Sequence record: KY555145.1
Direction: 5' to 3' (one strand)
Length of the DNA: 64,000 nucleotides
Made by a program: the position numbers and the translations under genes. The notes under the pieces were generated by a model. The model did no database searches. It was not told the origin of the DNA and saw only the letters and a program-made list of their open reading frames with translations. Below are positions 1 through 64,000 of the stretch, piece by piece (positions within the stretch are counted from its first letter, which is position 1; every line of letters starts with the position of its first letter).

Positions 1-281
1 CAGGCGGCGCCCTGGGCGATTTCGTAGGTGATCTTCGAGACGCCGATATCGACCACGAACCGGTCGGGCGAGCCGTCGAACACGTAGTTGGCCTGACACC
101 CGATAGGCATCATCTTGCCGTTGTCCATCCAGATCGCGTCCGGCGTGGCCTCGACCACGCCGCGCACCTGCGCCTGGGCCGGAGAAGGTTGCATTTCCAC
201 GCCGCCCACGGTGATCGCCACGGCCGCGAGACGCGCGCCCGGCTGGTTCAACTTGGCGATCAGGTCCTGGATCGAGTTCAC
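1..281 (-). CDS. hypothetical protein, runs off the window edge (MNSIQDLIAKLNQPG...)
   Basis: Hand-translated: GTG at 281, AAGGAGG RBS, open frame to the window edge, downstream of the promoter at 296-341; not in the ORF track. Confidence 0.75.
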   Translation of the reverse strand, partial: MNSIQDLIAKLNQPGARLAAVAITVGGVEMQPSPAQAQVRGVVEATPDAIWMDNGKMMPIGCQANYVFDGSPDRFVVDIGVSKITYEIAQGAA

Positions 282-295
282 GCGGCCTCCTTCTG

Positions 296-341
296 TCGTT
301 GTGTCGACATAAGCTCTAGCCGTGGTTTTCCGGCCTGTCAA
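296..341 (-). promoter_or_regulatory. sigma70-type promoter with variant leader (CGACACAACG)
   Basis: Minus strand TTGACA-17-TAGAGC-6-CGACACAACG followed by AAGGAGG. Confidence 0.75.
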
Positions 342-360
342 CACACAACCGCCAAGGGTC

Positions 361-392
361 AAAAGAAAACCGCCGCCCCGAAGGACGGCGGT
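361..392 (-). terminator. rho-independent terminator
   Basis: Minus strand ACCGCCGTCC-TTCG-GGGCGGCGGT followed by TTTTCTTTT, just after the stop of 419..2542. Confidence 0.8.
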
Positions 393-418
393 CATGACAG
401 AGCATGTCAGGAGGGACG

Positions 419-2542
419 TCAGACGTCCAGAGCGAAGGCCGGCGGGGAGACGTCCGGCTTCTGAATGATGAACCCCCGATCCAAGAGGGGCGGGAAGACC
501 TGCTTGAGCACGCCGGCCGCGACCCCGGCTTCCTCGGCGATTTCGGCGAACGTGAAGGCCTCGCGCTGACCGGCGCTGGCGACAAACAGATCGTTGAGCG
601 CCAGGATCACCGCGCCCGCCGGACTGATCTCGTAGGCCATGTCGAAATTCGGGTCTTCCGACAGCCGCAGCAGGCCCTCGGCCTCCAGGTTCGCGATGAG
701 CGCCTTGAGTTGGTCGACCTTGACCGCGCCAAGATGGGTTTGGATTTCCCAGGGCGCCGCCGGCTCCTCGGCGCGCACGGCTTGCAGCGTCGCGATCAAG
801 GCGATCGCCGGCATGGCCCGCACGATCATCTCGTCGCCAACCGTCAGGTCCGGGGCGTTGACCAGCAGGTCATTGATCACCGCGTCGCCGTGGGTCTCGA
901 CATAGGTCCGCAGCCGCTTGAGGGCGACCAGGAAGTCGTCCTTGGTGATCGGCTCGATGCGGAAGGTCAGGAGCGGGTCGGTCGGAATCTCCGAGAAGTA
1001 GGCCCGACCCCGGTGGCTCCAGCCCTCGACCACATGCAGGAAGAGATCGATCGGCATGGCGACGGCGCCAAAGCCCAGTCGCGCATCGTCCGTCGCCTCC
1101 TCGACCTGCGCCAGGGCGTTATCGATCGCTTCGAGCGTGAAGCCCCCGACAAGGCCGTTTTCCGCCGCGTCCAGCACGTTGGCCGCTTCTTCGGTGCCGA
1201 GCCCCTCGACGACCATTTCCGAGGCCTCCTGAGCCGTTTCCTGCGGCAGGGCGTCGGCGAGCTTGCTCATCGCCTCGGCGACGCCGCTCGTGTCGAGTTC
1301 CAGCTTCAGGGCCAGCTTCTCGGGACGCGCCGAGTAGGGCACGCCCTGGATCACCACGGCGCCCAGGTCGCCGACGACGCGCTTGGTCACTTCCAGATAG
1401 GCGTAGCGCGAGGCGGCGTTGAGCAGCGACAGCCGTTCGAAGACGATCTGCTGCTCCTGCTCGCGCGACATGATGCCCGTCTCCAGGATAAACAGCGGCT
1501 CGGAGCCGTCCAGCGGCGGCTTGGCCTCGCCGTCGTCTTCCGGATGATCCTCGTCGAACTCGGCGCCGCTGATCGGCTCGCTCTCCGGCGGGATGAAGCG
1601 GATGCCCGGCTCGCGGGGCGGTTCGGCGGGAGTGGCGTCGTCAAGAGGCATGTCGGTCCTTTGAGGCTTGGAGGTGATGAAGAGCGTGGTGAGATCGACG
1701 TCCCAGACCCCAGACCCATCGGTGAAGAGCGCCATGAAGGTCCCCAGGCGCGCGTCCCAGCGGATGGTCTGGATCACGCCGTTGACGTCGCCATAGACGC
1801 CGGTCGCCCCCACGAGTTCATCGCGCAGGACCTCCGCATGGTCGTGGCACTCACCAAGCGTCGCCGGACGCACGGCGTGGAACGGGTATTGCTGATAGGC
1901 GCCCGGCGGCGAGACGAGGCGGACATTGACGTAGAGCGGCCCCAGATGGGTGTGGGCGTCGCGCAGGAAGCCGACCACGGTCTCCCCGTCGTTCTGGGTC
2001 GCCACCACAGGCATGCCGGCGCAGTTAGCGGTCAGGACCGCCGGATAGTCCTGGGGATAGGCCACGGCGTAAAGGTGGAGATGATCACCCCGGCGCTGGG
2101 CCTTCCAGTCGGCGACACACCAAGCCGCCACGCGCGTGGCCCCGAACTCCGGCGTCTCCTCGATCAAGACGCCGCCGTCCGGAAGGTCCGCTTGCCCAAT
2201 ATAAGGAACGACCTCGCTATGGCTGACGCTCCAGGCGGGCTTGGGAAATTGCGGGGTGATCATGAGCTTCTCGGTGAAGGTGAGATTGATGGCGTCGGCG
2301 TAGTGGACATACGGGCCGACCGGGGTAGTCCAGGGCGGATCGCCCTTGCGAATGTCCGACAGCGGCACCGCGACGTGCCTGCCGTTGGGCTGGACGATGT
2401 CGGCCAGGATGCGCGGCGGCTGGTGCATCAGGGTCACGACGTGCCCCTCGCCCGCCTCGAAGGTGCGACTCTTGGGCCACCAGACCTTGGACCCGGCCCA
2501 GTGGATCGACTGGATGACGAGGTCTTGTTCGGTCCCGATCAT
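419..2542 (-). CDS. 707-aa hypothetical protein with probable C-terminal tandem winged-helix domains
   Basis: Long ORF with phage-like codon use; C-terminal LIANLEAEGLLRL and FAEIAEEAGV...LLDRGFII resemble wHTH. Confidence 0.8.
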   Translation of the reverse strand: MIGTEQDLVIQSIHWAGSKVWWPKSRTFEAGEGHVVTLMHQPPRILADIVQPNGRHVAVPLSDIRKGDPPWTTPVGPYVHYADAINLTFTEKLMITPQFPKPAWSVSHSEVVPYIGQADLPDGGVLIEETPEFGATRVAAWCVADWKAQRRGDHLHLYAVAYPQDYPAVLTANCAGMPVVATQNDGETVVGFLRDAHTHLGPLYVNVRLVSPPGAYQQYPFHAVRPATLGECHDHAEVLRDELVGATGVYGDVNGVIQTIRWDARLGTFMALFTDGSGVWDVDLTTLFITSKPQRTDMPLDDATPAEPPREPGIRFIPPESEPISGAEFDEDHPEDDGEAKPPLDGSEPLFILETGIMSREQEQQIVFERLSLLNAASRYAYLEVTKRVVGDLGAVVIQGVPYSARPEKLALKLELDTSGVAEAMSKLADALPQETAQEASEMVVEGLGTEEAANVLDAAENGLVGGFTLEAIDNALAQVEEATDDARLGFGAVAMPIDLFLHVVEGWSHRGRAYFSEIPTDPLLTFRIEPITKDDFLVALKRLRTYVETHGDAVINDLLVNAPDLTVGDEMIVRAMPAIALIATLQAVRAEEPAAPWEIQTHLGAVKVDQLKALIANLEAEGLLRLSEDPNFDMAYEISPAGAVILALNDLFVASAGQREAFTFAEIAEEAGVAAGVLKQVFPPLLDRGFIIQKPDVSPPAFALDV

Positions 2543-2964
2543 GCGGACGCCGCCGCGCCGGCCGGCGTCAAGCCGTAGATGGTGGGGCCTCGCGGCGACT
2601 TGCCGAGCGCGACCACTTCCAGATAGCCCATATTATTCAAAGCCTTTGCCGTTTCATGATCGGGATGGTCGGTGAAGACGTTGAGCCGTCCGCCCTCGCC
2701 CATTGCCTGGGCGGCGCGCAGAAGGCTCGCCTCGGCTTCGGTCAAGGTGACCAGGGCGACATCCTCCAGCGCCACGTCGATCACGCAGGTCTGGCCCTGA
2801 TGAACGAACTCGATGATCGCCAGCCGGCGATAGGTCCCCGGCAGGACCGCAAGGCAGACGCCTCGGACCTCGACCTTCTGGCGGGCGGTGATCGGGAGAT
2901 AGAGGCTCGTCTTGACGGCCTTGCCCTTGAGGGACAGATGCTCGTGCGTCGCCAGCGGGATCAT
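2539..2964 (-). CDS. hypothetical protein with C-terminal winged-helix-like segment
   Basis: 4-nt overlaps with neighbours; TAKALNNMGYLEVV...YGLTPAG pattern. Confidence 0.75.
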   Translation of the reverse strand: MIPLATHEHLSLKGKAVKTSLYLPITARQKVEVRGVCLAVLPGTYRRLAIIEFVHQGQTCVIDVALEDVALVTLTEAEASLLRAAQAMGEGGRLNVFTDHPDHETAKALNNMGYLEVVALGKSPRGPTIYGLTPAGAAASA

Positions 2965-3206
2965 GGCTCGACCTTCCGGACAGTGTAGGAGAATTCGTCG
3001 TGGACGCGACCGTCGAAACTAGCCTCGTAGCCGGGGCCGAGTTCGGCCAGGATGCGCGCCTCGATCTCGGCGAAGTCGATTTTCGCCATCGCCTGTTCGG
3101 CCGCCCGCATCTGCTGGAGGAAGCCGTCCTTGATCTGGCGCCCCGCCTCGGTGCGGATCGGGATGTTCTGGATCGGCGGCTCGGATTTCGACAGACGCTC
3201 GCCCAT
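2961..3206 (-). CDS. 81-aa protein resembling the DNA polymerase I (family A) motif-A segment
   Basis: RLSKSEPPIQNIPIRTEAGRQIKDGF...IDFAEIEARILAEL versus Pol I [26 protein letters not shown]...ADYSQIELRIMAHL (recalled alignment). Confidence 0.7.
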   Translation of the reverse strand: MGERLSKSEPPIQNIPIRTEAGRQIKDGFLQQMRAAEQAMAKIDFAEIEARILAELGPGYEASFDGRVHDEFSYTVRKVEP

Positions 3207-3754
3207 CAGGCCCTCCGGCGATAGACCCGCACCGGGCGGGTGGGGAGGCGTTTCTCAGGCGGCTTGTAGGCGACCAGGGCATGGCTGATGCAGTAGACGC
3301 CTGCCTCGGCGCGGCATCCGCAATGGCCAAAGTCCGGCGAGTTCGGGTCGCCATAGGGCCAGCGGCACATTCCGCGCTTGAGTTCGGCCGTCGCGAACAG
3401 CCGCGCCGGGCGCGGCGGGATGACCGCCGTCCCTTCAGGGACCAGGGCGAGCTTAGGCTTGGCCGGCGGAGCGGGCTTTTCGACCTTCTTGGGCTTACGC
3501 GCCGTGGCCTTCTTGACCTTGCGGACCTGGATGCCCAGGCCGCGCGTCTTCTTGCGGCGGGCGGTCGGAGGCGGAACCTTCTCGCCCAGTTCGCCGGCGG
3601 CCTTCAGTCGGTCGGCCTTACCGCAGACGGCGCTCTTGGTGCGCGGCACGCTCAGGCGCTGACCGATCTCCTTGGTCCCGACCGGCTCCGCCCAGAGCTT
3701 CTTGAGCAGGGCGATATCCTCGTCCGGCCAGTCGGAATTCCGCTTCTTCACCAC
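3206..3754 (-). CDS. gcrA: GcrA-family cell-cycle regulator
   Basis: N-terminal WPDEDIALLKKLW...RTKSAVCGKADRL and C-terminal MCRWPYGDP...HCG...YCISHALVAY match GcrA hallmarks; AAGGAG RBS. Confidence 0.92.
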   Translation of the reverse strand: MVKKRNSDWPDEDIALLKKLWAEPVGTKEIGQRLSVPRTKSAVCGKADRLKAAGELGEKVPPPTARRKKTRGLGIQVRKVKKATARKPKKVEKPAPPAKPKLALVPEGTAVIPPRPARLFATAELKRGMCRWPYGDPNSPDFGHCGCRAEAGVYCISHALVAYKPPEKRLPTRPVRVYRRRA

Positions 3755-3761
3755 GCTTGCA

Positions 3762-3941
3762 CTACTCCTTGATCTCGACGCTCTTGGGCGGATTGGGATG
3801 AGGAACGAAGACCAGGGCCACGTCCTGACCGCCGGTATAGCGCGTGCGCCGACTGTAGAGCCAGCCGCCTTCCACCGCCAACCGCTCGGTCACCTGACCA
3901 TCGGCTTCGTCGATCTTTTCCCACTTGGACTTCTTAGCCAT
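3762..3941 (-). CDS. 59-aa hypothetical protein (MAKKSKWEKIDEADGQVTERLAVEGGWLYS...ALVFVP...)
   Basis: Hand-translated, below the ORF-track cutoff; GAGGGG RBS, ATG 3941, TAG 3762; similar to 12341..12637. Confidence 0.75.
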   Translation of the reverse strand: MAKKSKWEKIDEADGQVTERLAVEGGWLYSRRTRYTGGQDVALVFVPHPNPPKSVEIKE

Positions 3942-3962
3942 CTTCCCCTCGAATTTGGCGGC

Positions 3963-3991
3963 ACCCTAGAGGAGCGTTCGAGTGTTGACAA
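3963..3991 (-). promoter_or_regulatory. leftward sigma70-type promoter of the gcrA operon
   Basis: Minus strand TTGTCA-17-TAGGGT. Confidence 0.6.
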
Positions 3992-4017
3992 GCACCAATG
4001 TCGCTGGCTTTCGAGTG

Positions 4018-4062
4018 TTGACAAGTCCGGTGCTCGTCTATAGGGAGATCGGGACGACAACG
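4018..4062 (+). promoter_or_regulatory. sigma70-type promoter with GACGACAACG leader
   Basis: TTGACA-17-TAGGGA-6-GACGACAACG followed by AAAGGAG. Confidence 0.8.
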
Positions 4063-4075
4063 AAAGGAGCCCGCC

Positions 4076-4384
4076 ATGCGCTATGTGCTCGACTATGCCG
4101 ACGACCGGGACAAGCCGGTCTACACCGACTTCCAGGCCGGCGACCGCAAGGCGGCCATCGCCAAGGCCAAGCGCCTGCTCGCCAAGGCGATCAAGACCGT
4201 CGATTTCTCGCTCCATGGGGCCTACATCTTCGTCGATCCGACGGGCGTCGCCCGCGACGTCGACGACATGATCCCGTTCGGCATGCTGAGCACGATGGCC
4301 TACGCCAGCATCATCACCCCGTCGATGATCTCGTTCGACGACCGCGACGCCAAGGCGGCGATCGCCGCGAGGCTCGCCCAATGA
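4076..4384 (+). CDS. hypothetical protein
   Basis: ATG after AAAGGAG; 102 aa. Confidence 0.8.
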   Translation: MRYVLDYADDRDKPVYTDFQAGDRKAAIAKAKRLLAKAIKTVDFSLHGAYIFVDPTGVARDVDDMIPFGMLSTMAYASIITPSMISFDDRDAKAAIAARLAQ

Positions 4385-4593
4385 TGGATCGTCAGGACGT
4401 CAAGCCCGGCTTCATCTATCGCGGCGGCAAGAACGGTGCCCTTCGGCAGGTCGTGAGCTACGGCGCCACGCCTGACTACGTCTGCTGGGCCAATCCGCAT
4501 GATCGCTTGCCCTATGGCGGCTTCATGTCCACCACCTGCACCTCCAAGGCGTCCTTCGCCCGCTGGGCCGACAAGATCGAGGAAGAGGTCTGA
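4381..4593 (+). CDS. hypothetical protein (MMDRQDVK...), copy A
   Basis: ATGA overlap with upstream stop; duplicated at 5299. Confidence 0.8.
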   Translation: MMDRQDVKPGFIYRGGKNGALRQVVSYGATPDYVCWANPHDRLPYGGFMSTTCTSKASFARWADKIEEEV

Positions 4594-4865
4594 TGAACAC
4601 CTTTTTCCTCCGGCAGACCAAACGGGACGAGCAGGGCCGGCGCTACTTCGAGTTCGTCGATCCTGACCTGACCCAGCGCCTCTATGTCCGCAAGCCGCCG
4701 GACGACTGGTCCGAGGGCTTCCCGATCGTCCTGGAGGACTTCGTCGACGGCAAGCCCGCCGGCTCCATCATCTGCCCGGCCGGGAAGAAGCGGGGGCACG
4801 GCTTCGCGGCCTTCTTCAAGGCCAACCCCAAGGATTTCCGCAAGCTCAAGAAAGGTCGCCTATGA
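4593..4865 (+). CDS. hypothetical protein (MNTFFLRQ...), copy A
   Basis: TGATG overlap; identical protein at 5789. Confidence 0.8.
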   Translation: MNTFFLRQTKRDEQGRRYFEFVDPDLTQRLYVRKPPDDWSEGFPIVLEDFVDGKPAGSIICPAGKKRGHGFAAFFKANPKDFRKLKKGRL

Positions 4866-5128
4866 GGATTCCCCAGCCCGTCGAGTTCACCGTGGCCGAC
4901 CTCATCGCCCACCTTGCGACCCTGCCCCAGGACGCCAAGGTCGGCGTGCGCGGCGGGTTCGGGGGGTTCGGGGGCTTCCGGCCGCTCGACGAGATCGCCC
5001 CGATCGAACTCGTCACCTTCTACGGCGAGACCGACGTCGACCGCATGACGCTGGCGACCGCCGACCCCATCGCCATCAACTGGAAGGGCAAGCGCGGCGA
5101 GCCCTTCACGGCCATCATTCTCGACTAG
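4862..5128 (+). CDS. hypothetical protein (MRIPQPV...), copy A
   Basis: ATGA overlap; copy at 6058. Confidence 0.8.
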   Translation: MRIPQPVEFTVADLIAHLATLPQDAKVGVRGGFGGFGGFRPLDEIAPIELVTFYGETDVDRMTLATADPIAINWKGKRGEPFTAIILD

Positions 5129-5136
5129 GAGGACCC

Positions 5137-5298
5137 ATGACCAACCGTGTCTGGATTGAACTCGAACCGTCGCGACGTCGACGACATGATCCCGTTCGGC
5201 ATGCTGAGCACGATGGCCTACGCCAGCATCGTCACCCCGTCGATGATCTCGTTCGACGACCGCGACGCCAAGGCCGCGATCGCCGCGAGGCTCGCCCA
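5137..5298 (+). pseudogene. duplication junction: 12-codon 5' fragment of the 6324 gene joined to the 3' fragment of the 4076 gene
   Basis: MTNRVWIELEPS at 5137 is identical to the start of 6324; sequence from 5171 matches 4253 onward. Confidence 0.8.
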
Positions 5299-5511
5299 AT
5301 GATGGATCGTCAGGACATCCAGCCCGGCTTCATCTATCGCGGCGGCAAGAACGGAACCCTGCGTCAGATCGTGAGCTATGGGGCGACCGAGGATTTCGTC
5401 TGCTGGGCCAATCCCCACGACCGCCTGCCCTACGGCGGCTTCATCTCCACCATCTGCACGTCCAGGACGTCGTTCGCCCGCTGGGCCGACAAGATCGAGG
5501 AAGAGGTCTGA
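5299..5511 (+). CDS. hypothetical protein (MMDRQDIQ...), copy B
   Basis: 10 of 70 residues differ from 4381..4593. Confidence 0.8.
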   Translation: MMDRQDIQPGFIYRGGKNGTLRQIVSYGATEDFVCWANPHDRLPYGGFISTICTSRTSFARWADKIEEEV

Positions 5512-5792
5512 TGCTGTACAGCATGATCACGGGCGACTCTCCCGAAGACGAATTCGCCGACTATGAGTTCGCCAACGGGACCCAGGTCCACAATTCTCAA
5601 GCCGAGGACGATGGAACCTTCCGTCGCATGATCACCACGCCCAAGGGGATCAACGTCACCTTCTGGAACGTGATGCCCGTCGAGATCGTGGGCGAGGTCG
5701 CGGCCGAACTCGATCGGGTCGCGGCGGTCAACTTCGAGCAGGGCAAGCGTGCGAAGGCAGGTGAAATCATTCGCGTGTTGGGGCTCGGATGA
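5511..5792 (+). CDS. hypothetical protein present only in copy B
   Basis: TGATG and ATGA overlaps on both sides. Confidence 0.8.
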   Translation: MLYSMITGDSPEDEFADYEFANGTQVHNSQAEDDGTFRRMITTPKGINVTFWNVMPVEIVGEVAAELDRVAAVNFEQGKRAKAGEIIRVLGLG

Positions 5793-6061
5793 ACACCTTC
5801 TTCCTTCGGCAGACCAAACGGGACGAGCAGGGTCGACGCTACTTTGAGTTCGTCGATCCTGACCTGACCCAGCGCCTCTATGTCCGCAAGCCGCCGGACG
5901 ACTGGTCCGAGGGCTTCCCGATCGTCCTGGAGGACTTCGTCGATGGCAAGCCCGCCGGCTCCATCATCTGCCCGGCCGGGAAGAAGCGGGGGCATGGCTT
6001 CGCGGCCTTCTTCAAGGCCAACCCTAAGGATTTCCGCAAGCTCAAGAAAGGTCGCCTATGA
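5789..6061 (+). CDS. hypothetical protein (MNTFFLRQ...), copy B
   Basis: Duplicate of 4593..4865. Confidence 0.8.
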   Translation: MNTFFLRQTKRDEQGRRYFEFVDPDLTQRLYVRKPPDDWSEGFPIVLEDFVDGKPAGSIICPAGKKRGHGFAAFFKANPKDFRKLKKGRL

Positions 6062-6315
6062 GGATTCCCCAGCCCGTCGAGTTCACCGTGGCCGACCTCA
6101 TCGCCCACCTTGCGACCCTGCCCCAGGACGCCAAGGTCGGCGTGCGCGGCGGGTTCGGGGGCTTCCGGCCGCTCGACGAGATCGCCCCGATCGAACTCGT
6201 CACCTTCTACGGCGAGACCGACGTCGACCGCATGACGCTGGCGACCGCCGACCCCATCGCCATCAACTGGAAGGGCAAGCGCGGCGAGCCCTTCACGGCC
6301 ATCATTCTCGACTAG
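6058..6315 (+). CDS. hypothetical protein (MRIPQPV...), copy B
   Basis: Duplicate of 4862..5128 with one fewer GGF unit. Confidence 0.8.
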   Translation: MRIPQPVEFTVADLIAHLATLPQDAKVGVRGGFGGFRPLDEIAPIELVTFYGETDVDRMTLATADPIAINWKGKRGEPFTAIILD

Positions 6316-6323
6316 GAGGACCC

Positions 6324-6563
6324 ATGACCAACCGTGTCTGGATTGAACTCGAACCGTCCGCGTCCGAGGGCCACGCCCGCGCCGCCGCCGCGTCGGCCAT
6401 GCTGAAGCGCCTGGGTGTCGACGTCGGCGTCCACAAGCCGGTGTTCTGGCACGAGCGCAATGAGCGCTACTGCTTCACGCTCGACGCCTCGGGCGTCTAC
6501 GTCGAGGCCGAGGACCACGGCCACTGGTACAACCTCGATTTCCTGGCGGGCGCCGATGTCTGA
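6324..6563 (+). CDS. hypothetical protein (MTNRVWIELEPS...)
   Basis: AGGAGG RBS, ATG 6324. Confidence 0.8.
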   Translation: MTNRVWIELEPSASEGHARAAAASAMLKRLGVDVGVHKPVFWHERNERYCFTLDASGVYVEAEDHGHWYNLDFLAGADV

Positions 6564-6951
6564 GGTCTTCCCGCCGATCCGCCCCCGCGAGGCCAGGGAC
6601 GAGGAAATCCACGGCTTCGTCGTCCGCTACGGCTGGTTCTGGAACGTGACCCTGCTGAACGGCACGATCCTGGCCTTCGATCCCGACGATGTCGACCCCT
6701 GCCGCTACGGCGTGACGGGCAAGGACGACTTCCGCAACCTCGCCGGCGCGCCCGAGACGATCGCGGCCTACGAGTGCGTCCAGGGCTGGCACGCCAAGGC
6801 CAAGCACCTCTCGGGCTGGACCGAACGTCACGACGACCGGCTCGAAGCCCTGCGGACGGCTTATCGCCGCCTGGAGGAGCAGCGCGAGCGCAATAGCCGC
6901 GCCCTGGAGGAGCACGGCGGCATCTTCAAGTTTCTGGAAGGTCAGGACTGA
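6556..6951 (+). CDS. hypothetical protein (MSEVFPP...)
   Basis: ATG overlapping the upstream stop. Confidence 0.75.
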   Translation: MSEVFPPIRPREARDEEIHGFVVRYGWFWNVTLLNGTILAFDPDDVDPCRYGVTGKDDFRNLAGAPETIAAYECVQGWHAKAKHLSGWTERHDDRLEALRTAYRRLEEQRERNSRALEEHGGIFKFLEGQD

Positions 6952-7193
6952 TGCAGAGGACCCTCCATTCGACTGGCCAGGAACTCTCGGTCAAGTTCAA
7001 GTTCCCCAGTGAAAACCTGACCTTGACCGTGCATGCCGAACAGGACAGCCCGATGGCGTTCCTCTGGGTCGAAGGCCGCTCGGTCGACTATTTCGAGAAG
7101 CTCCTGAGCTTCGAGCCGGCCGATCTCGATCTCTTGATCGCCACCCTGTCCGAGGCGCGCAAGATGATCCGCGAGCGCGAGCCGCAGGACTGA
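6951..7193 (+). CDS. hypothetical protein
   Basis: TGATG overlap. Confidence 0.75.
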   Translation: MQRTLHSTGQELSVKFKFPSENLTLTVHAEQDSPMAFLWVEGRSVDYFEKLLSFEPADLDLLIATLSEARKMIREREPQD

Positions 7194-7194
7194 C

Positions 7195-7449
7195 ATGCTG
7201 ACCAAGGACGAGATCACCTTCGCGGGCCTGATCAAGGCCATGGAGGACGCCCGACGCACCGCCAAGGCGGCGGGCGATCTCGTCAGCACGGCCGAGATCG
7301 ACCGCTGGTTCAAGGAACACGCGCCGATCATCCGGGAGGTCCGCGACAAGGCCGAGGCCGACGAATTCGACGCTGGCGCGAGAGTGTTGACAACCTCTGA
7401 GGAAGGGACTAAAGACACCCTCGACGACAGCGAAAGGAGCCTGCCTTGA
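7195..7449 (+). CDS. hypothetical protein; C-terminus runs through the next promoter
   Basis: ORF track; packed in operon. Confidence 0.7.
   Translation: MLTKDEITFAGLIKAMEDARRTAKAAGDLVSTAEIDRWFKEHAPIIREVRDKAEADEFDAGARVLTTSEEGTKDTLDDSERSLP
7387..7432 (+). promoter_or_regulatory. sigma70-type promoter with CGACGACAGCG leader
   Basis: TTGACA-17-TAAAGA-6-CGACGACAGCG followed by AAAGGAG. Confidence 0.75.
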
Positions 7450-8465
7450 CCGACTTCCCGATCATCCGCGCCGCCATCTCGCCCCGCCGGGCCGCCCAGT
7501 TCGACGCCGCCCTGGCGAACGTGAAGGCCTTCACCGAGGAAGGCGTCCTGATCAAGGCCGAGTGGAACGACATCAAGGACACGTTCAGCCGCGCGATCGC
7601 CGAGACCTGGGACGCGTTCAAGGACAAGGAATACTACCCCCGCGCCCGCCAGGGCGAGCACGAGAACGTCGGCAAGCTCTACTGGGAGCTTCTGAGCCCC
7701 TACCCCCATGTCCTGGCCGGCTATCTGAAGAAGGCCCAGAACGCCAAGAACATCGAGCCGGCGATCCTGCGCGATTTCCCGATCGCCTTCTTCACCGAGG
7801 CCCTGCCGCTCAACGACATGCTGGTCGCCCTGAAGCCGCTGATCGGCAAGCGCGCGCCGAAGAAGACCAAGGTCCAGATCGAGCGCGAGGGCAAGGAGCG
7901 GACCTGTCAGGTCTGCGGTCGCGGCATCCTGGCCGAGAACGGCCGGATCGCCCACCACGGCTATCAGCGCCCCGGCATGGGCTATCAGACCCCCTCGTGC
8001 AGCGGCGCCCTGGAACTGCCCTTCGAGATCAGCCGCGACGCCTTGGGCGCCGACATCGAGAACCTGAAGGCCTACCGCGCCCGCCGCCAGACCTATCGCT
8101 CCGACGTCAACCTGGAACTGGTCAGCCTGCCGGTCAAGTATCAGGTCTCCGAGCAGGACCCGCGCCGCGCGCCGGGCTTCAAGCACGTGGTCGACAAGAT
8201 GATCCACGTCACCCGCGCCGACTGGGACGCCCAGAAGGCCGAAACCCCCGAGGCCTTCGCCGGCAAGTACGGGCCGCGCAAGCCCAACTACACCTACGAG
8301 CCCTTCACCTTCGACGCCCTGAAGACCCAGGTCCTGGGCATGGTCGACGGCGAGATCGAGTTCATCACCGGCACGATCCGGGCGCAGCAGAAGCGCTATG
8401 ACGACTGGAAGCAGACGATGGAGTTCGTCGACGGCCAGTATCGGATGCTGGAGGTCGCGGCTTGA
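7446..8465 (+). CDS. 339-aa hypothetical protein with probable Zn-binding motif
   Basis: TTG after AAAGGAG; CQVCGR...HHGY...PSCSG. Confidence 0.8.
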   Translation: MTDFPIIRAAISPRRAAQFDAALANVKAFTEEGVLIKAEWNDIKDTFSRAIAETWDAFKDKEYYPRARQGEHENVGKLYWELLSPYPHVLAGYLKKAQNAKNIEPAILRDFPIAFFTEALPLNDMLVALKPLIGKRAPKKTKVQIEREGKERTCQVCGRGILAENGRIAHHGYQRPGMGYQTPSCSGALELPFEISRDALGADIENLKAYRARRQTYRSDVNLELVSLPVKYQVSEQDPRRAPGFKHVVDKMIHVTRADWDAQKAETPEAFAGKYGPRKPNYTYEPFTFDALKTQVLGMVDGEIEFITGTIRAQQKRYDDWKQTMEFVDGQYRMLEVAA

Positions 8466-8650
8466 CTATCACTGCCCACGCAGAATCCGTCCTGGCGCTC
8501 CAGGCGCAGGCCGCCGACACCCTCAATCGGGTGATCGGAGAGCGCAACGCCGCCACGGGCGCGAAGAAAACGCGCCTGCGCCGCCTGACCCTGATCCTTG
8601 AAGACGTGATGGGCGCCTGCAACGACGCCGTGGAGGAGATGCGCCGGTGA
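8462..8650 (+). CDS. hypothetical protein
   Basis: 4-nt overlaps; GGAGG upstream. Confidence 0.65.
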   Translation: MTITAHAESVLALQAQAADTLNRVIGERNAATGAKKTRLRRLTLILEDVMGACNDAVEEMRR

Positions 8651-9042
8651 TCTTCAGTTCCAAAACCCAGCCCCACTGCCGCTGCTGCGCCAAGCCGATC
8701 AAGAAGCACACTCGCCGCCACTATTTCGGCTCCAGGGAAGCCAAGGACAACGGCTGGTCGCTCGACCGGATCGAGACCCCGATGTCGGAGGACGAACTGC
8801 GCCGGCTGGTGAACGGTCATATCGTCTCGTTCGCCTGGAGCCACGACGTCACCTACGACGCCAACTACAAGGCCGTGCGGAAGAAGACCCACATCGCCTG
8901 GGCCAACGTCTGGGACGGAGAGACCTACGAGGACGGCTATTTCTGCACCCTGCGATGCGCCGCCGCGTTCGGGAGCATGGTGGCCGAGCACTATCCCGAT
9001 ATCCACACCCAGGCCTATGCCGACTTCAAGGGCAAGCGATGA
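8647..9042 (+). CDS. hypothetical Zn-finger-like protein
   Basis: CRCC...FCTLRC; GGAGGAG upstream. Confidence 0.75.
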   Translation: MIFSSKTQPHCRCCAKPIKKHTRRHYFGSREAKDNGWSLDRIETPMSEDELRRLVNGHIVSFAWSHDVTYDANYKAVRKKTHIAWANVWDGETYEDGYFCTLRCAAAFGSMVAEHYPDIHTQAYADFKGKR

Positions 9043-9761
9043 ACGACGAGATCAAGAGAACCCACGAGGCCTACGGGACCATCGGCTATAGCCACACCCA
9101 GGGCGACACCGATCTGGTCGGCGTCGACTACGCCCAGGGCCACTATGTGACCCTGACGATCAAGACGGCCGTCGCCTATGAGGGCGAGACCCATGACCGC
9201 TTCCACGGCGACAAGTACATCTGCAAGGTGGCGATGAGCGAGGTCCAGTGGGCCGCCTTCATCGCCAATCCGAACCGGGGCGACGGCGTGCCTTGCACCT
9301 TGCAGTTCTATCGCGATCCGCTGACCGGCGAGACCAAGCACCCAAAGTATCATCGCGAGCAAATGACCCGCGTCGAGCGCACCCGCGAGGCCGTCACCGC
9401 CCGCGCCAAGGCCCTGTCGACCAAGGTCAAGGAGGCCCAGGCCGAGCTTCAGAGGTTGATGGACGGCGGCCCGATCAAGAAGGGTGATCTGAAGACGCTC
9501 AAGGACCTGCTCTACTTCGCCAACCAGGACATGGAGTCGAACCTCGGCTACTTCGTCGAGCGGGTGGAAGAGACCATCGACAAGGCGGTGGTCGACGCCA
9601 AGGCCCAAGTCGACGCCCATCTCGACTTCGTGGTTCGCGAACTGGGGGTGCGGGCTCTGGGCGCGCGGCTCCAGGAGGCCATCGACGCGGGGCATGATCC
9701 TGGCTCCGTGGGGCAGGCCCTGATCGGGCTCGTGGCGCCGCCGGAGGCAGACCCGACGTGA
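9039..9761 (+). CDS. hypothetical protein (MNDEIKRTHE...)
   Basis: ATGA overlap; 240 aa. Confidence 0.8.
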   Translation: MNDEIKRTHEAYGTIGYSHTQGDTDLVGVDYAQGHYVTLTIKTAVAYEGETHDRFHGDKYICKVAMSEVQWAAFIANPNRGDGVPCTLQFYRDPLTGETKHPKYHREQMTRVERTREAVTARAKALSTKVKEAQAELQRLMDGGPIKKGDLKTLKDLLYFANQDMESNLGYFVERVEETIDKAVVDAKAQVDAHLDFVVRELGVRALGARLQEAIDAGHDPGSVGQALIGLVAPPEADPT

Positions 9762-10003
9762 GCCGCCGGTTCCTCAACCGCTGGGCCGAGGCGGTCGACG
9801 GCTCGCCCCAGTCCAAGCCCTTCCGGACCAAGGGCCTGTCGTTCGCCCATGCCCGCAGGACGGCGCGGGAGACCCAAGGGGTCGTCGCCGTCGAACACCA
9901 AGAACCCGTCAGCGACGGCTCGCCCAACTGGGCGGTGATCGAGCGCTGGGAATTCTATCCCGACGGCCGTGAGCGCCGCACCCTCAAGCTGGAGACCGTC
10001 TGA
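9758..10003 (+). CDS. hypothetical protein
   Basis: GTGA overlap; GGAGG upstream. Confidence 0.7.
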   Translation: MSRRFLNRWAEAVDGSPQSKPFRTKGLSFAHARRTARETQGVVAVEHQEPVSDGSPNWAVIERWEFYPDGRERRTLKLETV

Positions 10004-10004
10004 C

Positions 10005-10502
10005 ATGACCCGCAGCACCGCCGACATCATCGCCCGCATCAAGGTCCTGGAGGAGGACCCCACCGACTTCTTCGGCTTCCAGGCCAATGATCTGGTCTGC
10101 TACCTGCCGTTCGAGGCCGCCAAGCCTTGGCTGAATGAAAACGCAACGCCCGAGGTCTGGACGCCCAACGTCAACACTCCCGAGGCGATCAAGCAGGTCA
10201 TCCTCGACTACATGGAGTTCGCCTGGGATAAGGCCAACAACCGGCGCGGCCTGTCGGCCGGGCGCTCCCTCGACCACATGAAGGCGTGGCTCTGGATGCT
10301 GGACGAGGACGCGGCCTGGGTCGCGGCCCTGAAGCTCTCCGACTACACCCACTACGGCAAGCCGCAGCTTCGCGCGATCTGCAAGCGTTTCGGCTGGGAC
10401 TGGACCGCCTGGGACGACGGCGCCTGGGGCAACAGCGAACACCGCGAAATCGACGTCAGGCCCGAGGACGTCCCCGAGGTCGGGATCGTCGAGACGGCCT
10501 GA
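10005..10502 (+). CDS. hypothetical protein (MTRSTADII...)
   Basis: ATG after GGAG. Confidence 0.8.
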   Translation: MTRSTADIIARIKVLEEDPTDFFGFQANDLVCYLPFEAAKPWLNENATPEVWTPNVNTPEAIKQVILDYMEFAWDKANNRRGLSAGRSLDHMKAWLWMLDEDAAWVAALKLSDYTHYGKPQLRAICKRFGWDWTAWDDGAWGNSEHREIDVRPEDVPEVGIVETA

Positions 10503-10524
10503 GTCCTTTCCTGGCGCGAAAGTG

Positions 10525-10571
10525 TTGACAAGGCCCTCGGACCTCCTCTATACCCACGCTCGACGACAACG
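10525..10571 (+). promoter_or_regulatory. sigma70-type promoter with CGACGACAACG leader
   Basis: TTGACA-18-TATACC-6-CGACGACAACG followed by AGAGGAG. Confidence 0.8.
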
Positions 10572-10583
10572 AGAGGAGTTCCC

Positions 10584-12344
10584 ATGGCCGAGACCATGTC
10601 CCTGAGTTTCCGGATCGAAGGCGCCGCCCTGGTGGAGCGGGCGCGCGATCGCGTCATCGAAGGTAACTGGGAGCACGGCCTGCGCATCCTGGTCGAGGGC
10701 CTGCACGGCATGTCCTACGAACTCGCGATCGACATCCTGCTTGGCAAGCACACCCTGGGCGGCTGGTCCTCGGACCCCGAGGGCGTCTATCTCACCGACC
10801 AGGACCCGGAGGACGAGACTTTCAAGCGCTACAAGGAAACCCTCGACTACCAGTTCGCCGGCGTCTTCAAGCTGGACGACGGCCGGATCATGCGCCCCTA
10901 CGCGGTGGTCGACAGCTTCTCCAAGATCGACTTCGACTCTAGGGTCCGCTTCCTGCGGCTGGCCCAGGGCTCGGACCCGGTGTTCTCGCGCCCCAAGCGC
11001 TATCACGACCCCCGCGCCGAGATCAACGGCGAGGAGATCGACTGGGCCTATCGCGCCCTGCACTACGCCGACGAGCCGACCCAGGACATCGTCCGTCTGG
11101 TCCGCATGGAGGGCTTCCACCCCACGATCCGCGCGGCGGTCCTGTTCAAGGAAGTCCGCGACTACCCCAAGCTCCTGCTCCCGAAGGTCGAGACCGACGC
11201 CCAGAAGGCCGTCGACGTGGCGATCAAGGCCCAACGCGGCCTCTCCAAGCGTGGGCACGTCTACGAGTACGGCGCCGGTCAGGACTTCGACAAGGAGCAC
11301 TACAAGACCACCATGGGGATCGATCAGGTCCCCACCGCGTGGTCCGTGCGCAATCCGAAGTACGTCGATCCCGACGCCAAGTTCGTGAAGGACACCCTGG
11401 CCGAGATCGACGGCGACAAGCGCCCGGCGCCGGCCGGTGATTACGCCGGCGCCATGAACCGGATGATCAAGGATGAGATGGACGGCGGCATGGACATCAG
11501 CGCGGCCGTCGCCATGACCCAGGCCAAGATGGCGCTGCTGGGCGGCATGGCCGAGGACCCCGAGCAGCGCCTGCGGGCGATCAACGACGCCTACGCCGCC
11601 AAGTACGAGAAGGCCGAGGGCCGCAGCGTCGAGGAGTACCGCAAGGCCATCATCGCCCAGGCCGGCGATGACTTCTTCGATCTCGCGTACACGGATGTGG
11701 ACGGCAAGGAGGTCGTCCTGAAGGTCCCGACCGCGCCGTTCGAGCAATGGGCTCTGTGGCGCACCGCCGGCGCCCATCTGGCCAAGCCCTGGAAGCGGGT
11801 GACCTACACCGGCTTCAAGACCTTCGGCGATGATCCCTACCACACCGACTGGGTGCTGGGCGCGGGGCTCAACCCCGAGGACTGGCCGATCATCGAGGCC
11901 GACAATCCGCCGCTCCACAAGGCCGCCTGGGACAAGCGCTTCCGGGTCGCCGAGGAGAAGCTGGGCGGCAACATGCGCGTCCTGCTCGGCAAGGGCTACG
12001 TGACCGGCAAGATCGTGATGCTCAAGCCGGGCGAGGCCCTGTCGCCGGGCGAGATCGGCGTGATCCGCAACGCCGGCCCTGACTACGTCCAGGCCGCCCA
12101 GAGCGCCATCGAGCACAACTCCGCCTTGATCTGCGAGAACGGCGGCAGCGTCGCCCACCTCGTGGTCGAGTACCTGGACAAGCCCCTGCGTCTGGCGCGG
12201 ATCGAGAACGCCCGCAAGATTTTCAAGGACGGCATGACCGTCTACCTCGACTTCGACAAGTCCACGCGCGAGATCGGCAAGGGAAGCCTTGGCCCGAGCC
12301 CGGCGGACCTTGGACTCGATACACAATGGGAGATTTTCGAATGA
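10584..12344 (+). CDS. 586-aa protein with C-terminal PEP-utilising-enzyme mobile (His-swivel)-like domain
   Basis: C-terminal GYVTGKIV...PGEIGVI...SALICENGGSVAHLVV...IFKDGMTVYLD follows the swivel-domain pattern; His codon at 12156. Confidence 0.7.
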   Translation: MAETMSLSFRIEGAALVERARDRVIEGNWEHGLRILVEGLHGMSYELAIDILLGKHTLGGWSSDPEGVYLTDQDPEDETFKRYKETLDYQFAGVFKLDDGRIMRPYAVVDSFSKIDFDSRVRFLRLAQGSDPVFSRPKRYHDPRAEINGEEIDWAYRALHYADEPTQDIVRLVRMEGFHPTIRAAVLFKEVRDYPKLLLPKVETDAQKAVDVAIKAQRGLSKRGHVYEYGAGQDFDKEHYKTTMGIDQVPTAWSVRNPKYVDPDAKFVKDTLAEIDGDKRPAPAGDYAGAMNRMIKDEMDGGMDISAAVAMTQAKMALLGGMAEDPEQRLRAINDAYAAKYEKAEGRSVEEYRKAIIAQAGDDFFDLAYTDVDGKEVVLKVPTAPFEQWALWRTAGAHLAKPWKRVTYTGFKTFGDDPYHTDWVLGAGLNPEDWPIIEADNPPLHKAAWDKRFRVAEEKLGGNMRVLLGKGYVTGKIVMLKPGEALSPGEIGVIRNAGPDYVQAAQSAIEHNSALICENGGSVAHLVVEYLDKPLRLARIENARKIFKDGMTVYLDFDKSTREIGKGSLGPSPADLGLDTQWEIFE

Positions 12345-12637
12345 GCGAGAAGTGGCAACCGGTTGAGGAAGCCGGCAATAACCTCTCCGGCTGGAACGTG
12401 CGCTCGGCCCAGATGGCGGTCGCCGGCGGGACCCTCTACCGGACGATCGTCTCGCGCGACAGCCAGGGCGCGGCGCCGGCGGTGAGCACCACCTTCGTCC
12501 CGAACGCCCCGCCGCAGTTCACCGTCCAGGTCACCGACGAGGACCTCCGTAGCCTTGCCGAGTGCAAGGACGTCGCCAGGGCGCGCAGCCTGTTCCGGGG
12601 CATCATGAAGGCTCACGGCCTGGAGATCATCGCCTGA
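12341..12637 (+). CDS. hypothetical protein (MSEKWQ...), similar to 3762..3941
   Basis: ATGA overlap; AVAGGTLYR...TTFVP motif. Confidence 0.75.
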   Translation: MSEKWQPVEEAGNNLSGWNVRSAQMAVAGGTLYRTIVSRDSQGAAPAVSTTFVPNAPPQFTVQVTDEDLRSLAECKDVARARSLFRGIMKAHGLEIIA

Positions 12638-12861
12638 TGCCGCTGTTCGAGCTTTCCGTCACCGCGATCCATCGCGACACCGTCACGATTGAAGCCGATA
12701 GCGAAGCGGAGGCCCGCACCCGCATCCTCGAAGAAGGCTATGCCAACGGGGACGATATCAAGTCGGTTCACCACGATGTCGATCCCGAAATCGAGATCGG
12801 CGACGCGCGCGATGTGACGGACGAGCAATGGATCACCAGCACCTCGGACGAGGAGGACTAG
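12637..12861 (+). CDS. acidic hypothetical protein (MPLFELSV...)
   Basis: TGATG overlap. Confidence 0.75.
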   Translation: MPLFELSVTAIHRDTVTIEADSEAEARTRILEEGYANGDDIKSVHHDVDPEIEIGDARDVTDEQWITSTSDEED

Positions 12862-13368
12862 ATGGCCGACTTCAGCCGCGCCCGCCGGTCCATGGAGACC
12901 GCCGACCTGATCGAGCGCCTCAAGGCCCTCTACGACCTGGAGGACGCCCGCGACATCCCGGACGAGGAGACCAAGAGCGCCTTGAAAGAGGCGGTGGTCC
13001 AACTTGGACAATTGTACGAGCAGGTCGAACTCGGGGAGACCCTCCAGAAGTCCTACCAGAACCTGATCAACTACTACAAGACCGACGCCCTGGCCTCGTC
13101 CCAGGAGCCGGACTTCAAGCGCGCGGCCTGCGAGCTTCACCTGATCGAGTCCTACCCGCCCAGGCTGCGCCTCGCGGTCGGCGGCTTCCGCAAGGCCATG
13201 GACGAGCAAGGCTTCCTGACCGGCGAGACCGGACGGGCGATCAGCCGGCTGATCAGCAAGCATCTCGACCACGATCTGGCGGGGCTGCTGGGGTCCGAGA
13301 TCAATTATTACACGCGTAAGGCTATCGCCGCCTTGCGGGGGTTGGCCCCCGAGGAGCCCAAAGCATGA
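12862..13368 (+). CDS. hypothetical protein
   Basis: GAGGAGG RBS. Confidence 0.8.
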   Translation: MADFSRARRSMETADLIERLKALYDLEDARDIPDEETKSALKEAVVQLGQLYEQVELGETLQKSYQNLINYYKTDALASSQEPDFKRAACELHLIESYPPRLRLAVGGFRKAMDEQGFLTGETGRAISRLISKHLDHDLAGLLGSEINYYTRKAIAALRGLAPEEPKA

Positions 13369-13937
13369 TCGATCCGAAAGCCAAACTCGCTGACCAAGTC
13401 GCCGGCCTCGGCCGTGACGGCGCCCGGCTCTGCGCCGAGGTGCAGGAGCGCTGCACCAGCAACATCGCCGACTCCGTCCTGGAATTCGTCGCCAACGCCG
13501 AGACGATCATCGAGCGTCAGCAAAAGCGCGTCGATGAACTCCAGGTCTCGACGGCGCGGCGGATGCACGTCGAGCGGGCCTATCTGCGGGTGATCCAGGA
13601 GTTCATCGCCGCCAAGCGCCTGCCGAGCCTGACGGCGTTCCATGATGCGGTCGGCATGCTCCAGGCCCAGACCGAGCAGATGAACGGCGACATCGAGCGG
13701 CTCGCGACCTATCTGCGCCAACTGGACCGCCGCACGATGGACCCGAAGATGAAGGACCTCGTGGATCACCTGGACTTCTACATCTTCCACGAGTTGATGC
13801 GGAAGATTCACTACATCGAGCATTTCGTCCTGCGGGACGCCCGCCTCGCCCTGGTCAGCCTGACCGAGGCCGACTTCGGGCGGATGGGGCTGGGCGAGCG
13901 GCCCGAGCCGCCGATCAGCCAGGATATGCCGTCATGA
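13365..13937 (+). CDS. hypothetical coiled-coil-rich protein
   Basis: GAGGAG RBS, ATGA overlap. Confidence 0.8.
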   Translation: MIDPKAKLADQVAGLGRDGARLCAEVQERCTSNIADSVLEFVANAETIIERQQKRVDELQVSTARRMHVERAYLRVIQEFIAAKRLPSLTAFHDAVGMLQAQTEQMNGDIERLATYLRQLDRRTMDPKMKDLVDHLDFYIFHELMRKIHYIEHFVLRDARLALVSLTEADFGRMGLGERPEPPISQDMPS

Positions 13938-14164
13938 TCGAGCACGTCTGGCGCCGTGATCCGCGCGGGCCTGCCTATGGCTTCCAGCGCCTGGACCTGG
14001 ACGAGGCCTTGAAGATCGTCGCGGCCGAGAAGCAGGACTTCCTCCTTCATCTGGTCGCGGTCCTGCACGAGAACAACCTCCTGCGCGACGCCGACGTCAT
14101 GGAACTGCTCGGCAAGGGCTGGGCGCTCGACTCCTACGATCTCCACCACATCGACGACGATTAG
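13934..14164 (+). CDS. hypothetical protein
   Basis: ATGA overlap. Confidence 0.75.
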   Translation: MIEHVWRRDPRGPAYGFQRLDLDEALKIVAAEKQDFLLHLVAVLHENNLLRDADVMELLGKGWALDSYDLHHIDDD

Positions 14165-14167
14165 GCG

Positions 14168-14213
14168 TTGACAACACTCTCGCGCCAACATAGAACCGCC
14201 CTCGACGACAACG
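14168..14213 (+). promoter_or_regulatory. sigma70-type promoter with CGACGACAACG leader
   Basis: TTGACA-17-TAGAAC-6-CGACGACAACG followed by AGGAGG. Confidence 0.85.
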
Positions 14214-14224
14214 AGGAGGCTTCG

Positions 14225-14608
14225 ATGAAGCTCGCGACCCAAGACCGCACCGACCCGCGCCTGAACGCGCGCTACCGCCTCGCCAAGGCGGTGTTCTACT
14301 ACGGCGGCCCGCACGAGTACCCGATCCACCTGAACGACTGGTGGAACGAGGTGACGCCGGCCGACGTCGAGGACCGCATCTCCGAACTCTGCCGCGAACT
14401 GTCCAAGCTGTCGGGCCGGACCCTGGCGCCGGCGACCTTCTACGAGCGGATGAAGCTGGGCTTCGTCGACCTCCCGGAAGTGAAGGACGAGGACTTCGCC
14501 GCCCTGTCGGAGACGACCCGCAACAACCTGCTCGCCATGCAGGATCGCTTCTCGGTCCACGGCAGCGGCTTCATGCTCTACTGGAACATCGTGAAAGAGG
14601 AGGCCTGA
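14225..14608 (+). CDS. hypothetical protein (MKLATQD...)
   Basis: ATG after AGGAGG. Confidence 0.8.
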   Translation: MKLATQDRTDPRLNARYRLAKAVFYYGGPHEYPIHLNDWWNEVTPADVEDRISELCRELSKLSGRTLAPATFYERMKLGFVDLPEVKDEDFAALSETTRNNLLAMQDRFSVHGSGFMLYWNIVKEEA

Positions 14609-14611
14609 GCC

Positions 14612-14971
14612 TTGGACCACAACGACCCCGCCAAGCCCTTGTGCAAGATCGCCGTCCTGGCCGGCCCTCTGTGGGAGGTGGACACCGACAACTGCGAGAC
14701 CCTGCTGGTCCCGGTCAAGGATGTTCCCCACCCCTGCGCCGAGAACTTCCAGGACGAGATCGACATGGCCTTGAACATGAGCGGCGAGGCCATGGACTGG
14801 CGCCGCGTCGAGGGCTTCGCCGCCGTCCTGCGCGACCCGCGCGGCTCGGACATGTCGCCCGTCGAGGGGCCGTTCGCCAGCGCCGAGGAGGCCTTCAACT
14901 ACGTCAAGGACCAGTGGAGCGACCGCATCCCTGGCTCGATGGGGCTGGCGCCCTACGAGGCCCCGCAGTGA
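14612..14971 (+). CDS. acidic hypothetical protein
   Basis: TTG after GAGGAGG. Confidence 0.75.
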   Translation: MDHNDPAKPLCKIAVLAGPLWEVDTDNCETLLVPVKDVPHPCAENFQDEIDMALNMSGEAMDWRRVEGFAAVLRDPRGSDMSPVEGPFASAEEAFNYVKDQWSDRIPGSMGLAPYEAPQ

Positions 14972-15237
14972 TCAAGATCACGCGCCGCATGACCTGGGCT
15001 GACGCCGGCCGCTGCTCGAAGACCGACTGGACCGCGTGGCTCATCCCAGCCGGCCCGCTGATCGCGGCGCTGCCGTTCGCCGCCCTGACCGGCGCGTGCC
15101 TGTCGATCAAGGACCCGACCCACACCAATCTGGCCATCGCCTTGCTGCCCGGCGCGGCGATGCTCTTCAACGGCTGGATGGCGACGTTCGCCTTCGACCA
15201 GTTCCTGCGTGGGCGGGCCGGCGAGGAGGTCCGCTGA
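14968..15237 (+). CDS. small membrane protein (about 2 TM)
   Basis: GTGA overlap; hydrophobic segments WLIPAGPLIAALPFAALTGACL and LAIALLPGAAMLFNGWMATF. Confidence 0.7.
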   Translation: MIKITRRMTWADAGRCSKTDWTAWLIPAGPLIAALPFAALTGACLSIKDPTHTNLAIALLPGAAMLFNGWMATFAFDQFLRGRAGEEVR

Positions 15238-15238
15238 C

Positions 15239-15667
15239 ATGAAGCTCTTCATCATCATCCTGGCGGCGATCCTGTGGCTGGGCGACACCGCCCGCGCCCA
15301 GTCCCTGCCGTTCCGCCTGACCCAGCCGCTGAACTACGGCAGTGATCTCCACTACACCGAGACGCGCGACGCGTCCGCCTCGCGCGAGCCGCTCAAGCGG
15401 GTGATCGTCGACCTGTCGCGCTCGCCCACGGTGGTCATCGAGCGGGCCTGGACCTATGCCGAACTCGCCGGTGCCCAGACGACCTGCGGCGAGATCGTCC
15501 TCAACGGCCGTCGTCAGAGGTTCGTCCTCCAGGAAGGCCCCAAGACCGCCGTGATCGGCCCGGCGGTGCCCGCCTACTTCTGGTCGCTCGACGTGCCGGA
15601 CTACCAGTTCCGCAACGCCGGGTGCCTGCGCGACCGCGCCGCCCTGATCATCCCTCCGAGGTTCTGA
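15239..15667 (+). CDS. putative exported protein with Sec signal peptide
   Basis: MKLFIIILAAILWLGDTARA/Q; GAGGAGG RBS. Confidence 0.75.
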   Translation: MKLFIIILAAILWLGDTARAQSLPFRLTQPLNYGSDLHYTETRDASASREPLKRVIVDLSRSPTVVIERAWTYAELAGAQTTCGEIVLNGRRQRFVLQEGPKTAVIGPAVPAYFWSLDVPDYQFRNAGCLRDRAALIIPPRF

Positions 15668-15683
15668 TCCTGGCGTTCTTGTG

Positions 15684-15730
15684 TTGACAAGGCCGGCGCC
15701 GCTGGCCTAGAACGTCGTGGACGACAACAG
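15684..15730 (+). promoter_or_regulatory. sigma70-type promoter with GACGACAACAG leader
   Basis: TTGACA-18-TAGAAC-6-GACGACAACAG followed by GAGG. Confidence 0.8.
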
Positions 15731-15738
15731 GAGGGACC

Positions 15739-16095
15739 ATGCCGCTCTACGACTTTCCGACCGGACCGACCACGATGGAGGACATCGAGGCGTTCGTCGC
15801 CGGCGCCCAGGCGGTGGTGACCGCCCAACTGGCCAAGGCCTTTCCCGGCGTGTCCGCGCCGGTGCTGGAGATCGCGCCGGTTCACCCGAGCAGCCAGTTC
15901 GCCAAGATCGTCGCGGTCGACGCCAGCCAGCGCTCGGCCTGGGCGTTCGTCCGGCTGGAGAACGGCCTGATCTACAAGCCCTCGTCGTGGAAGGTGCCGG
16001 CCAAACATGCGCGTGGCACGATCCACACCGCCGCGCACGGCGCCGAGTACGTCGACTGGACCGGCCCGCGCTACGTGAAGGACCTGCGTCGATGA
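15739..16095 (+). CDS. conserved phage hypothetical protein (KPSSWKVPAK motif)
   Basis: AGGAGG RBS; FVRLENGLIYKPSSWKVPAKHARG resembles a widespread phage family. Confidence 0.8.
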   Translation: MPLYDFPTGPTTMEDIEAFVAGAQAVVTAQLAKAFPGVSAPVLEIAPVHPSSQFAKIVAVDASQRSAWAFVRLENGLIYKPSSWKVPAKHARGTIHTAAHGAEYVDWTGPRYVKDLRR

Positions 16096-16358
16096 GGAAC
16101 TTCTCCGTTCTCCTGTCGCTGCATGACGAGCGCCGCCTCTACGTGGTCGAGGCGTCGGACCCCGGCAAGGCGGTGGCCTTCGCCAAGCGCGTGGCGGCGG
16201 CGCACGACACCGTCGGCTCCAACTGGGAGATGGAAGTCGTCTTCCACGGCGCTTCCTACCTCGCCATGAAGGGCGCTTCCGTCAAGGTCATCGATCTGCG
16301 CTCCAGCGCGCAGGAACAGGAACCGGTGCCGCACGCTCAGCGTGGGGGTGGCTGCTGA
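16092..16358 (+). CDS. hypothetical protein (MRNFSV...)
   Basis: ATGA overlap. Confidence 0.7.
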   Translation: MRNFSVLLSLHDERRLYVVEASDPGKAVAFAKRVAAAHDTVGSNWEMEVVFHGASYLAMKGASVKVIDLRSSAQEQEPVPHAQRGGGC

Positions 16359-16771
16359 TGCGCGTCGAGGATGGAAAGGCCATCGTCGATGACGTCTGGG
16401 CGGTGGTCAAGGGCCACCTGCCCGGCGCCATCCATTTCGTGCGCCTCAACTGGGCCGGTCGCCTGCTGCACGGCGGCGACATGCTCCACTACTGGGGCAT
16501 CCAACAGCCGACCCAGATTCCCGGCGTCGCCTATGTCTGGGACGACGAGACCAATGACGGCCCGCTCGGAGGCTGGATGGGTCCGGAGACCAAGATCATC
16601 GCCCGCTTCGCCGACCAGCGCCAGGGCCTGGACGTCCTGCGCGCGGCGATGGAGACCAAGGCGCGCTTCGACGCCCTGGTCCGCCAGGGCGAGGACCTGC
16701 TGCTCGCCCTCAAGGTCCAGCGTGACCAAGCCCTGTTCGCGGCCCTGACCCAGGGGGTTTCCGAGGCATGA
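16358..16771 (+). CDS. hypothetical protein
   Basis: TGATG overlap. Confidence 0.75.
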   Translation: MRVEDGKAIVDDVWAVVKGHLPGAIHFVRLNWAGRLLHGGDMLHYWGIQQPTQIPGVAYVWDDETNDGPLGGWMGPETKIIARFADQRQGLDVLRAAMETKARFDALVRQGEDLLLALKVQRDQALFAALTQGVSEA

Positions 16772-17178
16772 GCTTTGCGATCCGCTACTTCCCCGGCCCG
16801 CGTCTGGGCTATGGCAAGGTCGTTTCCAGGCATGGGATGCACGTCCTCTTTCAGGCCTATGTCGGGAATGAGCCCCAGCCTGGGACCCTGCCCGAGGTCG
16901 TTCACTGGGACGACATCATCGAAGGTCGCTTTGCCTCGGTCGCCAAGGTCATCCTGGCGATCGACGAATCCATGCGCTGGTTCAAGGCCCTGGAAGCCGA
17001 ACGCGGCGCCGAGCAGTCCGCCGAGGTCCTCATGACGCATCTGCGGCGCTATGAGCGCGACGACTGCGAGGTTTGCCACGGCGCGCGCGGCGGGGTGCGG
17101 GGCAACGAGAACATCGTCGATGGCAAGGTGGTCTGCGACTACTGCACCATGGATATCCTCGACGCGAGGAAAAGCTGA
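16768..17178 (+). CDS. hypothetical protein with C-terminal Zn ribbon
   Basis: CEVC...CDYC. Confidence 0.75.
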   Translation: MSFAIRYFPGPRLGYGKVVSRHGMHVLFQAYVGNEPQPGTLPEVVHWDDIIEGRFASVAKVILAIDESMRWFKALEAERGAEQSAEVLMTHLRRYERDDCEVCHGARGGVRGNENIVDGKVVCDYCTMDILDARKS

Positions 17179-17393
17179 TGGGGGCCTACGCCTACTGCCA
17201 GAACCCTCACTGCGGCGCGCCACAGGATCGCCCGACGGCCCGCGAGGTCGTGGAGCGCGATCGCCGCTGCTACGCCTGCGGCAAGGCCGTCCCGGTCTAT
17301 GACGACTTGGCCGACGTCCTCGAACGGATTGAGAGCCGGATCGACGATCTGGAAGCCGAGGTCAAAGCCCTGAAGGAAGGCGGAACCCAATGA
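17178..17393 (+). CDS. small Zn-finger/coiled-coil protein (MGAYAYC...)
   Basis: CQNPHC...CYAC; TGATG overlap. Confidence 0.75.
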   Translation: MGAYAYCQNPHCGAPQDRPTAREVVERDRRCYACGKAVPVYDDLADVLERIESRIDDLEAEVKALKEGGTQ

Positions 17394-17791
17394 CCGCGTC
17401 ACGCCAAGAGATCAAGGACGTCCTCGACCGCGTGGCGAACCTGCGCGAGCCTGACCGTGATGTCGAGCTTGCCGTCTGGAACGTCGTCAGCACCCAGGGC
17501 CGCTGGGCGTGGCACGCTCGCCACGAGACGATCCACCAGATCGCCAGCAGCGATGGGCGGTACGGCTATGGCATCTGCTCGCTGGAGCGCCTGACCTCGT
17601 CGATCAACGACGTGCTGTCGTTCGCCCACTATGCCGATCTCCATTCTCTCGAACTCCTGGAGAAGGGGCTGGCGCGGGTCAAGTTGCTTCCGCGCCATCT
17701 CTACGACCAGGACTATGACGTCCAATTCTTCCTCTGCCGCGACATGCTCATGGTGATCCTGGAGCATTGTCTTGAGAAAGCCAGCGCATGA
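17390..17791 (+). CDS. hypothetical protein
   Basis: ATGA overlap. Confidence 0.75.
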   Translation: MTASRQEIKDVLDRVANLREPDRDVELAVWNVVSTQGRWAWHARHETIHQIASSDGRYGYGICSLERLTSSINDVLSFAHYADLHSLELLEKGLARVKLLPRHLYDQDYDVQFFLCRDMLMVILEHCLEKASA

Positions 17792-18177
17792 GCTTCGTCT
17801 ATCTTGCGATCCCCTACACCTCCCAACTGGAGGACGAGGCCGAAGCCAGGGCCGAGCGCGACGCCCGGATGGTCGAATTCTGGAAGGCCGCCGCCTTCCT
17901 GATCGAACGGGGCGATCACGTCGTCTCGCCCATGACCCTGGAACCGGCCCTGGTCGCCGTGCCCGACATGCCCTACCGCTGGGAGCACTGGAAGGAATAC
18001 TCGATCAAGATGATCGGGATTTCGTCGAAGCTGGTGGTTCTGCAATTGCCCGGCTGGTCGACCAGCCGGGGTGTCATCGGCGAGATGCACGCGGCGGGTC
18101 AAGCCGGCATCGAGATCGAGTTCCTGACCCTTCAGACGGTCGCGACGTGGTTGAGCACCAGGGAGATTGAAGCGTGA
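17788..18177 (+). CDS. DUF1937/DUF4406-like protein (nucleoside 2-deoxyribosyltransferase-like fold)
   Basis: VYLAIPY...VSP...W...VLQLPGWSTSRGVIGEMHAA pattern. Confidence 0.7.
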   Translation: MSFVYLAIPYTSQLEDEAEARAERDARMVEFWKAAAFLIERGDHVVSPMTLEPALVAVPDMPYRWEHWKEYSIKMIGISSKLVVLQLPGWSTSRGVIGEMHAAGQAGIEIEFLTLQTVATWLSTREIEA

Positions 18178-18629
18178 TCCAGTTCCTCAAGGACATCACG
18201 GGCGTCACCGCGCGCGCGGACGCCCAGGAACGCGCCAGGGCTAAGGCCCAACACGCCGCCCGGCTGGCCCAGGCGCGCAAGGTCGGGGAATTTCAGGTGG
18301 TGCAGGAAGACCGCAAACTCTTCCACTATCAACTGTTTCTCACCCCCTCCACGCTCGACGGGTCTTGGTTTTACCTGGGGAGCTACGGCCACATCTGTAG
18401 CCGGGCCAACGCCCACTCCTTCTCGTCCCTGGAAGAGGCCAAGGCGGCGGGCGCGGCGGCGGGCGCTCAATGCCGCGAGCGCATCGCCGGCGAGATGGAG
18501 CGCCAGCAGCAGTTCCGCAACATCTACGCCCCGCCGGAGTTCCTGGCCAAATCCGTCAACGCCTTCAAGTCGAGTGAGGACCTGCTGATCGAGGTCGCTC
18601 AGGCGGTGTCCCAGAGGTACCAGCGATGA
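18174..18629 (+). CDS. hypothetical protein
   Basis: GTGA overlap; GGGAG upstream. Confidence 0.75.
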   Translation: MIQFLKDITGVTARADAQERARAKAQHAARLAQARKVGEFQVVQEDRKLFHYQLFLTPSTLDGSWFYLGSYGHICSRANAHSFSSLEEAKAAGAAAGAQCRERIAGEMERQQQFRNIYAPPEFLAKSVNAFKSSEDLLIEVAQAVSQRYQR

Positions 18630-18892
18630 GCGCGGTCGCCCTGAAGTTCGACACGCGCGACGAGGCCGAGATGGCGGTCGCCCAGGCGCTCTACGAGCAC
18701 TGGGTGCGGAGCGAGCGCGCTCGTCATGTCACCTGGAACCTCCCCGGCTGGGTCGAGCCGCCCGCCTGGGCGGACATGAACTGGACCGAGCGCACCCACT
18801 GGCTGGTCGAGGCCGGCCTCGTCGTCGACTGCCTGCTCGAATTCGTCAAGAACAACCCCGGCGCCTATGGAGAGAGCCATGAACCGTCGTGA
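18626..18892 (+). CDS. hypothetical protein
   Basis: ATGA overlap. Confidence 0.75.
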   Translation: MSAVALKFDTRDEAEMAVAQALYEHWVRSERARHVTWNLPGWVEPPAWADMNWTERTHWLVEAGLVVDCLLEFVKNNPGAYGESHEPS

Positions 18893-19499
18893 ACTGATCC
18901 TGGGCACCGGCGCGGTCGTCGCGGCCTCGGCCCTGCCGACCGTGGTCGAGGCCGCGCGCATCAAGCCCATTCGACGCTTGCTCCTGGAGAGCGGCTTCGT
19001 CCAACACGAGACCTTCGCCACCTCCTGGATGGCGACCTGGACGGAAGACTCCCACGCCTCGCGGCATGCCGAGGTCGTGCGGGCCTGGATCGACGAAACG
19101 GTCCAGAGCGGCTATCTCAAGTGTGGCGGCGAGACCCTCATCCTCGACAAGCACGTGCGGCTTCCGCAGGTGGACTTCACGATCTCGCCGGCCGACAAGG
19201 TCTGGTCGCACTGGTCGGGCTGGGTCGAGGAGGCGGGGCTGAAGGTCGTCGTGCGCGTGCTCGCGTCCGATCCCCAGGTCGATGCGACCTTCGATCCGGT
19301 CTATCTGATGAAGACCCGCTGGCAGGCCGACGGGACCCAGGCTCCGGAGGAGACTCGCTACCTCGTCCGCCGGCCGCTCCTGCGCTACCACGAGGAGCGC
19401 GAGCTTCGCTACGCCCTCGGAGACACCGCCGGCTACTCGCCGAACTCGTTGATCGAGTTCGACAATAGCTGGCTCCTGGATATGGCGAAGACCGCATGA
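18879..19499 (+). CDS. protein with twin-arginine (Tat)-like signal peptide
   Basis: MNRRELILGTGAVVAASALPTVVEA/A. Confidence 0.7.
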   Translation: MNRRELILGTGAVVAASALPTVVEAARIKPIRRLLLESGFVQHETFATSWMATWTEDSHASRHAEVVRAWIDETVQSGYLKCGGETLILDKHVRLPQVDFTISPADKVWSHWSGWVEEAGLKVVVRVLASDPQVDATFDPVYLMKTRWQADGTQAPEETRYLVRRPLLRYHEERELRYALGDTAGYSPNSLIEFDNSWLLDMAKTA

Positions 19500-19999
19500 T
19501 CCGCTCGACCGGAGAAGCGCCCGAGACCCGCGCCGGCCGTCTTGCCGAGGGCTATGCCGCGCAGAAAGCCGCGATCAAGAAGCTGCTGGACAGTCCGCCC
19601 GAGGTGGTGAACGCCCATTGGCAGCACCTGAGCGCGATGATCTGGGCGCACTGTGATCTGCGGGTCCTCGGGGAGTGGCAGGAACGGCCGGTCCGGGGCT
19701 GGATCGCCGAGCACATCAACGCCCCGTTCGACATCTGCCTTTCCCAGGACGGGAACGGCCGCACGATCAGCGATACTGATCTGGCGATCTCGATGATCAC
19801 CAATCTGCTCCCGACGGCCTCGATCGAAATTCGAAAGTGGCCTCCCGGCGGAATCCAGATGCCCTGGGAGTTGAAGCTGGACACGCGCTTCAGCGCCGGC
19901 CGCCACCAGGGCCTTCTCTGGGGTTTCGGCCACAATATCGCCCAGGCCGCTTGGCGCGCCTATTTCAGCTACATCAACAAGGAGCCCACCGATGTCTGA
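19496..19999 (+). CDS. hypothetical protein
   Basis: ATGA overlap. Confidence 0.75.
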   Translation: MIRSTGEAPETRAGRLAEGYAAQKAAIKKLLDSPPEVVNAHWQHLSAMIWAHCDLRVLGEWQERPVRGWIAEHINAPFDICLSQDGNGRTISDTDLAISMITNLLPTASIEIRKWPPGGIQMPWELKLDTRFSAGRHQGLLWGFGHNIAQAAWRAYFSYINKEPTDV

Positions 20000-20210
20000 C
20001 GTCTTCGACGAGGTCGAGCGCCGCCTGAACCGCCGGCGTCCTGGCTTCTGGATTCACAAGGTCGCCATCGCGATCATCGTGGTGATCGGCCTGTTGGTCG
20101 TCGCCGGCGCCGCCGTCCAGGTCTTCAACCCGACCCTGGCGGTCCAGTGGCAGGCCAAGCAGGACGCGGCCTATGACCGCGCCTACGAAGAAGCCCGGCG
20201 GGCCGAGTGA
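19992..20210 (+). CDS. small single-pass membrane protein
   Basis: AAGGAG RBS; VAIAIIVVIGLLVVAGAAV. Confidence 0.8.
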   Translation: MSDVFDEVERRLNRRRPGFWIHKVAIAIIVVIGLLVVAGAAVQVFNPTLAVQWQAKQDAAYDRAYEEARRAE

Positions 20211-20701
20211 TGGCGATCTTCGCGCCTGAATACACCTGGGAGGCGATCGGCACCGATGTCGCCGTTGGCCTGACCGAGGCGGTGATCCGGGGCGAGGCCG
20301 CGCCGGTCTGTGTCGGCTCCTCGCTGCACGCCATGGAATTCCATGTCATCTGGCGCGGCGATCTCTACCGGGCCTTCACCGGCATGGGGAGCGATCCCGA
20401 CTGGACCTGCGCCGAGAAGGGCGTGCGGGTTCCGCATCCGCTGGACGGCAAGAAGATCGATGAGATCGAGAAGGTCCAGTATCGCGACGAGGAACGCTAT
20501 CGCCGCGAGATCGAGACCATGCCCGGTCGGCACCTCTACATCTGCCGCAAGACCGACGACCTCCAGGACATCCTCGCCCGCATCCCGATGGACCTGCGGA
20601 TGCGCCACGAGATGTCGAACATGATCACCCTCCTGGCCCGGATGATGCTGGTCCAGAACTCCACCCGCACGCTTTCCCGCTCCAAACTCGACCGGTTCTG
20701 A
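20210..20701 (+). CDS. hypothetical protein
   Basis: TGATG overlap. Confidence 0.75.
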   Translation: MAIFAPEYTWEAIGTDVAVGLTEAVIRGEAAPVCVGSSLHAMEFHVIWRGDLYRAFTGMGSDPDWTCAEKGVRVPHPLDGKKIDEIEKVQYRDEERYRREIETMPGRHLYICRKTDDLQDILARIPMDLRMRHEMSNMITLLARMMLVQNSTRTLSRSKLDRF

Positions 20702-20702
20702 C

Positions 20703-21224
20703 ATGACCACCCAACGCCTCGATTTCTCCAGCGACGTCAACTGGCCCCCGAAGGTCGACTTCGATCTCAAGAAGCTGCGCTACGACGTGGCGGTCGAAAT
20801 CCTGGAGACCCTGTGGCCCAAGCACCGCCACGACAAGCGCCACGACCTGTCGCTGCTGGGCTCGCTCTGCAAGGTCAAGTTCGGCGCGGCCGGCTTCAAG
20901 GCCGACGACATCAAGGAGCAGACCCTGGCGGTCATGCGCACGCTCGAAGCGGCCAACTTCGTGCGCAACGACGGCGGCGACTGGCACCTGACGGCGACTG
21001 GCGCGATCTGGGTCCTGGTGGCCCGGACCGCGCCCTCGGGCTGGGCGACCGAGAGCGCCCTGCTTCACCACATCGAACTGGCGACCTTCCCCGCCGCCGA
21101 GATCATCTGGGCGGTCGAGTCCTGCCCCTATTTCCACATCCGCAAGGGAAGCCTGTTCGACGACAAGGTCTTCGATCTCCAGGCCTACCAGCAGCCGCTC
21201 GACGGGTGGAACGGATGGCGCTGA
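20703..21224 (+). CDS. hypothetical protein, possible winged helix
   Basis: VMRTLEAANFVRNDGGDWHLTATG. Confidence 0.7.
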   Translation: MTTQRLDFSSDVNWPPKVDFDLKKLRYDVAVEILETLWPKHRHDKRHDLSLLGSLCKVKFGAAGFKADDIKEQTLAVMRTLEAANFVRNDGGDWHLTATGAIWVLVARTAPSGWATESALLHHIELATFPAAEIIWAVESCPYFHIRKGSLFDDKVFDLQAYQQPLDGWNGWR

Positions 21225-21751
21225 TCCCCAAGACCTGGGACAGCCTGATTCTCGACCTGCGGACCGCCGCCGAGGACAAGGACCGCGAGGCCTGGGACGA
21301 CGCGATCCAGGCCCTGGAAAGCGCCTTCGACGAGCATGTCGAGGGACCGCTGGAGAGCCATCCCAACACCCTGGCCTGGAAGAAGAGCCTCGACGAGAAG
21401 ACGCGGTTCCTGGCCGGCTGGCGCCACTGGGGCGGCGGGGCGCGTGACGTCCCCGACGCCTACCGGGGCGACCCGCACTTCAACCGGGGCCGGTCCGGCG
21501 CGGCGATCGCCCAGGACATGAGCGCGGTGAAGGACCTTGACGCGTGTCACCATCCGGTCAAGCATCGGATCGCCGGCGGGGATAATCAGGTCCTGCCGCG
21601 CCACCCGGCCGTCTATGGCTCCTACGCGGTCGAAATCTGCCGCCTCTGCCGGGGGTGGTCCCTGGTCCAGCACGGGACGCCCCGGTGGCGTCCTGGTCCG
21701 TACTATGACGCCTACGAGAAGGCGACGCGCGAGGAAGAGGAGCGCTGCTGA
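21215..21751 (+). CDS. hypothetical protein (MALIPKTW...)
   Basis: Packed between neighbours; 178 aa. Confidence 0.75.
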   Translation: MALIPKTWDSLILDLRTAAEDKDREAWDDAIQALESAFDEHVEGPLESHPNTLAWKKSLDEKTRFLAGWRHWGGGARDVPDAYRGDPHFNRGRSGAAIAQDMSAVKDLDACHHPVKHRIAGGDNQVLPRHPAVYGSYAVEICRLCRGWSLVQHGTPRWRPGPYYDAYEKATREEEERC

Positions 21752-22446
21752 TGCTCTATGTGTTCGGGGATATCCACGGCCGCCTCGACCTCCTGGAGAA
21801 GGCGCGACACGAAATCCGTGTACGCGGCGACTGCACGCAGATGATCTTCCTCGGGGACTATGTCGATCGCGGCCCTGACAGCAGGGGCGTGGTCGAGGCC
21901 GTGATGGCGCTCCAGGCCCAGGGCGAGATCGCCCTGATGGGCAACCATGAGGAAATGATGCTGACCGCCTGTCAGATCAAGTCCTACAACGCCATGTCCA
22001 AGCTCTGGGTGTCGAACGGCGGCAAGCAGACCCTGAAGTCCTACGGCGCCGGCGACAATGCCTGGAACGCCAAGTGGGACCTGATCCCCCAGGAGCACGT
22101 CGACTGGCTGGCGCGGCTCAAGCCGATCCACGAGACGCCGGGGCGGGTGTTCGTTCACGCCGGCCTCGCGCCGGGCGTGGCGGTCAAGATGCAGGAGGAG
22201 GAACACCTTCTCTGGATCAGGGACAAGTTCCTCAACGCCTCGGCCGACCAGTTCGAAAAGCACGTCGTCCACGGCCACACCCACACCCATGCGCGCAAGA
22301 AGATCGAAGAGCCCGAGCTTCTCGCCCACCGGACCAACCTCGACACCGGGGCCTTCTATACCGGCGTCCTGGCCGTCGGGGTGTTCGATCCGGACGGCTA
22401 TGGCGGACCCGAGGAGGTGCTGTTGATCCGCGAGGACGACGCATGA
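21751..22446 (+). CDS. metallophosphoesterase, lambda-type Ser/Thr protein phosphatase family
   Basis: GDIHG, GDYVDRG, GNHE, HAG and HGHT motifs. Confidence 0.92.
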   Translation: MLYVFGDIHGRLDLLEKARHEIRVRGDCTQMIFLGDYVDRGPDSRGVVEAVMALQAQGEIALMGNHEEMMLTACQIKSYNAMSKLWVSNGGKQTLKSYGAGDNAWNAKWDLIPQEHVDWLARLKPIHETPGRVFVHAGLAPGVAVKMQEEEHLLWIRDKFLNASADQFEKHVVHGHTHTHARKKIEEPELLAHRTNLDTGAFYTGVLAVGVFDPDGYGGPEEVLLIREDDA

Positions 22447-23018
22447 TCCCAGACTTCGTCCAGAAGGCGCGCAAGCTCCTGCGCCTCTATGGCGACAAGC
22501 CCAAGGTCAAGCCGGCCGATCCCGCCGCGCCGCTCGGGGGAAGCGTGTCTTCGCCGCCCCTCCCGGCGGCGCCGTCTCTATCCTCCACCCACGGGTTCTG
22601 GGGCGGCCCTGGCGGCGGCTCGATCCACGTGGGCTCCGGCCATGCGACCGCCATGGGCTCGGGCGGGGGCGGTAGCACCCAAATCCTGGTCTACAACGGC
22701 GGGACGGTGGGCTGGGCGACCATGCCCCAGGCCGTGGTCACGGATGTCAAGACGGTCAGCAAGACGCGGCCCGGCCTGACGGCGGGAGAGGACGAGGTCA
22801 TCACGACCATGGTTCGCTATGGCGATGTCGAACTGGTCCTGGAGCGCGACCGCAGGTTCGCCTTCGTCCGTTTCGGCCTGGAGCTTGCCTATCCCCGTGT
22901 CTCGGGCCGTATGCTCAAGTCCTTGATCAAGAAGGGCTATCTGAAGGCTATCGAGCATGACGAGATGGGCGGGCCGCAGGTGGTGGTGGTCGTGGCGGGC
23001 AAGGTCGCGGTCTGCTGA
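22443..23018 (+). CDS. hypothetical protein, Gly/Ser-rich linker and C-terminal winged-helix-like segment
   Basis: ATGA overlap; SGRMLKSLIKKGYLKA. Confidence 0.7.
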   Translation: MIPDFVQKARKLLRLYGDKPKVKPADPAAPLGGSVSSPPLPAAPSLSSTHGFWGGPGGGSIHVGSGHATAMGSGGGGSTQILVYNGGTVGWATMPQAVVTDVKTVSKTRPGLTAGEDEVITTMVRYGDVELVLERDRRFAFVRFGLELAYPRVSGRMLKSLIKKGYLKAIEHDEMGGPQVVVVVAGKVAVC

Positions 23019-23038
23019 ATTTTGTTGGCGTTAGAACG

Positions 23039-23084
23039 TTGACAGCCTCGGCGTGATGTCATAAAAGCCTCCTCGACGACAACG
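23039..23084 (+). promoter_or_regulatory. sigma70-type promoter with CGACGACAACG leader
   Basis: TTGACA-17-TAAAAG-6-CGACGACAACG followed by AGGAGG. Confidence 0.85.
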
Positions 23085-23095
23085 AGGAGGCCCAC

Positions 23096-23515
23096 ATGGC
23101 TTACGCAATTCCGGACCTGAGCACGTTCACGTTCCACGATCCCAAGGTCGAACGTTTCGCCAAGGCGATGATCTCGACGATCGAGACCGCCCAGACCATC
23201 CTCACGGCCTTCGCCAACGATCTCGCCGACAATCCTCTTCAGGCGTTCGAGCATAGCTACGGCGCCAAGATGGCCGCCGCCCACAGGGACGTCGCCAAGG
23301 GGCTGCTCAACGAAGTCCTCGACGCGCTGCTGCACGGTCAGGACAAGACCTGGGCCTACATCGGCCAGGACCTGCGCGAGCGGCTGATGTATCGCGTGAT
23401 CTACGCGGCCTCGAACCCGCCGCGCTCGACCAACGTCGAGGGCAACGACATGGCCCGCTTCGTCCTGCGCGCCGAGGCCGACATGCTCGACCGCATGACC
23501 AAGAGCCGCTTCTGA
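23096..23515 (+). CDS. hypothetical protein
   Basis: AGGAGG RBS. Confidence 0.8.
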   Translation: MAYAIPDLSTFTFHDPKVERFAKAMISTIETAQTILTAFANDLADNPLQAFEHSYGAKMAAAHRDVAKGLLNEVLDALLHGQDKTWAYIGQDLRERLMYRVIYAASNPPRSTNVEGNDMARFVLRAEADMLDRMTKSRF

Positions 23516-23829
23516 TGCGGATCGTCGACTTCGCGACGTTCGTGACGCTTCCGGCTGGGACCCTCTACCAGGAGATCGATCAGTACGGGAGCCCCATCAG
23601 CGCCCTGGCGATCCGCCACGACGTGCTGTTCGACGGCGATCGCCCGTTCGACTTCATCTACGAGGAAATCCTCTACCAGACGGCCGACGGCTTCCTGGGC
23701 GACCCGCCGAAGCTGGCCGAGTTGGGGACCAAGCGCTGGGGGCTCTTCGATGACGAGACCCTGTTCATCGTCTACGAGACGCAGGACCGCGCCCGGCTGG
23801 CCAAGATCATCCTGGGAGACGCCGCATGA
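23515..23829 (+). CDS. hypothetical protein
   Basis: TGATG overlap. Confidence 0.75.
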   Translation: MRIVDFATFVTLPAGTLYQEIDQYGSPISALAIRHDVLFDGDRPFDFIYEEILYQTADGFLGDPPKLAELGTKRWGLFDDETLFIVYETQDRARLAKIILGDAA

Positions 23830-24209
23830 AGCCGCTCGACGAACGCATCCGCGACGCGATCGACACCCCGCGCCCGGCCTGGATCGAGCGCGTCGGGAGC
23901 CGCTATCAGGTGATCACCAAGGGCGTGCTGTTCCCGAACACGCGCAATCCGGTCGGCAAGACCTGGAGCCTGAAGAGCGGCGCCCTGACCTACGTTCGCC
24001 AGCAATACCTCACCCTGCTGGAGGGCGACTGCCCGCTGCCCGCCCCGACCCAGGAAGAGCGCGACGCCTATCAGAACGAAGGGCGCGAGCGCCGCGCCGC
24101 CGTCGAGCAACTGTCGATGGAACTGGACCGGCCCTATGCCGAGGTCTGGCGCGCGGTCCGCAACCTGGAGGCCAAGGGCCTGATCCGTTTCGAGGAGGCT
24201 CGCCCATGA
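23826..24209 (+). CDS. hypothetical protein with C-terminal HTH-like segment
   Basis: VEQLSMELDRPYAEVWRAVRNLEAKGLI. Confidence 0.75.
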   Translation: MKPLDERIRDAIDTPRPAWIERVGSRYQVITKGVLFPNTRNPVGKTWSLKSGALTYVRQQYLTLLEGDCPLPAPTQEERDAYQNEGRERRAAVEQLSMELDRPYAEVWRAVRNLEAKGLIRFEEARP

Positions 24210-24427
24210 CGTCGCAGACCCAGAGAACCCTCATCCTGTCCGGCGTGGGCTTCTTCATCGGCTTCATGCTGGTGTTTGGCTTCATGAGCGTCTCGCAGGC
24301 CTCCTACAACCGAGGCTATCGAGACGCCAAGGCCGACACGCGCCGGGACGAGCCCGCATGCTTTACCTCCCAGCGCTGCTACCTGGGCCAGGACGCCGAC
24401 GGGCGGTGGTTCATCGAGCCGAAATAG
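24206..24427 (+). CDS. small single-pass membrane protein (MTSQTQ...)
   Basis: GAGGAGG RBS; LILSGVGFFIGFMLVFGFM. Confidence 0.8.
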   Translation: MTSQTQRTLILSGVGFFIGFMLVFGFMSVSQASYNRGYRDAKADTRRDEPACFTSQRCYLGQDADGRWFIEPK

Positions 24428-24441
24428 TTGGCGTTCAAGTG

Positions 24442-24487
24442 TTGCCAAAGCTGATCTGATCAGCTAGAACCCTCGCCGACGACAACG
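24442..24487 (+). promoter_or_regulatory. sigma70-type promoter with CGACGACAACG leader and palindromic spacer
   Basis: TTGCCA-17-TAGAAC-6-CGACGACAACG; AGCTGATC-T-GATCAGCT at 24449-24465. Confidence 0.75.
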
Positions 24488-24506
24488 CAAGAGGAGCCCC
24501 CGAGCC

Positions 24507-24887
24507 GTGGAACACCTGAACCGCGCCATCGACCCCCGCATCGGCTACCTGAACTCGGGCGTCTACTACGCCTTCGTCGACGGCTACGACAAGCCCGAGA
24601 CGCGGGGCACGCTAGAAGAGGTCGAGATCGCCCTGGGCCTGCGCGCTGCGAAGCCGGCTCCGACCAAGCGCATCGTCGCCGCCCAGCCGGCCGTCAAGAC
24701 CTACTCGGTCCACATGCGGTTCGAATATCCGGGCTGGAGCTACGTCGACGGCATCACCTACGACGGTATGCTCGGCCGCACGAAGGCCGAAGCGATCCGC
24801 AACGCCCGCGCCGAGGCCTTTGCCGACGGTCACCTCGGCGTCGGCCAGGGCCGGGTGTGGTTCAAGGCCACGGAAGAGGACGCCTAG
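24507..24887 (+). CDS. hypothetical protein
   Basis: GTG after AGAGGAG. Confidence 0.75.
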   Translation: MEHLNRAIDPRIGYLNSGVYYAFVDGYDKPETRGTLEEVEIALGLRAAKPAPTKRIVAAQPAVKTYSVHMRFEYPGWSYVDGITYDGMLGRTKAEAIRNARAEAFADGHLGVGQGRVWFKATEEDA

Positions 24888-25121
24888 ATGAGCCGCATCC
24901 GCGTCATCGACCGCGACGGGTTCATGCAGGGCTGGGTCGACGCCCGCGTCGGCCTTCCCACCTATTCCGGTCCCGTCACCCGCTGGACCGAGAAAGGCTC
25001 GTTCTGGACCACCGGCTCGGACGGCGAGGAGCGCCTGTGGAAGGCCGGCAACCACCAGCCCTGCGTCTACAGGAGCAAGCTCCGCAAGAGCGATATCATC
25101 CACGAGCGACGGGAGGGCTGA
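24888..25121 (+). CDS. hypothetical protein
   Basis: AGAGG RBS. Confidence 0.7.
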   Translation: MSRIRVIDRDGFMQGWVDARVGLPTYSGPVTRWTEKGSFWTTGSDGEERLWKAGNHQPCVYRSKLRKSDIIHERREG

Positions 25122-25122
25122 C

Positions 25123-25440
25123 ATGGGCCTGCTGAGCATCTACCTGACCGGCGCGGCGCTCACCGGCGCGGCGACGGCCGTCTATCTCTTCAAGGTCCGG
25201 GCTCCGGCGACCAAGGAGACCTACACCACCACCTGGGGCTATGTCGAAACCGACGACGTCAATGAGACCGGCAACCACCTGGGGGCGATCCTCCTGATGG
25301 CGGTCCTCTGGTTCCTCACCGTCCCGCTCGCGATCGTCATGGGCCTCTGGCATCTCCTGGTCCGCGCCATCGACAAGGCTTGGCGCCGCTGCACGCCGCG
25401 CCGCGAGAAGACGCACGTTGGCACCCATCGCTATCTGTGA
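25123..25440 (+). CDS. membrane protein (2 TM)
   Basis: GGGAGG RBS; two hydrophobic segments. Confidence 0.75.
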   Translation: MGLLSIYLTGAALTGAATAVYLFKVRAPATKETYTTTWGYVETDDVNETGNHLGAILLMAVLWFLTVPLAIVMGLWHLLVRAIDKAWRRCTPRREKTHVGTHRYL

Positions 25441-25469
25441 TCGCCGCCAGCCCGGCTGGCTTCAGTGTG

Positions 25470-25498
25470 TTGACGGCGCGTCGATCGCCCGCTAAGAA
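25470..25498 (+). promoter_or_regulatory. sigma70-type promoter without the CGACGACAAC leader
   Basis: TTGACG-17-TAAGAA, preceded by hairpin GCCAGC-CCG-GCTGGC (25446-25460). Confidence 0.6.
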
Positions 25499-25556
25499 GG
25501 GCTGACGGTCACGCTCTGGCTGCATGAATTTTCAAGAGACAAAGGGCCTTAAGTCC

Positions 25557-27587
25557 ATGGATTTCCACGTCTTTAAGACGGCCGTCGCCAAGCAGTGGGC
25601 CGCGATGACCAAGGATGACGCGACCCTGTTCCGCGTCGACGTCGACAAGGACCTCCTGTGGTCGACCTACCTGAAGGCGTTCCCGGCTGGGACCGATCCG
25701 ATCTTCCGCGAGCGCTCCGAGCACGACTGCTCGTGCTGCCGCAACTTCATCCGCAACGCCGGCGACGCCGTGGCGGTGGTCAACGGCCAGATCGTGACGA
25801 TCTGGGATGGCAAGATCGAGGGCGAGCCGGCCTATCAGCAGGTCTCCCAGACCCTGGCGGCGCTGGTCCGCTCGCGCCCGGTGCGCGACATCTTCCTGCA
25901 CGACCAGAAGACCATCGGGACCGACAAGAACGTCGAGACCATGCTGGGCGGCGACGTCACCTGGAACCACTTCTTCGTCAATGTCCCCTCGCGCTTCGTC
26001 AAGAAGGGCAAGGACATCCCGACCGCGCTCCACCTCCCGCGCACGGCGCAGGAAACGCTCCTGCGCGCCGTCAATGAGATCACCGACGAGGCGATCGACA
26101 CGGTGCTGGACCTGATCGCCCAGAACGCGCTCTATCGCGGCGCCGAGCACAAGGCGGCGGTGGTGGCGTTCCAGAAGGCCAAGAAGACCTTCGAGGGCCT
26201 GTCGGCCGCCGACAAGGCGCTGAAGGCTTGGGTCAACGTCGCCAGCGGCGAACTCTGGGGCTCGGTCTCGGGCATCCGGAGCACGGTGATCGGCTCGCTG
26301 CTGGTCGACCTGTCGGCCGATGTCGACCTGGAGGAGGCGGTCAAGAAGTTCGAGGCCAAGGTCGCGCCGTACAATTACAAGCGCACGACCGCCCTGGTGA
26401 CCAAGAAGCAGATCGAGAACGCCAAGAAGACGATCTCCGACCTGGGCCTGACCTCGGCCCTGGAGCGGCGCTACGCCGTCCTCAAGGACGTGTCGATCAA
26501 CGACGTGCTGTTCGCCGACCGCGACGCCAAGTCGGTGATGAACGACGTCTTCGACGATCTGGCGGCCGACGTCGCCGAGAAGACCAAGTCCTATGATAAG
26601 GTCGAGGAGGTGTCGATCGACAAGTTCCTGGCCGACATCCTCCCGAGGGTGACGAGCGTCGAGGCCCTGGTCGAGAACCGCCTGACGAGCAATTTCGTCA
26701 GCCTGATCGCGCCGGTCGATCCGACCGCCGGCTCCCTCTTCAAGTGGGGGAATAACTTCTCCTGGTCCTATGCCGGGGAGGTGGCGGACTCGATCAAGGC
26801 CCGCGTCAAGGCGGCCGGCGGCAACGTCACCGGCGATCTCTGCTGCCGTCTGGCGTGGTTCAACTATGACGACCTCGACTTCCACATGAAGGAGCCGGGC
26901 GGCAACCTGATCTACTTCCGCCAGAAGTCCTCGCCCTACACGGGCGGGCGCCTCGACGTCGACATGAACGCCGGCGGGGGCCATACCCGCGAGCCGGTCG
27001 AGAACATCTTCTACGGCGACCGCCGGACGATGAAGGAAGGCGTCTACGAACTGATGGTCCATCAGTACAGCAAGCGCGAGTCCAGCAACGTCGGCTTCGA
27101 GGTGGAGATCGACTACCTGGGCTCGGTCACCCGCTACGCCTACACCACGGCCCTGCGCCAGGAGCAGGTCGTCAAGGTGGCGCAGTTCAAGTACAGCCAC
27201 GCGCGCGGCATCGAGTTCATCTCCTCGCTCCCGGCCTCGTCGGCGAGCAAGGACGTCTGGGGCGTGAAGACCGAGACCTTCCGCAGGGTCAACGTCATCA
27301 TGCTCTCGCCCAACCACTGGGAAGGCGAGCCGGGCGTGGGGAACAAGCACTGGTTCTTCATGCTGGACGGAGGCGTCAACGAGGACGGCGCCCGTGGCTT
27401 CTACAACGAGTTCCTGAAGGATAGCCTCACGCCCCACCGTCGCGTCTTCGAGATGCTGGGGTCCAAGCTGAAGCCCGCGCCGGCGACTGAACAACTCTCC
27501 GGCCTGGGCTTCTCCTCGACCAAGCGCGACGAACTCGTCGTGCGCGTCAAGGGGGCCTTCACGCGTACCCTCAAGATCAAATTCTAA
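25557..27587 (+). CDS. large conserved phage protein with a YfaP/DUF2135-like segment
   Basis: N-terminal HDCSCC; DDLDFHMKEPGG...LDVDMNAG...PVENI...GVYELMVHQY pattern; start may be 25524. Confidence 0.75.
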   Translation: MDFHVFKTAVAKQWAAMTKDDATLFRVDVDKDLLWSTYLKAFPAGTDPIFRERSEHDCSCCRNFIRNAGDAVAVVNGQIVTIWDGKIEGEPAYQQVSQTLAALVRSRPVRDIFLHDQKTIGTDKNVETMLGGDVTWNHFFVNVPSRFVKKGKDIPTALHLPRTAQETLLRAVNEITDEAIDTVLDLIAQNALYRGAEHKAAVVAFQKAKKTFEGLSAADKALKAWVNVASGELWGSVSGIRSTVIGSLLVDLSADVDLEEAVKKFEAKVAPYNYKRTTALVTKKQIENAKKTISDLGLTSALERRYAVLKDVSINDVLFADRDAKSVMNDVFDDLAADVAEKTKSYDKVEEVSIDKFLADILPRVTSVEALVENRLTSNFVSLIAPVDPTAGSLFKWGNNFSWSYAGEVADSIKARVKAAGGNVTGDLCCRLAWFNYDDLDFHMKEPGGNLIYFRQKSSPYTGGRLDVDMNAGGGHTREPVENIFYGDRRTMKEGVYELMVHQYSKRESSNVGFEVEIDYLGSVTRYAYTTALRQEQVVKVAQFKYSHARGIEFISSLPASSASKDVWGVKTETFRRVNVIMLSPNHWEGEPGVGNKHWFFMLDGGVNEDGARGFYNEFLKDSLTPHRRVFEMLGSKLKPAPATEQLSGLGFSSTKRDELVVRVKGAFTRTLKIKF

Positions 27588-27606
27588 CGGAAGGACCTGA
27601 AAGACC

Positions 27607-28029
27607 ATGAGCACCGACCTCTTCGAGATCGCCGCGCGCGAGAAGTTCCGCTTCGAAAGCCCCAAGGGCCTCCTGGGCGTGGAAGAACTGTTCGACCTGC
27701 CGCTGACCAGCACCGTCGCCGGCAAGGCCAACCTGAACGATATCGCCGTCGACCTGTTCAAGCAGATCAAGGACCTCGACAACATCTCGTTCGTCACGCC
27801 CAAGAAGGTCGACCCCTCGATCGGCCAGCGCCTGGACATCGTCAAGCGGGTGATCGAGATCAAGCAGGCCGAGAACGCGGCCAAGCTGAAGACCGCCCAG
27901 GACAAGGAGACCCTGCGCATCCTCGACGAGGCGATCGCCGCCAAGAAGTCCGAGAAGATCGCCGGCACCTCGCTGGAAGACCTCGAAGCCCAGCGCGCGG
28001 CCTTGCTCTCGGGCGGCGCCTCCGCCTAA
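27607..28029 (+). CDS. conserved phage coiled-coil protein (FRFESPKG...LFDLPL)
   Basis: AAGGA RBS; follows the large protein. Confidence 0.8.
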   Translation: MSTDLFEIAAREKFRFESPKGLLGVEELFDLPLTSTVAGKANLNDIAVDLFKQIKDLDNISFVTPKKVDPSIGQRLDIVKRVIEIKQAENAAKLKTAQDKETLRILDEAIAAKKSEKIAGTSLEDLEAQRAALLSGGASA

Positions 28030-28055
28030 GCCTTCGGGCGGGCTGACATAGGCGC

Positions 28056-28101
28056 TTGACAACACTCTCGCGCCAACATAGAAGGGCCTCCGACGACAAC
28101 G
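28056..28101 (+). promoter_or_regulatory. sigma70-type promoter with CGACGACAACG leader
   Basis: TTGACA-17-TAGAAG-6-CGACGACAACG; core identical to 14168 and 30811. Confidence 0.85.
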
Positions 28102-28116
28102 CCGGAGGCCCTTTTC

Positions 28117-28347
28117 ATGCACTGCATGACCCCGATCAAGAAGCCCGTCACCGATCCCGAGTTCGGGATGTCGGTGAAGGATGTCGAACTGAACGGCCGC
28201 AAATACCGCGTCAGCCGCTCTGGTGAGGTTCGAGGCTACGTGCGGAACGCCCGCGTTCTGACCATCCAACACTGGGACCTTCGCCTGCTGCCGCTGACGG
28301 GTCCCACGGCGATCCGTGCGCGCGCCGCGTCGGGATGGTTCGAATGA
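28117..28347 (+). CDS. hypothetical protein
   Basis: GGAGG RBS. Confidence 0.7.
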   Translation: MHCMTPIKKPVTDPEFGMSVKDVELNGRKYRVSRSGEVRGYVRNARVLTIQHWDLRLLPLTGPTAIRARAASGWFE

Positions 28348-28574
28348 CCTACGCTGCACACCGCGACGAAATCAAGGCCTGGAACAAGGCCAATCCCAAA
28401 TTCTGGATGAACTACGACTACCTGACCGCGTCGGGTCGTCCGGCCAAGCGTCCGTTCATCCTCAACATCAAGATCGGCGGGGCTGAGCACCACCTGCACT
28501 TCGTCGCCCGCTACGCCTCGTTCGCCGGCGCCCAGAAGGCCGCCGCGAGCCTCGAAGCCGAGGTGGCTGCATGA
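28344..28574 (+). CDS. hypothetical protein (MTYAAH...)
   Basis: ATGA overlap. Confidence 0.7.
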   Translation: MTYAAHRDEIKAWNKANPKFWMNYDYLTASGRPAKRPFILNIKIGGAEHHLHFVARYASFAGAQKAAASLEAEVAA

Positions 28575-29023
28575 CCTACCCCATCCAGATCGATCCCGCG
28601 ATCCTCGCCCTGGGCGCCGCCTGGAAGGCGGCTGACATCCTGGAGCGCGACCTGCGCGCCAAATGGACCTACGACAGCCACGACCGCGCCACCTACGAGG
28701 CCTGGAAGCTCGCCGACGACGCGCGCAACGCCGCCTTCAAGGCGATGACCAGCGCCCTGCCCGATCCGGGCAAGCCGGTGTTCATCAGTCCCACCGACTG
28801 GCTGGCCCAGCAGGGCAACTGGCGCACCTACTATGCGCCGGTGAAGGCCTGGAACTCGGCGCCGCACTGGAACAACTGGTACCCGTGCCTGGGCCACTAT
28901 GAGTTCAACGCCCACACCGGCGAGCACTTCTACCGTGGGGCCGAGATGTACGACCGCTGCATCGAGGAGGCCGTCCGGCGCAATGCCGAGTACGCGGCAT
29001 ACTACGCCAAGAAGGCCGCCTGA
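28571..29023 (+). CDS. aromatic-rich hypothetical protein
   Basis: GAGG RBS, ATGA overlap. Confidence 0.8.
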   Translation: MTYPIQIDPAILALGAAWKAADILERDLRAKWTYDSHDRATYEAWKLADDARNAAFKAMTSALPDPGKPVFISPTDWLAQQGNWRTYYAPVKAWNSAPHWNNWYPCLGHYEFNAHTGEHFYRGAEMYDRCIEEAVRRNAEYAAYYAKKAA

Positions 29024-29024
29024 C

Positions 29025-29273
29025 ATGACCAAGTCCATCCAGGTCCAGCGCGGCAAGACCACCTATCTCGTCACCTTCGACGAGGCTGGGCAGGTCTCGT
29101 CGATCATCGGCGTCGCGGTGGTCGGCAAGGTCCCGCGCTACAAGGGCGGCACGCGCCGCGTCACCTATTCCGGCGGCGGCAACGGCTGGTACGCCAGCGC
29201 CGGCCGCCCCATCCCCATGCAGCTTCGCCCGATCGCGGACGAGGCGTTCCAGATCAAGGAGGCCCAGTCTTGA
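29025..29273 (+). CDS. hypothetical protein (MTKSIQ...)
   Basis: Packed in operon. Confidence 0.7.
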   Translation: MTKSIQVQRGKTTYLVTFDEAGQVSSIIGVAVVGKVPRYKGGTRRVTYSGGGNGWYASAGRPIPMQLRPIADEAFQIKEAQS

Positions 29274-30079
29274 GCGACTTCCAGCTTTCCGCCCAGCACC
29301 AGCGGATCGTCAACAACACGATCGACGCGCTGGACTATCTCTTTCGGCGCAATGGCGAGCCGTCCTCGGGCGGTGAGATGCCGTTCAACCGCCTCGATCT
29401 CGGGAGCATCGCCGACAACCTCTCGGCCGTCCTGGCGGTGCTCCCCAGCCACGCCGACATCCTGACGAAGTACCTCTTCATCGCCCAGGGGCTGCTTCGC
29501 GAGATCGCCAACTATCACGCGGCAAAGCCCGACGAACTGCGCCGGATGGCGCAGGCCCTGCGCCCCTTCTACAAAACCCGCGCCGCCGGCGGCCTGTCGC
29601 CCGCCGCCCAGCAGACCCTTGACTTCATGGTCGAGGGCCTTCGCTTCCTGGCTGAAAACGACTGCGAGCCCCCGTCGGGCGGCGAGCAGATGTACAACCG
29701 TATCTCGCTCCTGAGCCGCACCGGCTCGGACGCCAAGCGCCTGCGCCAGGAGGCGCCCAACCTCGACGTGGTGATCACCCAGGTCGAGGCCCTGTTCATC
29801 GACCTCTGGCACTATCGCGCCATCGCCATGAAGGACGTCAAGGACGCCTTGGAGGCCCTGGAGCCCTACTATGTTCCGCCCGCCTGGACGGTCACGCCGG
29901 CCCCCGCGCCGGCGGCGGCAAAGCCCGCCGCTCGCATCGTTTCGAAGGCCGAGGCCCTGGAACTGCTCGACCACATCGCGGTCACGGCCTCGACCCTGCG
30001 GATGCAGATGGGGCCGGCCAACGCCGACATCACGCTGGAGCGGGTCAAGACGCTCGAAGCCTTCGTCAATCAGCAATAG
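29270..30079 (+). CDS. hypothetical protein with internal domain duplication
   Basis: TTG after AAGGAGG; EPSSGGEMPFNR and EPPSGGEQMYNR repeats. Confidence 0.8.
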   Translation: MSDFQLSAQHQRIVNNTIDALDYLFRRNGEPSSGGEMPFNRLDLGSIADNLSAVLAVLPSHADILTKYLFIAQGLLREIANYHAAKPDELRRMAQALRPFYKTRAAGGLSPAAQQTLDFMVEGLRFLAENDCEPPSGGEQMYNRISLLSRTGSDAKRLRQEAPNLDVVITQVEALFIDLWHYRAIAMKDVKDALEALEPYYVPPAWTVTPAPAPAAAKPAARIVSKAEALELLDHIAVTASTLRMQMGPANADITLERVKTLEAFVNQQ

Positions 30080-30087
30080 AGGCCAGC

Positions 30088-30537
30088 ATGACCACTCCGC
30101 TCTGCCTGAACCCGGACGGTGCCGACTTCCAGGCCCAGGCCGTCCTCGCCCTGGTTCGCTTCGTCATTGGCGATGACTTCGAGCCATCCTGGAACGCCCA
30201 GAAGCAGGTCTTCGAGGGCGAGCCCCAGGTCGCCCACTTCGATAGCCCCCGCTGCCACGGCTACGTGATCTGGCTGGTCGATCGTCGCGCCCTGGCGCTC
30301 GGCGGCGAGGCCCGGCAGATCAACATCGTCTTCTACCAGCACGGGGTCAGCGACGAGATCGTCATCAACGCGTGGCTGGGCGAGACCAACCGCTGGATGG
30401 TCCCGACCTATCACGACATGCCCGACATCGAGAAGATGTTCAGGCGCGTCACCTTCCGCTGCCTGGACGTCAAGTCGGCCGCCTACTACGTCGCCGACCT
30501 GATGAAGGATTTCTGGGCCGAGGGCTCGCCGCGATGA
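30088..30537 (+). CDS. hypothetical protein
   Basis: AGAGG RBS. Confidence 0.75.
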   Translation: MTTPLCLNPDGADFQAQAVLALVRFVIGDDFEPSWNAQKQVFEGEPQVAHFDSPRCHGYVIWLVDRRALALGGEARQINIVFYQHGVSDEIVINAWLGETNRWMVPTYHDMPDIEKMFRRVTFRCLDVKSAAYYVADLMKDFWAEGSPR

Positions 30538-30836
30538 GCGACCACGACGCCTGCCTGACCAACTGGGTCCTCTGCGACGCGCCCGCCGGCGGGCTGGTGG
30601 TGATCGGCGAGATCATGGCCGACAAGCGCGGGCGCTGGCCGGACGGGCGGCTCATCCACACCTCGCTCCTCCGGGTCAAGGCCGAGGCGGTGGCGCCGGG
30701 CGCGGTGGTCGCCACGCTCAACTCCCGCTACATCCTGGGGCGCAAGGCCGAGGAGATCACCGTCCGTCACTTCGTCGGGGCGATGCTCGCCCGCGTCGCG
30801 ATCAGACCGCTTGACAACACTCTCGCGCCAACATAG
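30534..30836 (+). CDS. hypothetical protein (MSDHDAC...)
   Basis: ATGA overlap; DKRGRWPDGRLIHTS...TLNSRYILG. Confidence 0.75.
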   Translation: MSDHDACLTNWVLCDAPAGGLVVIGEIMADKRGRWPDGRLIHTSLLRVKAEAVAPGAVVATLNSRYILGRKAEEITVRHFVGAMLARVAIRPLDNTLAPT

Positions 30837-30888
30837 AAGGGTCCTCGACGACAACGGCTGTCCGAAATTTGTAGACGGATTTCGGACA
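30811..30888 (+). promoter_or_regulatory. sigma70-type promoter with CGACGACAACG leader followed by a 10-bp hairpin
   Basis: TTGACA-17-TAGAAG-6-CGACGACAACG; TGTCCGAAAT-N10-ATTTCGGACA at 30859-30888. Confidence 0.8.
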
Positions 30889-30903
30889 TAGAGGAGCACC
30901 CCG

Positions 30904-31287
30904 ATGGCCCAGCGCCTGAAGATCAAGGAAGTCGTGGTGGCGCAGCAGGACGCTGTCTACCACTGGCGTGGCGAGGAAGGCGACGAGTATCAGGTCATGA
31001 GCCTCGTCCACGTCCAGACCCTGGACGGCCGCTGGTTCCTGATGCCGGCCATGCGCCCCTACACCCGCGCCGAGGAGGCCGCGTTCGACGAGGCCTGCGG
31101 CGAAATCCTGTTCGGGATGAAGACCCGCTACTCGGACCCGCAGGCCTTCGCCGCCATCGTTCGCGCCGCCGGCTCGATCGATCCTGATCTGTGGGTCGAG
31201 TATCAGCCCGACACCCGCACCCTGGAAGAGAAGTTCCACGACGACTGGGTCGAGGAACAGTTCGACCGCCAACGCTTCGCCGCCTGA
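30904..31287 (+). CDS. hypothetical protein
   Basis: AGAGGAG RBS. Confidence 0.8.
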   Translation: MAQRLKIKEVVVAQQDAVYHWRGEEGDEYQVMSLVHVQTLDGRWFLMPAMRPYTRAEEAAFDEACGEILFGMKTRYSDPQAFAAIVRAAGSIDPDLWVEYQPDTRTLEEKFHDDWVEEQFDRQRFAA

Positions 31288-31298
31288 GGAGGACCCCG

Positions 31299-31766
31299 AT
31301 GAGCTACCAACAAGCCATGATGGACGCCCAGGTGGAGTTCCACGCCCGCGAGATGGACGTCAGCGACCGCGCCTGGGAGCGCTTCGTCAAGAAGCTGGAG
31401 GACGTCCTGGGCTTCGACATCGACGCCGACAACTCCGAGGAGGCCAAGGCCTTCTACTGCGACATGGGCTACTCGCTCGACGAGACCTTCGAGATGTTCG
31501 ACAAGGGCATGAGCGTCGAGCAGGCCCGCGTCGCCATCCTGCGCGGCGCCTATGAGGCCGCCGCCCGCGCCGCCGGCGTGGGCCTGGACGCCCTGGTCGA
31601 GGCCAAGAAGCGCGCCGTCGCCACCCGTGACGCCCTGCCCGAAAAGCGCAAGGTGGACCGCGAGCAGTACGCCCGCTACGCCGAACTGCTGGGCAAGATG
31701 ATCGCCCGCATCCGCGAGGTCGGTGACGACTCGGGCGCGGCGCTTGAGAAGGCGTTCGGCCAATGA
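31299..31766 (+). CDS. hypothetical protein (MSYQQA...)
   Basis: GAGGAGG RBS. Confidence 0.8.
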   Translation: MSYQQAMMDAQVEFHAREMDVSDRAWERFVKKLEDVLGFDIDADNSEEAKAFYCDMGYSLDETFEMFDKGMSVEQARVAILRGAYEAAARAAGVGLDALVEAKKRAVATRDALPEKRKVDREQYARYAELLGKMIARIREVGDDSGAALEKAFGQ

Positions 31767-31990
31767 GCGGCGGTCTCCACATGCGCCGGATCGATCACCC
31801 GCCGGGCCATGAGCTTCATGGCGTCACCGAGCGCGAGTTCGAGTGGTTCGGCAAGTCCTACCACGTGCGCAAAGAATCTGGCGCCGTGCGGGTCTGGGTC
31901 CGCAAGAAGCGTGGAAGCCACTACCGGTTCCTGTCGCGCGACAGCGTGATCGCCGCCTGCGTCCGCCAAGCCTCGGGGCTGTTCCAATGA
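31763..31990 (+). CDS. basic hypothetical protein
   Basis: ATGA overlap. Confidence 0.7.
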   Translation: MSGGLHMRRIDHPPGHELHGVTEREFEWFGKSYHVRKESGAVRVWVRKKRGSHYRFLSRDSVIAACVRQASGLFQ

Positions 31991-32379
31991 GCCGCCCGTC
32001 GATCGCGGTGGTCGCCGCCACGCCCGCCCTGACGCCCATGCACTGGGAGATCGTCGACCTCAAGGTCTGCGACGACAGCCGGGTCAAGCTGAACGGCGAT
32101 GGGACGATGTTCGCCCGCGCCGCCGACCCGACGGCGCTGGGCTGGATTCCGTTCAAGATCGTTCTGGGCTGCTTTGAGACCTTCGCCGACGCCTACGAGG
32201 CCCGCCACAAGGCCCGGTCGCTCTGGTTCAAAGCGGCCGAAACGGTCGACGCCGCCGCCGAGGCGGTGGTCGCCGCCGAACAGGCCCTAGCGCGCGCCCG
32301 CGCCGTTCAAGCCCAAGCCGAAAGCGCCCAGCGCGCGTCCTGTCGCGAGCCGTTCCTCGGCACGCCCACCGACTACTAG
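31987..32379 (+). CDS. hypothetical protein (MSRPSI...)
   Basis: ATGA overlap. Confidence 0.7.
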   Translation: MSRPSIAVVAATPALTPMHWEIVDLKVCDDSRVKLNGDGTMFARAADPTALGWIPFKIVLGCFETFADAYEARHKARSLWFKAAETVDAAAEAVVAAEQALARARAVQAQAESAQRASCREPFLGTPTDY

Positions 32380-32387
32380 GAGGTCCC

Positions 32388-32765
32388 ATGCGCAAGCCCA
32401 AGAAGACCGAGCAGGCCTATATCGTGTCGGGGACGTGGCCGTTTCCAACCGACATGCTGCGCTATGACGACGCCCGCCCGGCGACCGAGGGCGACGCCAA
32501 CCTGATCAAGGCCCTGGAGAGCGAGGACCCCTCACTTTCGGACCTGCGCAATCGCGTCCAGATCAAGCTGATCCGCCCGGCCAACGGCCTGCCCGCCGTC
32601 AAGCGCTGGGAGTCCTTCCTCTGGAAGGTCGTGGGCGGCGACGAGGAGGTCGCGGCGGACGTGGCGTGGCGCGACGCCCTGGATAACCGCGACGCCCTGC
32701 GCAAGTCCGGCCTCGCCAAGCTGACCCCCGCCGAGCGCGCCGCGCTCAATCTCGACATCCGCTAG
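32388..32765 (+). CDS. conserved phage hypothetical protein (FPTDMLRYD motif)
   Basis: AGGAGG RBS. Confidence 0.8.
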   Translation: MRKPKKTEQAYIVSGTWPFPTDMLRYDDARPATEGDANLIKALESEDPSLSDLRNRVQIKLIRPANGLPAVKRWESFLWKVVGGDEEVAADVAWRDALDNRDALRKSGLAKLTPAERAALNLDIR

Positions 32766-32779
32766 GACAAGGAGGCCCC

Positions 32780-33265
32780 ATGCCCTGCAATTCCGAATAC
32801 CAACAGCCCAACCAGCGCGAAGCCGAGTCCAAGAAGGTCGCCGGCCTGCTGGTCTACGTCCACAACAAGCTGGGCCGCACCGATCTGCCGCGCAGCGTCG
32901 AGTTGGCCGCCACCACCTACTATGGCGCGCCCGAACGCTGCGATGAACTGACCGAGCGCCTCTGCTCGATGCTGCGCGATCTGACGGTCGACGAGCAGAA
33001 CGCGGTCCTCTACGACGGCCGCATCCCCAAGGCCCGCGAACTGGCCGACTGGTGGGAGCGCCACCAGGAGCATGACCGCCAGCGCGCCGAGGCCGAAGCC
33101 CGCGCCGCCAAGCCGACCCTGAAGCAAGCCGTCTCCTCGGTGATCGCCCAACTCGACTATTCGGCCAACGCCAAGGTGTTCCCGACCGAGGGCGGCGAAG
33201 CCCTGCCGCCGAAGCTGGCCCAGGCGCTGAACGAGATGACCGACGCCTGGAACGACGGTCGTTGA
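32780..33265 (+). CDS. hypothetical protein (MPC...WWERHQEHD)
   Basis: AAGGAGG RBS. Confidence 0.8.
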   Translation: MPCNSEYQQPNQREAESKKVAGLLVYVHNKLGRTDLPRSVELAATTYYGAPERCDELTERLCSMLRDLTVDEQNAVLYDGRIPKARELADWWERHQEHDRQRAEAEARAAKPTLKQAVSSVIAQLDYSANAKVFPTEGGEALPPKLAQALNEMTDAWNDGR

Positions 33266-33282
33266 TCGTTGGCTCCGATGTG

Positions 33283-33330
33283 TTGACAAGAAGCGGCGGC
33301 CTCCTGTAGAAGCTCTCTCGACGACAACAG
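33283..33330 (+). promoter_or_regulatory. sigma70-type promoter with CGACGACAACAG leader
   Basis: TTGACA-18-TAGAAG-6-CGACGACAACAG followed by GAGG. Confidence 0.85.
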
Positions 33331-33341
33331 GAGGCCCCGCC

Positions 33342-33836
33342 TTGACCAGCCAGATCGTAGCCGGAACCCAGTTCGAAGACGCCGTCACCCTCGGCGTCGA
33401 GATCATCCAGACCAAGCCGGCGCACCTGACCGCCGGTGAAGCGGTCGAGAAGTTCCAGCACCAGCCGGATGAGTTCCGTGAACTGGTGACCCGCTTCAAC
33501 AAGGCGACCGCCGCCCTGCCGGCGGTGGTCAATGGCCACCAGAGGCAATCGACCTGCGCCCAGTGGGTGCTCGACGCGAGCCAGCGGCTCATCGACCTGC
33601 CGTTCGAGACGATCGAGCAGCGCGTGGAATTCTACGCCAAGCAGATGGCGATCCCAGCCTACGGCTATCTGATGGATCGCTACAAGGACCGGCTCGACGC
33701 CAAGATCGCCATCGTCCGGGCCTGCCTGGAAGACCGCAACCACATCGGGGCCAGCTACAACCTGAAGGGCCTGGAGGAGGACTTCCAGGAGATGGTTGAC
33801 CGCCACGACGACCTCGTGTCGGACGGCTATCCGTAA
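33342..33836 (+). CDS. hypothetical protein
   Basis: TTG after AGGAGG. Confidence 0.75.
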   Translation: MTSQIVAGTQFEDAVTLGVEIIQTKPAHLTAGEAVEKFQHQPDEFRELVTRFNKATAALPAVVNGHQRQSTCAQWVLDASQRLIDLPFETIEQRVEFYAKQMAIPAYGYLMDRYKDRLDAKIAIVRACLEDRNHIGASYNLKGLEEDFQEMVDRHDDLVSDGYP

Positions 33837-33847
33837 GGAGACTCGAC

Positions 33848-34204
33848 ATGCCCAAGCCCATCCCCCAAGGCCGTTATGGCATCGCCGGTTTCACCGGCTG
33901 GTCGCCCCAGCACTTCAAGGTCGTCGATCTCAACACCACCGTCCATGAAGAGGACGAGGACGACGAGAACTGGTACGCCCTGGACCTGGATGGCGAGCCG
34001 TTCAGTTATGGCGTGATCAAAGCGCGCTTCGCCACCGCCGAGGACGCGCAGGCCAACCTCTTGGCGGCGCAGGCCGCCTACGCCGAGCAAGACAAGATCG
34101 TCAAGGGTCTTCAGGCTGCCTACGAGGATGTCAAGCGCAAGCTCGAACTGGCCGTCTCCAAGCGCGGGCTGGAATACCGCAAAGCCATGATGGGCGAGGC
34201 TTGA
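33848..34204 (+). CDS. hypothetical protein with C-terminal coiled coil
   Basis: TAAGGAG RBS. Confidence 0.8.
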   Translation: MPKPIPQGRYGIAGFTGWSPQHFKVVDLNTTVHEEDEDDENWYALDLDGEPFSYGVIKARFATAEDAQANLLAAQAAYAEQDKIVKGLQAAYEDVKRKLELAVSKRGLEYRKAMMGEA

Positions 34205-34214
34205 AAAACCCCCA

Positions 34215-34243
34215 TTGCAGTCCAGCCGGGTCCAGCTTAGCTT
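34215..34243 (+). promoter_or_regulatory. candidate promoter for the 34280-35051 cassette
   Basis: TTGCAG-17-TAGCTT; spacer holds TCCAGC twice; no CGACGACAAC leader. Confidence 0.45.
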
Positions 34244-34279
34244 CGGCGCGCCGCGCTGTTGCGGCCGTGAGGATTCGGT

Positions 34280-34540
34280 ATGGACAGGCTCAAAGTCAAA
34301 CTCTTCGCCAAGGGGATTCAGACCTCGGCGGAAGCGCTGGTCGATGCGATCGCGACGCTCCCCGACGGTCCGGAGAAGGACGCGGTGGTCGCGGCCGAAC
34401 AGCAGCTTCATGCCCGCCTCAACTGGGGCGCGGCGAAGGCCGGCGAGTTCTTCGGGGACGAATCGATCTCGCTCCTGGCGCGCCGTCGCACCGGCGGCGA
34501 AGACAAGCCGGACGCTCCGGAAGTTCCGCCCGGCGGCTGA
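34280..34540 (+). CDS. 86-aa helical protein with C-terminal RRRTGGEDKP tail
   Basis: GAGGA RBS. Confidence 0.75.
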   Translation: MDRLKVKLFAKGIQTSAEALVDAIATLPDGPEKDAVVAAEQQLHARLNWGAAKAGEFFGDESISLLARRRTGGEDKPDAPEVPPGG

Positions 34541-34550
34541 CGGGTGCGTC

Positions 34551-35051
34551 ATGGGTCTGACGGGCTGCGCCTTCGCGGCCCTGACGACCGGCTCGGTCGC
34601 CTACGCGATCGACCGTGGCGGCAAGGCGCTGAAGCTCAGCGCCTTCCTGCTGCTGGCGTCCTGGGTGTTCTCGGTCACCCTGGGCCAGACCCTGCACGCG
34701 GGCATGAAGCCCTATGTCTATGCCTGGGTCGACGCCCTGTTCGCCGGCGCGATGGGGATATTGATCTCCGCCCGGCTCCAGCGCTGGCGGGTCGCCCTCT
34801 TCACCCTGGCGATCGCCCAGATGGGCCTCCACCTGATCATGATCGGGGGCTGGGATTTCTCGCTGCACGCGCGGCGCCTCCACGTCCTGGCCCTCAACCT
34901 GACCTACGGCCTGGAACTCTTCGTCCTGACGATCGGGGCGGCGACCTATCGCGTCGAGGTCGAGGACGACATGCCGGCGCTGATCGAGACTGACGGCCCC
35001 GGACCCGGCTGGCTTGAATGTGTTGACAAAGCCAGAGAGCCCGTCCTATAA
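34551..35051 (+). CDS. polytopic membrane protein (4-5 TM)
   Basis: Successive hydrophobic segments; ATG 10 nt after the upstream stop. Confidence 0.75.
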   Translation: MGLTGCAFAALTTGSVAYAIDRGGKALKLSAFLLLASWVFSVTLGQTLHAGMKPYVYAWVDALFAGAMGILISARLQRWRVALFTLAIAQMGLHLIMIGGWDFSLHARRLHVLALNLTYGLELFVLTIGAATYRVEVEDDMPALIETDGPGPGWLECVDKAREPVL

Positions 35052-35069
35052 GCTCCCTCGACGACAACG
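35023..35069 (+). promoter_or_regulatory. sigma70-type promoter with CGACGACAACG leader
   Basis: TTGACA-18-TATAAG-6-CGACGACAACG followed by AGGAGG. Confidence 0.85.
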
Positions 35070-35080
35070 AGGAGGCCTCC

Positions 35081-35518
35081 ATGCGCCGTACACCCAAGAC
35101 CGCAACTATCTCCCGCGCCCTCGCCTATCTGGCGATCACCGGTGGGACCTCCTGCCTGACGATCAATACGCGTCTGGCCCTCTATCCCTATCACAATCTG
35201 GTCGAGCAGAAGTACAAGATCGGCGACACCGAACTGACCCGCCACGTCTACAAGCTCACCCCGGAGGGCGAGGCCCTGGCCCAGAAGAGCCGCCTGTGGC
35301 GCGGGCATCAGAAGCTCCTCGACATGGGCTTCCGCTTCAAGCCCTCACGCCGCCGGCGCCAGTCCTCGCGGTTCCTGTCCTACGATCACGCCGAGCACAT
35401 GTGCCGCAACGACCGTCGCGGCGCTTTCATCTCCGGCGATCACGTCTACGCCCAGCCGGCGCCGGGGCAGACGCCCGAAGGCAAGAAGGACTGGGACTAC
35501 ATCGAGGTGAGCCTGTGA
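35081..35518 (+). CDS. basic hypothetical protein
   Basis: AGGAGG RBS. Confidence 0.8.
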   Translation: MRRTPKTATISRALAYLAITGGTSCLTINTRLALYPYHNLVEQKYKIGDTELTRHVYKLTPEGEALAQKSRLWRGHQKLLDMGFRFKPSRRRRQSSRFLSYDHAEHMCRNDRRGAFISGDHVYAQPAPGQTPEGKKDWDYIEVSL

Positions 35519-35874
35519 GCGCGCGCACCGCGACCGACATCCTGATCGCCGCCGCCGAACTCCTGGAGACGCAGGGCTGGGGCCAGGGCGCCGCCGTGGT
35601 CGACACCGCCGACATCGGCGGCGCCCTCTGCGCCAATATCGCGCTGGGTCACGCCTCGGTCCGCATCGACCCCAAGGACTACGCCGCCTACACCAGCGCC
35701 CAGGTCGCCCTCCTGAAGCATCTGGACATCGACCTGGGTCCGGCCCTGCTCCAGCAGACGACCAAGGCCAGCCTGATCATCGAGTGGAACGATGCGCCGG
35801 GGCGCACCGCCCACGAGGTGACCGACGCCCTGCGCGGCGCGGCGGACGCTCTTCGTCTGGAGGTGCAGTCGTGA
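35515..35874 (+). CDS. DUF6197-like protein, paralogue 1 (MSARTATD...)
   Basis: AAELLETQGWGQG...C...WNDAPGRTAHEV. Confidence 0.7.
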   Translation: MSARTATDILIAAAELLETQGWGQGAAVVDTADIGGALCANIALGHASVRIDPKDYAAYTSAQVALLKHLDIDLGPALLQQTTKASLIIEWNDAPGRTAHEVTDALRGAADALRLEVQS

Positions 35875-36248
35875 TCACGCCCGTCCAGCAAATCCTCACC
35901 GACGCGGCCGTTCTGCTCGAAGAGCGCGGCTGGGGCCAGGGCAGCGACACGATCCGGACCGCCGACCTGGGCGGCGCCATGTGCCTCAACCTCGCCCTCG
36001 GCGCGGTCCCGCAAGAGGATATGGCGATCTTTCGCGCGGCCCAGTACGCCCTCATCAACCATCTGGGCCTGGAGGTGGTCACCGAATATGACCGCTTCGC
36101 CGGCCTGATGCGGGAGATGCCGGGCGTGACCCTGGTCAACTGGAACGACGCGCCGGGGCGAACCGCCCGCGAGGTGATCGACGCCCTGCGGGCCACGGCG
36201 CTGTCGGTGACGGTCGACGCCCTGGTGGCGGCGGAGGTCCTGGCCTGA
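35871..36248 (+). CDS. DUF6197-like protein, paralogue 2 (MITPVQQ...)
   Basis: AAVLLEERGWGQG...C...WNDAPGRTAREV. Confidence 0.7.
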   Translation: MITPVQQILTDAAVLLEERGWGQGSDTIRTADLGGAMCLNLALGAVPQEDMAIFRAAQYALINHLGLEVVTEYDRFAGLMREMPGVTLVNWNDAPGRTAREVIDALRATALSVTVDALVAAEVLA

Positions 36249-36592
36249 TGCCGCGCCCCGCCCAACGCCGCCACGCCCTTTACCTGCTGGTCGTCAGTTG
36301 CGGCCCGCTGGTGATCATGAAGGGGCCGGAGGCCTTCACCCCCTGGCCGGTCCTGCGCAAGGCGATCCTCAAGACCATGCGCGAGGCGCACGGGCTGAAG
36401 GCCTCCGAGGTTTCGGCCGTCGAGGGTCTGGCCGATCCGCGCAGCGAAGACCCGCAAGACCGCAACGCCGTCGAGAAGTTCGCCGCCGCCTTCGCCGGCT
36501 CGGACAACTTCCCGGCCTTCCATCTCTACGCCTGGACTGGCGAAGGCTTCGCCCTGGTCCGCGCCCCTCTGGAACAGGAGACCGCCGCTTGA
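36248..36592 (+). CDS. hypothetical protein
   Basis: TGATG overlap. Confidence 0.7.
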   Translation: MPRPAQRRHALYLLVVSCGPLVIMKGPEAFTPWPVLRKAILKTMREAHGLKASEVSAVEGLADPRSEDPQDRNAVEKFAAAFAGSDNFPAFHLYAWTGEGFALVRAPLEQETAA

Positions 36593-37122
36593 CCCCGACC
36601 GATGAGCTTTTGAACCGCGCCGCCCAGCGCCTGGAACAGCGTGGCGGGCGAGACGCCTACAGCGCCCTGCTCGACGTCTCGCAAGGCGGCGAGAGCATCG
36701 CCGAGGCCTTGGAGGCGGTGATCCTCCACCTGGGCCTGCCCTATGATCCGACCCGTCGTCTGCGCGGGCCGGTCCTGCGCTGGTGCCTCGCCGAGGACCG
36801 CACCCAGACCGAAGTGCTGGGCGCCCTGCGCGGCGCGGCCCTGTCCATCAAAAAGGCCCGCATGAGGGACCCTTACGAGATCATCAACGGCTGGTGGTGG
36901 CTGAGCTTCGCCGACGACACCGGCTTCCTGGGCGTGGCGGTCCTGCACGCCGAGAGCTTCGACGCGGCGCTGCGCAAGAGCGGAGCCACCGGGCTCAATC
37001 CGGGCGGCTCGGTTCAGGGCGTGCCCCTCCCCGAGGAGTACGTCCCGGCCGAGCCCTATCGCAATCGCCTGCTGAACGCGGCCGAGGCCATCTCCGCCGG
37101 CGGGATCAAGGTGAGCGCATGA
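36589..37122 (+). CDS. degenerate DUF6197-like domain fused to a second domain (MTPTDELL...)
   Basis: TTG after AGGAG; AAQRLEQRG...WCLAEDRTQTEVLGALRGAA then WWWLSFAD domain. Confidence 0.65.
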   Translation: MTPTDELLNRAAQRLEQRGGRDAYSALLDVSQGGESIAEALEAVILHLGLPYDPTRRLRGPVLRWCLAEDRTQTEVLGALRGAALSIKKARMRDPYEIINGWWWLSFADDTGFLGVAVLHAESFDAALRKSGATGLNPGGSVQGVPLPEEYVPAEPYRNRLLNAAEAISAGGIKVSA

Positions 37123-37598
37123 CCGAGGCCCGCATCTACAACGGCGCGGCCGGCGCCATCTTCATCCGCAACCCCAAGTACGGGGTGATCGAGACCGACT
37201 CCCTGGTGGTGATCGACCGCCCGGACGACCTCGACCATCACGGCCTGATCGGGCGGCTCCACATCCAGCCCGGCATGGACACGGTGATCGTCAAGGCCGG
37301 CGTCGTCCACGTCAACGTCTATCCGTGTCAGGTCCGGCCGCTGAAGCTGGGCGAGCGGATCGGCGACCCCGAGGCCAACGCCCACCTCAACCAGATCGCC
37401 GAGATGGTCGGCGAGGGCGAGGACGTCGGGGCGGCCTGGGAGAGCGTCCAGGCGATCATCACCGAGCGGGACAACCTCAAGACGGCGGCCGAGCGCGTGC
37501 GCGACTGCCTGCGGTCGGCCAACCTGACCGACTCGGTTCAGGACGTCCGCTACGAGATCGAGACGGCCGCCAATTTCATCGCCGAGGCCCTGTCATGA
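37119..37598 (+). CDS. hypothetical protein (MTEARIY...)
   Basis: ATGA overlap. Confidence 0.75.
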   Translation: MTEARIYNGAAGAIFIRNPKYGVIETDSLVVIDRPDDLDHHGLIGRLHIQPGMDTVIVKAGVVHVNVYPCQVRPLKLGERIGDPEANAHLNQIAEMVGEGEDVGAAWESVQAIITERDNLKTAAERVRDCLRSANLTDSVQDVRYEIETAANFIAEALS

Positions 37599-38203
37599 AG
37601 GTCCCGCTGAAGCAATGCCCGCCCGGCCCGTTCCTCTATGAGGGCGTCCTGGGCTTCAAGACCGAGTACGGGGCGATGTCCACGCGCGAGCTTCCGAGCC
37701 CGCCGCTGTCGGGGCGCCTCCAGCGCGAGTGGTACGTCACCGACCACGCCGACGCCTATTGCATGTCGTCCGGCGAGGCCTTCTGGGCGGGCGCCAAGAC
37801 GCGCGAGGAGCGGGACGAACTCCTGGTCCAGCCGCTCTACGAGGGCTGGCTGAAGCTCAACCGACCGAGCGATCGCGAACGCCCCTCGGCGGCCGTCCTG
37901 CGCGAGGCGATCGACACGGCCCTGGTCCAGATCAGTGGTGGTCTCTGCTACTTCACGGCCGACGCCAAGCACGCCCAGCTTCGCGACGCCGAGAAGACCC
38001 TGGAGCGGGCGCTGAATGGCGACGAGACCCCGTTCGAAAAGCGGGTCTATGGCGAAGAGCCGGCGGCCGACTGGAGCCTGGAGCTTCACGTCTTTCACGC
38101 CGCCAACAACCCCGACCTGCCGCAGGCCACGCGGGGTCTTCTCAAGACCCTGTGGAAGGCCTACTGCGAGATGGAACAACGCTGCGAAGGAGCCTCGACT
38201 TGA
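37595..38203 (+). CDS. hypothetical protein (MKVPLK...)
   Basis: ATGA overlap. Confidence 0.75.
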   Translation: MKVPLKQCPPGPFLYEGVLGFKTEYGAMSTRELPSPPLSGRLQREWYVTDHADAYCMSSGEAFWAGAKTREERDELLVQPLYEGWLKLNRPSDRERPSAAVLREAIDTALVQISGGLCYFTADAKHAQLRDAEKTLERALNGDETPFEKRVYGEEPAADWSLELHVFHAANNPDLPQATRGLLKTLWKAYCEMEQRCEGAST

Positions 38204-38748
38204 ACATTCTGCAAGACCTCCTCGCCCACCCCGAGAACATGACGGACGCCTACGCGTCCTGCATCTCGATGCGGATCGGCGACACCCTGGCCAGCCCTCG
38301 GCGCCAGGACCTCTTCGATCTGGCGACCACCCTGACCTCGATCTCGCACGCCCTGCTGGCCCAGGCCCCGCAGGAGGTGCGCAACGTCCTGATCCACGAC
38401 AAGGGCGACATGGGCGATCCGGTCATGGTCGCCTTCCGTCTCGGGCAGTTGTCCATGGCCGGCGAGATCATGGGCTACGAGGCCAGCCGCCGGGCCGATG
38501 ACGACATCATCGAGGTGGTTCGCGCCCATCGCGGGTTCCTCGCCGACATCGCCGCCGGCCGCAACACCCAGCGCGAACTCGCCGCCCAGTTCGGGATGTC
38601 GGGTCGGGAGGTCCGCGTCACCCTGCGGCTCCTCGGGAGCAAGGGCCTCGTCAACACCGTGCTCGGCAAGAAGGTCGGCGAGTTCGAGGCCCGGCTGACG
38701 CCACTGGCCGAATCGGTGCTCGACCAGATCAGGAGGGCCGCCGCATGA
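38200..38748 (+). CDS. winged-helix (MarR-like) DNA-binding protein
   Basis: TTG after AAGGAG; TQRELAAQFGMSGREVRVTLRLLGSKGLV...ARLTP. Confidence 0.7.
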   Translation: MNILQDLLAHPENMTDAYASCISMRIGDTLASPRRQDLFDLATTLTSISHALLAQAPQEVRNVLIHDKGDMGDPVMVAFRLGQLSMAGEIMGYEASRRADDDIIEVVRAHRGFLADIAAGRNTQRELAAQFGMSGREVRVTLRLLGSKGLVNTVLGKKVGEFEARLTPLAESVLDQIRRAAA

Positions 38749-39101
38749 GCGAGGGCGCCAAGCGCAAGCGGGCCGCCCGGCGCGCGCCGCAAAAGACGCT
38801 GATCGAAAAGCTCGACACGATTCTCGACGAGAGCCTCGCCGGGATCGAGCATCCCTCGCAGGTGGCGATCAATGTCTGCGTGCCCCGCGCGGACCTTCAG
38901 GAGGCCGTCAGGGGCCTGAAGCTGCGGGAGGTGTCCACCGGCCTGCCCGAGGACTTCCTGGTCGCCTGGGACGATCTGCGGCGGGCGATCACCGCCGTCG
39001 AGACCGCCAGCCTCTACTCGATCGGCGAGGCCGTCCGCTGGCTGGAGGAAGAGCGCATGAAGTTCGACGCCAAGGTTCGCGACACGGCAAGGTACGCATG
39101 A
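38745..39101 (+). CDS. hypothetical protein
   Basis: AGGAGG RBS. Confidence 0.75.
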   Translation: MSEGAKRKRAARRAPQKTLIEKLDTILDESLAGIEHPSQVAINVCVPRADLQEAVRGLKLREVSTGLPEDFLVAWDDLRRAITAVETASLYSIGEAVRWLEEERMKFDAKVRDTARYA

Positions 39102-39424
39102 CTCCCAAGACCTTCATCGACAAGCTGCGGGTCGGCGCTCAGAAGGCGCTCGCTCGCTCCAGGGCCTGGACGCCCGAGGAGAACATCGTGCTCCAGACCC
39201 TGGTCTGGGCGCCGGCCAACATCCAGCAGCGCTCGGACCTCTATGTGGCGGGCGTCATGCGCGGCATGCTGGCCCTGATCTCGACCATGAGCGGCAAGGT
39301 CTCCGAGGAGATCAAGACCCTCCTGTGGATGGCCGGCGAGGCGACCGAGACCAACGCGCCCGTGCCGGATGATCAGGTCCTGACGGCGCTGGCGGCCCTC
39401 GACGGCCTGCATGCGAGGGGCTGA
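39098..39424 (+). CDS. hypothetical protein
   Basis: ATGA overlap. Confidence 0.75.
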   Translation: MTPKTFIDKLRVGAQKALARSRAWTPEENIVLQTLVWAPANIQQRSDLYVAGVMRGMLALISTMSGKVSEEIKTLLWMAGEATETNAPVPDDQVLTALAALDGLHARG

Positions 39425-39819
39425 TGGTCAGCGCCTACCAGCAATCGCTCAACGCCCAGGCCTCGGGTCTGTCGACCCAGGCTGATCCGCTCGCCCGAGG
39501 CTATTGGAAGAACGGCCAGTGGGTGCGCAACTCGCTGCACGATCGCCTCAAGGCCTACATCGCCAGGGTCCCAGACGTGGAGTTCCATCGCTACTCGACG
39601 CGCCCGGCCGGCTCAATCACCGTCGCGGGCATCTCGCCGAACGCCTATGTCCCGGTCACCGACCAGAGGAGCCCGCCGGCCCCGTTCAGCAAGGACAGAT
39701 GGTGCTACATGCCCAAGACGATGCGCGCCCTGGTCGAGGCCGGCGTCCTGATGGTCGCCAGCCTCGACGTCCAGATGGACGGCAGCACCAAGGTGGCGAT
39801 CTACAAGCCGGTGCGCTGA
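39424..39819 (+). CDS. hypothetical protein, winged-helix-like C-terminus
   Basis: KTMRALVEAGVLMV. Confidence 0.75.
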   Translation: MVSAYQQSLNAQASGLSTQADPLARGYWKNGQWVRNSLHDRLKAYIARVPDVEFHRYSTRPAGSITVAGISPNAYVPVTDQRSPPAPFSKDRWCYMPKTMRALVEAGVLMVASLDVQMDGSTKVAIYKPVR

Positions 39820-40097
39820 TGCGACGGTTCATGCGCGCCCCCAGCCTGTCGACCTATCCGATCCCCTACCAGCTTGAGCGCTACCTGCTCAACAACCGCG
39901 ACGTGCGGCTGGTGCGCTGCCGTGACGGCTGGCGTCTCCAGGGCCGAACCGGCGTCTTCCACCGATCCCGTGTACCCGGCACCGGGCGCTACTCCTGGCG
40001 GTCGGTGGCGATCTGCCTGGATAGCCTCTGCGTGGTCGAGAGCTATGACGAGACCATGCGCCCCGACGTTGTCGGGCTCGCCAAGGACGTGGTGTGA
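39819..40097 (+). CDS. hypothetical protein (MRRFMRAP...)
   Basis: TGATG overlap. Confidence 0.65.
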   Translation: MRRFMRAPSLSTYPIPYQLERYLLNNRDVRLVRCRDGWRLQGRTGVFHRSRVPGTGRYSWRSVAICLDSLCVVESYDETMRPDVVGLAKDVV

Positions 40098-40459
40098 TGG
40101 TCTGGTGGGACCCTCAGGCGCGGGTCAAGAGTCACTGGTCCTATGATCCGAAGGACGGCACGCGCCCCTATTACATGTTCGACGGCCGGCGCTACAAGAG
40201 CGCCATCGCCGCCGCCACCGCCGAGGTGCTGAGCAATCGCCTGTGGGCGTTGTTCGACGTCCTCCCGATCCTGCTGCGCTGCGCCGACGGCTCCTATGTC
40301 GTCGACTGCGAACCGATCGGGAGCGAGCCGCACCTGCCGGCCCCGGACATCCGGGTCTCCAAGCGCATCGCGCTTGGGCTGGTCGAGGCCGGGCTGCTGC
40401 TGATCACCGAGTACAACGAGCGCGGCGTCCCTGACCGCCTGGAGCTTGCCGCCACATGA
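40094..40459 (+). CDS. hypothetical protein, winged-helix-like C-terminus
   Basis: SKRIALGLVEAGLLLI. Confidence 0.7.
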   Translation: MMVWWDPQARVKSHWSYDPKDGTRPYYMFDGRRYKSAIAAATAEVLSNRLWALFDVLPILLRCADGSYVVDCEPIGSEPHLPAPDIRVSKRIALGLVEAGLLLITEYNERGVPDRLELAAT

Positions 40460-40722
40460 GAGGCCTTCCCAAGCCCGCCGAGGTCCAGCTTCGCCGGTAC
40501 CTCCAGGGCGGTCACTTCAAGCACCTGATCCGGGCCTATCGCGGCTGGCGGCCCTACAATCCCGCCACCGGGACCATCCACGTCGACAAGCGGTTCTCGA
40601 CCAAGACGGTCCAGCGGGCCGTCAGCGCCGGCACGCTCGACGTCTACGAGTTCGACGAGGAGGGGCAGGTCCAGGTCTACGCCCTCGGCGCCCAGTTCCT
40701 CGGCTGGAAGTCCTCGTCATGA
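40456..40722 (+). CDS. hypothetical protein, winged-helix-like
   Basis: STKTVQRAVSAGTLDV. Confidence 0.7.
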   Translation: MRGLPKPAEVQLRRYLQGGHFKHLIRAYRGWRPYNPATGTIHVDKRFSTKTVQRAVSAGTLDVYEFDEEGQVQVYALGAQFLGWKSSS

Positions 40723-41027
40723 CCCCGCACGAAAAGGCGATGACCAAGTCGGTGATGCGCATCTGCGACGATATCCGCATGGTCGGCGGCGGGACGGGCG
40801 AGGCGACCGCGCTCTGGAAGTTCGTCTATCGCCCGGCGATCGAGCCGGGGCGCGCCGGGCGCTACGCCTTCGTGACGGCCAAGCGCGACATGCCCTTGCC
40901 AATGCGGACTGCCAGGGGTTATCGTCGCTGCGAGATGGAGGCGGTGGTCGACGTCGGCTATGCGGGGCTGCGCCCCGTGGCCTGGGACGAAACTGGCCGT
41001 GTCCTGGAGTATCGGGGTCGGGCGTGA
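40719..41027 (+). CDS. hypothetical protein (MTPHEK...)
   Basis: ATGA overlap. Confidence 0.7.
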   Translation: MTPHEKAMTKSVMRICDDIRMVGGGTGEATALWKFVYRPAIEPGRAGRYAFVTAKRDMPLPMRTARGYRRCEMEAVVDVGYAGLRPVAWDETGRVLEYRGRA

Positions 41028-41644
41028 AGGCCGATTGGCGCGAGACATTGGCGGTCGCTTTTGACCGGCCTCTTCCGGCTGCGGACGAGGTCAAGGACCC
41101 CTACGCCTTCGATCCCACCGCGCCGGCCATCATCCTCGACTTCGCCACCCCGCCCGAGCCGCCGCCCGAGAACGAATATCGTTGGCTGGCCCTGGACGCG
41201 GCGGGCGAACCGCTGGGGGAGTTCTGGACCATCCCGCTGGCGGCCGAGGGGCTCGCCCATATCCTCTATCCAGGCCACGCCCAGATCGTGCGGGGCAACG
41301 CCACCAGCCGCCTGCGGGCCAAGCGCCTGTCGCGCCTCTGCGAAGCCCAGAACTGGCGCTGCTGCTACTGCTACGGGGTGATGCGCCTGCCGGTCGAGTG
41401 CCTGCCCCAGGCGCCGGACATGGCGACCCTGGAGCACCTGCACCGCCAGACCGACGGCGGCGGCGGGCGGCTGGACAATCTGGTCGCCGCCTGCGCGTCC
41501 TGCAACTCCCATCGGGGCGGCTTCACGCCGCTGAAGTGGTGGAAGGTCCGCCAGCGCCTGCTCCCGGTCTGGCCCGCCTGCACGACGATGACCGAGGCCG
41601 CCCGATACAATCTGCGCGGCTATGGCCCGCTGCGGGCCGGCTAG
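41024..41644 (+). CDS. HNH endonuclease
   Basis: QNWRCCYC...ATLEHL...GG..LDNLVAACASCNSHRG. Confidence 0.88.
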   Translation: MKADWRETLAVAFDRPLPAADEVKDPYAFDPTAPAIILDFATPPEPPPENEYRWLALDAAGEPLGEFWTIPLAAEGLAHILYPGHAQIVRGNATSRLRAKRLSRLCEAQNWRCCYCYGVMRLPVECLPQAPDMATLEHLHRQTDGGGGRLDNLVAACASCNSHRGGFTPLKWWKVRQRLLPVWPACTTMTEAARYNLRGYGPLRAG

Positions 41645-41697
41645 GTTGAACAACCGTTTTTGGTTGTATTTCCGGAATACAACCGTTTTTGGTTGTA
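41644..41697. promoter_or_regulatory. operator-like array: two ACAACC-GTTTTT-GGTTGT palindromes 29 bp apart
   Basis: 41650-41667 and 41679-41696, separated by TTTCCGGAA. Confidence 0.65.
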
Positions 41698-41708
41698 GCG
41701 CGACTGTG

Positions 41709-41738
41709 TTGACAGAGTTTACAGAACCGGGCTAGACC
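41709..41738 (+). promoter_or_regulatory. sigma70-type promoter, probably giving a leaderless mRNA
   Basis: TTGACA-18-TAGACC; ATG 7 nt downstream. Confidence 0.65.
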
Positions 41739-41745
41739 GGAGGCC

Positions 41746-42174
41746 ATGATGGCTTCCGCCCCATTCATCCCGATGCTCCTCAAGGTCGGCGCGACCCGCC
41801 GGCGCTTGGCCGCCGCGCCCCAGCGGGTGCGCGACAAGGTCAACGCCCAGGCGGAGTTCTACACCGACGCCAAGGAGAAGGCCCGCCGGCGCCGGGCGTT
41901 CGTCCTGACGGCCCTGCTCGACGAGTTCCTGCACGGCACGGTGGTGTTCGAGCGCAACGCCCACGGGACCTACGACGCCCATTTCATTGGCACCTCGGCG
42001 CAGTTCCAGGCCCTGGATCGGCCGAGCGCCCATCTCCTGTTGGACGCGCGCTGGTCGCTCAAGACTCTGCGCTACCCCTTGTCGGTGGGCGATCTGGTGG
42101 TCGACGCCATGGACGAGAACAGGACGCCGCTGCGGCTGATCCAGCCCCCGATCCTTCCGGAGGACGCGGCGTGA
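41746..42174 (+). CDS. hypothetical protein
   Basis: GGAGG upstream; 142 aa. Confidence 0.75.
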   Translation: MMASAPFIPMLLKVGATRRRLAAAPQRVRDKVNAQAEFYTDAKEKARRRRAFVLTALLDEFLHGTVVFERNAHGTYDAHFIGTSAQFQALDRPSAHLLLDARWSLKTLRYPLSVGDLVVDAMDENRTPLRLIQPPILPEDAA

Positions 42175-42527
42175 AGCGCCAGACCCAGATGGACCTCAAC
42201 GGGATCACCCGCGCCGAGGCCGCCTGTGTCGCGGCCCTGATCCACGGCACGCGGCTGAAGTTCGTCGACCGCGCGCCCGACGGCTATTATCGGGTCGTGG
42301 CCATGGTGACGCGCGACCTGACGCACCAGAAGCCCGACGGGCGGGTGCGGCTGAAATGCTACGAGCGCAAGTTCTCCCGCCCGACCATCGACAAGCTGGT
42401 GGCGCGCCGGGCGCTCCAGGTCGTCCAGATGGACGAGCACGGCCGCGTCCAGATCGCCGCCTCGGCCGAGATGGTTCACGCCTGCATGGCGCTGCACGGG
42501 ATCAGGCTGAAGAGACCGGGCGGATGA
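42171..42527 (+). CDS. hypothetical protein, winged-helix-like
   Basis: GGAGG RBS; SRPTIDKLVARRALQV. Confidence 0.75.
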   Translation: MKRQTQMDLNGITRAEAACVAALIHGTRLKFVDRAPDGYYRVVAMVTRDLTHQKPDGRVRLKCYERKFSRPTIDKLVARRALQVVQMDEHGRVQIAASAEMVHACMALHGIRLKRPGG

Positions 42528-42853
42528 AGACGCGCCGCGTCACCCGGCGACAGGCCGAGGCCAGGGCCGCCTATCGCGTCGCCGACGCGGTCGGCTATCT
42601 GGGGCCGCACCGGCTCCTGGTCGAGAAGGTTCACGGCGGCTGGGTGCTGGTCGACCGCCTGGAGGGCTCCTACGCCCGCCGCGAGCCGCAGGACTTCATG
42701 ACCGTCACGACCGAGGACCTTTCGGAGGCCACGCGCTGGACCTGGAGGGCGATCGCCGAGGCCTGCGCCCAGTGCCGCCTTTCACTCCAGGCCATCGCCT
42801 GGGATCACCTGCTGCGCCCGGTCCAGTACACCCTCAACAAGGAGCCCCTGTGA
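42524..42853 (+). CDS. hypothetical protein (MKTRRV...)
   Basis: ATGA overlap. Confidence 0.7.
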   Translation: MKTRRVTRRQAEARAAYRVADAVGYLGPHRLLVEKVHGGWVLVDRLEGSYARREPQDFMTVTTEDLSEATRWTWRAIAEACAQCRLSLQAIAWDHLLRPVQYTLNKEPL

Positions 42854-43182
42854 GCGCCGCCTTCCGCGTCAAGCGCATCCTCGACTACATCGAGGGCCTG
42901 CGCGCCACGGGCGATGGTCGCCCCGCGACGATCCACGTCGACCACATCCGGGGCGACGTCTACCGCCTGCGGGTGATCGAGGCCAACGGCGAGACGTCCT
43001 ATGGCTTCTACTCGCCGCGCCACTATTCGGCCGACCTCATCCCCGCCGCGCGCGGCGTCTTCTCGCGCTTCCGCCTGGGCTCGATCCGCGACGGCGTCAT
43101 GCTCTGGCGCGACGACGCGGACCTGGAGATGATCTCCTGCGACCACCGCCAGCGGCCGATCGACTTCGTCGTCCGGTCCTGA
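42850..43182 (+). CDS. hypothetical protein (MSAAFRV...)
   Basis: GTG after AAGGAG. Confidence 0.75.
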   Translation: MSAAFRVKRILDYIEGLRATGDGRPATIHVDHIRGDVYRLRVIEANGETSYGFYSPRHYSADLIPAARGVFSRFRLGSIRDGVMLWRDDADLEMISCDHRQRPIDFVVRS

Positions 43183-43193
43183 GAGGCCCCAAG

Positions 43194-43535
43194 ATGCAGA
43201 CCAACGCCAAGACCCGCGCGCTCCTGATGGACCTCTTCGCGACCACCGAGCACGCCTGGAAGGCCATTCCCTCCTCGCACTCGGCCAAGCGCGCCTTCCA
43301 CCTGCGGCTGCTCGACGACCACACCGCCTTCCTGTTCAAGAACCCCGACGGCCTGTGGTCGCTCCAGCGCCAGGGCCACGCCCCGCGCGCCCTGTTCCAC
43401 GCCTTCGACATCGGGATGGCGATGCTCGAACACGCCGGCCGCGCCCAGGTGATCGACCACCTCGCCACCTGGGGCGGAAGCCTCACCTTCATCCCGCACG
43501 GCTATGTCGCGAACCGTGACCGTCATGACGCTTGA
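43194..43535 (+). CDS. hypothetical protein
   Basis: AGAGG RBS. Confidence 0.75.
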   Translation: MQTNAKTRALLMDLFATTEHAWKAIPSSHSAKRAFHLRLLDDHTAFLFKNPDGLWSLQRQGHAPRALFHAFDIGMAMLEHAGRAQVIDHLATWGGSLTFIPHGYVANRDRHDA

Positions 43536-43560
43536 CACGCCCGCAGGGCCGCGCTAACCA
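43532..43560 (+). promoter_or_regulatory. sigma70-type promoter with about 150-nt leader to the 43713 gene
   Basis: TTGACA-17-TAACCA. Confidence 0.55.
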
Positions 43561-43712
43561 TTTTCCTTAACGCAACCCATACGAAAATCCTGGTCCAGGG
43601 CGCCGCTGAACAGGCTCCCCGGCCGCGCGAAGCCCCGGACCCCAAAAGGGTGTCGCCCGAGGGCGCCGTAGGCGGACGCCAAATTTTTTCGTAAGAATGA
43701 GGAAATACATCC

Positions 43713-44834
43713 ATGCCCCGTGGTCCGCTGGTCGAGAAGTACGTCAAGGGCAAGCTCTACAGCCAGCGCCAGTTCCGCCGGCTGATCATCGACACCCTGC
43801 GGGCCATCCTCGATCTGCCCGGCTATGAGAAGGGCGCGCGCGCCCGCGACATCGCCGACAAGTTCGGCGACCCCGCCTGGGTCGAGGCCGAGAACCTGCG
43901 GCTGATCGCCGTCACCCTGAACAACCTCAAGACCCAGGGGCTGGTCAAGCAGGTCGAGCGCGGGCTCTACAAGGTCAACGAGGCCAAGGTCGATCTGGGC
44001 CTGGACCAGATGGAGCAGACCGAGCAGACCATCGCCGAGGTCCTGCGGGCCGAAGGGGGCTACGCCAAGCGCCGCGTGATCGACCGCGAACACGACGCCG
44101 ACAGCCAGTCGACCGCCTCCAACCAGGGCGACATCCAGCGCACCCTCACCCGCGTGCTGATGAACAGCCAGCGAATCCAGAAGGCCTACGGGGGCATGGT
44201 CTACGCCTTCTACAATCTCCCCCAGGCCGAGTTGTCCCTGCTGCCCCAGATGGGGAAGTGGCTGCACCTCCAGTCGGCCGCCGCCACCCGCATGCTGACC
44301 GGCCAGCCCTCCCACGAGGTCTACAACCTGATCGAGAAGGCCGCCCGCCTCCAGTACCGCCACATCGGGGCGGTCTTCAAGTTCGTGATCGACCACATCG
44401 ACGAGGACTTCGCCGACGCCGCGCGCGGCTTTGAACCCCTGCACGAGGCGATGGCCGAATTCAACGACGCCTTCTCGGACGTCAACGCCGGAGCCCGGAA
44501 CAAGATCGAAGACCGGTTCGGCCCCGAGGGCGAGGACCACCGCCAGATGCGCGAGGCCGGCAAGACCTACACCGAGATCGACGACGCGCGCGAAGCGGCC
44601 TTGCGCGCCTACGACGCCGAAGCCCCGCTGCGGCTGATCGACCTCTTCTGCGAGGGAAACCCCCAGGCCCACGAGCGCGCGCCGCTCTCTTTCTACGAAG
44701 CGTTCGCCGACTGGGCGATGCTCGACGCGGCCCAACTCAGCCGGGGCATCCTCGTCGCCGACTTCACCCGCGCCAAGCGGATCAAGAAGCTCGACGACCG
44801 GGAAGACGGCCCGCTGCCCGGCTATGAGGGCTGA
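43713..44834 (+). CDS. 373-aa protein with tandem N-terminal winged helices; candidate origin-binding or regulatory protein
   Basis: ARDIADKF...VTLNNLKTQGLVKQVERGLYKV plus a second similar segment; adjacent to the AT-rich island. Confidence 0.7.
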   Translation: MPRGPLVEKYVKGKLYSQRQFRRLIIDTLRAILDLPGYEKGARARDIADKFGDPAWVEAENLRLIAVTLNNLKTQGLVKQVERGLYKVNEAKVDLGLDQMEQTEQTIAEVLRAEGGYAKRRVIDREHDADSQSTASNQGDIQRTLTRVLMNSQRIQKAYGGMVYAFYNLPQAELSLLPQMGKWLHLQSAAATRMLTGQPSHEVYNLIEKAARLQYRHIGAVFKFVIDHIDEDFADAARGFEPLHEAMAEFNDAFSDVNAGARNKIEDRFGPEGEDHRQMREAGKTYTEIDDAREAALRAYDAEAPLRLIDLFCEGNPQAHERAPLSFYEAFADWAMLDAAQLSRGILVADFTRAKRIKKLDDREDGPLPGYEG

Positions 44835-44879
44835 TCGGCTGGAGGCCCAAAAGGGCTGGCCGCTCTGGGTTTGTCAACC

Positions 44880-45140
44880 AAAGCCCTACTCCTCTATGGT
44901 CCATAAAGGTACACATATTAAATACATTCTTAGTTTACTCTGTATATGTAAACCTCTCCCTATACTCTCTATACCCTCTAAAAGCTAACCTAATTAAATA
45001 CATAGTTAGTAATATGTGTGTCTTTCTACCATTTTACTACCCAGTTATTTATTATAGTTAGTTTTTCTCCTATAGTGTAGGGTAGAGAAGAGAAGAAAGG
45101 ATGAAAAGTGGACTATCTACTAAATGAATAGATAATAATC
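44880..45140. other. AT-rich non-coding island, candidate replication origin
   Basis: Abrupt AT richness in GC-rich DNA; inverted repeat ACACATATTA (44911) / TAATATGTGT (45010); direct repeat ATTAAATACAT (44917, 44993). Confidence 0.55.
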
Positions 45141-45168
45141 CCTGCCGGGCAGACCTCGAAATTGGCGT

Positions 45169-45429
45169 CGAGCAAATCCCGAGCAAATCCTGGTCGCCTC
45201 GCCTGAGGGGATCGACACGGTATGCAGGACCCGGAGGGAGAGCGGAGCGTGTCCAGGCCGTGTCGGCGGACCCACCCTATCTCGTCGGACCCGTCGACCG
45301 TCCTGCCGGGAGACCCGTCGACCGTCCCACCCGTCGACCACCCTGCCGAGAAACGACCCGTCATCTGACACGGCGTCCAGGTCCCGGAGGGCAAGAGCCC
45401 GATAGGGCGGGTTCGGGCCGTGTCGGCGG
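45169..45429. repeat. iteron-like short repeats
   Basis: CGAGCAAATCC x2 (45169, 45180); ACCCGTCGACC x3 (45289, 45313, 45329); GGCCGTGTCGGCGG x2 (45256, 45416). Confidence 0.75.
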
Positions 45430-45433
45430 GGAG

Positions 45434-45468
45434 TTGACAGTCGTTGATCACGACGCTAGACGTCGTGA
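45434..45468 (+). promoter_or_regulatory. sigma70-type promoter with inverted repeat around the -10
   Basis: TTGACA-17-TAGACG; TCACGACG-CTAGA-CGTCGTGA at 45448-45468. Confidence 0.6.
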
Positions 45469-45545
45469 ATCTTGACATACGCCCGTCTGCATGAGAGACG
45501 TGGTTAACGAGATGGGCTGCTCCCAAGGCCCCTCGGGAGCCGCCT

Positions 45546-46250
45546 ATGCCGACCACCCTCCGCTCGACCTCGCCGTCCGATCCGCGCCCCACCGCCATCG
45601 ACCCTGACGTCCTGGCCCTGGCGATCGGCAAGGTCCTGCCCGACATCCTGGGCTGGGCGCGTCTGCGTCAGCCGGGCTTTGGCGAGGCCGATGTCCGCCA
45701 TGCGGTGGTCGAGGCGCTGCACATCGCTGGCCTGGACGCCTTCCGCCTCGGCGTGGTCCTGGCCTCGCAGTTCAACTGGTCGGTCGACTACAGCCTCGTG
45801 CGCCTGCTCGACAGCGTCATCGAGGCCCTGCCGACCGCCTACCGGGCGGTGACCGGCCGCTGGGTCGCCCGCACCGGCATCCGCTTTCCGGCCAAGGAAG
45901 GCGACACCATCGAGTTCTTCGACGCGTCCGGTCGTCGCCGCGTCGGCAAGGTGGTCGGGGTCTCGGGCCTGACCGCCACGGCCTATGTCCAGCCCGCCGT
46001 CGGCACCGAGTTCACCGACCCGCCGATCGAGATCGCCGCCGAGGCGGTCGCCGCCAACGTCACCCAGAAGCGCTACCAGCCCGAGCACCCGATCCTGGGC
46101 GCACGCTACGATGACGCCCCGGCGCTGGGGGCTCTGGCCGAGGCCGAACGCGCCCGCCGCACTGACGCGGCGGCTTCGCCGAGAACGCCGGCGCCCCACC
46201 CGCACCTGACCGACTTCCGCCCGGACCCTGACGGGCCGGCCATCGCCTGA
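45546..46250 (+). CDS. hypothetical protein
   Basis: GGGAG RBS; 234 aa. Confidence 0.75.
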   Translation: MPTTLRSTSPSDPRPTAIDPDVLALAIGKVLPDILGWARLRQPGFGEADVRHAVVEALHIAGLDAFRLGVVLASQFNWSVDYSLVRLLDSVIEALPTAYRAVTGRWVARTGIRFPAKEGDTIEFFDASGRRRVGKVVGVSGLTATAYVQPAVGTEFTDPPIEIAAEAVAANVTQKRYQPEHPILGARYDDAPALGALAEAERARRTDAAASPRTPAPHPHLTDFRPDPDGPAIA

Positions 46251-46258
46251 GACCCTCC

Positions 46259-46432
46259 ATGAGCCTTTCTTTCAACGACGATCCCGAGCAATGCGTGCGT
46301 GACGCGCTGGACCTCGACCTGGACGAGGTGGCGGTGGTCTGCCGCGACGCCTCGGGCGAGGTCTATGTCCTGGCCTCCACCAAGGGCCGGCGCCTGGAAC
46401 GCCTGCTCGCCGATGGGGTCGACCTGACGTGA
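46259..46432 (+). CDS. 57-aa hypothetical protein (MSLSFNDDPEQ...)
   Basis: Hand-translated; fills the gap and overlaps the resolvase start (GTGA). Confidence 0.6.
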   Translation: MSLSFNDDPEQCVRDALDLDLDEVAVVCRDASGEVYVLASTKGRRLERLLADGVDLT

Positions 46433-46944
46433 AGATCATCGGCGTCGATCCGGGCATCGCCGGCGGCGTCGTGCTGCTGGACACCAAGGCCTGCACCCTG
46501 GCGGTTCACGACATGCCGACCGAGCCCTCGACCAAGGGCCGGCGGCTGGCGTCCTCGGCCCTCTTGACCGTCTTCCTGCACGACGTCGCCCCCGATCACA
46601 TCTTCCTCGAAGAGGTCGGGGTCCGGCCCGGCGAGGGCGCGGTCGGGGCCTTTTCGTTCGGGCGCGGCATGGGACGCCTGGAGGGCGTGGCGGCCGGCAC
46701 CCGCACCCCGCTGACCATGGTCACGCCCCAGGAATGGAAGCGCGTCACCAAGACCCCGGCCGACAAGAAGCGCGCCATCGCCCGCGCCTACCAACTCTTC
46801 CCCCGCTGCGTGAAGCTCTTCCAGGGGCCGCGCGGCGGTGAAAAGGACGGGCGCGCCGAAGCCGCCCTGATCGCCTTCTACGGGGCGATGAAGCTCGGCG
46901 CCGTCCCCTCCTCTCCCATCGACCCGGCGGAGTTTCCGGCTTGA
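46429..46944 (+). CDS. RuvC-like Holliday junction resolvase
   Basis: IIGVDPG...FLEEV...FSFG...G.LEG...PQEWK...DGRAEAALIA. Confidence 0.9.
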   Translation: MKIIGVDPGIAGGVVLLDTKACTLAVHDMPTEPSTKGRRLASSALLTVFLHDVAPDHIFLEEVGVRPGEGAVGAFSFGRGMGRLEGVAAGTRTPLTMVTPQEWKRVTKTPADKKRAIARAYQLFPRCVKLFQGPRGGEKDGRAEAALIAFYGAMKLGAVPSSPIDPAEFPA

Positions 46945-47576
46945 CCCAGCCCCAGTACCTGACGCGCCAAGCGCTTTTCCGCCGCCGCCATCGCGGCGAC
47001 ATTTGGCCCGTCCATGACGAGATGGACTACGCCGCCAGCGCCTCCACCGTCGTCGACGATCCGCGCGAGCCCAGCATCGTCCCGACCGGGGTGCTCGACG
47101 CGGCCGGCGAGATGCTGCTGAAGGTCCACATGCCGATCAAGGTCCCGCTGGGCTTCGCCATCCCGCTGGTCGACCGCGACGACGCCGACGAGGTGGTCTC
47201 CTACGTCCCCGAGAGCCAGTTGATCGTCTCCGACATCGGCCTGGGTCGCGGCTATGTCACCCCCGAGGAAGCCGACGCCGGCGAGATCGACGGCCATGAG
47301 GCCCACGAGGAACACCCCGGTCAGGCCTCGATCCGCATCCCCGCCACCAAGGCGGTGATCGCCGCCCACGGGGCCATGGGCGAGGCGGCCGAACGGGTCG
47401 CCGATCAGGTCACCGCCCTGCATGTCGATCTCACCCCCGAGGGGATCATCGTGCTGCGCGGCCTGATCGCCGCCCAGGGCGAGGCGCTGATCGCCTTCCT
47501 CCAGGCGGCCCACACCGCGCGGGCCGAGGGTGGCGAGGACGACGAGGACGAGGACGATGGCCCCGAAGAAGCCTGA
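46941..47576 (+). CDS. acidic hypothetical protein
   Basis: TTG after GGAG. Confidence 0.7.
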   Translation: MTQPQYLTRQALFRRRHRGDIWPVHDEMDYAASASTVVDDPREPSIVPTGVLDAAGEMLLKVHMPIKVPLGFAIPLVDRDDADEVVSYVPESQLIVSDIGLGRGYVTPEEADAGEIDGHEAHEEHPGQASIRIPATKAVIAAHGAMGEAAERVADQVTALHVDLTPEGIIVLRGLIAAQGEALIAFLQAAHTARAEGGEDDEDEDDGPEEA

Positions 47577-47862
47577 CCTCTCGACCCGGTCGGGCGCGGC
47601 CCGCCATAGCGCCGAGCGCGACAGAGCCCTCGATGCGGCGGTCTGCGCCTTCCACGAGGCGGTGCGGATGTACACGGGCCTGACCGCCCAGGCCAACCTC
47701 AACAAGGTCCGCCCGGCCATCGTCGAGGAGTACCGCTTTGGGGCGCTCGCCGCCTTCGAAGCCCTGCTCGACAACATGAAGACCGCCTCCGACGCCCTGG
47801 TGATCCTCAACGCCGTGCGCGGGGCCTCCCCGCCCGACAAGCCCAAACGCACCGAGCTTTAA
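47557..47862 (+). CDS. hypothetical protein (MAPKKPD...)
   Basis: GAGGA RBS. Confidence 0.65.
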   Translation: MAPKKPDLSTRSGAARHSAERDRALDAAVCAFHEAVRMYTGLTAQANLNKVRPAIVEEYRFGALAAFEALLDNMKTASDALVILNAVRGASPPDKPKRTEL

Positions 47863-47866
47863 GACC

Positions 47867-48742
47867 ATGCCGCGCCTTGCCAACGACCGCCACGAGCTAT
47901 ACGCCCTGATGCGGGCCAAGGGCATGAAGCCCCAGGCCGCCGCCCAGGCCGCCGGCTTCGTGGCCGGCTCGTCGATCTACGCCGAACTGGAGAAGGACCC
48001 CGAGGTCCAGGCGCGCGCCCAGGAACTGCTCGACGAGAACAACCTCAAGCGCGAGCAGATGCGCACCGCCGCCACCGAGGCGGCCAAGGTCGTCGGTCAG
48101 GTCTCGGGCCTGTCCAAGGCCTGGGTGCTCCAGAAGCTGGCCGAGAACGCCCAGATGGCGGCCCAGGACGGCGACTACAAGGAGAGCAACGCCGCCCTCA
48201 AGCTGATCGGCGACGAGTTTGGCATGTTCAGCGGCGCCTCCTCGGAAGGCACCGAGGGCCAGAACGGCGAGCGCACTTACGACCTCGACGCGATGAGCGC
48301 CCTGCTGGTCAAGGGAACCGCCACGATCCCGGTCGCGCCGCCTAAGGTCGACCCGTCCGCCGCCTTCGACCTGATCGCCGGCAACGGGGCCGCCGCCCGC
48401 CGCGCCCGTGAGAGCCGGGCCTTCTCCGACGGCGAGGAAAGCGACGCGGTGTTCTCCGAGGACGCCGATATCGACGCGGTCATGGACGGGTCCTGGAGCG
48501 GCCCCAGCCCCGACGACTACCTGGAGGCCGAAAATTCGCATCAGGAGGCCCCTGAAAGCCCCGACCGACCCGAGCCCCCGGCCGACCCCGTTCCGGCCGC
48601 TGGCGAGCCCTCCGAGCCCGAAGGGACCTGGGAGCAGATCGACCCCAAGACCTCTCCCGAAGCGATCATGGCGCGCATCCAAGCCGCCGGCCAATCCCCG
48701 ACGTCCAGCGATGACCGGCCCAAGCGCCGCTCCTCGCGCTGA
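47867..48742 (+). CDS. terS: terminase small subunit (putative)
   Basis: LANDRHELYA..RAKG...AAAQAAGF...WVLQKL...AALKLIG..FGMF; immediately upstream of terL. Confidence 0.75.
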   Translation: MPRLANDRHELYALMRAKGMKPQAAAQAAGFVAGSSIYAELEKDPEVQARAQELLDENNLKREQMRTAATEAAKVVGQVSGLSKAWVLQKLAENAQMAAQDGDYKESNAALKLIGDEFGMFSGASSEGTEGQNGERTYDLDAMSALLVKGTATIPVAPPKVDPSAAFDLIAGNGAAARRARESRAFSDGEESDAVFSEDADIDAVMDGSWSGPSPDDYLEAENSHQEAPESPDRPEPPADPVPAAGEPSEPEGTWEQIDPKTSPEAIMARIQAAGQSPTSSDDRPKRRSSR

Positions 48743-48754
48743 CCCTAGAACGCC

Positions 48755-51487
48755 GTGAGCTACTATCCGATCGAGGACCGCGCCAAGGCCCGGTCCGTCG
48801 TCAAGAACCTGCTGGACCTTCAGCGCGAGGCGGTCAAGGCCTCGCGCGGCGGCCTGATCCTGCCGCCCGACCAGAAGGCGATCATCACCCAGGTCACCGA
48901 GACCGAGGACCCGGCCCGCTGGGTCGATCTGCTGGGTCAGTTCGCCGATCGCGTCCAGACCGATCACCTCGCCCGGCTCAAGCCCCTGGCCAAGCACGAC
49001 TTCAACGCCTTCTGCGAATACGTCAATCCCGAGGAGGCCCCGGCCTCCAAGTGGCACGTCTACCTGACCTCGCTCCTCCAGGAGATCGAGAACAACCACG
49101 AGCTTGAGCGCTTCGTGCTCAACTGCCCGCCCGGTCACGCCAAGCCGCTCGACGTCGACACCGAGGTCCTGATGGCCGACGGGTCCTGGAAGCGCCTGGG
49201 CGACATCGAGGTCGGAGAATACGTGGTCGGCGAGAGCGGCGCGCGTTGCAAGGTCACCGCCGTCCATGAGCAGGGCGATCTCGCCACCCTGAAGATCACC
49301 ACCGCCCACGGCCGCCAGATCATCGCCGCCCCCGATCACGCCTTCCGGGTCGGAAACACCTGGAAGGAGGCGGGCAAGCTGCGGCCGGGCGACGCGCTGT
49401 CCGTGGTCGGCGCCGCCAACCTCAACTACGACGCCAGCGGCAAGACCATCGACCACTTCGAGCTTGCCGCCTACCTCCAGGCCAAGGGCGGACGCTCCTA
49501 CTTCCACCGCATCCACAAGAGCGGGCCGAAGACCTATCGCAACGTCTTCCTGTGGACCTCCGACCACCGCGAGGCCAGCAAGATCAGCGCCTGCCTCAAG
49601 CGCCTGGGGATCGCCTTCAAGGGGCGCCTCGCCAAGCACGAGCAGGTCTGGAAGATGCGTCTGGCCACCGAATGGGGCGACGCCCTGGCCGAGGAGTATG
49701 GCCTGGACGCGCGGATCGACGCGCGCCGGGTTCCGGCCTTTGTCACGAAAGGCGACGAGGAGCAGATCGCCCGCTACCTGTCGACCTACGCCTCCCTGGC
49801 TGGCGAGGCGCCCGACCGCTACACCATCCCGCGCATCATCCTCTACTTCAAGAACCCGGCCTTCGCCCGCGACATCCAGCGCCTGTTCGCCGTGGTCGGC
49901 GTCAACGCCCGCATCGAGGGGCGCAAGACCGGCCGCACCCGGCTGATCCTGTCGGGGCCGGACCTGGAGGCCTACTTCGCCGCCGGCCTGACCTACACCG
50001 GCCCCAACGCCGACAAGCTCGACGACAAGCGCGCGGCCTTCCCGACCGCGCCCTCGCTCTTGGCCGACACCGTCACCTGGATCGAGCCGCACGGCGTGCG
50101 CCCCTGCCGCTGCCTGACCGTCGAGGACGAGCACACCTTCATCGCCGAAGGCGTGGTGGTCCACAACTCGACCTACGCCTCGCGCCTGTTCGTGGCGTGG
50201 CGCCTGGGGCGCGATCCGCGCCAGAAGATCATCGGCGGCGGTCACTCCCAGCGCTTCGTCGAGAACGAGTTCTCCGGCAAGATTCGCAACCTCGTGCGCA
50301 CCCCGCAATACCGCGACGTGTTCCCCGACGTGGTCATCGACCACGCCACCTCGGCCAAGGACATGTGGGCGATCGCCGGGCACGGCGGACAGTACGCCGC
50401 CAAGGGCGCGGGGCAGGCCATCCACGGTCTGCGCGCCCACTTCGTCTGCGTCGACGACCCCTACCGGTCGATCGAAGTGGCCGAGTCCGCGATCGAGCGC
50501 GAGAAGATCAAGACGTGGTTCTTCGGCGACGTTGGCTCGCGTCTGTTGCCGCTCGCCAAAGTATTCCTCATCATGACGCGCTTCCATGAGGAAGATTTGA
50601 CCGGGGAGATCATCAAACTCAACCAAGAAGTTCTCACCGGCGCCGACCGTTATCACATCGTTGAAGCGCCCGCCCTGTGCTACGACCCCGAAAACGACGT
50701 CCTGGGCAGGGCTCTGGGCGAAGTTTTGTGGGACTACTATGACTTGCATTATTTCAAGCGCAAGCGGTCCGAGTGGAAGTACCAAAGATTTGCTTTGGTT
50801 TATCAACAACTTGCCGACGCGGCCTCGGACACCTCCATCGCGTCCAAGTTTCAGACCTACGATCACCTGCCCCACCTGGAGCCGAAGGTGCTCAAGGCCC
50901 GGCTTGACGCGGGTCACGCCGACGAGCGCAGGCGGCCGATTCCGGACCGCAAGGAGCACTTCCGGCGGGTGGTGGTCAGCGTCGACTCGGCCAACAAGCC
51001 CGGCGCCCGCAACGACTACAGCGTCGCCCAGGTCTGGGGGGAGACCCACGCCCGCAAGCACTACCTGATCTACCAGGAGCGCAAGAAGGTCGACATCACC
51101 GGCCTGACCGAGATGATCGAGCGGGTGGCCAAGCGCTACGAGGTCGACGCCATCCTGGTCGAAGACAAGGGCAACGGCACCGCCTACATCCAGGCGCGGG
51201 GCCAGACCGACAGCCAGCGGCGGCTCGCCCCGGCCCCGATCGAGGCGATCCAGGTCCCGAGCACCTATTCCAAGGAGTTCCGCTTCAACGAGATCGTCCC
51301 GATGATCGAGGCCGGCGAGGTCTTCCTGCCGGGCAAGGCTCCGTGGCTCGACCTGCTGATCCGTGAAATCGGTCAGTTCCCCGAAGGCGCCCATGACGAC
51401 CAAGTCGACGCCATGACGCAGTACCTCCGCTGGGCCAAGTCCAAGCGCACGCGGTTCGGGGCGCGCAAGGTCGGCTCGATGGGCTGA
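48755..51487 (+). CDS. terL: terminase large subunit, intein-containing
   Basis: Walker A PPGHAK/ST split by intein; Walker B VCVDD; nuclease VSVDSA...VEDKGNG...HDDQVDAMT. Confidence 0.95.
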   Translation: MSYYPIEDRAKARSVVKNLLDLQREAVKASRGGLILPPDQKAIITQVTETEDPARWVDLLGQFADRVQTDHLARLKPLAKHDFNAFCEYVNPEEAPASKWHVYLTSLLQEIENNHELERFVLNCPPGHAKPLDVDTEVLMADGSWKRLGDIEVGEYVVGESGARCKVTAVHEQGDLATLKITTAHGRQIIAAPDHAFRVGNTWKEAGKLRPGDALSVVGAANLNYDASGKTIDHFELAAYLQAKGGRSYFHRIHKSGPKTYRNVFLWTSDHREASKISACLKRLGIAFKGRLAKHEQVWKMRLATEWGDALAEEYGLDARIDARRVPAFVTKGDEEQIARYLSTYASLAGEAPDRYTIPRIILYFKNPAFARDIQRLFAVVGVNARIEGRKTGRTRLILSGPDLEAYFAAGLTYTGPNADKLDDKRAAFPTAPSLLADTVTWIEPHGVRPCRCLTVEDEHTFIAEGVVVHNSTYASRLFVAWRLGRDPRQKIIGGGHSQRFVENEFSGKIRNLVRTPQYRDVFPDVVIDHATSAKDMWAIAGHGGQYAAKGAGQAIHGLRAHFVCVDDPYRSIEVAESAIEREKIKTWFFGDVGSRLLPLAKVFLIMTRFHEEDLTGEIIKLNQEVLTGADRYHIVEAPALCYDPENDVLGRALGEVLWDYYDLHYFKRKRSEWKYQRFALVYQQLADAASDTSIASKFQTYDHLPHLEPKVLKARLDAGHADERRRPIPDRKEHFRRVVVSVDSANKPGARNDYSVAQVWGETHARKHYLIYQERKKVDITGLTEMIERVAKRYEVDAILVEDKGNGTAYIQARGQTDSQRRLAPAPIEAIQVPSTYSKEFRFNEIVPMIEAGEVFLPGKAPWLDLLIREIGQFPEGAHDDQVDAMTQYLRWAKSKRTRFGARKVGSMG
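49145..50167 (+). mobile_element. 341-aa intein in the TerL Walker A; Pro1, Cys at block F4, degenerate LAGLIDADG domain
   Basis: PLDVDTEVLMADG...IIAAPDHAF...PCRCLTV...VVVHN/S; removing it restores PPGHAKST. Confidence 0.9.
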
Positions 51488-51559
51488 CGAGGCCCGTTAA
51501 CCACGTTTGTTAACCTCCGCCGGGGCCTTAACCCTAACACGGCGAGGGTTAACAGGCCA

Positions 51560-51713
51560 GGGACCCTGGGGAATTAACCCTCCGGGGACCCTTGGAAATC
51601 GAAAGACGGGGACCCTGGGCATTTTCCGCCTGGGGACCCTCCAAAATCCACCGTCGGGGACCCTGGGAAATTCATCTTCCGGGGACCCTGGGAAATTCAA
51701 AGCCGGGGACCCT
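51560..51713 (+). repeat. 7 copies of (G)GGGACCCT at a 24-25 bp period
   Basis: Copies at 51560, 51584, 51608, 51632, 51656, 51681, 51705, each followed by an A/T tract. Confidence 0.9.
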
Positions 51714-51733
51714 GGCGAATCATGGAGCCGACG

Positions 51734-51925
51734 ATGGCCGGATTTCTCAACCTGATCCCGAACCTCGCGCCGTTCGCGCTCTGGGGCGTCCTGCTCTGGA
51801 TCGCGGCCGAGGTCGTCTGGTCGATCAGCCTGTGGGTCTATGGCCTGCGGACCCTGTTCAAGCTGCACCGCGACGATGTGGCCGAGGCCCTGACCCTGGA
51901 GCGGGCTCTGGCACCGTTCGACTGA
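51734..51925 (+). CDS. small membrane protein (MAGFLNL...)
   Basis: GGAG RBS; hydrophobic, Trp-rich core. Confidence 0.6.
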   Translation: MAGFLNLIPNLAPFALWGVLLWIAAEVVWSISLWVYGLRTLFKLHRDDVAEALTLERALAPFD

Positions 51926-51928
51926 CCC

Positions 51929-51956
51929 AAGTCACAGACTGTAGGTTTCATGACAA
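51929..51956 (+). repeat. AAGTCAY-N14-RTGAC motif, copy 1
   Basis: Matches 52235 and, reversed, 59723 and 62365. Confidence 0.7.
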
Positions 51957-51994
51957 GGTGAGATATTTCACAACGATTTCAAGGGCTTATTGCC

Positions 51995-52231
51995 ATGTCG
52001 CTCCGCACGTTCTTCCACGATCTGGCCGTCCGCTTCGTCGTTTTGGGGTGGATTTTTGCCCAAAAACCCCGAAAAACCCCTCCAAAAGGGCATAATTTTC
52101 AGCCCCATCCGCCGGCCCAGGCCCGAGACCCGGACGACATCCTGATCTGGTCGATCTCACTCGCGGCGGCGGCCGTCTGGTTCGCGCTCACAGTCAGGCC
52201 GATTCGTCAAGCCATCTCGACCACCGCCTGA
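51995..52231 (+). CDS. possible small membrane protein overlapping phased A/T tracts
   Basis: ORF track; no clear SD. Confidence 0.4.
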   Translation: MSLRTFFHDLAVRFVVLGWIFAQKPRKTPPKGHNFQPHPPAQARDPDDILIWSISLAAAAVWFALTVRPIRQAISTTA

Positions 52232-52234
52232 CCT

Positions 52235-52262
52235 AAGTCATAGACCGTGGGCTTCGTGACAG
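52235..52262 (+). repeat. AAGTCAY-N14-RTGAC motif, copy 2
   Basis: AAGTCAT AGACCGTGGGCTTC GTGAC. Confidence 0.7.
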
Positions 52263-52490
52263 GATCACGCTTTCGTTACCGCTCCAGCCCTTGTGAGGCC
52301 TCGGATGTTCGCCTTTCTCCGCCGGCTCAGCCTCGCCGCCGTCCATGGCGCGCTCTGGGCGATCCTGCTGGCGATGGTCGCCGTGGGCGGCCCGCGCCGC
52401 GCGCCCTAAAGCGCCATATCTGACGCATAAGGCCCTCTAAGGCCTCATCTGTGAGACATTCAACGCCCTCGTGTTCCTCTGAACGCGGGG

Positions 52491-52603
52491 GCGTTTTGAC
52501 GTCGGCGCGTTTTCGACTTGACGCGCGAGCGTTTTGACGCGGGCGCATTTTTGATTCGACGCGCGAGCGTTTTGACGTCCGCGCATTTTTCAACTTGACG
52601 TCG
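52491..52603 (+). repeat. about 3 degenerate copies of a 38-bp unit with phased T tracts
   Basis: Units start at 52491, 52529 and 52567 (GCGTTTTGACG...GACGCGCGA). Confidence 0.85.
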
Positions 52604-52623
52604 TTTCATTTACCGGGAGCGCC

Positions 52624-52820
52624 TTAGGGTTAACGCCGGCCGCCGAGCCCTGGGGCGATTTACCACCGCAGCGTTAACCTAACGCCTGTTAACCTATCGG
52701 TTGTTAAGGTTAACGCCCCGTTAGGGTTAACGCCCCGTTAGGGTTAACGCCCCTTAACCCTGCGCCCGTTAAGGTTAACGCGCCCCGGCCCCGGCCCAGG
52801 CCGCCGGCGTTAACCTTAAC
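52624..52820. repeat. GTTAAC cluster including the 17-bp tandem unit GGTTAACGCCCCGTTAG
   Basis: 8 GTTAAC sites; 17-mer at 52708, 52725 and partially at 52742. Confidence 0.85.
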
Positions 52821-52842
52821 CGCCAGACCCCCGCGCCCAGGC

Positions 52843-52878
52843 CATACCCGGTAGGGCCTGACGGCCCTACCGGGTATG
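52843..52878. repeat. perfect 16-bp hairpin
   Basis: CATACCCGGTAGGGCC-TGAC-GGCCCTACCGGGTATG. Confidence 0.9.
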
Positions 52879-52940
52879 ACTCCGCCCCGGCCGGGGCCAG
52901 GGACTCGCGCGGCGAGCCCGGCGCTGATTTGCGCCCCGCG

Positions 52941-53000
52941 TTTACGGTTTGTTAACGTCTGGCCTCTAGGGTCGCCCTTGTCCCGGCGCGATCCCGCGCC
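52941..53000 (+). promoter_or_regulatory. CtrA-box promoter with GATCCC-loop hairpin
   Basis: TTTA-CGGTTTG-TTAA-11-TAGGGT; GGCGC-GATCCC-GCGCC. Confidence 0.75.
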
Positions 53001-53019
53001 ATGCAAGGAGCCGCCCGCC

Positions 53020-53205
53020 ATGATCCCCGACTCGATCATGAACCCCCGCGACCATTTCCACCGCCTGCGCGAGGAAACCGCCCGCGCTCTGGTCGAGGCC
53101 TTCGCCGAAACCGACCCCGGCGAGGATTACCGCGCCGAAGAGAAGGCCGGCGCGTGGGTTGTCGCCTATTACGACGAGTCCGGCGCTTTCGTCGCCTATC
53201 TCTAG
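53020..53205 (+). CDS. small hypothetical protein (MIPDSIM...)
   Basis: AAGGAG RBS. Confidence 0.75.
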   Translation: MIPDSIMNPRDHFHRLREETARALVEAFAETDPGEDYRAEEKAGAWVVAYYDESGAFVAYL

Positions 53206-53228
53206 CCGCCTTCGCCCCTGGCGCCGCG

Positions 53229-53260
53229 TTAACGGTTTGTTAACATGTTGGCGCCAGGGT
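53229..53260 (+). promoter_or_regulatory. CtrA-box promoter
   Basis: TTAA-CGGTTTG-TTAAC-10-CAGGGT. Confidence 0.75.
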
Positions 53261-53303
53261 CGCCCTTGCCCGGCGCCGCCGCGCGCCTTCGGAGAAAAGC
53301 CCC

Positions 53304-54107
53304 ATGCTCTACACCCCCGCCGCTCGCCGCCTTCGCGCCTATCGCGAAACCGCCGCGAAGAACGCCGAAATTCACGCCCGCCCGCATATGGCCGGCAACG
53401 TCGCCGGCTATAACGAATCGGTTTGGCCGACGACGGCGCTAGGCGTCGCCGCCAAGGCCGGCGCCTTCAAGCGCCCCGAAACCGCCGGCAACTGGTCGGA
53501 AGATCGCAAGGCCTATCACGCCCCCGCGTGGCCGGCCGGCTGGCGCGTGCTGGGCACGGCCGAAGAGGTCTGCCGCAAGGAAGGATCGCGCCGGGTGGAA
53601 CATTCGGGATGGTACACGACGCCCGACGACTACAGCGCCACCCTTTCGGGCTATGTGCTGCAAATCCCCGCCCGCGACGGGGTCGCCCAATACGTCGCCG
53701 GGGTCGCCCATAGCGAGTTTGACAGGGTCACCGTCTACCCCTCGCGCCGTTTCGACAACCCGCTAGACGCGGCGAGCGCCGCCGACCAAATCGCCGAACG
53801 CGACGCCGAAGAGGAACGCGAATATCAAAGCGCGTGGCAAGCGGGCGTGCGCTTCGCCGAACTGGGCGCCGAGGTCAAGGAGGCCCGCGCCGAAGCCCTG
53901 GCGATCCTTGGCGAGCGCCGCAAGGTCAAGGGGCTGGAAACCCCCGCCTTGTGCGGCGCGATCCGGGCGCAAGTCGAGTCCTTGCTGGAGAAGATCGAAG
54001 AGGCCCGCGCCAAGCGCGACGCCCTGGCGCAAGGCAATGACCCCGGCCTCATGTTCTACCCCTCGCCGCGTCTGGTCGCGGCGTTCAATGAGGGGGCCGC
54101 GTCGTGA
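53304..54107 (+). CDS. hypothetical protein
   Basis: CTTCGGAG RBS; 267 aa. Confidence 0.8.
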   Translation: MLYTPAARRLRAYRETAAKNAEIHARPHMAGNVAGYNESVWPTTALGVAAKAGAFKRPETAGNWSEDRKAYHAPAWPAGWRVLGTAEEVCRKEGSRRVEHSGWYTTPDDYSATLSGYVLQIPARDGVAQYVAGVAHSEFDRVTVYPSRRFDNPLDAASAADQIAERDAEEEREYQSAWQAGVRFAELGAEVKEARAEALAILGERRKVKGLETPALCGAIRAQVESLLEKIEEARAKRDALAQGNDPGLMFYPSPRLVAAFNEGAAS

Positions 54108-54313
54108 GGGTCGCCCGCGATAGCTTCGCCGTGTTCTGGTCGCGTCCTGGCCAGAAATGGGGGTTTCACGCCGACATGAAACGGGCGCTTTACCCGACCC
54201 CCAAAGCCGCCGCCGACGCCTTCCGCGTCATGTTCCCGCGTGACGTGGTTCGGAGCGTCCGCGACGCTTCCGGCCGCTTCCTCGCCTTCAAGGAGTCCGC
54301 CCCGTGCGCCTGA
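54104..54313 (+). CDS. hypothetical protein
   Basis: GTGA overlap; GAGGG upstream. Confidence 0.65.
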   Translation: MRVARDSFAVFWSRPGQKWGFHADMKRALYPTPKAAADAFRVMFPRDVVRSVRDASGRFLAFKESAPCA

Positions 54314-54585
54314 TCAGCTACAACGTCAACGGAACCGGTTTCAAGGGCGGCTCTGCCCCGCCCGCCCCATGCCCTGGCCTCGCCGGTCACGCCGACGACG
54401 CGGGGCTATGGGTTCCCGACCGTGAGACGGTCGCCGCGCTTCTCCCCCGGCGCTGGCGCCACGCCTTCGCCCGCGCGGCGTTTTGGTATGACGCCCGCGA
54501 CAACAAAAAGCCTTGCCGCGCCGACCTCTACGACGCGCGCGGCCGGTACCTGACTCAGGTCTGGGCGCATCCGGTTTTCGCCTGA
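54304..54585 (+). CDS. hypothetical protein
   Basis: GTG after AAGGAG. Confidence 0.7.
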   Translation: MRLISYNVNGTGFKGGSAPPAPCPGLAGHADDAGLWVPDRETVAALLPRRWRHAFARAAFWYDARDNKKPCRADLYDARGRYLTQVWAHPVFA

Positions 54586-54591
54586 CCAGAC

Positions 54592-54617
54592 GCCCCGGAA
54601 AATCTTCCGGGGCATTT
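54592..54617 (+). terminator. probable terminator abutting a CtrA box
   Basis: GCCCCGGAA-AATC-TTCCGGGGC-ATTT. Confidence 0.6.
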
Positions 54618-54674
54618 ACCTTTTGTTAAGGAATGGCCTCTAGGTTAGCCCTTGCCGCCGGGCAATCCCGCCCG
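54615..54674 (+). promoter_or_regulatory. CtrA-box promoter with AATCCC-loop hairpin
   Basis: TTTA-CCTTTTG-TTAA-11-TAGGTT; CGGGC-AATCCC-GCCCG. Confidence 0.75.
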
Positions 54675-54694
54675 CCGCTTCGGAGTTTCGGCCC

Positions 54695-55213
54695 ATGCCT
54701 CAATTCGTTCTGGACACGTCGGGCCAAGTCGCCCCGCCCGCTTCGGCCAAGCTTTGGCCCTATCCCCTCGCTTGGGATCAACTGAGCCCCTTCGCGCAAG
54801 GCTATATCGAGGCCCTGTTTTTCACCGAATCGTCGCTGGCCTATAATCGCGCCGAATGGTTCGGCGCCGAGTGTCAAGAGGCCTTGGAGGAAGGCACGTC
54901 GGGCGGGAACATTCCGGGCGACGTCGGGTTTTCCGACCTCGCGCCCGACACCCTCAACCGCATCTTGAACGATTGCGCCCGCTTCCAACGCGAGCACGCC
55001 GACACCCTGGCCAAGGCCTATAACCACGGGGGCGACGCGGGCGACTATGACGAAACCGCCGCCGGCCGTGATTACTGGTACACCCGCAACGGCCATGGCG
55101 TCGGGTTCTGGGATCGCGGCCTAGGCGAGATTGGCGAGGCCCTGGCCAGCGCCGCCCGCTACAGCGAACAAAACGCCTCTTTTGAAGAGGACGGAAAAGT
55201 CTACCTCTCTTAA
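54695..55213 (+). CDS. conserved phage hypothetical protein (TRNGHG.GFWDR motif)
   Basis: CTTCGGAG RBS; AGRDYWYTRNGHGVGFWDRG. Confidence 0.8.
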   Translation: MPQFVLDTSGQVAPPASAKLWPYPLAWDQLSPFAQGYIEALFFTESSLAYNRAEWFGAECQEALEEGTSGGNIPGDVGFSDLAPDTLNRILNDCARFQREHADTLAKAYNHGGDAGDYDETAAGRDYWYTRNGHGVGFWDRGLGEIGEALASAARYSEQNASFEEDGKVYLS

Positions 55214-55273
55214 CCTTTTGTTAAGACTTGTCCTCTAGGTTTGACTTCGCCGCCGGGCAATCCCGCCCGGCGG
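55210..55273 (+). promoter_or_regulatory. CtrA-box promoter with AATCCC-loop hairpin
   Basis: TTAA-CCTTTTG-TTAA-11-TAGGTT; CCGCCGGGC-AATCCC-GCCCGGCGG. Confidence 0.8.
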
Positions 55274-55296
55274 TCCTCTTCTCAGGATCGCCCCTT

Positions 55297-56349
55297 ATGA
55301 CCTCTCATTCCATGGTTGCGCACCGTTGGGCGCAGGACGACGAGAACGGCCGCACCGCGCGCGGCTTCAACATGTATTTCGAGCGCTACGGACGCGGCGC
55401 CGACCGCGTCAACGTGATTTTTTCCTACGGGACTCACTTCCCGGCCGCCGCCTTCGTGACCGACGCGCACGGCCGCCGCGTGGTCCTCTACACGACGCGC
55501 CGCCGGAGCGTTTCGACCGCGAAACACCTTTCGCATATCCGCTACGCTATCCCGTCGGGCGTGCCGGTGTTTTCCGTGCCGAACGTGTCGCGGATGCACA
55601 AGCCGGGCGGCGCGGGCGACTTCCACGGGGACAACCTGCGCGCCTATATCGAGAGCGCCGCCGGCCTCGCCGAAAAGGCCAAGCGCGCCCGCGTCAACGG
55701 CCCTTGGCTGCTTAGCCAAGCCCGCGACCAACTCGCCGAAGCGCAACGCTACGCCGACGCCTTCAAGGTCAAGGGCTTCAAGGTCCCGGCCTTGGAAGAC
55801 GTCGCCGGCCAATGGGCGAAGATGACGGCCGCCAAGGCGCGGGCCGAAGCCAAGGCCCGCAAGGAAGCCGAAAAGCGCGCCCGCGAAGCCCGCGAAGCCG
55901 AACGGCTCGCCGACGCCGAAGCCTTCGCCGCGTGGATGCGCGGCGAGCGCCAGAGCGCCCCGTTTAGCTACCGGGTGCGCGATGACGGGACCGTCTATCT
56001 TCGCCGCTTCCGGGGCGTGGTCCGCGACCTGCGCAGCCAAGAGCGCGACGGCTCGCGCGTCGATGAACTGCAAACCTCGCAAGGCGCGGCCGTGCCGTGG
56101 GAACACGCGGTCAAGGCCTTCCGGTTCATCAAGCTTTGCCGCGAACGCGGCGAGAGCTTCCACCGCAACGGCCGGGTGATTCGCGTCGGACACTTCCAAG
56201 TTGACGCGATCAGCCCGAACGGGGACATGACGGCCGGTTGCCACCGGTTCGCGTGGGATGAAATCGAACGCATCGCCAGGGCCGAAGGGGTTTTCGACCT
56301 CCCCGCCGACGCTGGCGCCGTCGAAACCCGGCAAGCCGAACCGGCCTAA
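55297..56349 (+). CDS. 350-aa hypothetical protein (MTSHSMV...)
   Basis: ATG after AGGATCG. Confidence 0.8.
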   Translation: MTSHSMVAHRWAQDDENGRTARGFNMYFERYGRGADRVNVIFSYGTHFPAAAFVTDAHGRRVVLYTTRRRSVSTAKHLSHIRYAIPSGVPVFSVPNVSRMHKPGGAGDFHGDNLRAYIESAAGLAEKAKRARVNGPWLLSQARDQLAEAQRYADAFKVKGFKVPALEDVAGQWAKMTAAKARAEAKARKEAEKRAREAREAERLADAEAFAAWMRGERQSAPFSYRVRDDGTVYLRRFRGVVRDLRSQERDGSRVDELQTSQGAAVPWEHAVKAFRFIKLCRERGESFHRNGRVIRVGHFQVDAISPNGDMTAGCHRFAWDEIERIARAEGVFDLPADAGAVETRQAEPA

Positions 56350-56366
56350 GCCTCCCCGCCCCTCTC

Positions 56367-56393
56367 GCGCCCCGGCTCCCCGCCGGGGCGTTT
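56367..56393 (+). terminator. rho-independent terminator
   Basis: CGCCCGGC-TCCCC-GCCGGGGCG-TTTT. Confidence 0.6.
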
Positions 56394-56404
56394 TCGTGTA
56401 CGCG

Positions 56405-56469
56405 GTAACCTTTTGTTAACTTCTGGCTTCTAGGGTGACTTTCGCCGCCGGGCAATCCCGCCCGCCGGC
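56405..56469 (+). promoter_or_regulatory. CtrA-box promoter with AATCCC-loop hairpin
   Basis: GTAA-CCTTTTG-TTAA-11-TAGGGT; GCCG-C-CGGGC-AATCCC-GCCCG-C-CGGC. Confidence 0.75.
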
Positions 56470-56484
56470 CAAGGATCGCAGACT

Positions 56485-56784
56485 ATGAATCTTTTCGTTG
56501 TCGCCATTGACCCCGCCCTCATCCCTTCGGCCGCCGGCTTCGTGGTCGCCTCCCCCTACGGGTGCGGCAAGTGGCGCGCGTGCGTCGGGAGCGAGGCGGA
56601 CATGATCGCGCTTCGCGACAAGATGCGCCGCGCGCACCCGGCCCCGGAAGGCTACAGCGTCCAGCCCCTGGCGTCGTTCCTGGCCTATCTGGAGACGGTC
56701 GGGCAAAGCCCCTACGACCAGTTTCGCGCCCGCGACGCCGCCGCCCGCATCCTTGACACCCTGACAACGCACCTCGCCGCCTAG
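56485..56784 (+). CDS. hypothetical protein
   Basis: ATG after AAGGATCG. Confidence 0.75.
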   Translation: MNLFVVAIDPALIPSAAGFVVASPYGCGKWRACVGSEADMIALRDKMRRAHPAPEGYSVQPLASFLAYLETVGQSPYDQFRARDAAARILDTLTTHLAA

Positions 56785-56790
56785 TCCCGC

Positions 56791-56820
56791 CGCCCCCGGC
56801 CGCGCGCCGGGGGCGCTTTT
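56791..56820 (+). terminator. terminator-like hairpin
   Basis: CGCCCCCGGC-CGCGC-GCCGGGGGCG-CTTTT. Confidence 0.65.
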
Positions 56821-56841
56821 CCCTCGAAAGGATCGCCGACC

Positions 56842-57150
56842 ATGACAACCCGTCTTATCGCCGTGCGCGGCCCGACCGCCGCCGAACTCGCCGACCCGTC
56901 CAGCCGCGCGGGCGGCGCCGAAGTCGTTTTCGAGCGGCGCGACCGCGAAGGCCGCACGCGCCTTGTGTTCGCCGCGACCTGCTACGGCTCATATCAGCAA
57001 TGGGGCGAAACCCGCGACGTGCTCGCCGACAACGTCGAGGCGGTCACGCTCTGGGCCGAAGGCATGGCGGCCGTTGCCGCCCTCATCGACGAGAGCGACG
57101 ACGACGAGGGCGACGACGCCCCGGCCGAAGATGACGACGGGGAGGCGTGA
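56842..57150 (+). CDS. hypothetical protein with acidic tail
   Basis: ATG after AAGGATCG. Confidence 0.75.
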   Translation: MTTRLIAVRGPTAAELADPSSRAGGAEVVFERRDREGRTRLVFAATCYGSYQQWGETRDVLADNVEAVTLWAEGMAAVAALIDESDDDEGDDAPAEDDDGEA

Positions 57151-57153
57151 GCC

Positions 57154-57573
57154 ATGCGCACAACCAAGGCTCAACGCTTCGCCGCCATCGCCTTTGACGC
57201 CCTGGCCAAGGCCCTAAGCGAGCCGCGCCAAGCCGTCGCCCGCGTGACCAAATGGGAGGGCGCGGGCCATAGCTTCGCCAACCTGCAACGCGATTATGAG
57301 CGGTACGGCCCCGGCGCCCGCTCATGGTTCGGCCGGGCTGAAATGCGCTTCTTTGGGACGCGCCTAGAGGCCGCGCCGCTGGATTTCCCGGCGCTGGGCT
57401 GCACCCTCTTTCTGACCTCCGAAACCCCGCCCGGCGCCGGCCGGGTCTGGACCCTTCGCGCCTATGTCTGGGCTTCGGCCGATATCACCACGCTAACCCA
57501 TGGCGACGAAACCGACGCGGCGACCGCGCAAGCGGCCTTTGACCTGCTTTGGCGGGTCCTTTCGCAGCGGTAA
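57154..57573 (+). CDS. conserved phage hypothetical protein (WF...MRFFGTR...FLTSE motif)
   Basis: GGGAGG RBS. Confidence 0.75.
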   Translation: MRTTKAQRFAAIAFDALAKALSEPRQAVARVTKWEGAGHSFANLQRDYERYGPGARSWFGRAEMRFFGTRLEAAPLDFPALGCTLFLTSETPPGAGRVWTLRAYVWASADITTLTHGDETDAATAQAAFDLLWRVLSQR

Positions 57574-57633
57574 CCTTTTGTTAACTTCTGCCCGCTAGGG
57601 TCTTCTTGCGGCCGGGCAATCCCGCCCGGCCGC
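57570..57633 (+). promoter_or_regulatory. CtrA-box promoter with AATCCC-loop hairpin
   Basis: GTAA-CCTTTTG-TTAA-11-TAGGGT; perfect GCGGCCGGGC-AATCCC-GCCCGGCCGC. Confidence 0.8.
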
Positions 57634-57649
57634 TCAAGGATTGGATCGC

Positions 57650-57922
57650 ATGACCCGCGCTCAAGCCCTCGCCGACATGAACGCCCTTCCCGGTATCATC
57701 GCCTCCTTTGAGCGCGAGACGGGTGAATATCGCGTCACCCTGCGCTTTGGCCTGCTCCCCATGGGGCGCGGCGCCCAAGAGTGGATGCACGCGCGCCGCG
57801 AAGCCGTCGCCAGCTACAGCGACGACAAGGCCGACGCCCTGGCCACCGCCCGCGACATGTCCGCCCGCTGGGAGGCGATGAGCGCCGAAGAGCGTTCGCG
57901 CCTCTATCACAACCCCGCCTAA
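57650..57922 (+). CDS. hypothetical protein (MTRAQ...)
   Basis: ATG after AAGGATTGGATCG. Confidence 0.75.
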   Translation: MTRAQALADMNALPGIIASFERETGEYRVTLRFGLLPMGRGAQEWMHARREAVASYSDDKADALATARDMSARWEAMSAEERSRLYHNPA

Positions 57923-57987
57923 AGCCCCCGCGCCGCCCTGGCCTTCGCCGGGGCGGCTCCCTCAACCCCTCGCAAGGATCGCACCCC

Positions 57988-58272
57988 ATGACCGCCCGTA
58001 AGCCCCTGACCAAGGAACAAAAGGCCCGCCGCCGCGCGACCCGTCGCGCCGCCCGCCTCAACTGGTCGGATGAGCGCCGCGCCCGCGAATTCGAGCGTCA
58101 AGCCCGCTTCTTCCTGATGATCGCCACCCGCGCCCAAGGCGCCGGCCAAGGCCGGGAAGCCGCCCGCCTCGCCACGGCCGCACAACGCAAGGTGACTAGC
58201 TGGCGCATGGCGCAAGCCTGCGCCCGAATTAACGCCCTGGCCGCGCATCCTTGGGCGGGGGTCGCCGCCTGA
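57988..58272 (+). CDS. Arg/Ala-rich basic protein (MTARKPL...), copy A
   Basis: ATG after AAGGATCG. Confidence 0.75.
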   Translation: MTARKPLTKEQKARRRATRRAARLNWSDERRAREFERQARFFLMIATRAQGAGQGREAARLATAAQRKVTSWRMAQACARINALAAHPWAGVAA

Positions 58273-58454
58273 TGGCCCGCCGCGTCCGCTACATGCCGTC
58301 CGAAGCTCTGGACCTCGCCGACGCGCTCGGCGAGGGGCTGGACCTCGTCAAGGCGATGAGCGAGGCCCGCCGCGCGGGCGCGCCGATCGCCGACACCCTC
58401 GCCGCCCTCGAAGACTGGGCTTTAACCGCCGTCAACCTCATCGAAGAGGACTAA
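58272..58454 (+). CDS. small hypothetical protein (MARRVRY...), copy A
   Basis: TGATG overlap. Confidence 0.7.
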   Translation: MARRVRYMPSEALDLADALGEGLDLVKAMSEARRAGAPIADTLAALEDWALTAVNLIEED

Positions 58455-58459
58455 ACCCG

Positions 58460-58642
58460 ATGACGCACCCTCACGCCCTGGCGCTGATCGCCCTCGCGGA
58501 AAAGGTGTTGCCGCTTACCCGGCTGCACCCGCTGGACCAACGCGCCGCCGCCGTCGATCTAATCGGCGACCTCTACGCCCTCGCCGACTCCATCGACGCC
58601 GACCCGCAACCCGCCGCCTTGGCGCAACCGAAGGCCGCCTAA
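58460..58642 (+). CDS. small hypothetical protein (MTHPHA...), copy A
   Basis: AGAGGA RBS. Confidence 0.75.
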   Translation: MTHPHALALIALAEKVLPLTRLHPLDQRAAAVDLIGDLYALADSIDADPQPAALAQPKAA

Positions 58643-58645
58643 GCC

Positions 58646-59230
58646 ATGACCGCACGCCCGACCCCCGCCGCCCTTCTCGCCGCGTCCGACACCCTGGCGA
58701 ATTATCTTCGCGGTTCCGCCTCGCATCGCGCCTATCCGGCGCCGGTTCTCGCCGCCCTCGAAGTGCTCGAAGATGAGGGCGCAACCGGCGCCTTTGAGCG
58801 AGGCGACCCGGACTCCGAGCCGACCCCCGGCGCCCTGAAGCTCCTAGCCGGCATGGTTTCGGCCGCCGCGTCCAATGAGGCCGAAATCATCGCCGCGAAC
58901 CTGACCAAATCGGCGACACTGGCCGAAGCCGTGGCCAGTTATGACGCGATGAGCGATCTTGCCGCATGGCTGGAATACCAAGGCGAGGACGCCGCCGCCG
59001 ACGAAATGCGCGGCTATTATCTCCCTCTGGAGGGCGAAGTGAACGCCGCCCGCGCGACGGGGGAAGCCCTCGCCGCCGCGATCAAGCCCGACCCGGACGC
59101 CATGTCACGTCTAACGCAATCGCTCGCCGAATTCGTCGGACCCTCGCGCGCCCTGCAAATCGTTGGCGAACTCCCCGCCGCCCTCAATGACGCGGACCTG
59201 ATTCTAGTCCGCAAGCCCAAGGAGGCTTAG
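58646..59230 (+). CDS. hypothetical protein (MTARPT...), allele A
   Basis: Distantly similar to 61191..61781. Confidence 0.75.
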   Translation: MTARPTPAALLAASDTLANYLRGSASHRAYPAPVLAALEVLEDEGATGAFERGDPDSEPTPGALKLLAGMVSAAASNEAEIIAANLTKSATLAEAVASYDAMSDLAAWLEYQGEDAAADEMRGYYLPLEGEVNAARATGEALAAAIKPDPDAMSRLTQSLAEFVGPSRALQIVGELPAALNDADLILVRKPKEA

Positions 59231-59233
59231 ACC

Positions 59234-59722
59234 ATGCCCCGCGACGTTTCCCGCTTCGCCACCCCTGAAAAGATCATCGGGGGTTACCTCATGACCGCCC
59301 AACGCGACGGGGCCATGACTGAGGCCGCCGACGTCATCGCCACCCTAGAGGCGGCCGGCTATGTGATCGCCCGCCGCCGCGACGTCTACACCGACTCCGG
59401 GGTCAAGTTGGGCGACGCCCTGGCGGCGCTTTACGACGCCGTTCCTAACTACGCCGTGCGCTCGCAACGGCTCGCCGACGCCCTGACCCCGGCGCGGGAT
59501 TACGTCTATCAACCCCGGTTCCGGGTTAAGTTGGACGCCGCCCCCGGCGCGCGCCTGACTGACTGCGAAACCGGCGCGTGCGTCTATTTCCAGCCCGGTG
59601 ACGACGCCGAAGCCTTCCGCGCCCTCTTCGCCCCCTGGCTTCGCGATAACGACGAGACGGGCGACGGTAAGGCCCTGGCCTCGATGATGAACGCCACGGC
59701 CGAAGAATACTTTTCCGGCTAA
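59234..59722 (+). CDS. hypothetical protein (MPRDVS...), copy A
   Basis: AAGGAGG RBS; homologous to 61786. Confidence 0.8.
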   Translation: MPRDVSRFATPEKIIGGYLMTAQRDGAMTEAADVIATLEAAGYVIARRRDVYTDSGVKLGDALAALYDAVPNYAVRSQRLADALTPARDYVYQPRFRVKLDAAPGARLTDCETGACVYFQPGDDAEAFRALFAPWLRDNDETGDGKALASMMNATAEEYFSG

Positions 59723-59817
59723 GTCATCATTCCTACCGTCTATGACTTGTCACCGGCCGAACTCTTGCCCGGTGACAGTCTGGGCAAGTAAAGCTCACTC
59801 TGGATTTTATGACTTAG
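59719..59817. other. structured intergenic element with reversed GTCAY-N14-RTGAC motif and nested inverted repeats
   Basis: CTAAGTCAT (59719) / ATGACTTAG (59809); TGTCACCGG...CCGGTGACA; repeated at 62361-62459. Confidence 0.6.
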
Positions 59818-59903
59818 CGCAAAGGATTGAAATTGCTCGAAAAATTCCTAGAAGCTCACAAAGTCGTTTTCTGGCTGCTCTTGCTGGCCTGTTTGTGGCG
59901 CTT

Positions 59904-59969
59904 TTAACGGTTTGTTAACCCCTGGCCCTCTAGGGTCGAATTCCCGGCGCGGCAATCCCGCCGCCCCGG
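59904..59969 (+). promoter_or_regulatory. CtrA-box promoter with AATCCC-loop hairpin (covariant stem)
   Basis: TTAA-CGGTTTG-TTAA-12-TAGGGT; CCGG-C-GCGGC-AATCCC-GCCGC-C-CCGG. Confidence 0.8.
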
Positions 59970-59990
59970 CCTTCCTTCGGAGCTTCCAAA

Positions 59991-60437
59991 ATGTTCGCTT
60001 CCGTGACCCTTCCCGCCCATGACGCCCAAGGCCTGAGCCTCGAAACCGTCCACATGGTTTTCGCCCGCGAACTGGCGCAACATTTCGACCACGTGACTTC
60101 CGCCCCCGTGGTCGAAAGCTGGACCGACGAGGAAACCGGCGCCGACCACGCGCAAGCCGCCGTCTGCTTCACCGTTTCGGCGACCCCGGCCGCGTGGGAA
60201 GCCAAGGGCGGGCGGCTCGCGCGCCGGCTGGAAAACCTCGCCGCGCGCTATGCCGCCGACTGCGACGCCCCGGCCCTGACTGTCACCCATTGCGACGGGC
60301 AAACGGTCTATGTCGGCGCTCTGGAAGCCCTGGCGCGCCCCGCTCCGGTGCAAGGCCCGACCCGCGACGCGGACCCGGCTTTCCTCCCCCGCCAGCGTGA
60401 GGACAAGGCCGCCCGCTTCGATCGCCTGACCGCCTAG
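59991..60437 (+). CDS. hypothetical protein (MFASVTL...), copy A
   Basis: CTTCGGAG RBS. Confidence 0.8.
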   Translation: MFASVTLPAHDAQGLSLETVHMVFARELAQHFDHVTSAPVVESWTDEETGADHAQAAVCFTVSATPAAWEAKGGRLARRLENLAARYAADCDAPALTVTHCDGQTVYVGALEALARPAPVQGPTRDADPAFLPRQREDKAARFDRLTA

Positions 60438-60453
60438 CCCCTGGCCTTCCCCT

Positions 60454-60487
60454 AGCGCACCGCCCCTAGAAAGGCGGTGCGCTTTTC
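60454..60487 (+). terminator. rho-independent terminator (duplicated at 63096-63129)
   Basis: AGCGCACCGCC-CCTAGAAA-GGCGGTGCGCT-TTT. Confidence 0.8.
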
Positions 60488-60495
60488 TGTGTCTG

Positions 60496-60528
60496 TTTAC
60501 TTGTTGTTAAGGAATAGCCTGCTAGTGT
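60496..60528 (+). promoter_or_regulatory. CtrA-box promoter, leader removed at the duplication junction
   Basis: TTTA-CTTGTTG-TTAA-12-TAGTGT, then directly TTG of the next gene. Confidence 0.7.
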
Positions 60529-60532
60529 CTCC

Positions 60533-60817
60533 TTGACCGCCCGTAAGCCCCTGACCAAGGAACAAAAGGCCCGCCGCCGCGCGACCCGTCGCGCCGCCCG
60601 CCTCAACTGGTCGGATGAGCGCCGCGCCCGCGAATTCGAGCGTCAAGCCCGCTTCTTCCTAATGATCGCCACCCGCGCCCAAGGCGCCGGCCAAGGCCAG
60701 GAAGCCGCCCGCCTCGCCACGGTCGCACAACGCAAGGTGACAAACTGGCGCATGGCGCAGGCCTGCGCCCGGATTAACGCCCTGGCCGTGCATCCTTGGG
60801 CGGGGGTCGCCTCCTAA
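60533..60817 (+). CDS. Arg/Ala-rich basic protein, copy B (TTG start, no RBS)
   Basis: Near-identical to 57988..58272; ATG and SD replaced at the junction. Confidence 0.55.
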   Translation: MTARKPLTKEQKARRRATRRAARLNWSDERRAREFERQARFFLMIATRAQGAGQGQEAARLATVAQRKVTNWRMAQACARINALAVHPWAGVAS

Positions 60818-60999
60818 TGGCCCGCCGCGTCCGCTACATGCCGTCCGAAGCTCTGGACCTCGCCGACGCGCTCGGCGAGGGGCTGGACCTCGTTAAGGCG
60901 ATGAGCGAGGCCCGCCGCGCGGGCGCGCCTATCGCCGACACCCTCGCCGCCCTCGAAGACTGGGCTTTAACCGCCGTCAACCTCATAGAAGAGGACTAA
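60817..60999 (+). CDS. small hypothetical protein (MARRVRY...), copy B
   Basis: TAATG overlap; identical protein. Confidence 0.7.
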   Translation: MARRVRYMPSEALDLADALGEGLDLVKAMSEARRAGAPIADTLAALEDWALTAVNLIEED

Positions 61000-61004
61000 A
61001 CCCA

Positions 61005-61187
61005 ATGACGCACCCTCACGCCCTGGCGCTGATCGCCCTCGCCGAAAAGGTGTTGCCGCTTACCCGGCTGCACCCGCTCGACCAACGCGCCGCCGCCGTC
61101 GACCTAATCGGCGACCTCTACGCCCTCGCCGACTCCATTGACGCCACCCCGCAAGCCGCCGCCCTGGCGCAACCGAAGGCCGCCTAA
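61005..61187 (+). CDS. small hypothetical protein (MTHPHA...), copy B
   Basis: Near-identical to 58460. Confidence 0.75.
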   Translation: MTHPHALALIALAEKVLPLTRLHPLDQRAAAVDLIGDLYALADSIDATPQAAALAQPKAA

Positions 61188-61190
61188 GCC

Positions 61191-61781
61191 ATGAACCCGA
61201 ACCGCTACCGCCTCGCGCCCCGCGACCGCTTCAGCCGCGAGCTTGCCGAAACGCTCTATCAGGCGGCCGAAGCCGTCGCCCGCGTGATTCCGCTAGTGCC
61301 GGAGTCCGTCCCCGATGAGCGCCGCGCGCTGGGCAAGGTCCGCGCCGACCTGCTAACCCATAGCGCCGGCGCCCTTGTTCCCAAGCCGCCGGCCGCCGTG
61401 CTCGCAACCCTCGTTTGGGTTGTCGAGATGGCGCAAGATCGCGCGACCAACGCCGATTTCAACACCGCCCAAGAGGGACTCGACGAACACGAGTCCCTAG
61501 CCTTTGTCGCCGACTGGCTGGAAGCCGAAGGCCAGGACGTGACGCCGATTCGCAACGCGCAACCGTCCGCCGACGCCCTGGCCGAACTCGCCGCCCGTCG
61601 CGACGCCGAACAAGAGGCGCTAGACGCCTTGGAGGCCGCCGCCCTGGCCGAAGCGCCGGGCGACGTGATCACCGAAGCCTTGCGCCCCTATCTGGGCGCC
61701 ACCCTGGCCGAAAACCACGCCGACGACGTGCTAGACGCCCTCACGCGCGCCGGCTTCCAAATCACCCGCAAGGAGGCTTAA
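61191..61781 (+). CDS. hypothetical protein (MNPNRY...), allele B
   Basis: Same slot as 58646; shares the A(D/A)WLE..G.D segment and KEA end. Confidence 0.75.
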   Translation: MNPNRYRLAPRDRFSRELAETLYQAAEAVARVIPLVPESVPDERRALGKVRADLLTHSAGALVPKPPAAVLATLVWVVEMAQDRATNADFNTAQEGLDEHESLAFVADWLEAEGQDVTPIRNAQPSADALAELAARRDAEQEALDALEAAALAEAPGDVITEALRPYLGATLAENHADDVLDALTRAGFQITRKEA

Positions 61782-61785
61782 GACC

Positions 61786-62364
61786 ATGTCCCGCGCCGTT
61801 TCCACCTTCGCCACCCCTGAAAAGCTCATCGGGGGTTACCTCATGTCGGCGGCCCGTCACGGGGCCATGACCGAAGCCGCCGAAGTCATCGCCACCCTAG
61901 AGGCGGCCGGCTATGTGATCGCCCGCCGCCGCGACGTCTTCACCGATGAGGGCGAGAAGCTGGGCGACCTGTTGGCGGCGCTTTATGACGCCGTCCCGAA
62001 CTACGCCGTAAGATCGCAGCGCCTCGCCGACGCCCTCAAGCCGGCGCGAGACTACGTCTATCAGCCCCGGTTCCGGGTCAAGCTGGACGCCGCGCCCGGC
62101 GCGCGCCTGACCGACTGCGACACGGGCGCAACGGTCTATTTCCAGCCGGGCGACGACGCCGACGCCTTCCGGGCCGAATTCGCCCCGTGGGTTCACGACG
62201 CCAATGTGACGGCCGAAGGCGCGGCCCTGGCCTCGATGATGAACCCGACGGCCGAAGAGTATTTCAGCGCCAGCGGGGAAGATGACGACTTGCCCGGCGC
62301 GCTTTCCGCCTTCGATTCCGCCGGCTCCGGCCAAAGACTGGGCTACGTTCGCCCGCCTCGCTAA
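61786..62364 (+). CDS. hypothetical protein (MSRAVS...), copy B with C-terminal extension
   Basis: AAGGAGG RBS; homologue of 59234 plus 30 aa. Confidence 0.8.
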   Translation: MSRAVSTFATPEKLIGGYLMSAARHGAMTEAAEVIATLEAAGYVIARRRDVFTDEGEKLGDLLAALYDAVPNYAVRSQRLADALKPARDYVYQPRFRVKLDAAPGARLTDCDTGATVYFQPGDDADAFRAEFAPWVHDANVTAEGAALASMMNPTAEEYFSASGEDDDLPGALSAFDSAGSGQRLGYVRPPR

Positions 62365-62545
62365 GTCATCATTCCTACCGTCTATGACTTGTCACCGGCC
62401 GAAGTCTTACCCGGTGACAGTCTGGGCAAGTAAAGCTCACTCTGGATTTTATGACTTAGCGCAAAGGATTGAAATTGCTCGAAAAATTCCTAGAAGCTCA
62501 CAAAGTCGTTTTCTGGCTGCTCTTGCTGGCCTGTTTGTGGCGCTT

Positions 62546-62611
62546 TTAACGGTTTGTTAACCCCTGGCCCTCTAGGGTCGAATTCCCGGCGCGGCAATCC
62601 CGCCGCCCCGG
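62546..62611 (+). promoter_or_regulatory. CtrA-box promoter with AATCCC-loop hairpin (duplicate of 59904)
   Basis: Offset 2642. Confidence 0.8.
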
Positions 62612-62632
62612 CCTTCCTTCGGAGCTTCCAAA

Positions 62633-63079
62633 ATGTTCGCTTCCGTGACCCTTCCCGCCCATGACGCCCAAGGCCTGAGCCTCGAAACCGTCCACATGGT
62701 TTTCGCCCGCGAACTGGCGCAACATTTCGACCACGTGACTTCCGCCCCCGTGGTCGAAAGCTGGACCGACGAGGAAACCGGCGCCGACCACGCGCAAGCC
62801 GCCGTCTGCTTCACCGTTTCGGCGACCCCGGCCGCGTGGGAAGCCAAGGGCGGCCGGCTCGCGCGCCGGCTGGAAAACCTCGCCGCGCGCTATGCCGCCG
62901 ACTGCGACGCCCCGGCCCTGACTGTCACCCATTGCGACGGGCAAACGGTCTATGTCGGCGCTCTGGAAGCCCTGGCGCGCCCCGCCCCGGTGCAAGGCCC
63001 GACCCGCGCGGCGGACCCGGCTTTCCTCCCCCGCCAGCGCGAGGACAAGGCCGCCCGCTTCGATCGCCTGACCGCCTAG
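62633..63079 (+). CDS. hypothetical protein (MFASVTL...), copy B
   Basis: One residue differs from 59991. Confidence 0.8.
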   Translation: MFASVTLPAHDAQGLSLETVHMVFARELAQHFDHVTSAPVVESWTDEETGADHAQAAVCFTVSATPAAWEAKGGRLARRLENLAARYAADCDAPALTVTHCDGQTVYVGALEALARPAPVQGPTRAADPAFLPRQREDKAARFDRLTA

Positions 63080-63137
63080 CCCCTGGCCTTCCCCCTAGCG
63101 CACCGCCCCTAGAAAGGCGGTGCGCTTTTCTGTGTCT

Positions 63138-63203
63138 GTTTACTTGTTGTTAAGGAATAGCCTGCTAGTGTCTCCTTGTCGGCGGACGCATCCCGCGCCC
63201 GCC
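63138..63203 (+). promoter_or_regulatory. CtrA-box promoter with ATCCC-loop hairpin
   Basis: TTTA-CTTGTTG-TTAA-12-TAGTGT; GGCGG-A-CGC-ATCCC-GCG-C-CCGCC. Confidence 0.75.
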
Positions 63204-63222
63204 CCTCTCTGGATCGCTCCCC

Positions 63223-63615
63223 ATGGCCCGCCCCTCTGACCTGCTCAACGTCAACGCCGCCCGCGTCCTGGCTTGCCTTGAGCCTATCGCCGCCGCCGCT
63301 AAGACGGCCCCGGCCGCCGACCGCGCCGCCCTTTCCTACCTGCTCGACGCTGGCGAGTATGTCGCCGCGTGGCGCCGCAACCTCACGGAAACCGACCGCC
63401 GCAAGGCCTATGGCGCGGCCTGCGCCGCCGAAGCCCTGGCGCTCGCCAACGCCTATCAGCCCGCCACCCTGCAAGGCGGCGCCGTCCGCCGCGCTCTGGG
63501 CGCCTATGCCGCCGCCCTAAAGGTCCTGCTAGACGGGGAGCCGGTCAAGGCGGTGCGCGCCGCCGAAGGCGCGGCGCTTTCGGTCCGCGCCCGCTACGCC
63601 AACACCCGCCTTTAA
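63223..63615 (+). CDS. Ala-rich hypothetical protein
   Basis: ATG after TGGATCG. Confidence 0.75.
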   Translation: MARPSDLLNVNAARVLACLEPIAAAAKTAPAADRAALSYLLDAGEYVAAWRRNLTETDRRKAYGAACAAEALALANAYQPATLQGGAVRRALGAYAAALKVLLDGEPVKAVRAAEGAALSVRARYANTRL

Positions 63616-63643
63616 CCTCTTGTTAACACCCCCCGGCTATGGT
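63612..63643 (+). promoter_or_regulatory. CtrA-box promoter
   Basis: TTAA-CCTCTTG-TTAA-11-TATGGT; inverted repeat CCCCCCGG/TCGGGGGG around the -10. Confidence 0.75.
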
Positions 63644-63669
63644 CGGGGGGTCGCAAGGAGACACCCGAC

Positions 63670-63864
63670 ATGACCCGCCCCGGCCCCGCCTCGCTCTTGA
63701 CCCCGCAAGCCCGCTTCTCGTCGTCGCGCGTCCTGATCCTTCCGGGCGCGGCGCCTATGCCGATTCGCCAGCCGCGCGGCCTTAGCGCCGTCGAGTGCGT
63801 CGCCCTTGGCGTGACGCTGGGCGCGGCGCTCTACCTCGCCGCCCGCGTGTTCGGTCTGGTCTGA
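63670..63864 (+). CDS. small protein with C-terminal TM helix
   Basis: AAGGAG RBS; VALGVTLGAALYLAARVFGLV. Confidence 0.7.
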   Translation: MTRPGPASLLTPQARFSSSRVLILPGAAPMPIRQPRGLSAVECVALGVTLGAALYLAARVFGLV

Positions 63865-63875
63865 CCAGACCCCCG

Positions 63876-63901
63876 CCCCGGCCCTACCGGTAGGGCCGGG
63901 G
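63876..63901. repeat. perfect 26-bp palindrome related to the 52843 hairpin
   Basis: CCCCGGCCCTACCGGTAGGGCCGGGG, preceded by CCAGACCCCCGC as at 52823. Confidence 0.9.
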
Positions 63902-64000
63902 GTGTGTCCCATAATGAGACACCCCCCGCCACCTAGTATCTTTTTTGATTCGGAGGGACCCAAAGGCCCCCTACGTTAACCATTTTTCGCGGCGCCCCCC

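Follow-up and report, generated by a model that had tools for sequence, protein, structure and literature searches.

A conserved start-region element of early promoters in phiCbK-like phages and a candidate small RNA complementary to it

In phiCbK-like phages, CGACGACAAC was shown to form the start-site-proximal part (predicted +1 to about +9) of early promoters of the host RpoD type. It can be proposed, with slightly better than even confidence, that this element is a 5' tag that would enable one phage small RNA to pair with all early leaders, probably leading to their shut-off. The proposal draws on the position and conservation of the element in the promoters and on a candidate RNA locus whose seed co-varies with the leaders in several phage lineages.

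A shared element at the predicted transcription start

The window (the whole stretch of DNA that was analysed, 64,000 nucleotides) corresponds to positions 165320-229319 of the genome of Caulobacter phage Ccr29, a phiCbK-like phage. GACGACARC is present 12 times in the window, always on the + strand, compared to 1.79 +/- 1.35 copies in shuffled sequences, none of 100 shuffles reaching 12. Eleven of these copies (4053, 7423, 10562, 14204, 15720, 23075, 24478, 28092, 30847, 33320 and 35060) are located 34-37 nt 3' of the first T of TTGACA or TTGCCA, downstream of a TAnAnn -10, in short gaps ahead of gene clusters. The twelfth copy (32071) is intragenic and without a promoter, and was set aside as a chance match. 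The copy counts against shuffles and the positions confirmed the claim of an earlier note on this DNA that an element is shared by twelve promoters, eleven of them rightward and one, degenerate, leftward, as well as its observations that the leftward copy is one G short and that the promoters at 25470, 41709, 43532 and 45434 are devoid of the element. The twelve promoters are the following:

298..341, - strand: degenerate leftward early promoter; TTGACA 341-336, TAGAGC, 6 nt, CGACACAAC 306-298, Shine-Dalgarno (SD), GTG of gp231 at 281
4018..4061, + strand: early promoter; -35 at 4018, GACGACAAC 4053-4061, SD, ATG 4076
7387..7431, + strand: early promoter; variant GACGACAGC 7423-7431, within the 3' end of gp249 as annotated, ahead of gp250
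10525..10570, + strand: early promoter; element 10562-10570, upstream of gp256
14168..14212, + strand: early promoter of the conserved-spacer subclass; element 14204-14212
15684..15728, + strand: early promoter; element 15720-15728
23039..23083, + strand: early promoter; element 23075-23083, between the arms of a 9-bp inverted repeat, GCCTCCTCG / CGAGGAGGC
24442..24486, + strand: early promoter with -35 TTGCCA; element 24478-24486
28056..28116, + strand: early promoter plus terminator-shaped hairpin; stem 28081-28111 with the element (28092-28100) as the loop, TTTT, ATG 28117
30811..30855, + strand: early promoter; element 30847-30855, SD 45 nt further, behind a separate hairpin
33283..33328, + strand: early promoter; element 33320-33328
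35023..35068, + strand: early promoter; element 35060-35068

The leftward promoter drives an operon containing a tgrL-like XRE gene; tgrL is an early gene, and 41% of the genes are early (PMC10688885). The genes downstream of the early promoters are nearly all hypothetical. The inverted repeat around the element at 23075-23083 would leave the SD hidden in read-through RNA, and the phiCbK orthologue of the hairpin at 28056 is an annotated rho-independent terminator. At 30811 the distance of 45 nt between element and SD indicates that the element tracks the promoter and not the SD.

Features of promoters dependent on the host RpoD (sigma73/sigma70) are present, with TTGACA at -35 and a -10 located about 17 nt downstream, which supports the claim that these phage promoters are of the host-sigma type. 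They are made up of TTGACA or TTGCCA, a spacer of 15-18 nt, which in the twelve promoters listed measures 17-18 nt, and a TAnAnn -10, mostly TAGAAG/C. The -10 consensus of Caulobacter, as Malakooti is said to have reported in 1995, is GCTANAWC, and the phage -10s fit this consensus; as they do not have the T found at -7 in Escherichia coli, a scan with an E. coli-type consensus detects none of these promoters. In the Caulobacter host, 93% of the RpoD motifs have their beginning 34-37 bp ahead of a mapped start site (PMC4287350). The first G of the element is located 34-38 nt from TTGACA, so that by the host spacing the element is the expected transcription start, and we infer that transcription would begin at this G or adjoining it. 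The claim of an mRNA class with one 5' end stands as a prediction from the host spacing, with a common start of 9 nt: as the element is found at the predicted start of about 22 early units, the early messages are predicted to share their first 9 nt.

The element, (C)GACGACAAC, was found 5-8 nt past the -10, hence near the 6 nt given in the earlier note but not constantly at this distance, and usually 0-4 nt ahead of a strong SD. It holds about 1.6-2.6 bits per position, equalling the -35 and exceeding the -10, and purines make up about 81% of the first 16 nt, among which there is no T. That the spacers vary while the element is fixed proved right for most promoters, but those at 14168, 28056 and 30811 have one common spacer.

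The twelve promoters initially listed belong to a larger class that extends outside that range and the window, comprising about 22 copies on both strands at 118-200 kb of the genome, with further copies at genome positions 118731, 129637, 137837, 144763, 146811, 150112, 153227, 155122, 156571, 159786, 161298. Throughout the class the offset from the -35 is always 34-38 nt, and internal ribosome sites are without the element. The element is conserved in Rogue, BL10 and Karma, and variants are present in CcrColossus (TGACGATCA) and, as a GACGAC core, in the Brevundimonas phages Bajun and Domovoi. A scan of IMG/VR for promoter plus element produced mostly chance single matches, the multi-copy contigs being those of Karma, Rogue and BL10 only, and these were again obtained in an IMG/VR search with the seed pattern (see below). 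In the full-text literature no description of the 9-mer, of phiCbK promoters or of phiCbK small RNAs was found. Ccr29 also has a second promoter class that uses TTGACA.

A candidate small RNA complementary to the early leaders

A candidate RNA locus is located outside the window, between the tRNA array and phoH (Ccr29 genome ~57328-57462; phiCbK NC_019405.1 ~52921-53055). It consists of an early-type promoter without the element (promoter-like; CTGGC..GTGTTGACA, 17 nt, TAAAAC), a hairpin at the 5' end, then an unpaired stretch and finally an intrinsic terminator, which the terminator rule of the E. coli-type scan misses. The Ccr29 seed, CUUCUG-CGUUGUCGUC-AG, corresponds to the reverse complement of element and SD region together, imperfect in the anti-SD half, which contains G-U pairs and one mismatch. 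The unique Ccr29 genome holds a single exact antisense copy of the element, which is placed in a non-coding gap within this promoter-hairpin-seed-terminator unit. The locus was found in 26 records, in none of which (0/26) a CDS is annotated there, while the terminator was annotated by the depositors; it overlaps mechanical ORFs only, and a conserved reading frame is incompatible with its indels of 1-4 nt.

For the 97-nt RNA a fold with z = -5.67 was obtained in which GUUGUCGUCA is unpaired; the minimum-energy structure, the centroid and the consensus all have an unpaired seed. Across Shapirovirus and Poindextervirus the aligned seed block does not vary, unlike its flanks, and TCGTCA is the sole invariant block in a five-lineage alignment. 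Rfam 15 gave no match in the window and, at the small RNA loci, only ar14, with 19-21 bits against a threshold of 58.8, by which membership in this family was rejected; the alphaproteobacterial anti-SD RNAs of ar14 (RF02344) and the phage RNA have in common an unpaired anti-SD stretch of the CCUCC type and a terminator hairpin. In CcrSC no anti-leader RNA was found in the syntenic gap.

Seed and leader co-vary in four lineages, at the same syntenic place throughout. In Colossus and CcrPW the leaders are TGACGATCA..GGAGGCC and the seed is GGCCUCC-UGAUCGUCA; in Bajun, GACGAC..GGAGACC and GGUCUCC..GUCGUC; and in Domovoi, GACGAC..GGAGGACC and GGUCCUCC-GUCGUCA, respectively. Cognate duplexes had energies of -25.5, -24.0 and -24.3 kcal/mol, non-cognate ones of -18.7 to -21.4 and shuffled seeds of about -11 +/- 2, the cognate duplex being the strongest in every row and column of the lineage comparison. 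A bulge of 3-7 nt often interrupts the pairing between the two blocks in Bajun, Domovoi and Colossus. In a ranking of 224 SD-led gene starts of Ccr29, places 1-7, 9, 10 and 12-14 are occupied by the group of 15 first genes behind early promoters, whose mean pairing energy was -28.6 versus -16.1 (p = 7e-10). As antisense 9-mers are expected by chance about 0.7 times per genome, it is synteny and the co-variation in only four or five lineages that carry the case. The match between seed and leader could also be maintained by gene conversion of the leaders with an inverted leader relic.

The earlier note had suggested a tag read by a phage protein or a site for coordinated shut-off. A common tag that permits coordinated control fits best, but a phage small RNA complementary to the element and the SD is a likelier reader than a protein. 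A trans-acting phage RNA of about 100 nt would target the early leaders, with the anti-SD half of the seed competing with the ribosome and the anti-element half conferring specificity, so that binding would be limited to first genes behind early promoters. The likeliest outcome would be joint translational repression of the early messages, their decay, or both, and hence early shut-off. In addition, at several promoters a CCTCC just 5' of the start pairs with the SD, by which upstream read-through RNA may be terminated or silenced in cis. Time-course RNA-seq is publicly available. The promoter of the candidate RNA belongs to the same early class as its predicted targets, which leaves the timing of any shut-off unexplained.

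Alternative readings of the element

The locking of the element to the -10 and -35 and the purine-rich, T-free composition of the first 16 nt would also be compatible with a start region that acts in cis only, fixing the start, speeding escape from near-consensus promoters and keeping the leader before the SD short and unstructured, with no trans factor and with the small RNA being irrelevant. The early promoters of T5, in which the transcribed start region is common as well, offer a precedent for this explanation. It also agrees with data from E. coli, in which productive yield correlates with purine content, slow escapers have 2-3 T among their initial 7 nt and changes in the initial transcribed sequence shift promoter strength >10-fold (PMC5961368). 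Likewise, T5 early promoters (N25) have conserved, purine-rich first transcribed bases that affect output (PMC12464699, PMC5961368; Kammerer 1986 as cited there), an effect on promoter escape in cis for which no trans-acting reader is known. Initial-sequence effects are, however, compositional and degenerate, while here an exact 9-mer outdoes the -10 in conservation and includes two C-G steps, a type of step that has been associated with initial pausing (PMC5961368). As a cis-only function also does not explain the co-varying complementary seed, it is considered unlikely.

Alternatively, the element could be a DNA operator at +1 to +10 through which a phage or host protein switches all early promoters together, either off or on. 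Its conservation matches that of the -35, repressor sites typically cover +1, the existence of a second TTGACA class calls for a class-specific signal outside the -35, and the drop of early transcripts after 15 min (PMC10688885) is in line with such control; yet the element is non-palindromic and, besides TgrL, no candidate binder was identified, which makes an operator rather improbable. TgrL, an early XRE repressor, was rejected as the reader, since the matrix of TgrL/CdxA/RtrA (XRE; CAA[C/G][C/T], 4 nt, weak second half-site; ChIP-seq, PMC10688885 S2 Table) and the element have only CAAC in common and the element scores poorly. In a genome scan none of the top 40 matches was near an early promoter (0/40), and the best local matches were off the element.

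About 8 of 21 copies fold a hairpin across the start, with a summed energy of -199 versus -132 +/- 9 for shuffled upstream halves (a structure excess of ~7 sd), and such hairpins were annotated as terminators by the depositors. Moreover, an identical 40-bp cassette is present at two loci in opposite orientation, three promoters have one spacer in common and one Ccr29-specific insertion begins exactly at a cassette. These observations would suit a functionless element that travels as part of a mobile promoter-terminator cassette, which recombination would spread and homogenise, as with the PeSLs of T4-type phages. The cassettes seen here and the PeSLs both have repeated strong host-sigma early promoters and stem-loops in regions of small orphan genes, one PeSL subclass having the stem-loop immediately upstream of the start site (PMC2839356, PMC4122927), and a strong early promoter plus stem-loop upstream of orphan genes was found here. 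In contrast, PeSLs are without a reported conserved transcribed tag or cognate antisense RNA, and cassette recombination is weakly seen in these phages, with one of six indel breakpoints relative to phiCbK (28120) adjoining a cassette. Across phages of 60-79% identity and other genera the 9-mer is unchanged while spacers and flanks diverged, which indicates selection on the element itself, and there is little to recommend a functionless passenger.

In a further reading, GACAAC in the element would be a -10-like sequence (cf. TAGAAC) causing a sigma-dependent promoter-proximal pause for factor loading as in lambda Q. In its favour, 4 of 5 informative positions agree with the phage's own -10 consensus and the conserved spacer subclass could be a factor-binding site; against it, no gene resembling Q was recognised, Q systems are unlike a set of about 22 promoters and the Colossus variant GATCAA is a poorer -10 fit. 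This reading is very hard to credit. NAD-cap, Hfq ARN-motif, LexA, SciP and boxA were dropped because the sequence did not fit them.

Known systems and significance

The c4 antisense RNA of P1/P7, which hides a ribosome site, and the CI RNA of P4, which causes early termination, are small phage RNAs whose targets in trans are short complementary leader sites of the same phage. Both participate in temperate-element immunity and derive by processing from the operon that they target; their target sites number one or two. The likeness to these RNAs is in the proposed pairing of a small phage RNA in trans with its own leaders; here, in contrast, the phage is virulent, the RNA has a separate gene, about 22 dispersed targets are predicted at mRNA 5' ends and the sequences are unrelated. 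The T4 endoribonuclease RegB inactivates many early phage mRNAs through GGAG, a short ribosome-site signal, and a joint inactivation of early mRNAs via a common short ribosome-site signal is likewise proposed here. RegB, however, is a protein nuclease with a 4-nt signal, whereas the proposed RNA would read about 16-22 nt.

In a wider sense, and with an even chance of being right, a virulent phage would tag every early unit with one leader and encode a single anti-leader RNA reading tag and ribosome site, so that one RNA may control a whole temporal class post-transcriptionally and the pair may co-evolve across the Dolichocephalovirinae of Caulobacter and Brevundimonas. Two promoter classes are defined for this phage group, even should the RNA link fail. 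If the link is true, it would explain why the start region outdoes the -10 in conservation and give a function to an unannotated locus of the classic model phage phiCbK, and the 9-nt tag with its cognate RNA would be a tool to switch gene sets in Caulobacter. The temporal switches of large virulent phages are usually ascribed to proteins, which either remodel RNA polymerase or cleave RNA; were a conserved RNA to read a shared 5' tag, the shut-off of a whole class would follow another, simple logic.

An element fixed to the predicted start of early promoters

The window is 100% identical to positions 165320-229319 of Caulobacter phage Ccr29 (KY555145.1, Shapirovirus, phiCbK-like; genome coordinate = window coordinate + 165319). 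Its GC content is ~66%, and positions 1-46000 are occupied nearly entirely by small hypothetical genes, with leftward transcription to ~3950 and rightward transcription beyond. The motif GACGACARC occurs 12 times in the window, on the + strand only, compared to 1.79 +/- 1.35 in shuffled sequences (0/100 shuffles reached 12), and 11 of the 12 copies lie downstream of a TTGACA-type -35 separated by 15-18 nt from a TAnAnn -10. Most of these promoter-linked copies are followed, 0-4 nt past the element, by a GGAGG-type ribosome site and a start codon. The copy at 32071 was set aside as a chance match inside a gene. An earlier note had claimed that twelve promoters share this element at the predicted start, perhaps as a regulatory tag; the association was borne out by the 11 rightward copies with -35/-10 and by the enrichment over shuffles, the four promoters named as element-less (25470, 41709, 43532, and 45434) did lack it on checking, and the leftward copy was found as described:

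341-298, - strand: leftward early promoter, carrying CGACACAAC, one G short

A scan with an E. coli-type consensus detected none of these early promoters, since their -10 ends in G or C and not in T; this -10 agrees with the Caulobacter RpoD consensus.

When the remaining Ccr29 genome was also scanned, 20 exact copies of the element, GACGACAAC, were counted in the unique sequence, for 17 of which a TTGACA begins 34-38 nt upstream. The class comprises ~22 members once one- or two-base variants are included, confined to genome 118-200 kb and placed on the transcribed strand, whichever that is. No copy in the Ccr29 genome was located at an internal ribosome site, and at 30847 the Shine-Dalgarno (SD) is 45 nt away, showing that the element tracks the promoter rather than its ribosome site. 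In the Caulobacter host, 93% of RpoD motifs begin 34-37 bp 5' of mapped start sites (PMC4287350), which places the predicted start at the element's first G or adjoining it. The class is termed early because its leftward member is predicted to drive an operon with a tgrL-like XRE gene, and tgrL is early and highly expressed in phiCbK, where 41% of the phage genes were early (PMC10688885).

The promoters at 14168, 28056, and 30811 have one common -35/-10 spacer (ACACTCTCGCGCCAACA), which is kept nearly unaltered in Rogue, BL10, and Karma and may be an extra binding site within the promoter. At 25430-25530, upstream of the 677-aa gp290, a promoter has the early-class upstream part (TGGC..GTGTTGACG, TAAGAA) and only a degenerate element (GACGGTCAC). 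The annotated ORFs gp249 (7195-7449) and gp308 (34551-35051) overlap the early promoters 7387 and 35023; either these promoters lie within coding sequence or the ORF ends were over-called.

Conservation of the element and its possible roles in cis

The exact 9-mer is present in many copies each in Karma, Rogue, and BL10, with diverged spacers. Brevundimonas phage Bajun shows equal architecture, including an upstream TTGGCG..GTG, and looser elements (e.g., GACGACAAC, AACGACGCAAC), and CcrColossus carries the variant TGACGATCA, preceded by TTGACG, 17 nt, and TACAAG. A GACGA core is common to all phages compared. In an alignment on the element, the element columns hold 1.6-2.6 bits, on a par with the -35 and above the -10. 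In a 278,859-bp metagenomic jumbo-phage contig (IMGVR_UViG_3300001199_000001; no nucleotide matches in the phage collection), the - strand at ~179-224 reads GTGTTGACA, 17 nt, TATTCT, 8 nt, GACGACAAC-AAC-GGAGG-ATG, a predicted promoter and tag equal in design to the Ccr29 early promoters.

The location at the predicted start is consistent with a purely cis-acting start region, a reading that we consider rather unlikely in view of the complementary locus described below. That the element is an operator for a protein is distinctly unlikely. As a candidate reader, the early phage repressor TgrL was rejected: its ChIP-seq matrix (PMC10688885, supplement), scanned over the genome, has CAAC alone in common with the element, and none of its 40 best genome matches is near an early promoter.

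The element is often flanked directly by CCTC(C) on the 5' side and by GAGG(AGG) on the 3' side, so that the -10-to-SD stretch can fold as a hairpin with the element as the loop. The summed hairpin energy of 21 sites was -199 kcal/mol vs -132 +/- 9 when the upstream half alone was shuffled, an excess due to ~8 of the 21 sites. Window 28056 and genome 137873 have canonical terminators with a T run, and the orthologous hairpins in phiCbK and Colossus carry the depositors' annotation as rho-independent terminators. An RNA initiated at the element would have no left hairpin arm, and folding would be limited to read-through RNA. In the stretch 28081-28570, a terminator-shaped hairpin lies over the promoter's start. 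A 450-bp insertion specific to Ccr29 (gp292-gp293; vs phiCbK) starts exactly at the ATG past this cassette, and the same 40-bp cassette recurs inverted at genome 137873. One of the six indels relative to phiCbK adjoins a cassette, thin evidence for cassette-mediated recombination, and it is very improbable that the element hitch-hikes in a cassette. A sigma-dependent pause signal is scarcely credible.

A complementary locus for a proposed small RNA

The sole exact copy antisense to local transcription in the unique Ccr29 genome is at genome 57407, in a non-coding gap that runs from the last tRNA to the gene before phoH. Here an element-less promoter of the early type (CTGGC..GTGTTGACA, 17 nt, TAAAAC) is followed by ~97 nt that end in a strong hairpin with a U-rich tail. 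The proposed small RNA is predicted to fold (z = -5.67) into a stem-loop at the 5' end and a terminator stem of 16 bp, with GUUGUCGUCA left unpaired. The locus was found in 26 phage records, with the terminator annotated in several and a CDS in 0/26, and matched no Rfam family. A five-phage alignment revealed an invariant block, GAGCYTCTG-CGTTGTCGTCAG-RAACGGCCCG, together with a variable promoter spacer and 5' hairpin, in which GGACC/GGTCC is swapped for GGGGCC/GGCCCC; no reading frame survives the indels of 1-4 nt. The unpaired segment (seed) is predicted to pair with GACGACAAC and also, via CUUCUG or CCUCUG, with GAGGAGG 3' of it.

The order tRNA-gap-phoH is conserved in other genera, and the syntenic seed agrees with the leader of its own lineage in each lineage tabulated, a co-variation case that rests on four or five lineages.

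Early leaders and syntenic seeds by lineage
Colossus (and CcrPW, 97.7% identity): leader TGACGATCA..GGAGGCC; seed GGCCUCC-UGAUCGUCA
Bajun: leader GACGAC..GGAGACC; seed GGUCUCC..GUCGUC
Domovoi (Brevundimonas jumbo phage): leader GACGAC..GGAGGACC; seed GGUCCUCC-GUCGUCA

The sole small RNA block invariant over five lineages is TCGTCA in the seed. In the CcrSC gap after the tRNA array (NC_048048.2 89235-89463) an anti-leader RNA was not evident; a terminator hairpin was the sole feature there besides a GAATCTTGACA-type promoter. Cognate duplexes reached -25.5, -24.0, and -24.3 kcal/mol, all non-cognate ones were weaker (-18.7 to -21.4), and shuffled seeds gave ~ -11 +/- 2 kcal/mol. Among 224 SD-led Ccr29 starts, the first genes behind early promoters held ranks 1-7, 9, 10, and 12-14 in seed pairing (p = 7e-10), and one top-scoring start outside the class was a variant early promoter. 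A genome-wide sliding scan placed early leaders among the top matches, but GC-rich chance duplexes score alike.

Altogether, a conserved start element locked to the promoter is accompanied by a non-coding locus that is itself conserved and structured; its unpaired part has complementarity to the early leader and varies in step with it. On balance, this complementarity suggests that the locus would be transcribed and that its RNA would pair with the leaders, repressing early genes. The imperfect anti-SD half in Ccr29, the bulged duplexes in some lineages, the CcrSC gap with no counterpart seen, and the comparison of only four or five lineages weaken this reading; nor does the early-type promoter of the small RNA explain when the proposed repression would set in.

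A second promoter class and known systems

A second class of promoters, represented by ~19 copies of GTCGTGAATCTTGACA, lacks the element:

Window 45467-45477, + strand, and ~18 copies in genome 22-121 kb: second promoter class, (t)GTCGTGAATCTTGACA

In these promoters a GANTC site, the methylation site of CcrM, lies directly against the -35. They have a TAnnTT-type -10, and GTTAACCA, similar to a CtrA half-site, is often found 15-45 nt 3'. Structural, lysis, and replication genes lie 3' of them, and the class is a candidate target of the phage GcrA homolog encoded at window 3206-3754 (-). Terminal redundancy repeats (GGCGGGATTGCCCGGCGGC .. TAGAGG .. TTAAC-N7-TTAAC) with CtrA boxes occur at window ~54665, 55260, 56455, 59955, and 62597 (-); CtrA sites in these repeats were previously described (PMC9437464).

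No description of the element or the small RNA was found in the searchable literature. Functionally closest to the proposed small RNA are two phage RNAs, c4 of P1/P7 and CI of P4, which work in trans on short sites within leaders of the same phage. A functional parallel to the proposed class-wide control is offered by T4 RegB: a common signal at the ribosome site lets it inactivate many early mRNAs. The anatomy of the early-promoter cassette is like that of PeSLs, promoter-terminator cassettes found in T4-type phages (PMC2839356). The proposed arrangement, in which a virulent phage marks ~22 units with a 5'-terminal tag and separately encodes a cognate RNA, has no equal among these systems. 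The readings of the element set out above are compatible; the same bases could fix where transcription starts, help escape, and act as a tag.

Follow-up and report, generated by a model that had tools for sequence, protein, structure and literature searches.

A small gene resembling part of the family A DNA polymerase palm next to gcrA in Caulobacter phages

The window analyzed here is the final 64 kb of the genome of Caulobacter phage Ccr29 (KY555145, 229,319 bp). An ORF on the minus strand (2961..3206) begins with ATG and encodes 81 amino acids followed by a stop codon. This ORF, whose product we call mini-PolA, reads as it was quoted in an earlier note made from the sequence. Directly upstream on the same strand is the neighbor named in that note, gcrA (3206..3754), which encodes a GcrA-like phage cell-cycle regulator (Pfam GcrA, E 5.4e-25). 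The two genes downstream, also on the minus strand, are homologs of gp220 (2539..2964; 141 aa) and gp219 (419..2542) of phage phiCbK. The gp220 homolog matches PHROG 11942 only, with zero matches in Pfam, NCBIfam and PADLOC. The gp219 homolog belongs to PHROG 12845 and is a 707-aa ORF in the window, compared with 672 aa annotated in phiCbK. On the far side of gcrA, a homolog of gp223 (3762..3941, minus strand; 59 aa), assigned from PHROG 14288 and synteny, opens a leftward string of genes. Based on the phiCbK annotation, a divergent intergenic region (3942..4075) lies between this string and the rightward genes. The phages Ccr10, Ccr2 and Ccr29 are 100% identical across positions 2000-5000 of the window.

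In the phiCbK annotation the leftward string is tightly packed and runs from gp223 down to gp209; it includes tgrL (gp216), which lies outside the window. The start codon of mini-PolA shares bases with the gcrA stop codon (TGATG), and its stop codon shares bases with the gp220 start codon (ATGA). The clean overlaps with both neighbors described in the earlier note are thus present, and the phiCbK annotation indicates that such overlaps are the rule along the whole leftward string. A Shine-Dalgarno sequence (GGAGGG, 3211..3216, minus strand) is found approximately 5 nt before the mini-PolA ATG, within the end of gcrA. Scanning of positions 2400-4300 revealed neither a sigma-70 consensus site nor a terminator, and as no terminator separates gcrA, mini-PolA and gp220, the three genes are probably co-transcribed. 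The reading frames of gcrA and mini-PolA are compatible with a fusion through a -1 frameshift, but their junction lacks a slippery heptamer.

The match between mini-PolA and family A DNA polymerases is far beyond chance. Residues 4-56 align with positions 120-170 of the 381 positions in the Pfam DNA_pol_A model (E 8.3e-12), scoring 45 bits where the cut-off is 34. Solved structures of Pol I are also matched (best E 8.7e-11), and in the Klenow structure chain positions 345-395 pair with mini-PolA residues 4-57, corresponding to Klenow R668-S718. The NCBIfam Pol I models match as well, with scores (46 and 44 bits) below the curated values expected of a full Pol I domain set (720 and 600). A significant match to PolA, whose absence the earlier note named as a refutation of its reading, was obtained with Pfam, NCBIfam and the solved structures alike.

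The alignments to PDB entries and to Pfam divide the protein into four segments, all encoded on the minus strand. Residues 4-22 (3141..3197) carry motif 2 of Pol I (RLS..P.QNIP.RT..G), the counterpart of Klenow R668-G686. Residues 4-18 align with the typical form of this motif (RLSS..PNLQNIP), and Q13, N14, I15 and P16 are invariant. Residues 23-41 (3084..3140) form a variable linker rich in Ala, Gln and Glu that replaces a helix and the beta-9 strand of Pol I. Residues 42-57 (3036..3083) contain motif A, with the motif A aspartate D44, E49 and R51, and helix L; where the motif typically reads D-Y-S-Q-I-E-L-R, mini-PolA reads IDFAEIEAR and includes the catalytic Asp. The remaining residues, 58-81 (2964..3035), constitute a tail that is not colinear with Pol I, in which D65, G66, R67, H69, D70, E71 and F72 are invariant. 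The Klenow equivalents of individual residues are R668 for R4, Q677 and N678 for Q13 and N14, R682 for R18, D705 for D44, E710 for E49, and R712 for R51. In Klenow, R668, Q677, N678 and R682 touch the primer strand, while D705 and E710 are part of the metal and nucleotide site. By these alignments, residues 4-57 correspond to the floor of the Pol I palm, comprising motif 2, the motif A aspartate and helix L. The likeness to the Pol I motif A region claimed in the earlier note therefore stands for residues 4-57, including the catalytic Asp, and does not extend to the last 25 residues, which are not a colinear continuation.

Family A polymerases such as those of E. coli (Klenow), Bst, Taq and M. 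smegmatis (Pol I; PF00476) share with mini-PolA motif 2, the following helix, motif A and helix L at 35–55% identity across residues 4-57. However, these enzymes are 600–900 residues long, compared with 81 for mini-PolA, which has no exonuclease, thumb, motif B or clear motif C, the tail is not colinear with theirs, and the predicted monomer is unlike a palm. Motif B, in the O-helix, is absent from mini-PolA, as the Pfam match goes no further than position 170 (of 381) and only 37 residues follow D44. Mini-PolA cannot polymerize, since it has neither a thumb, nor fingers with motif B, nor an exonuclease, nor a motif C that is unambiguous. The rest of the enzyme beyond the stretch matched by residues 4-57 is missing, and the earlier view that the protein is too short for a polymerase holds. 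A search of 1.84 billion representative proteins yielded 358 matches. All except mini-PolA itself had E values of 8e-8 or weaker and identities of 35–55%, leaving no recent donor.

The tail was compared with polymerase sequences using a PSSM, Smith-Waterman alignments and HMMs, each evaluated against shuffled sequences. BLASTP stretched some alignments colinearly to residue 79 (the 'G.DIH' region). A colinear continuation past helix L was rejected, as an HMM built from 49 full-length polymerases gave scores of -3.5 to -1.9 bits (shuffle p 0.2–0.5). The sequence DGR[IV]H in the tail is similar to the strand just upstream of motif 2 (PSSM 10–19 bits, p at most 1.5e-4). The HMM for this strand scored 2.1–7.6 bits on the tail, values reached by 0, 46 and 1 of 3000 shuffles. 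In 78 of 147 Smith-Waterman comparisons this strand was the top-scoring site. The overlapping sequence [IV]HDE is similar to motif C, with HMM scores of -1.2 to 3.7 bits (reached by 17, 120 and 2 of 3000 shuffles), and motif C was the best Smith-Waterman site in 36 of the 147 comparisons. VHDE occupies residues 68-71, for which the strand upstream of motif 2 is the better match. The tail thus seems, from its sequence, to resemble another strand of the palm, either the one preceding motif 2 or, less strongly, motif C, although the scores are small in both cases. If the tail derives from the strand upstream of motif 2, the protein would be circularly permuted, and its last strand could then lie paired with the RLS strand at the N terminus, an arrangement known from Pol I. 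If it derives from motif C, an internal deletion would have removed the fingers and kept the carboxylate cluster.

Structure prediction with AlphaFold used input alignments of either 3 sequences (excluding the Rogue and BL64 proteins) or 19 sequences. The models had a pLDDT of 74 and a pTM of 0.41 or 0.33, respectively. They consist of a flexible motif 2, helices at residues 20-41 and 45-56, and a hairpin at residues 60-78 (strands 60-68 and 71-78), the tip of which is formed by H69-D70 as in motif C. The stretch that would correspond to beta-9 of Pol I is rich in Ala, Gln and Glu in mini-PolA and is predicted to be helical. Foldseek searches with the predicted models, a check proposed in the earlier note, returned no PDB match. 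In BFVD only mini-PolA itself was found, and the model of a 99% identical protein superposes at a TM score of 0.39. With mediocre pLDDT and pTM values, no PDB match and this superposition, the tertiary arrangement is unreliable. The predicted monomer does not look like a Pol I palm, but the models are too mediocre to be informative on mimicry.

We found the short form in 26 Caulobacter phage records by tblastn. These fall into four lineages in which the protein is 81 aa (phiCbK group), 83 aa (Rogue/BL64), 83 aa (BL10) or 78 aa (BL57) in length, and the BL57 form carries a 5-residue deletion in the linker (residues 23-41). The gene order gp223, gcrA, mini-PolA, gp220, gp219 is kept in all four lineages, and a GAGGG Shine-Dalgarno sequence is located 5–6 nt ahead of the ATG in each, reading (A/G)GAGGG in Rogue, BL64, BL10 and BL57. 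The overlaps with the gcrA stop codon and the gp220 start codon are likewise kept in all four, the latter as ATGA or, in BL57, GTGA. A tblastn search for gp219 recovered the same 26 phage records as mini-PolA, and the block gp219-gp223 as a whole occurs in exactly these 26 and in no other phage record searched.

Between lineages, dS is 0.5–0.6 and dN/dS for mini-PolA is 0.29–0.32 (bootstrap 95% interval 0.13–0.63); at most 0.1% of bootstrap resamples gave a ratio of at least 1 (Fisher p 0.001). The constraint is unevenly distributed. The 19 consecutive residues of motif 2 (4-22) are invariant across the four lineages, with dN/dS of 0.05–0.12 at pS of 0.31–0.49, and the segment comprising motif A and helix L has dN/dS of 0.09–0.31. 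Values are 0.2–0.8 for the linker and 0.23–0.48 for the tail. The neighboring genes show higher ratios (GcrA 0.41–0.65, gp220 0.57–1.07), and mini-PolA retains 71–78% identity between lineages compared with 32–35% for gp219, making it the best conserved protein of its block. Purifying selection is strongest on the residues that are conserved in Pol I. The signs of a pseudogene, a dN/dS near 1 and variable truncation points, are not observed, as start and stop contexts are identical in the four lineages. The earlier note had asked whether boundaries and a low dN/dS are conserved in related phages; both are, in place of random truncation and neutral evolution. Its suggestion that the ORF looks like an expressed gene rather than debris is supported by the boundaries, Shine-Dalgarno sequence and overlaps kept in four lineages and by the dN/dS of 0.29–0.32. 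The same evidence, together with the low ratio in motif 2, supports the domesticated fragment that the note also proposed.

Similar units are not restricted to Caulobacter phages. Approximately 20 diverged stand-alone ORFs of 52–166 aa were identified among the representative-protein matches and IMG/VR contigs (examples are P0016, P0034, P0058, P0080, P0083, P0102, P0116, P0149, P0152, P0200 and P0094, and the loci L029, L031, L035, L042, L043/L044 and L046). In these mini forms a Met and a few further residues precede motif 2, and the sequence extends to helix L and stops shortly beyond it. P10, Q13, N14, I15, P16 and E49 are invariant among them, and R18, T19, G22 and D44 are nearly so. Most of the other mini-ORFs do not have the Caulobacter-type tail. 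They occur inside phage-like contigs of up to 205 kb, amid strings of small unknown genes, and their neighbors include genes for a helicase, ParB-like, DprA, HD, GmrSD_N, AcrVA2-like and DpdA proteins and endonuclease V. No neighbor family is common to the mini-ORF loci among the 15 loci compared. In three further ORFs (L039, L040 and L047) motif 2 alone is fused to other sequence, and the L039 contig contains scrambled, debris-like pieces of a polymerase. A scan of metagenome contigs with patterns of the Caulobacter phage form gave no match.

A maximum-likelihood tree based on 47 columns separates 17 of 20 mini forms, as a single clade with SH-like support of 0.85, from 78 full-length polymerases. 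The forms from Caulobacter phages join P0034 and P0016 with a support of 0.90. With only 47 columns, the mini-form clade could be a result of long-branch attraction. A search of 5.8 billion proteins returned 2801 short matches, mostly truncated or frameshifted canonical polA genes, which were left out of the count of mini forms; about a dozen among the matches listed are true mini forms.

The phage encodes a second family A protein, gp123, which is complete and T7-like (748 aa, covering Pfam positions 28-381 in one stretch) and located in the replication module approximately 60 kb away. Although the two family A proteins come from one genome, mini-PolA is of the bacterial Pol I sequence type. 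An origin as a duplicate of gp123 was considered and rejected, as the two have no detectable similarity (BLASTP E about 1), from which we infer a bacterial-type source. Introns, inteins or homing endonuclease genes interrupt some phage polymerase genes, and a short ORF encoding a polymerase motif is what such a gene can look like. On this precedent, mini-PolA might contribute to a split polymerase whose parts, all phage-encoded, come together in trans. However, its locus includes no complementary pieces, intron, intein or homing endonuclease gene, its neighbors have no polymerase homology in Pfam, PHROG or NCBIfam, tblastn searches with the mini protein hit each phage genome at one site only, and gp123 is complete. 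This reading is exceedingly improbable and close to refuted.

Mini-PolA is very probably a real, selected and non-catalytic gene product. Some indication of when it would be made comes from tgrL (CbK_gp216), a highly expressed early gene by RNA-seq (PMC10688885), which lies five genes downstream of mini-PolA on the same strand. Since both belong to the same leftward gene string, mini-PolA would also be made early. Its action would be through binding and not catalysis, with the residues of motif 2 and motif A occupying something that is normally engaged by host Pol I-type enzymes. Candidate ligands would be primer 3' ends or DNA nicks, or a factor that recognizes this face of Pol I, and mini-PolA would thus compete during early host takeover. 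We favor competition for a Pol I ligand because constraint is highest at the residues whose Klenow counterparts touch the primer strand or belong to the metal and nucleotide site. This specific mechanism is possible though doubtful, and a 50-residue slice of the palm may by itself not fold or bind DNA. The fuller explanation, that this is a genuine small phage gene encoding a non-catalytic microprotein derived from a bacterial-type family A polymerase and acting as a binding competitor, is plausible and is offered tentatively.

As a small stand-alone homolog of part of a larger protein, mini-PolA agrees with the description of a microProtein, and like microProteins and dominant-negative fragments it is separately encoded and could plausibly compete with its larger relative. 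Classical microProteins, in contrast, retain the dimerization domain of an oligomeric target, whereas mini-PolA retains an active-site segment and Pol I is a monomer.

Several other explanations account for part of these observations. The earlier note suggested a decoy or a dominant-negative fragment, titrating for example a defense sensor or a Pol I partner. The fragment might accordingly be a decoy or inhibitor directed against host defense, imitating the most conserved surface of family A polymerases and thereby titrating or blocking an immune protein that senses or uses such a polymerase. The mini-ORFs do sit in small accessory-gene arrays of large phages, one of the loci also includes AcrVA2-like, GmrSD_N and DUF1643 genes, gp219 and gp220 show the fast evolution often seen in arms-race genes, and PADLOC includes a PolA-like defense model (RTasPolA). 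However, the mini protein itself has no PADLOC match, no conserved partner gene emerged from the 15 mini-ORF loci, the predicted monomer is unlike the Pol I palm, and we know of no Caulobacter defense system that senses Pol I. Furthermore, a sensor triggered by binding would be activated rather than silenced by a decoy, and mini-PolA evolves slowly, unlike many anti-defense proteins. We consider this explanation unlikely. A role as an accessory subunit, in complex with phage GcrA, gp220 or both and modulating the rewiring of the host cell cycle, is quite unlikely. The one-base and four-base overlaps with gcrA and gp220 are kept in all four lineages, and such coupling often marks stoichiometric partners. 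In addition, the phage records with the block gp219-gp223 are exactly the same 26, and CcrColossus has no GcrA (Gill et al., PMC3556154). This co-absence, however, concerns the whole block and not the pair, overlapping starts and stops are general in this gene string, and none of the approximately 20 other mini-ORF loci is near a homolog of GcrA or gp220.

A more direct use of the palm residues can also be envisaged, in which deletion of the fingers would have placed VHDE beside motif A as a motif C, so that a cluster of D44, D70 and E71 would bind Mg2+ and dNTP or perform residual phosphoryl transfer. H69, D70 and E71 are invariant in all lineages, the modeled hairpin places H69-D70 at its tip, and the order of motif A followed by motif C is colinear and would need a single internal deletion. 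The tail also beats most shuffles on the motif C HMM (p 0.006, 0.04 and 0.0007). These HMM scores are nevertheless tiny, the strand upstream of motif 2 is the better fit by both HMM and Smith-Waterman comparison, most of the other mini-ORFs have no such tail, and there is no motif B to hold the triphosphate; a minimal metal- or nucleotide-binding palm is accordingly very unlikely. Alternatively, mini-PolA could be a decaying polA remnant that stays open only because ribosomes must cross it to reach gp220. It is a fragment of a larger gene with a weak fold prediction, debris-like polymerase pieces do occur (L039), and most short database matches are frameshifted or truncated canonical polA. However, a spacer ORF would not hold 19 consecutive invariant residues at pS of 0.3–0.5, the lowest dN/dS values (0.05–0.12) fall exactly on the residues conserved in Pol I, the boundaries are identical where neighboring genes have diverged to 32–35% identity, and similar units recur in unrelated phages. 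The remnant reading is disfavored and highly improbable.

The recurrence of mini forms allows a broader proposal that goes beyond the competitor we favor for the Caulobacter phages. The gene may be a member of an undescribed and widespread family of phage microproteins, each an excised Pol I floor from motif 2 to motif A that binds the primer terminus and metal in the enzyme. They would serve as portable inhibitors or hijackers, aimed at host Pol I-type functions or at an immune pathway relying on these functions, with the Caulobacter unit completed by a rearranged strand of the palm. Taken as a whole this proposal is rather doubtful. If functional, mini-PolA would be a natural case of an active-site segment that has been excised and kept as an independent small protein. 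In phage annotations, polymerase 'fragments' are mostly dismissed as debris or mislabeled as polymerases. This one is the best conserved protein in what would be an early host-takeover block of a classic Caulobacter model phage, and look-alikes are present in unrelated large phages. The target, once found, would reveal a host process that is manipulated through Pol I-like contacts, and the protein could lead to a small, genetically encoded tool for probing or inhibiting the functions of family A polymerases.

The gene is already present in databases. A literature search found no published study of the phiCbK gp221 family, and the 2012 phiCbK genome paper never discusses gp221, while it describes gp123 as a separate and complete T7-like polymerase in the replication module. 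The selection signal, a tail that is not colinear and similar units in unrelated large phages make the gene worth pursuing in what is a tractable model system. The protein encoded by gp221 of phiCbK (AFU87053) is identical to mini-PolA and has been labeled 'putative Pol I DNA polymerase, palm domain' since 2012; this annotation and the existence of the separate complete polymerase are two points that the earlier note did not contain. The UniRef label is 'DNA-directed DNA polymerase family A palm domain-containing protein', and PHROG 12116, an 81-position phage family labeled 'DNA polymerase', matches residues 1-81 over positions 1-81 of 81 (E 2.8e-56). The names of gp221, PHROG 12116 and the UniRef entry are database labels only, and we suggest that ORFs of this kind not be called 'DNA polymerase'. 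The identical mini protein is found in phiCbK, Ccr2, Ccr10, Karma and Magneto.

The 81-aa mini-PolA, a small gene lying between gcrA and the fast-evolving homologues of phiCbK gp219 and gp220, remains conserved. Both of these neighbours (window positions 419–2964) evolve very rapidly when compared across phage lineages. Only 32–35% identity is left in gp219 between lineages, and dN/dS for gp220 ranges between lineages from 0.57 to 1.07, with a value of approximately 1 for BL57 versus the Rogue group. The gp219 homologue is an ORF of 707 aa in the window compared with the 672 aa annotated in phiCbK, a difference of 35 additional codons.

A 144-aa ORF (P0034, L006 812–1246, from Logan SRR22868773) is the sole non-Caulobacter relative that has part of the tail, residues 58–81 of the mini protein, in common (…SYAV), and it also shares IDFA…RILAELG. 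The maximum-likelihood tree groups this ORF together with the mini forms of the Caulobacter phages.

At three other loci, unrelated sequence is joined to the motif 2 peptide or to the motif 2–motif A unit. The fusion partners are a domain of ~150 aa without a Pfam match (L040 3956–4549), a Cys-rich tail (P0152, L009 8001–8501) and a 210-aa protein (L047 2746–3378). Pieces of a family A polymerase are also present, in scrambled order, within a single 273-aa ORF of IMGVR_UViG_3300009314_000004 (L039 3326–4147), and the same is found in L041. Here a stretch drawn from the region that follows motif A and surrounds motif B (DIH..TAAELFG..QR..AK) is located upstream of a motif 2 peptide.

The complete T7-like polymerase of phiCbK, gp123, is encoded outside the window (L048 2701–4947). 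Among the PADLOC models, gp123 gives a weak hit (E 7.4e-5) to 'RTasPolA', which belongs to the DRT class and is not hit by the mini protein.

The window also contains an imperfect tandem duplication (4250–6360) with 91–97% identity and a spacing of 918–1196 nt. Among the records matched, only Ccr29 has two matching places for window positions 2000–5000. The duplication yields a pair of identical 90-aa ORFs (4593–4865 and 5789–6061) and a near-identical pair of 88 and 85 aa (4862–5128 and 6058–6315).

Follow-up and report, generated by a model that had tools for sequence, protein, structure and literature searches.

A phage-restricted protein family joining a phosphohistidine swivel domain to N-terminal domains that match no known fold

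Introduction

In PPDK, PEP synthase (PEPS), Enzyme I and rifampin phosphotransferase (RPH), the His of a swivel domain shuttles phosphate between two sites located on other domains. To our knowledge, swivel phosphohistidine domains are known solely as carriers of this kind, moving between an ATP-grasp domain or a PEP barrel and a substrate site. The pyruvate kinase (PK) of Geobacillus has an extra C-terminal domain, which is suspected to be a non-catalytic module for ligand sensing or interaction.

The gene described here lies in a 64,000-nucleotide stretch of sequence record KY555145.1 (hereafter the window), which is from a phiCbK-like Caulobacter siphophage with a genome GC of 66%. The orthologue in Ccr10 (Ccr10_gp243; D865_gp179 in the phiCbK RefSeq record) is labelled 'hypothetical protein', and no function is assigned to its group, PHROG 11532. 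In UniProt, the orthologues of CcrSwift, BL57, CcrBL10 and Bajun are named 'PEP-utilising enzyme mobile domain-containing protein', and two Vibrio phage homologues are 'PEP-utilizing enzyme' in GenBank via InterPro IPR008279. The domain call is thus already in the databases as an automatic label and is not new as an annotation. No paper on this swivel family was found in the literature, and the description of phiCbK does not mention the gene (Gill et al., 2012; PMC3556154). What is new here is the analysis of the remainder of the protein, which reveals an obligate, phage-restricted architecture with unmatched domains and a second invariant site.

The Gene and Its Surroundings

The 1761-bp gene shows 100% identity to its counterparts in Ccr10, Ccr2 and Ccr29; with that of phiCbK the identity is about 97%. 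The GC3 of the ORF (0.92) is the composition of a real gene, and dN/dS among close relatives is 0.04-0.07. The peptide on which the swivel domain was first recognized is the exact translation of window positions 11980-12290, residues 466-569 of the plus-strand ORF at 10584-12344. An antisense ORF of 592 aa (window 10548-12326, minus strand) was considered as a gene and rejected as a shadow ORF, since its GC peaks at codon position 1 (0.92) and mirrors the GC3 of the true frame. The features of the locus are collected in Table 1.

Table 1. Coordinates of the gene, its protein domains and the flanking elements in the window.
Feature	Position	Strand	Remarks
Target CDS, 586 aa	10584..12344	+	1761 bp; Ccr10 gp243 / phiCbK D865_gp179 orthologue group; PHROG 11532
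Family-specific N-terminal region, residues 1-230 (sub-parts 1-120, 155-230)	10584..11273	+	alpha/beta; pLDDT about 90-98; in 22/22 viral loci
Variable helical insert, residues 231-345	11274..11618	+	partly low-confidence model
Conserved middle domain, residues 346-462	11619..11969	+	highest conservation in the family; pLDDT about 95
Motif K412-x3-D416-D417-P-Y-H420-T-D422	11817..11849	+	in middle domain; candidate second active or metal/phosphate site
Phosphohistidine swivel (PEP-utiliser mobile) domain, residues 463-566	11970..12281	+	sequence profile and fold
His525 codon, predicted phospho-acceptor (GGSVAHLV)	12156..12158	+	aligns with catalytic His of PEPS and RPH
Promoter-like element (TTGACA, spacer, CTATA)	10525..10552	+	inside the 81-nt gap that precedes the target gene; 3 in window vs 0 expected
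Leader with ribosome-binding site, GACGACAACGAGAGGAG	10562..10578	+	5 nt ahead of target ATG; 3 window matches, all shortly before an ORF start, vs 0.12 expected
Cassette copies	4018-4075, 10525-10583, 35023-35080	+	chance expectation 0-0.12 matches
Downstream ORF, 98 aa, gp244, PHROG 12291	12341..12637	+	ATG overlaps target stop (ATGA)

The promoter-like element and the leader belong to a near-identical cassette of about 60 nt that precedes at least three plus-strand ORFs, starting at 4076, 10584 and 35081, all with a coding signature. The cassette consists of GTGTTGACAA, a spacer and TCTATA or CCTATA, followed by CGACGACAACGA-RR-GGAG, 5-6 nt and the ATG. The leader also occurs without the rest of the cassette at 7423-7439 (plus strand), before the ORF at 7446. 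The cassette looks like a shared class of phage promoter plus 5' leader, a prediction from sequence. The putative promoter unit that the gene was proposed to head is made plausible by this recurring element in the upstream gap. The downstream ORF, gp244, is probably on the same transcript because its start overlaps the stop of the target gene; next to distant homologues of the target gene this neighbour is not conserved. All neighbours in the window are without known function. The following gene, gp245 (74 aa, PHROG 12843, window 12637-12861, plus strand), shows a sub-threshold match to DpnD/PcfM-like proteins (PF14207, E 8e-4, 19.8 bits vs a cut-off of 25).

RNA-seq runs contain a relative 96-97% identical, in the form of assembled contigs of flat depth, which bear on the presence of the region in RNA libraries and not on promoter or timing. 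In these assemblies, which are probably of phiCbK, window positions 10405-10506 and 12803-12862 are replaced by 96 and 191 unrelated letters, respectively. Both stretches are intergenic or small-gene and the flanking genes are collinear, which points to local replacement hot-spots beside the target gene. Ccr10 coordinates (offset 1583) yield no valid minus-strand ORFs at window positions of about 3700-5000, and hence the window is not collinear with Ccr10 upstream of the target gene; it may derive from Ccr2 or Ccr29, in which that gene is identical. Because coordinates of the Ccr10 record do not transfer there, a strand mis-annotation suspected near window position 4076 was rejected.

The C-Terminal Swivel Domain

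The C-terminal domain is homologous to the swivels of PEPS, PPDK and RPH, and its catalytic His is invariant. Searched singly, the target protein gives little: Pfam finds no match on the full-length protein, PF00391 included, phmmer against PDB sequences finds nothing, and on the C-terminal 153 residues PF00391 scores 13.3 bits (E 0.064), below the cut-off of 23.1 bits. Within the family, PF00391 is matched by 94 of 96 diverse homologues at E<=0.1, with scores of up to 44.9 bits; the homologues above the threshold come from a collection of 5.8 billion proteins and from Vibrio phages. A profile of 22 family members matches PEPS (E 7e-11), RPH (E 1.5e-10) and the C-terminal domain of Geobacillus PK (E 2.5e-9). 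The swivelling beta/beta/alpha fold is present in the model, where RPH is the best fold match and the PK C-terminal domain the second, the latter with the highest identity (29%; 26-29% for the two). His525 and G520 are kept in all 160 aligned family representatives, which share about 25-35% mutual identity. The initial annotation had staked its domain call on a match to the mobile domain and on a His conserved in homologues, and the family profile, the PF00391 matches and the fold on the one hand and the alignment on the other bear out both.

The residues around the His are less regular. The family consensus is GG-x-[LMV]-A-H-L-[AV] vs GG-x-T-S-H-A-A, and the PROSITE-type signature is missed by five positions in the target protein, in line with the deviation noted earlier, and by 2-5 across the family. 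Such flanks say little, since genuine RPH-like comparators fail that pattern as well. The phiCbK clade has also lost the Arg-Glu that follows the motif, with L531/D532 in place of an Arg found in 101 of 160 representatives and a Glu found in 132 of 160.

Among swivels, that of the phage protein groups by sequence with PEPS, PPDK, RPH, PigC and the PK C-domain. Enzyme I is matched by fold only, with 6-11% identity, and no Enzyme I sequence model was matched in the family profile and NCBIfam searches. In the model the swivel is contiguous: the helical subdomain with which Enzyme I binds HPr, and which interrupts its swivel, is missing. On these grounds the idea that the protein taps host PTS or PTS-Ntr signalling and ppGpp, or acts as a decoy for it, finds no support. 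The more general part of that proposal, a role in phosphotransfer, is the most reasonable reading of the domain and its conserved His.

The likeness to PK raises the alternative that the swivel is non-catalytic, a ligand-sensing or protein-interaction module in a regulator or structural factor. The rank and identity of the PK domain among the fold matches, the departure of the His-motif flanks from canonical enzymes and the lack of any donor-binding fold in the searches would agree with such a role. However, His525, G520 and a cluster of Lys, Asp, His and Asp in the adjacent domain are conserved over 160 divergent representatives, as catalysis would predict, and the protein is absent from the described phiCbK virion proteins (PMC3556154). 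We consider a non-catalytic role quite unlikely.

The N-Terminal Domains

The approximately 460 residues ahead of the swivel form three parts. The N-terminal region carries the near-invariant residues R21, G54, P105, D116, Y161 and P195. The helical insert that follows varies from 12 to 133 aa across the family; it has 12-50 aa in most members and 115 aa in phiCbK-like phages, among the longest, and looks dispensable for the conserved core. In the middle domain, where G-x precedes the motif that starts at K412, H420 and D422 are present in 160 of 160 representatives, D416 in 159 and K412 in 156, and this cluster may have a catalytic role. The model of residues 1-462, built from 141 sequences, has a mean pLDDT of 84.8 and a pTM of 0.68. 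That of the whole protein has a pTM of 0.40, which is too low to read domain packing or a contact between His525 and H420. An internal duplication of the N-terminal and middle domains was considered and rejected (probability 0.2%).

These domains match nothing outside the family. Across 96 family members Pfam finds PF00391 alone, with no ATP-grasp (PPDK_N, PF01326) and no PEP/pyruvate TIM barrel (PF02896). The matches of NCBIfam models of PEPS, RPH, PigC and PK are confined to the swivel, and the protein stops about 20 residues past it. With the whole protein, PADLOC, PHROGs, NCBIfam, Pfam and PDB sequence searches return nothing beyond the swivel, PADLOC giving no match at all. The best Foldseek match of the 1-462 model in the PDB has an E of 1.4, and searches of AFDB clusters, the ESM atlas and BFVD yield family members alone, although single domains within a 462-residue model can be missed in such searches. 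Pfam, NCBIfam, Foldseek and VIA thus agree with the initial annotation that neither an ATP-grasp nor a PEP-binding barrel is recognizable.

One lead to a known substrate domain was followed. A language-model feature search weakly pointed to clusters of PF27448 (Rph_4th), with scores of 0.79-0.89. The comparator family was built from a 538-aa protein of Bacillus cereus plasmid p1, whose relatives carry PF27448 and PF00391. At the sequence level the lead was rejected, since hhalign probabilities stay below 1% when the Rph_4th part is compared with residues 1-462, 1-232 and 346-462, and structure searches do not rescue it. The Rph_4th part of the B. cereus family has an invariant D-H-H-F-x-I-D motif of its own.

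This bears on the possibility that the protein is an RPH-like small-molecule kinase, a truncated relative of RPH or PigC acting on, for example, an anti-phage metabolite, with a very divergent Rph_4th-like substrate domain as its N-terminal part. RPH is the best structural and one of the top sequence matches of the swivel, which is C-terminal in both proteins, and bacterial 'Rph_4th + swivel' subunits of 540 aa, a similar size, exist; the feature search adds to these. However, profile-profile alignment joins the two families through the swivel alone (probability 98%), precomputed Pfam hits show PF27448 for the bacterial family and never for the phage family, the N-terminal model matches no RPH structure, and there is no ATP-grasp partner. 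An enzyme of this type is improbable.

Distribution and Gene Neighbourhood

An exhaustive profile search returned at least 656 cluster representatives with the full architecture at E<1e-30. Named carriers are Caulobacter phages (the phiCbK group and Seuss), Brevundimonas phage Bajun, several Vibrio phages, among them a 57-kb siphovirus and VAP7-like Ackermannviridae, and an enrichment-culture virus. Uncultured carriers include viral contigs of 43 to 578 kb, megaphages among them. In 185,579 prokaryotic genomes (one per species), a single search pattern of limited sensitivity matched two MAG contigs. The arrangement of N1/N2, middle and swivel domains is retained in 22 of 22 viral loci; an apparent short form with the middle and swivel domains only (P0108) was rejected as a contig-end fragment. 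Purifying selection keeps the four-part architecture as a whole in this large family, which is almost confined to phages. Since its carriers infect Caulobacter, Brevundimonas or Vibrio or are uncultured megaphages, the family is not tied to hosts with PTS-Ntr.

Clustering of the ORFs within 6 kb on either side of 23 loci revealed no gene family common to distant members. A tblastn search of 50,697 phage records with a PPDK_N protein gave nine hits, none of them in Caulobacter or Vibrio phages. The target gene behaves as a stand-alone module, since it has no shared neighbours and these phages have no PPDK_N gene. The 'phage' records that do bear PPDK_N (OR848170, OR846811, CAKLQH020000004 and others) are short Listeria 'phage' fragments, gut-virome contigs and 232-305-kb contigs of 'Acinetobacter phage MD-2021a' with a ppsA annotation; they look like host DNA filed as phage and not like phage-encoded dikinases.

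The missing partner can also be sought in the host. The protein might be a carrier or interceptor acting in trans, with His525 charged by PEPS/PPDK, Enzyme I-Ntr or NPr~P of the host, and the N-terminal domains passing the phosphate to a target chosen by the phage; or it might drain or block the host relay. A protein with neither ATP-grasp nor PEP barrel, in phages of Caulobacter and Vibrio without a detected PPDK_N gene and with no conserved partner at the 23 loci, is what such a carrier would look like, and bacterial split systems exist in which a separate ATP-grasp protein adjoins the swivel-bearing subunit. However, those systems keep the ATP-grasp gene adjacent, which is not so at the phage loci. 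The swivel is of the PEPS/RPH/PK type and not of the Enzyme I type, and there is no helical subdomain for HPr or NPr. Moreover, many host enzymes would have to fit, as the carriers are phages of unrelated hosts and megaphages. A role in trans appears unlikely.

Proposed Function

We favour a phage-specific, self-contained phosphohistidine-relay enzyme, and give this reading a probability of about one half; the activity and the location of both half-reactions in cis are what we infer. It fits three observations: the His is invariant, the adjacent domain holds a further invariant cluster of Lys, Asp, His and Asp, and no partner gene is evident. His525 on the C-terminal swivel would be charged with a phosphoryl (or pyrophosphoryl) group at one site, the putative donor being ATP or PEP, and would then hand it over at a second. 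The family-specific N-terminal domains would supply these two sites; the strongest candidate for one is the K412/D416/H420/D422 cluster of the middle domain, which lies shortly before the swivel. This cluster and the conserved N-terminal residues would be expected if the carrier serves sites in cis. The donor site in cis is one that we infer purely, as neither profile nor structure searches recognized a nucleotide- or PEP-binding fold in residues 1-462. The acceptor would most likely be a small molecule or nucleotide-like metabolite handled during infection. The low pTM of the whole-protein model and the loss of the Arg-Glu pair in the phiCbK clade count against a self-contained relay.

More tentatively, the family may represent a new class of phosphotransfer enzyme that combines a canonical swivel with two previously unseen catalytic domains, one of them built on K-x3-D-D-x2-H-x-D. 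Its use to phages, in takeover or counter-defence, would be to phosphorylate some molecule of their own or of the host, for example a macromolecule, a metabolite or an immune signal derived from nucleotides.

The family pairs a kept carrier domain and its His with domains that match no known fold. If the protein is active, it would bring a new donor or acceptor chemistry for a swivel carrier and a new enzymatic function of phages, from 43-kb siphoviruses to megaphages of more than 500 kb. An inactive protein would instead be a clear example of a catalytic carrier domain that has been turned to another purpose. The genetic tractability of phiCbK and Caulobacter puts a direct test within reach.

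Comparison with Known Systems

PEPS and PPDK consist of a PPDK_N ATP-grasp, a central swivel and a PEP/pyruvate TIM barrel. The phage protein is without the first and the last, its swivel is terminal, and its His motif reads GG-x-[LMV]-A-H-L instead of GG-x-T-S-H-A. PTS Enzyme I and EI-Ntr contain a helical subdomain that binds HPr or NPr and a C-terminal PEP-binding barrel, both of which the phage protein lacks. Of the domains of RPH (RPH-Lm; PDB 5HV1/5FBS), the N-terminal ATP-grasp and the rifampin-binding domain are detectable in the phage protein neither by sequence nor by fold; the C-terminal swivel with its catalytic His is common to both proteins. In the PK of Geobacillus stearothermophilus (PDB 2E28), the extra domain is appended to a complete pyruvate kinase, whereas the phage swivel is appended to unmatched domains.

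Split RPH/PigC-like enzymes are found in natural-product clusters of Bacillota. On B. cereus plasmid p1 (NZ_CP045607.2; L032:1157-3761), such an enzyme is encoded between an NRPS and a thioesterase/PPTase, a placement that hints at ATP-dependent tailoring within a pathway for a non-ribosomal peptide. It comprises a 332-aa PPDK_N protein and a 538-aa 'PEP-utilizing enzyme' with Rph_4th and swivel domains. The ATP-grasp gene is adjacent in the split enzyme, whereas the phage gene has none nearby (23 loci) and none was found in Caulobacter or Vibrio phages. The N-terminal parts of the two proteins are unrelated (probability below 1%). However, the phage protein resembles the 538-aa subunit in its size, its large N-terminal part and its C-terminal swivel, which hhalign aligns with a probability of 98% and an E of 8e-14.
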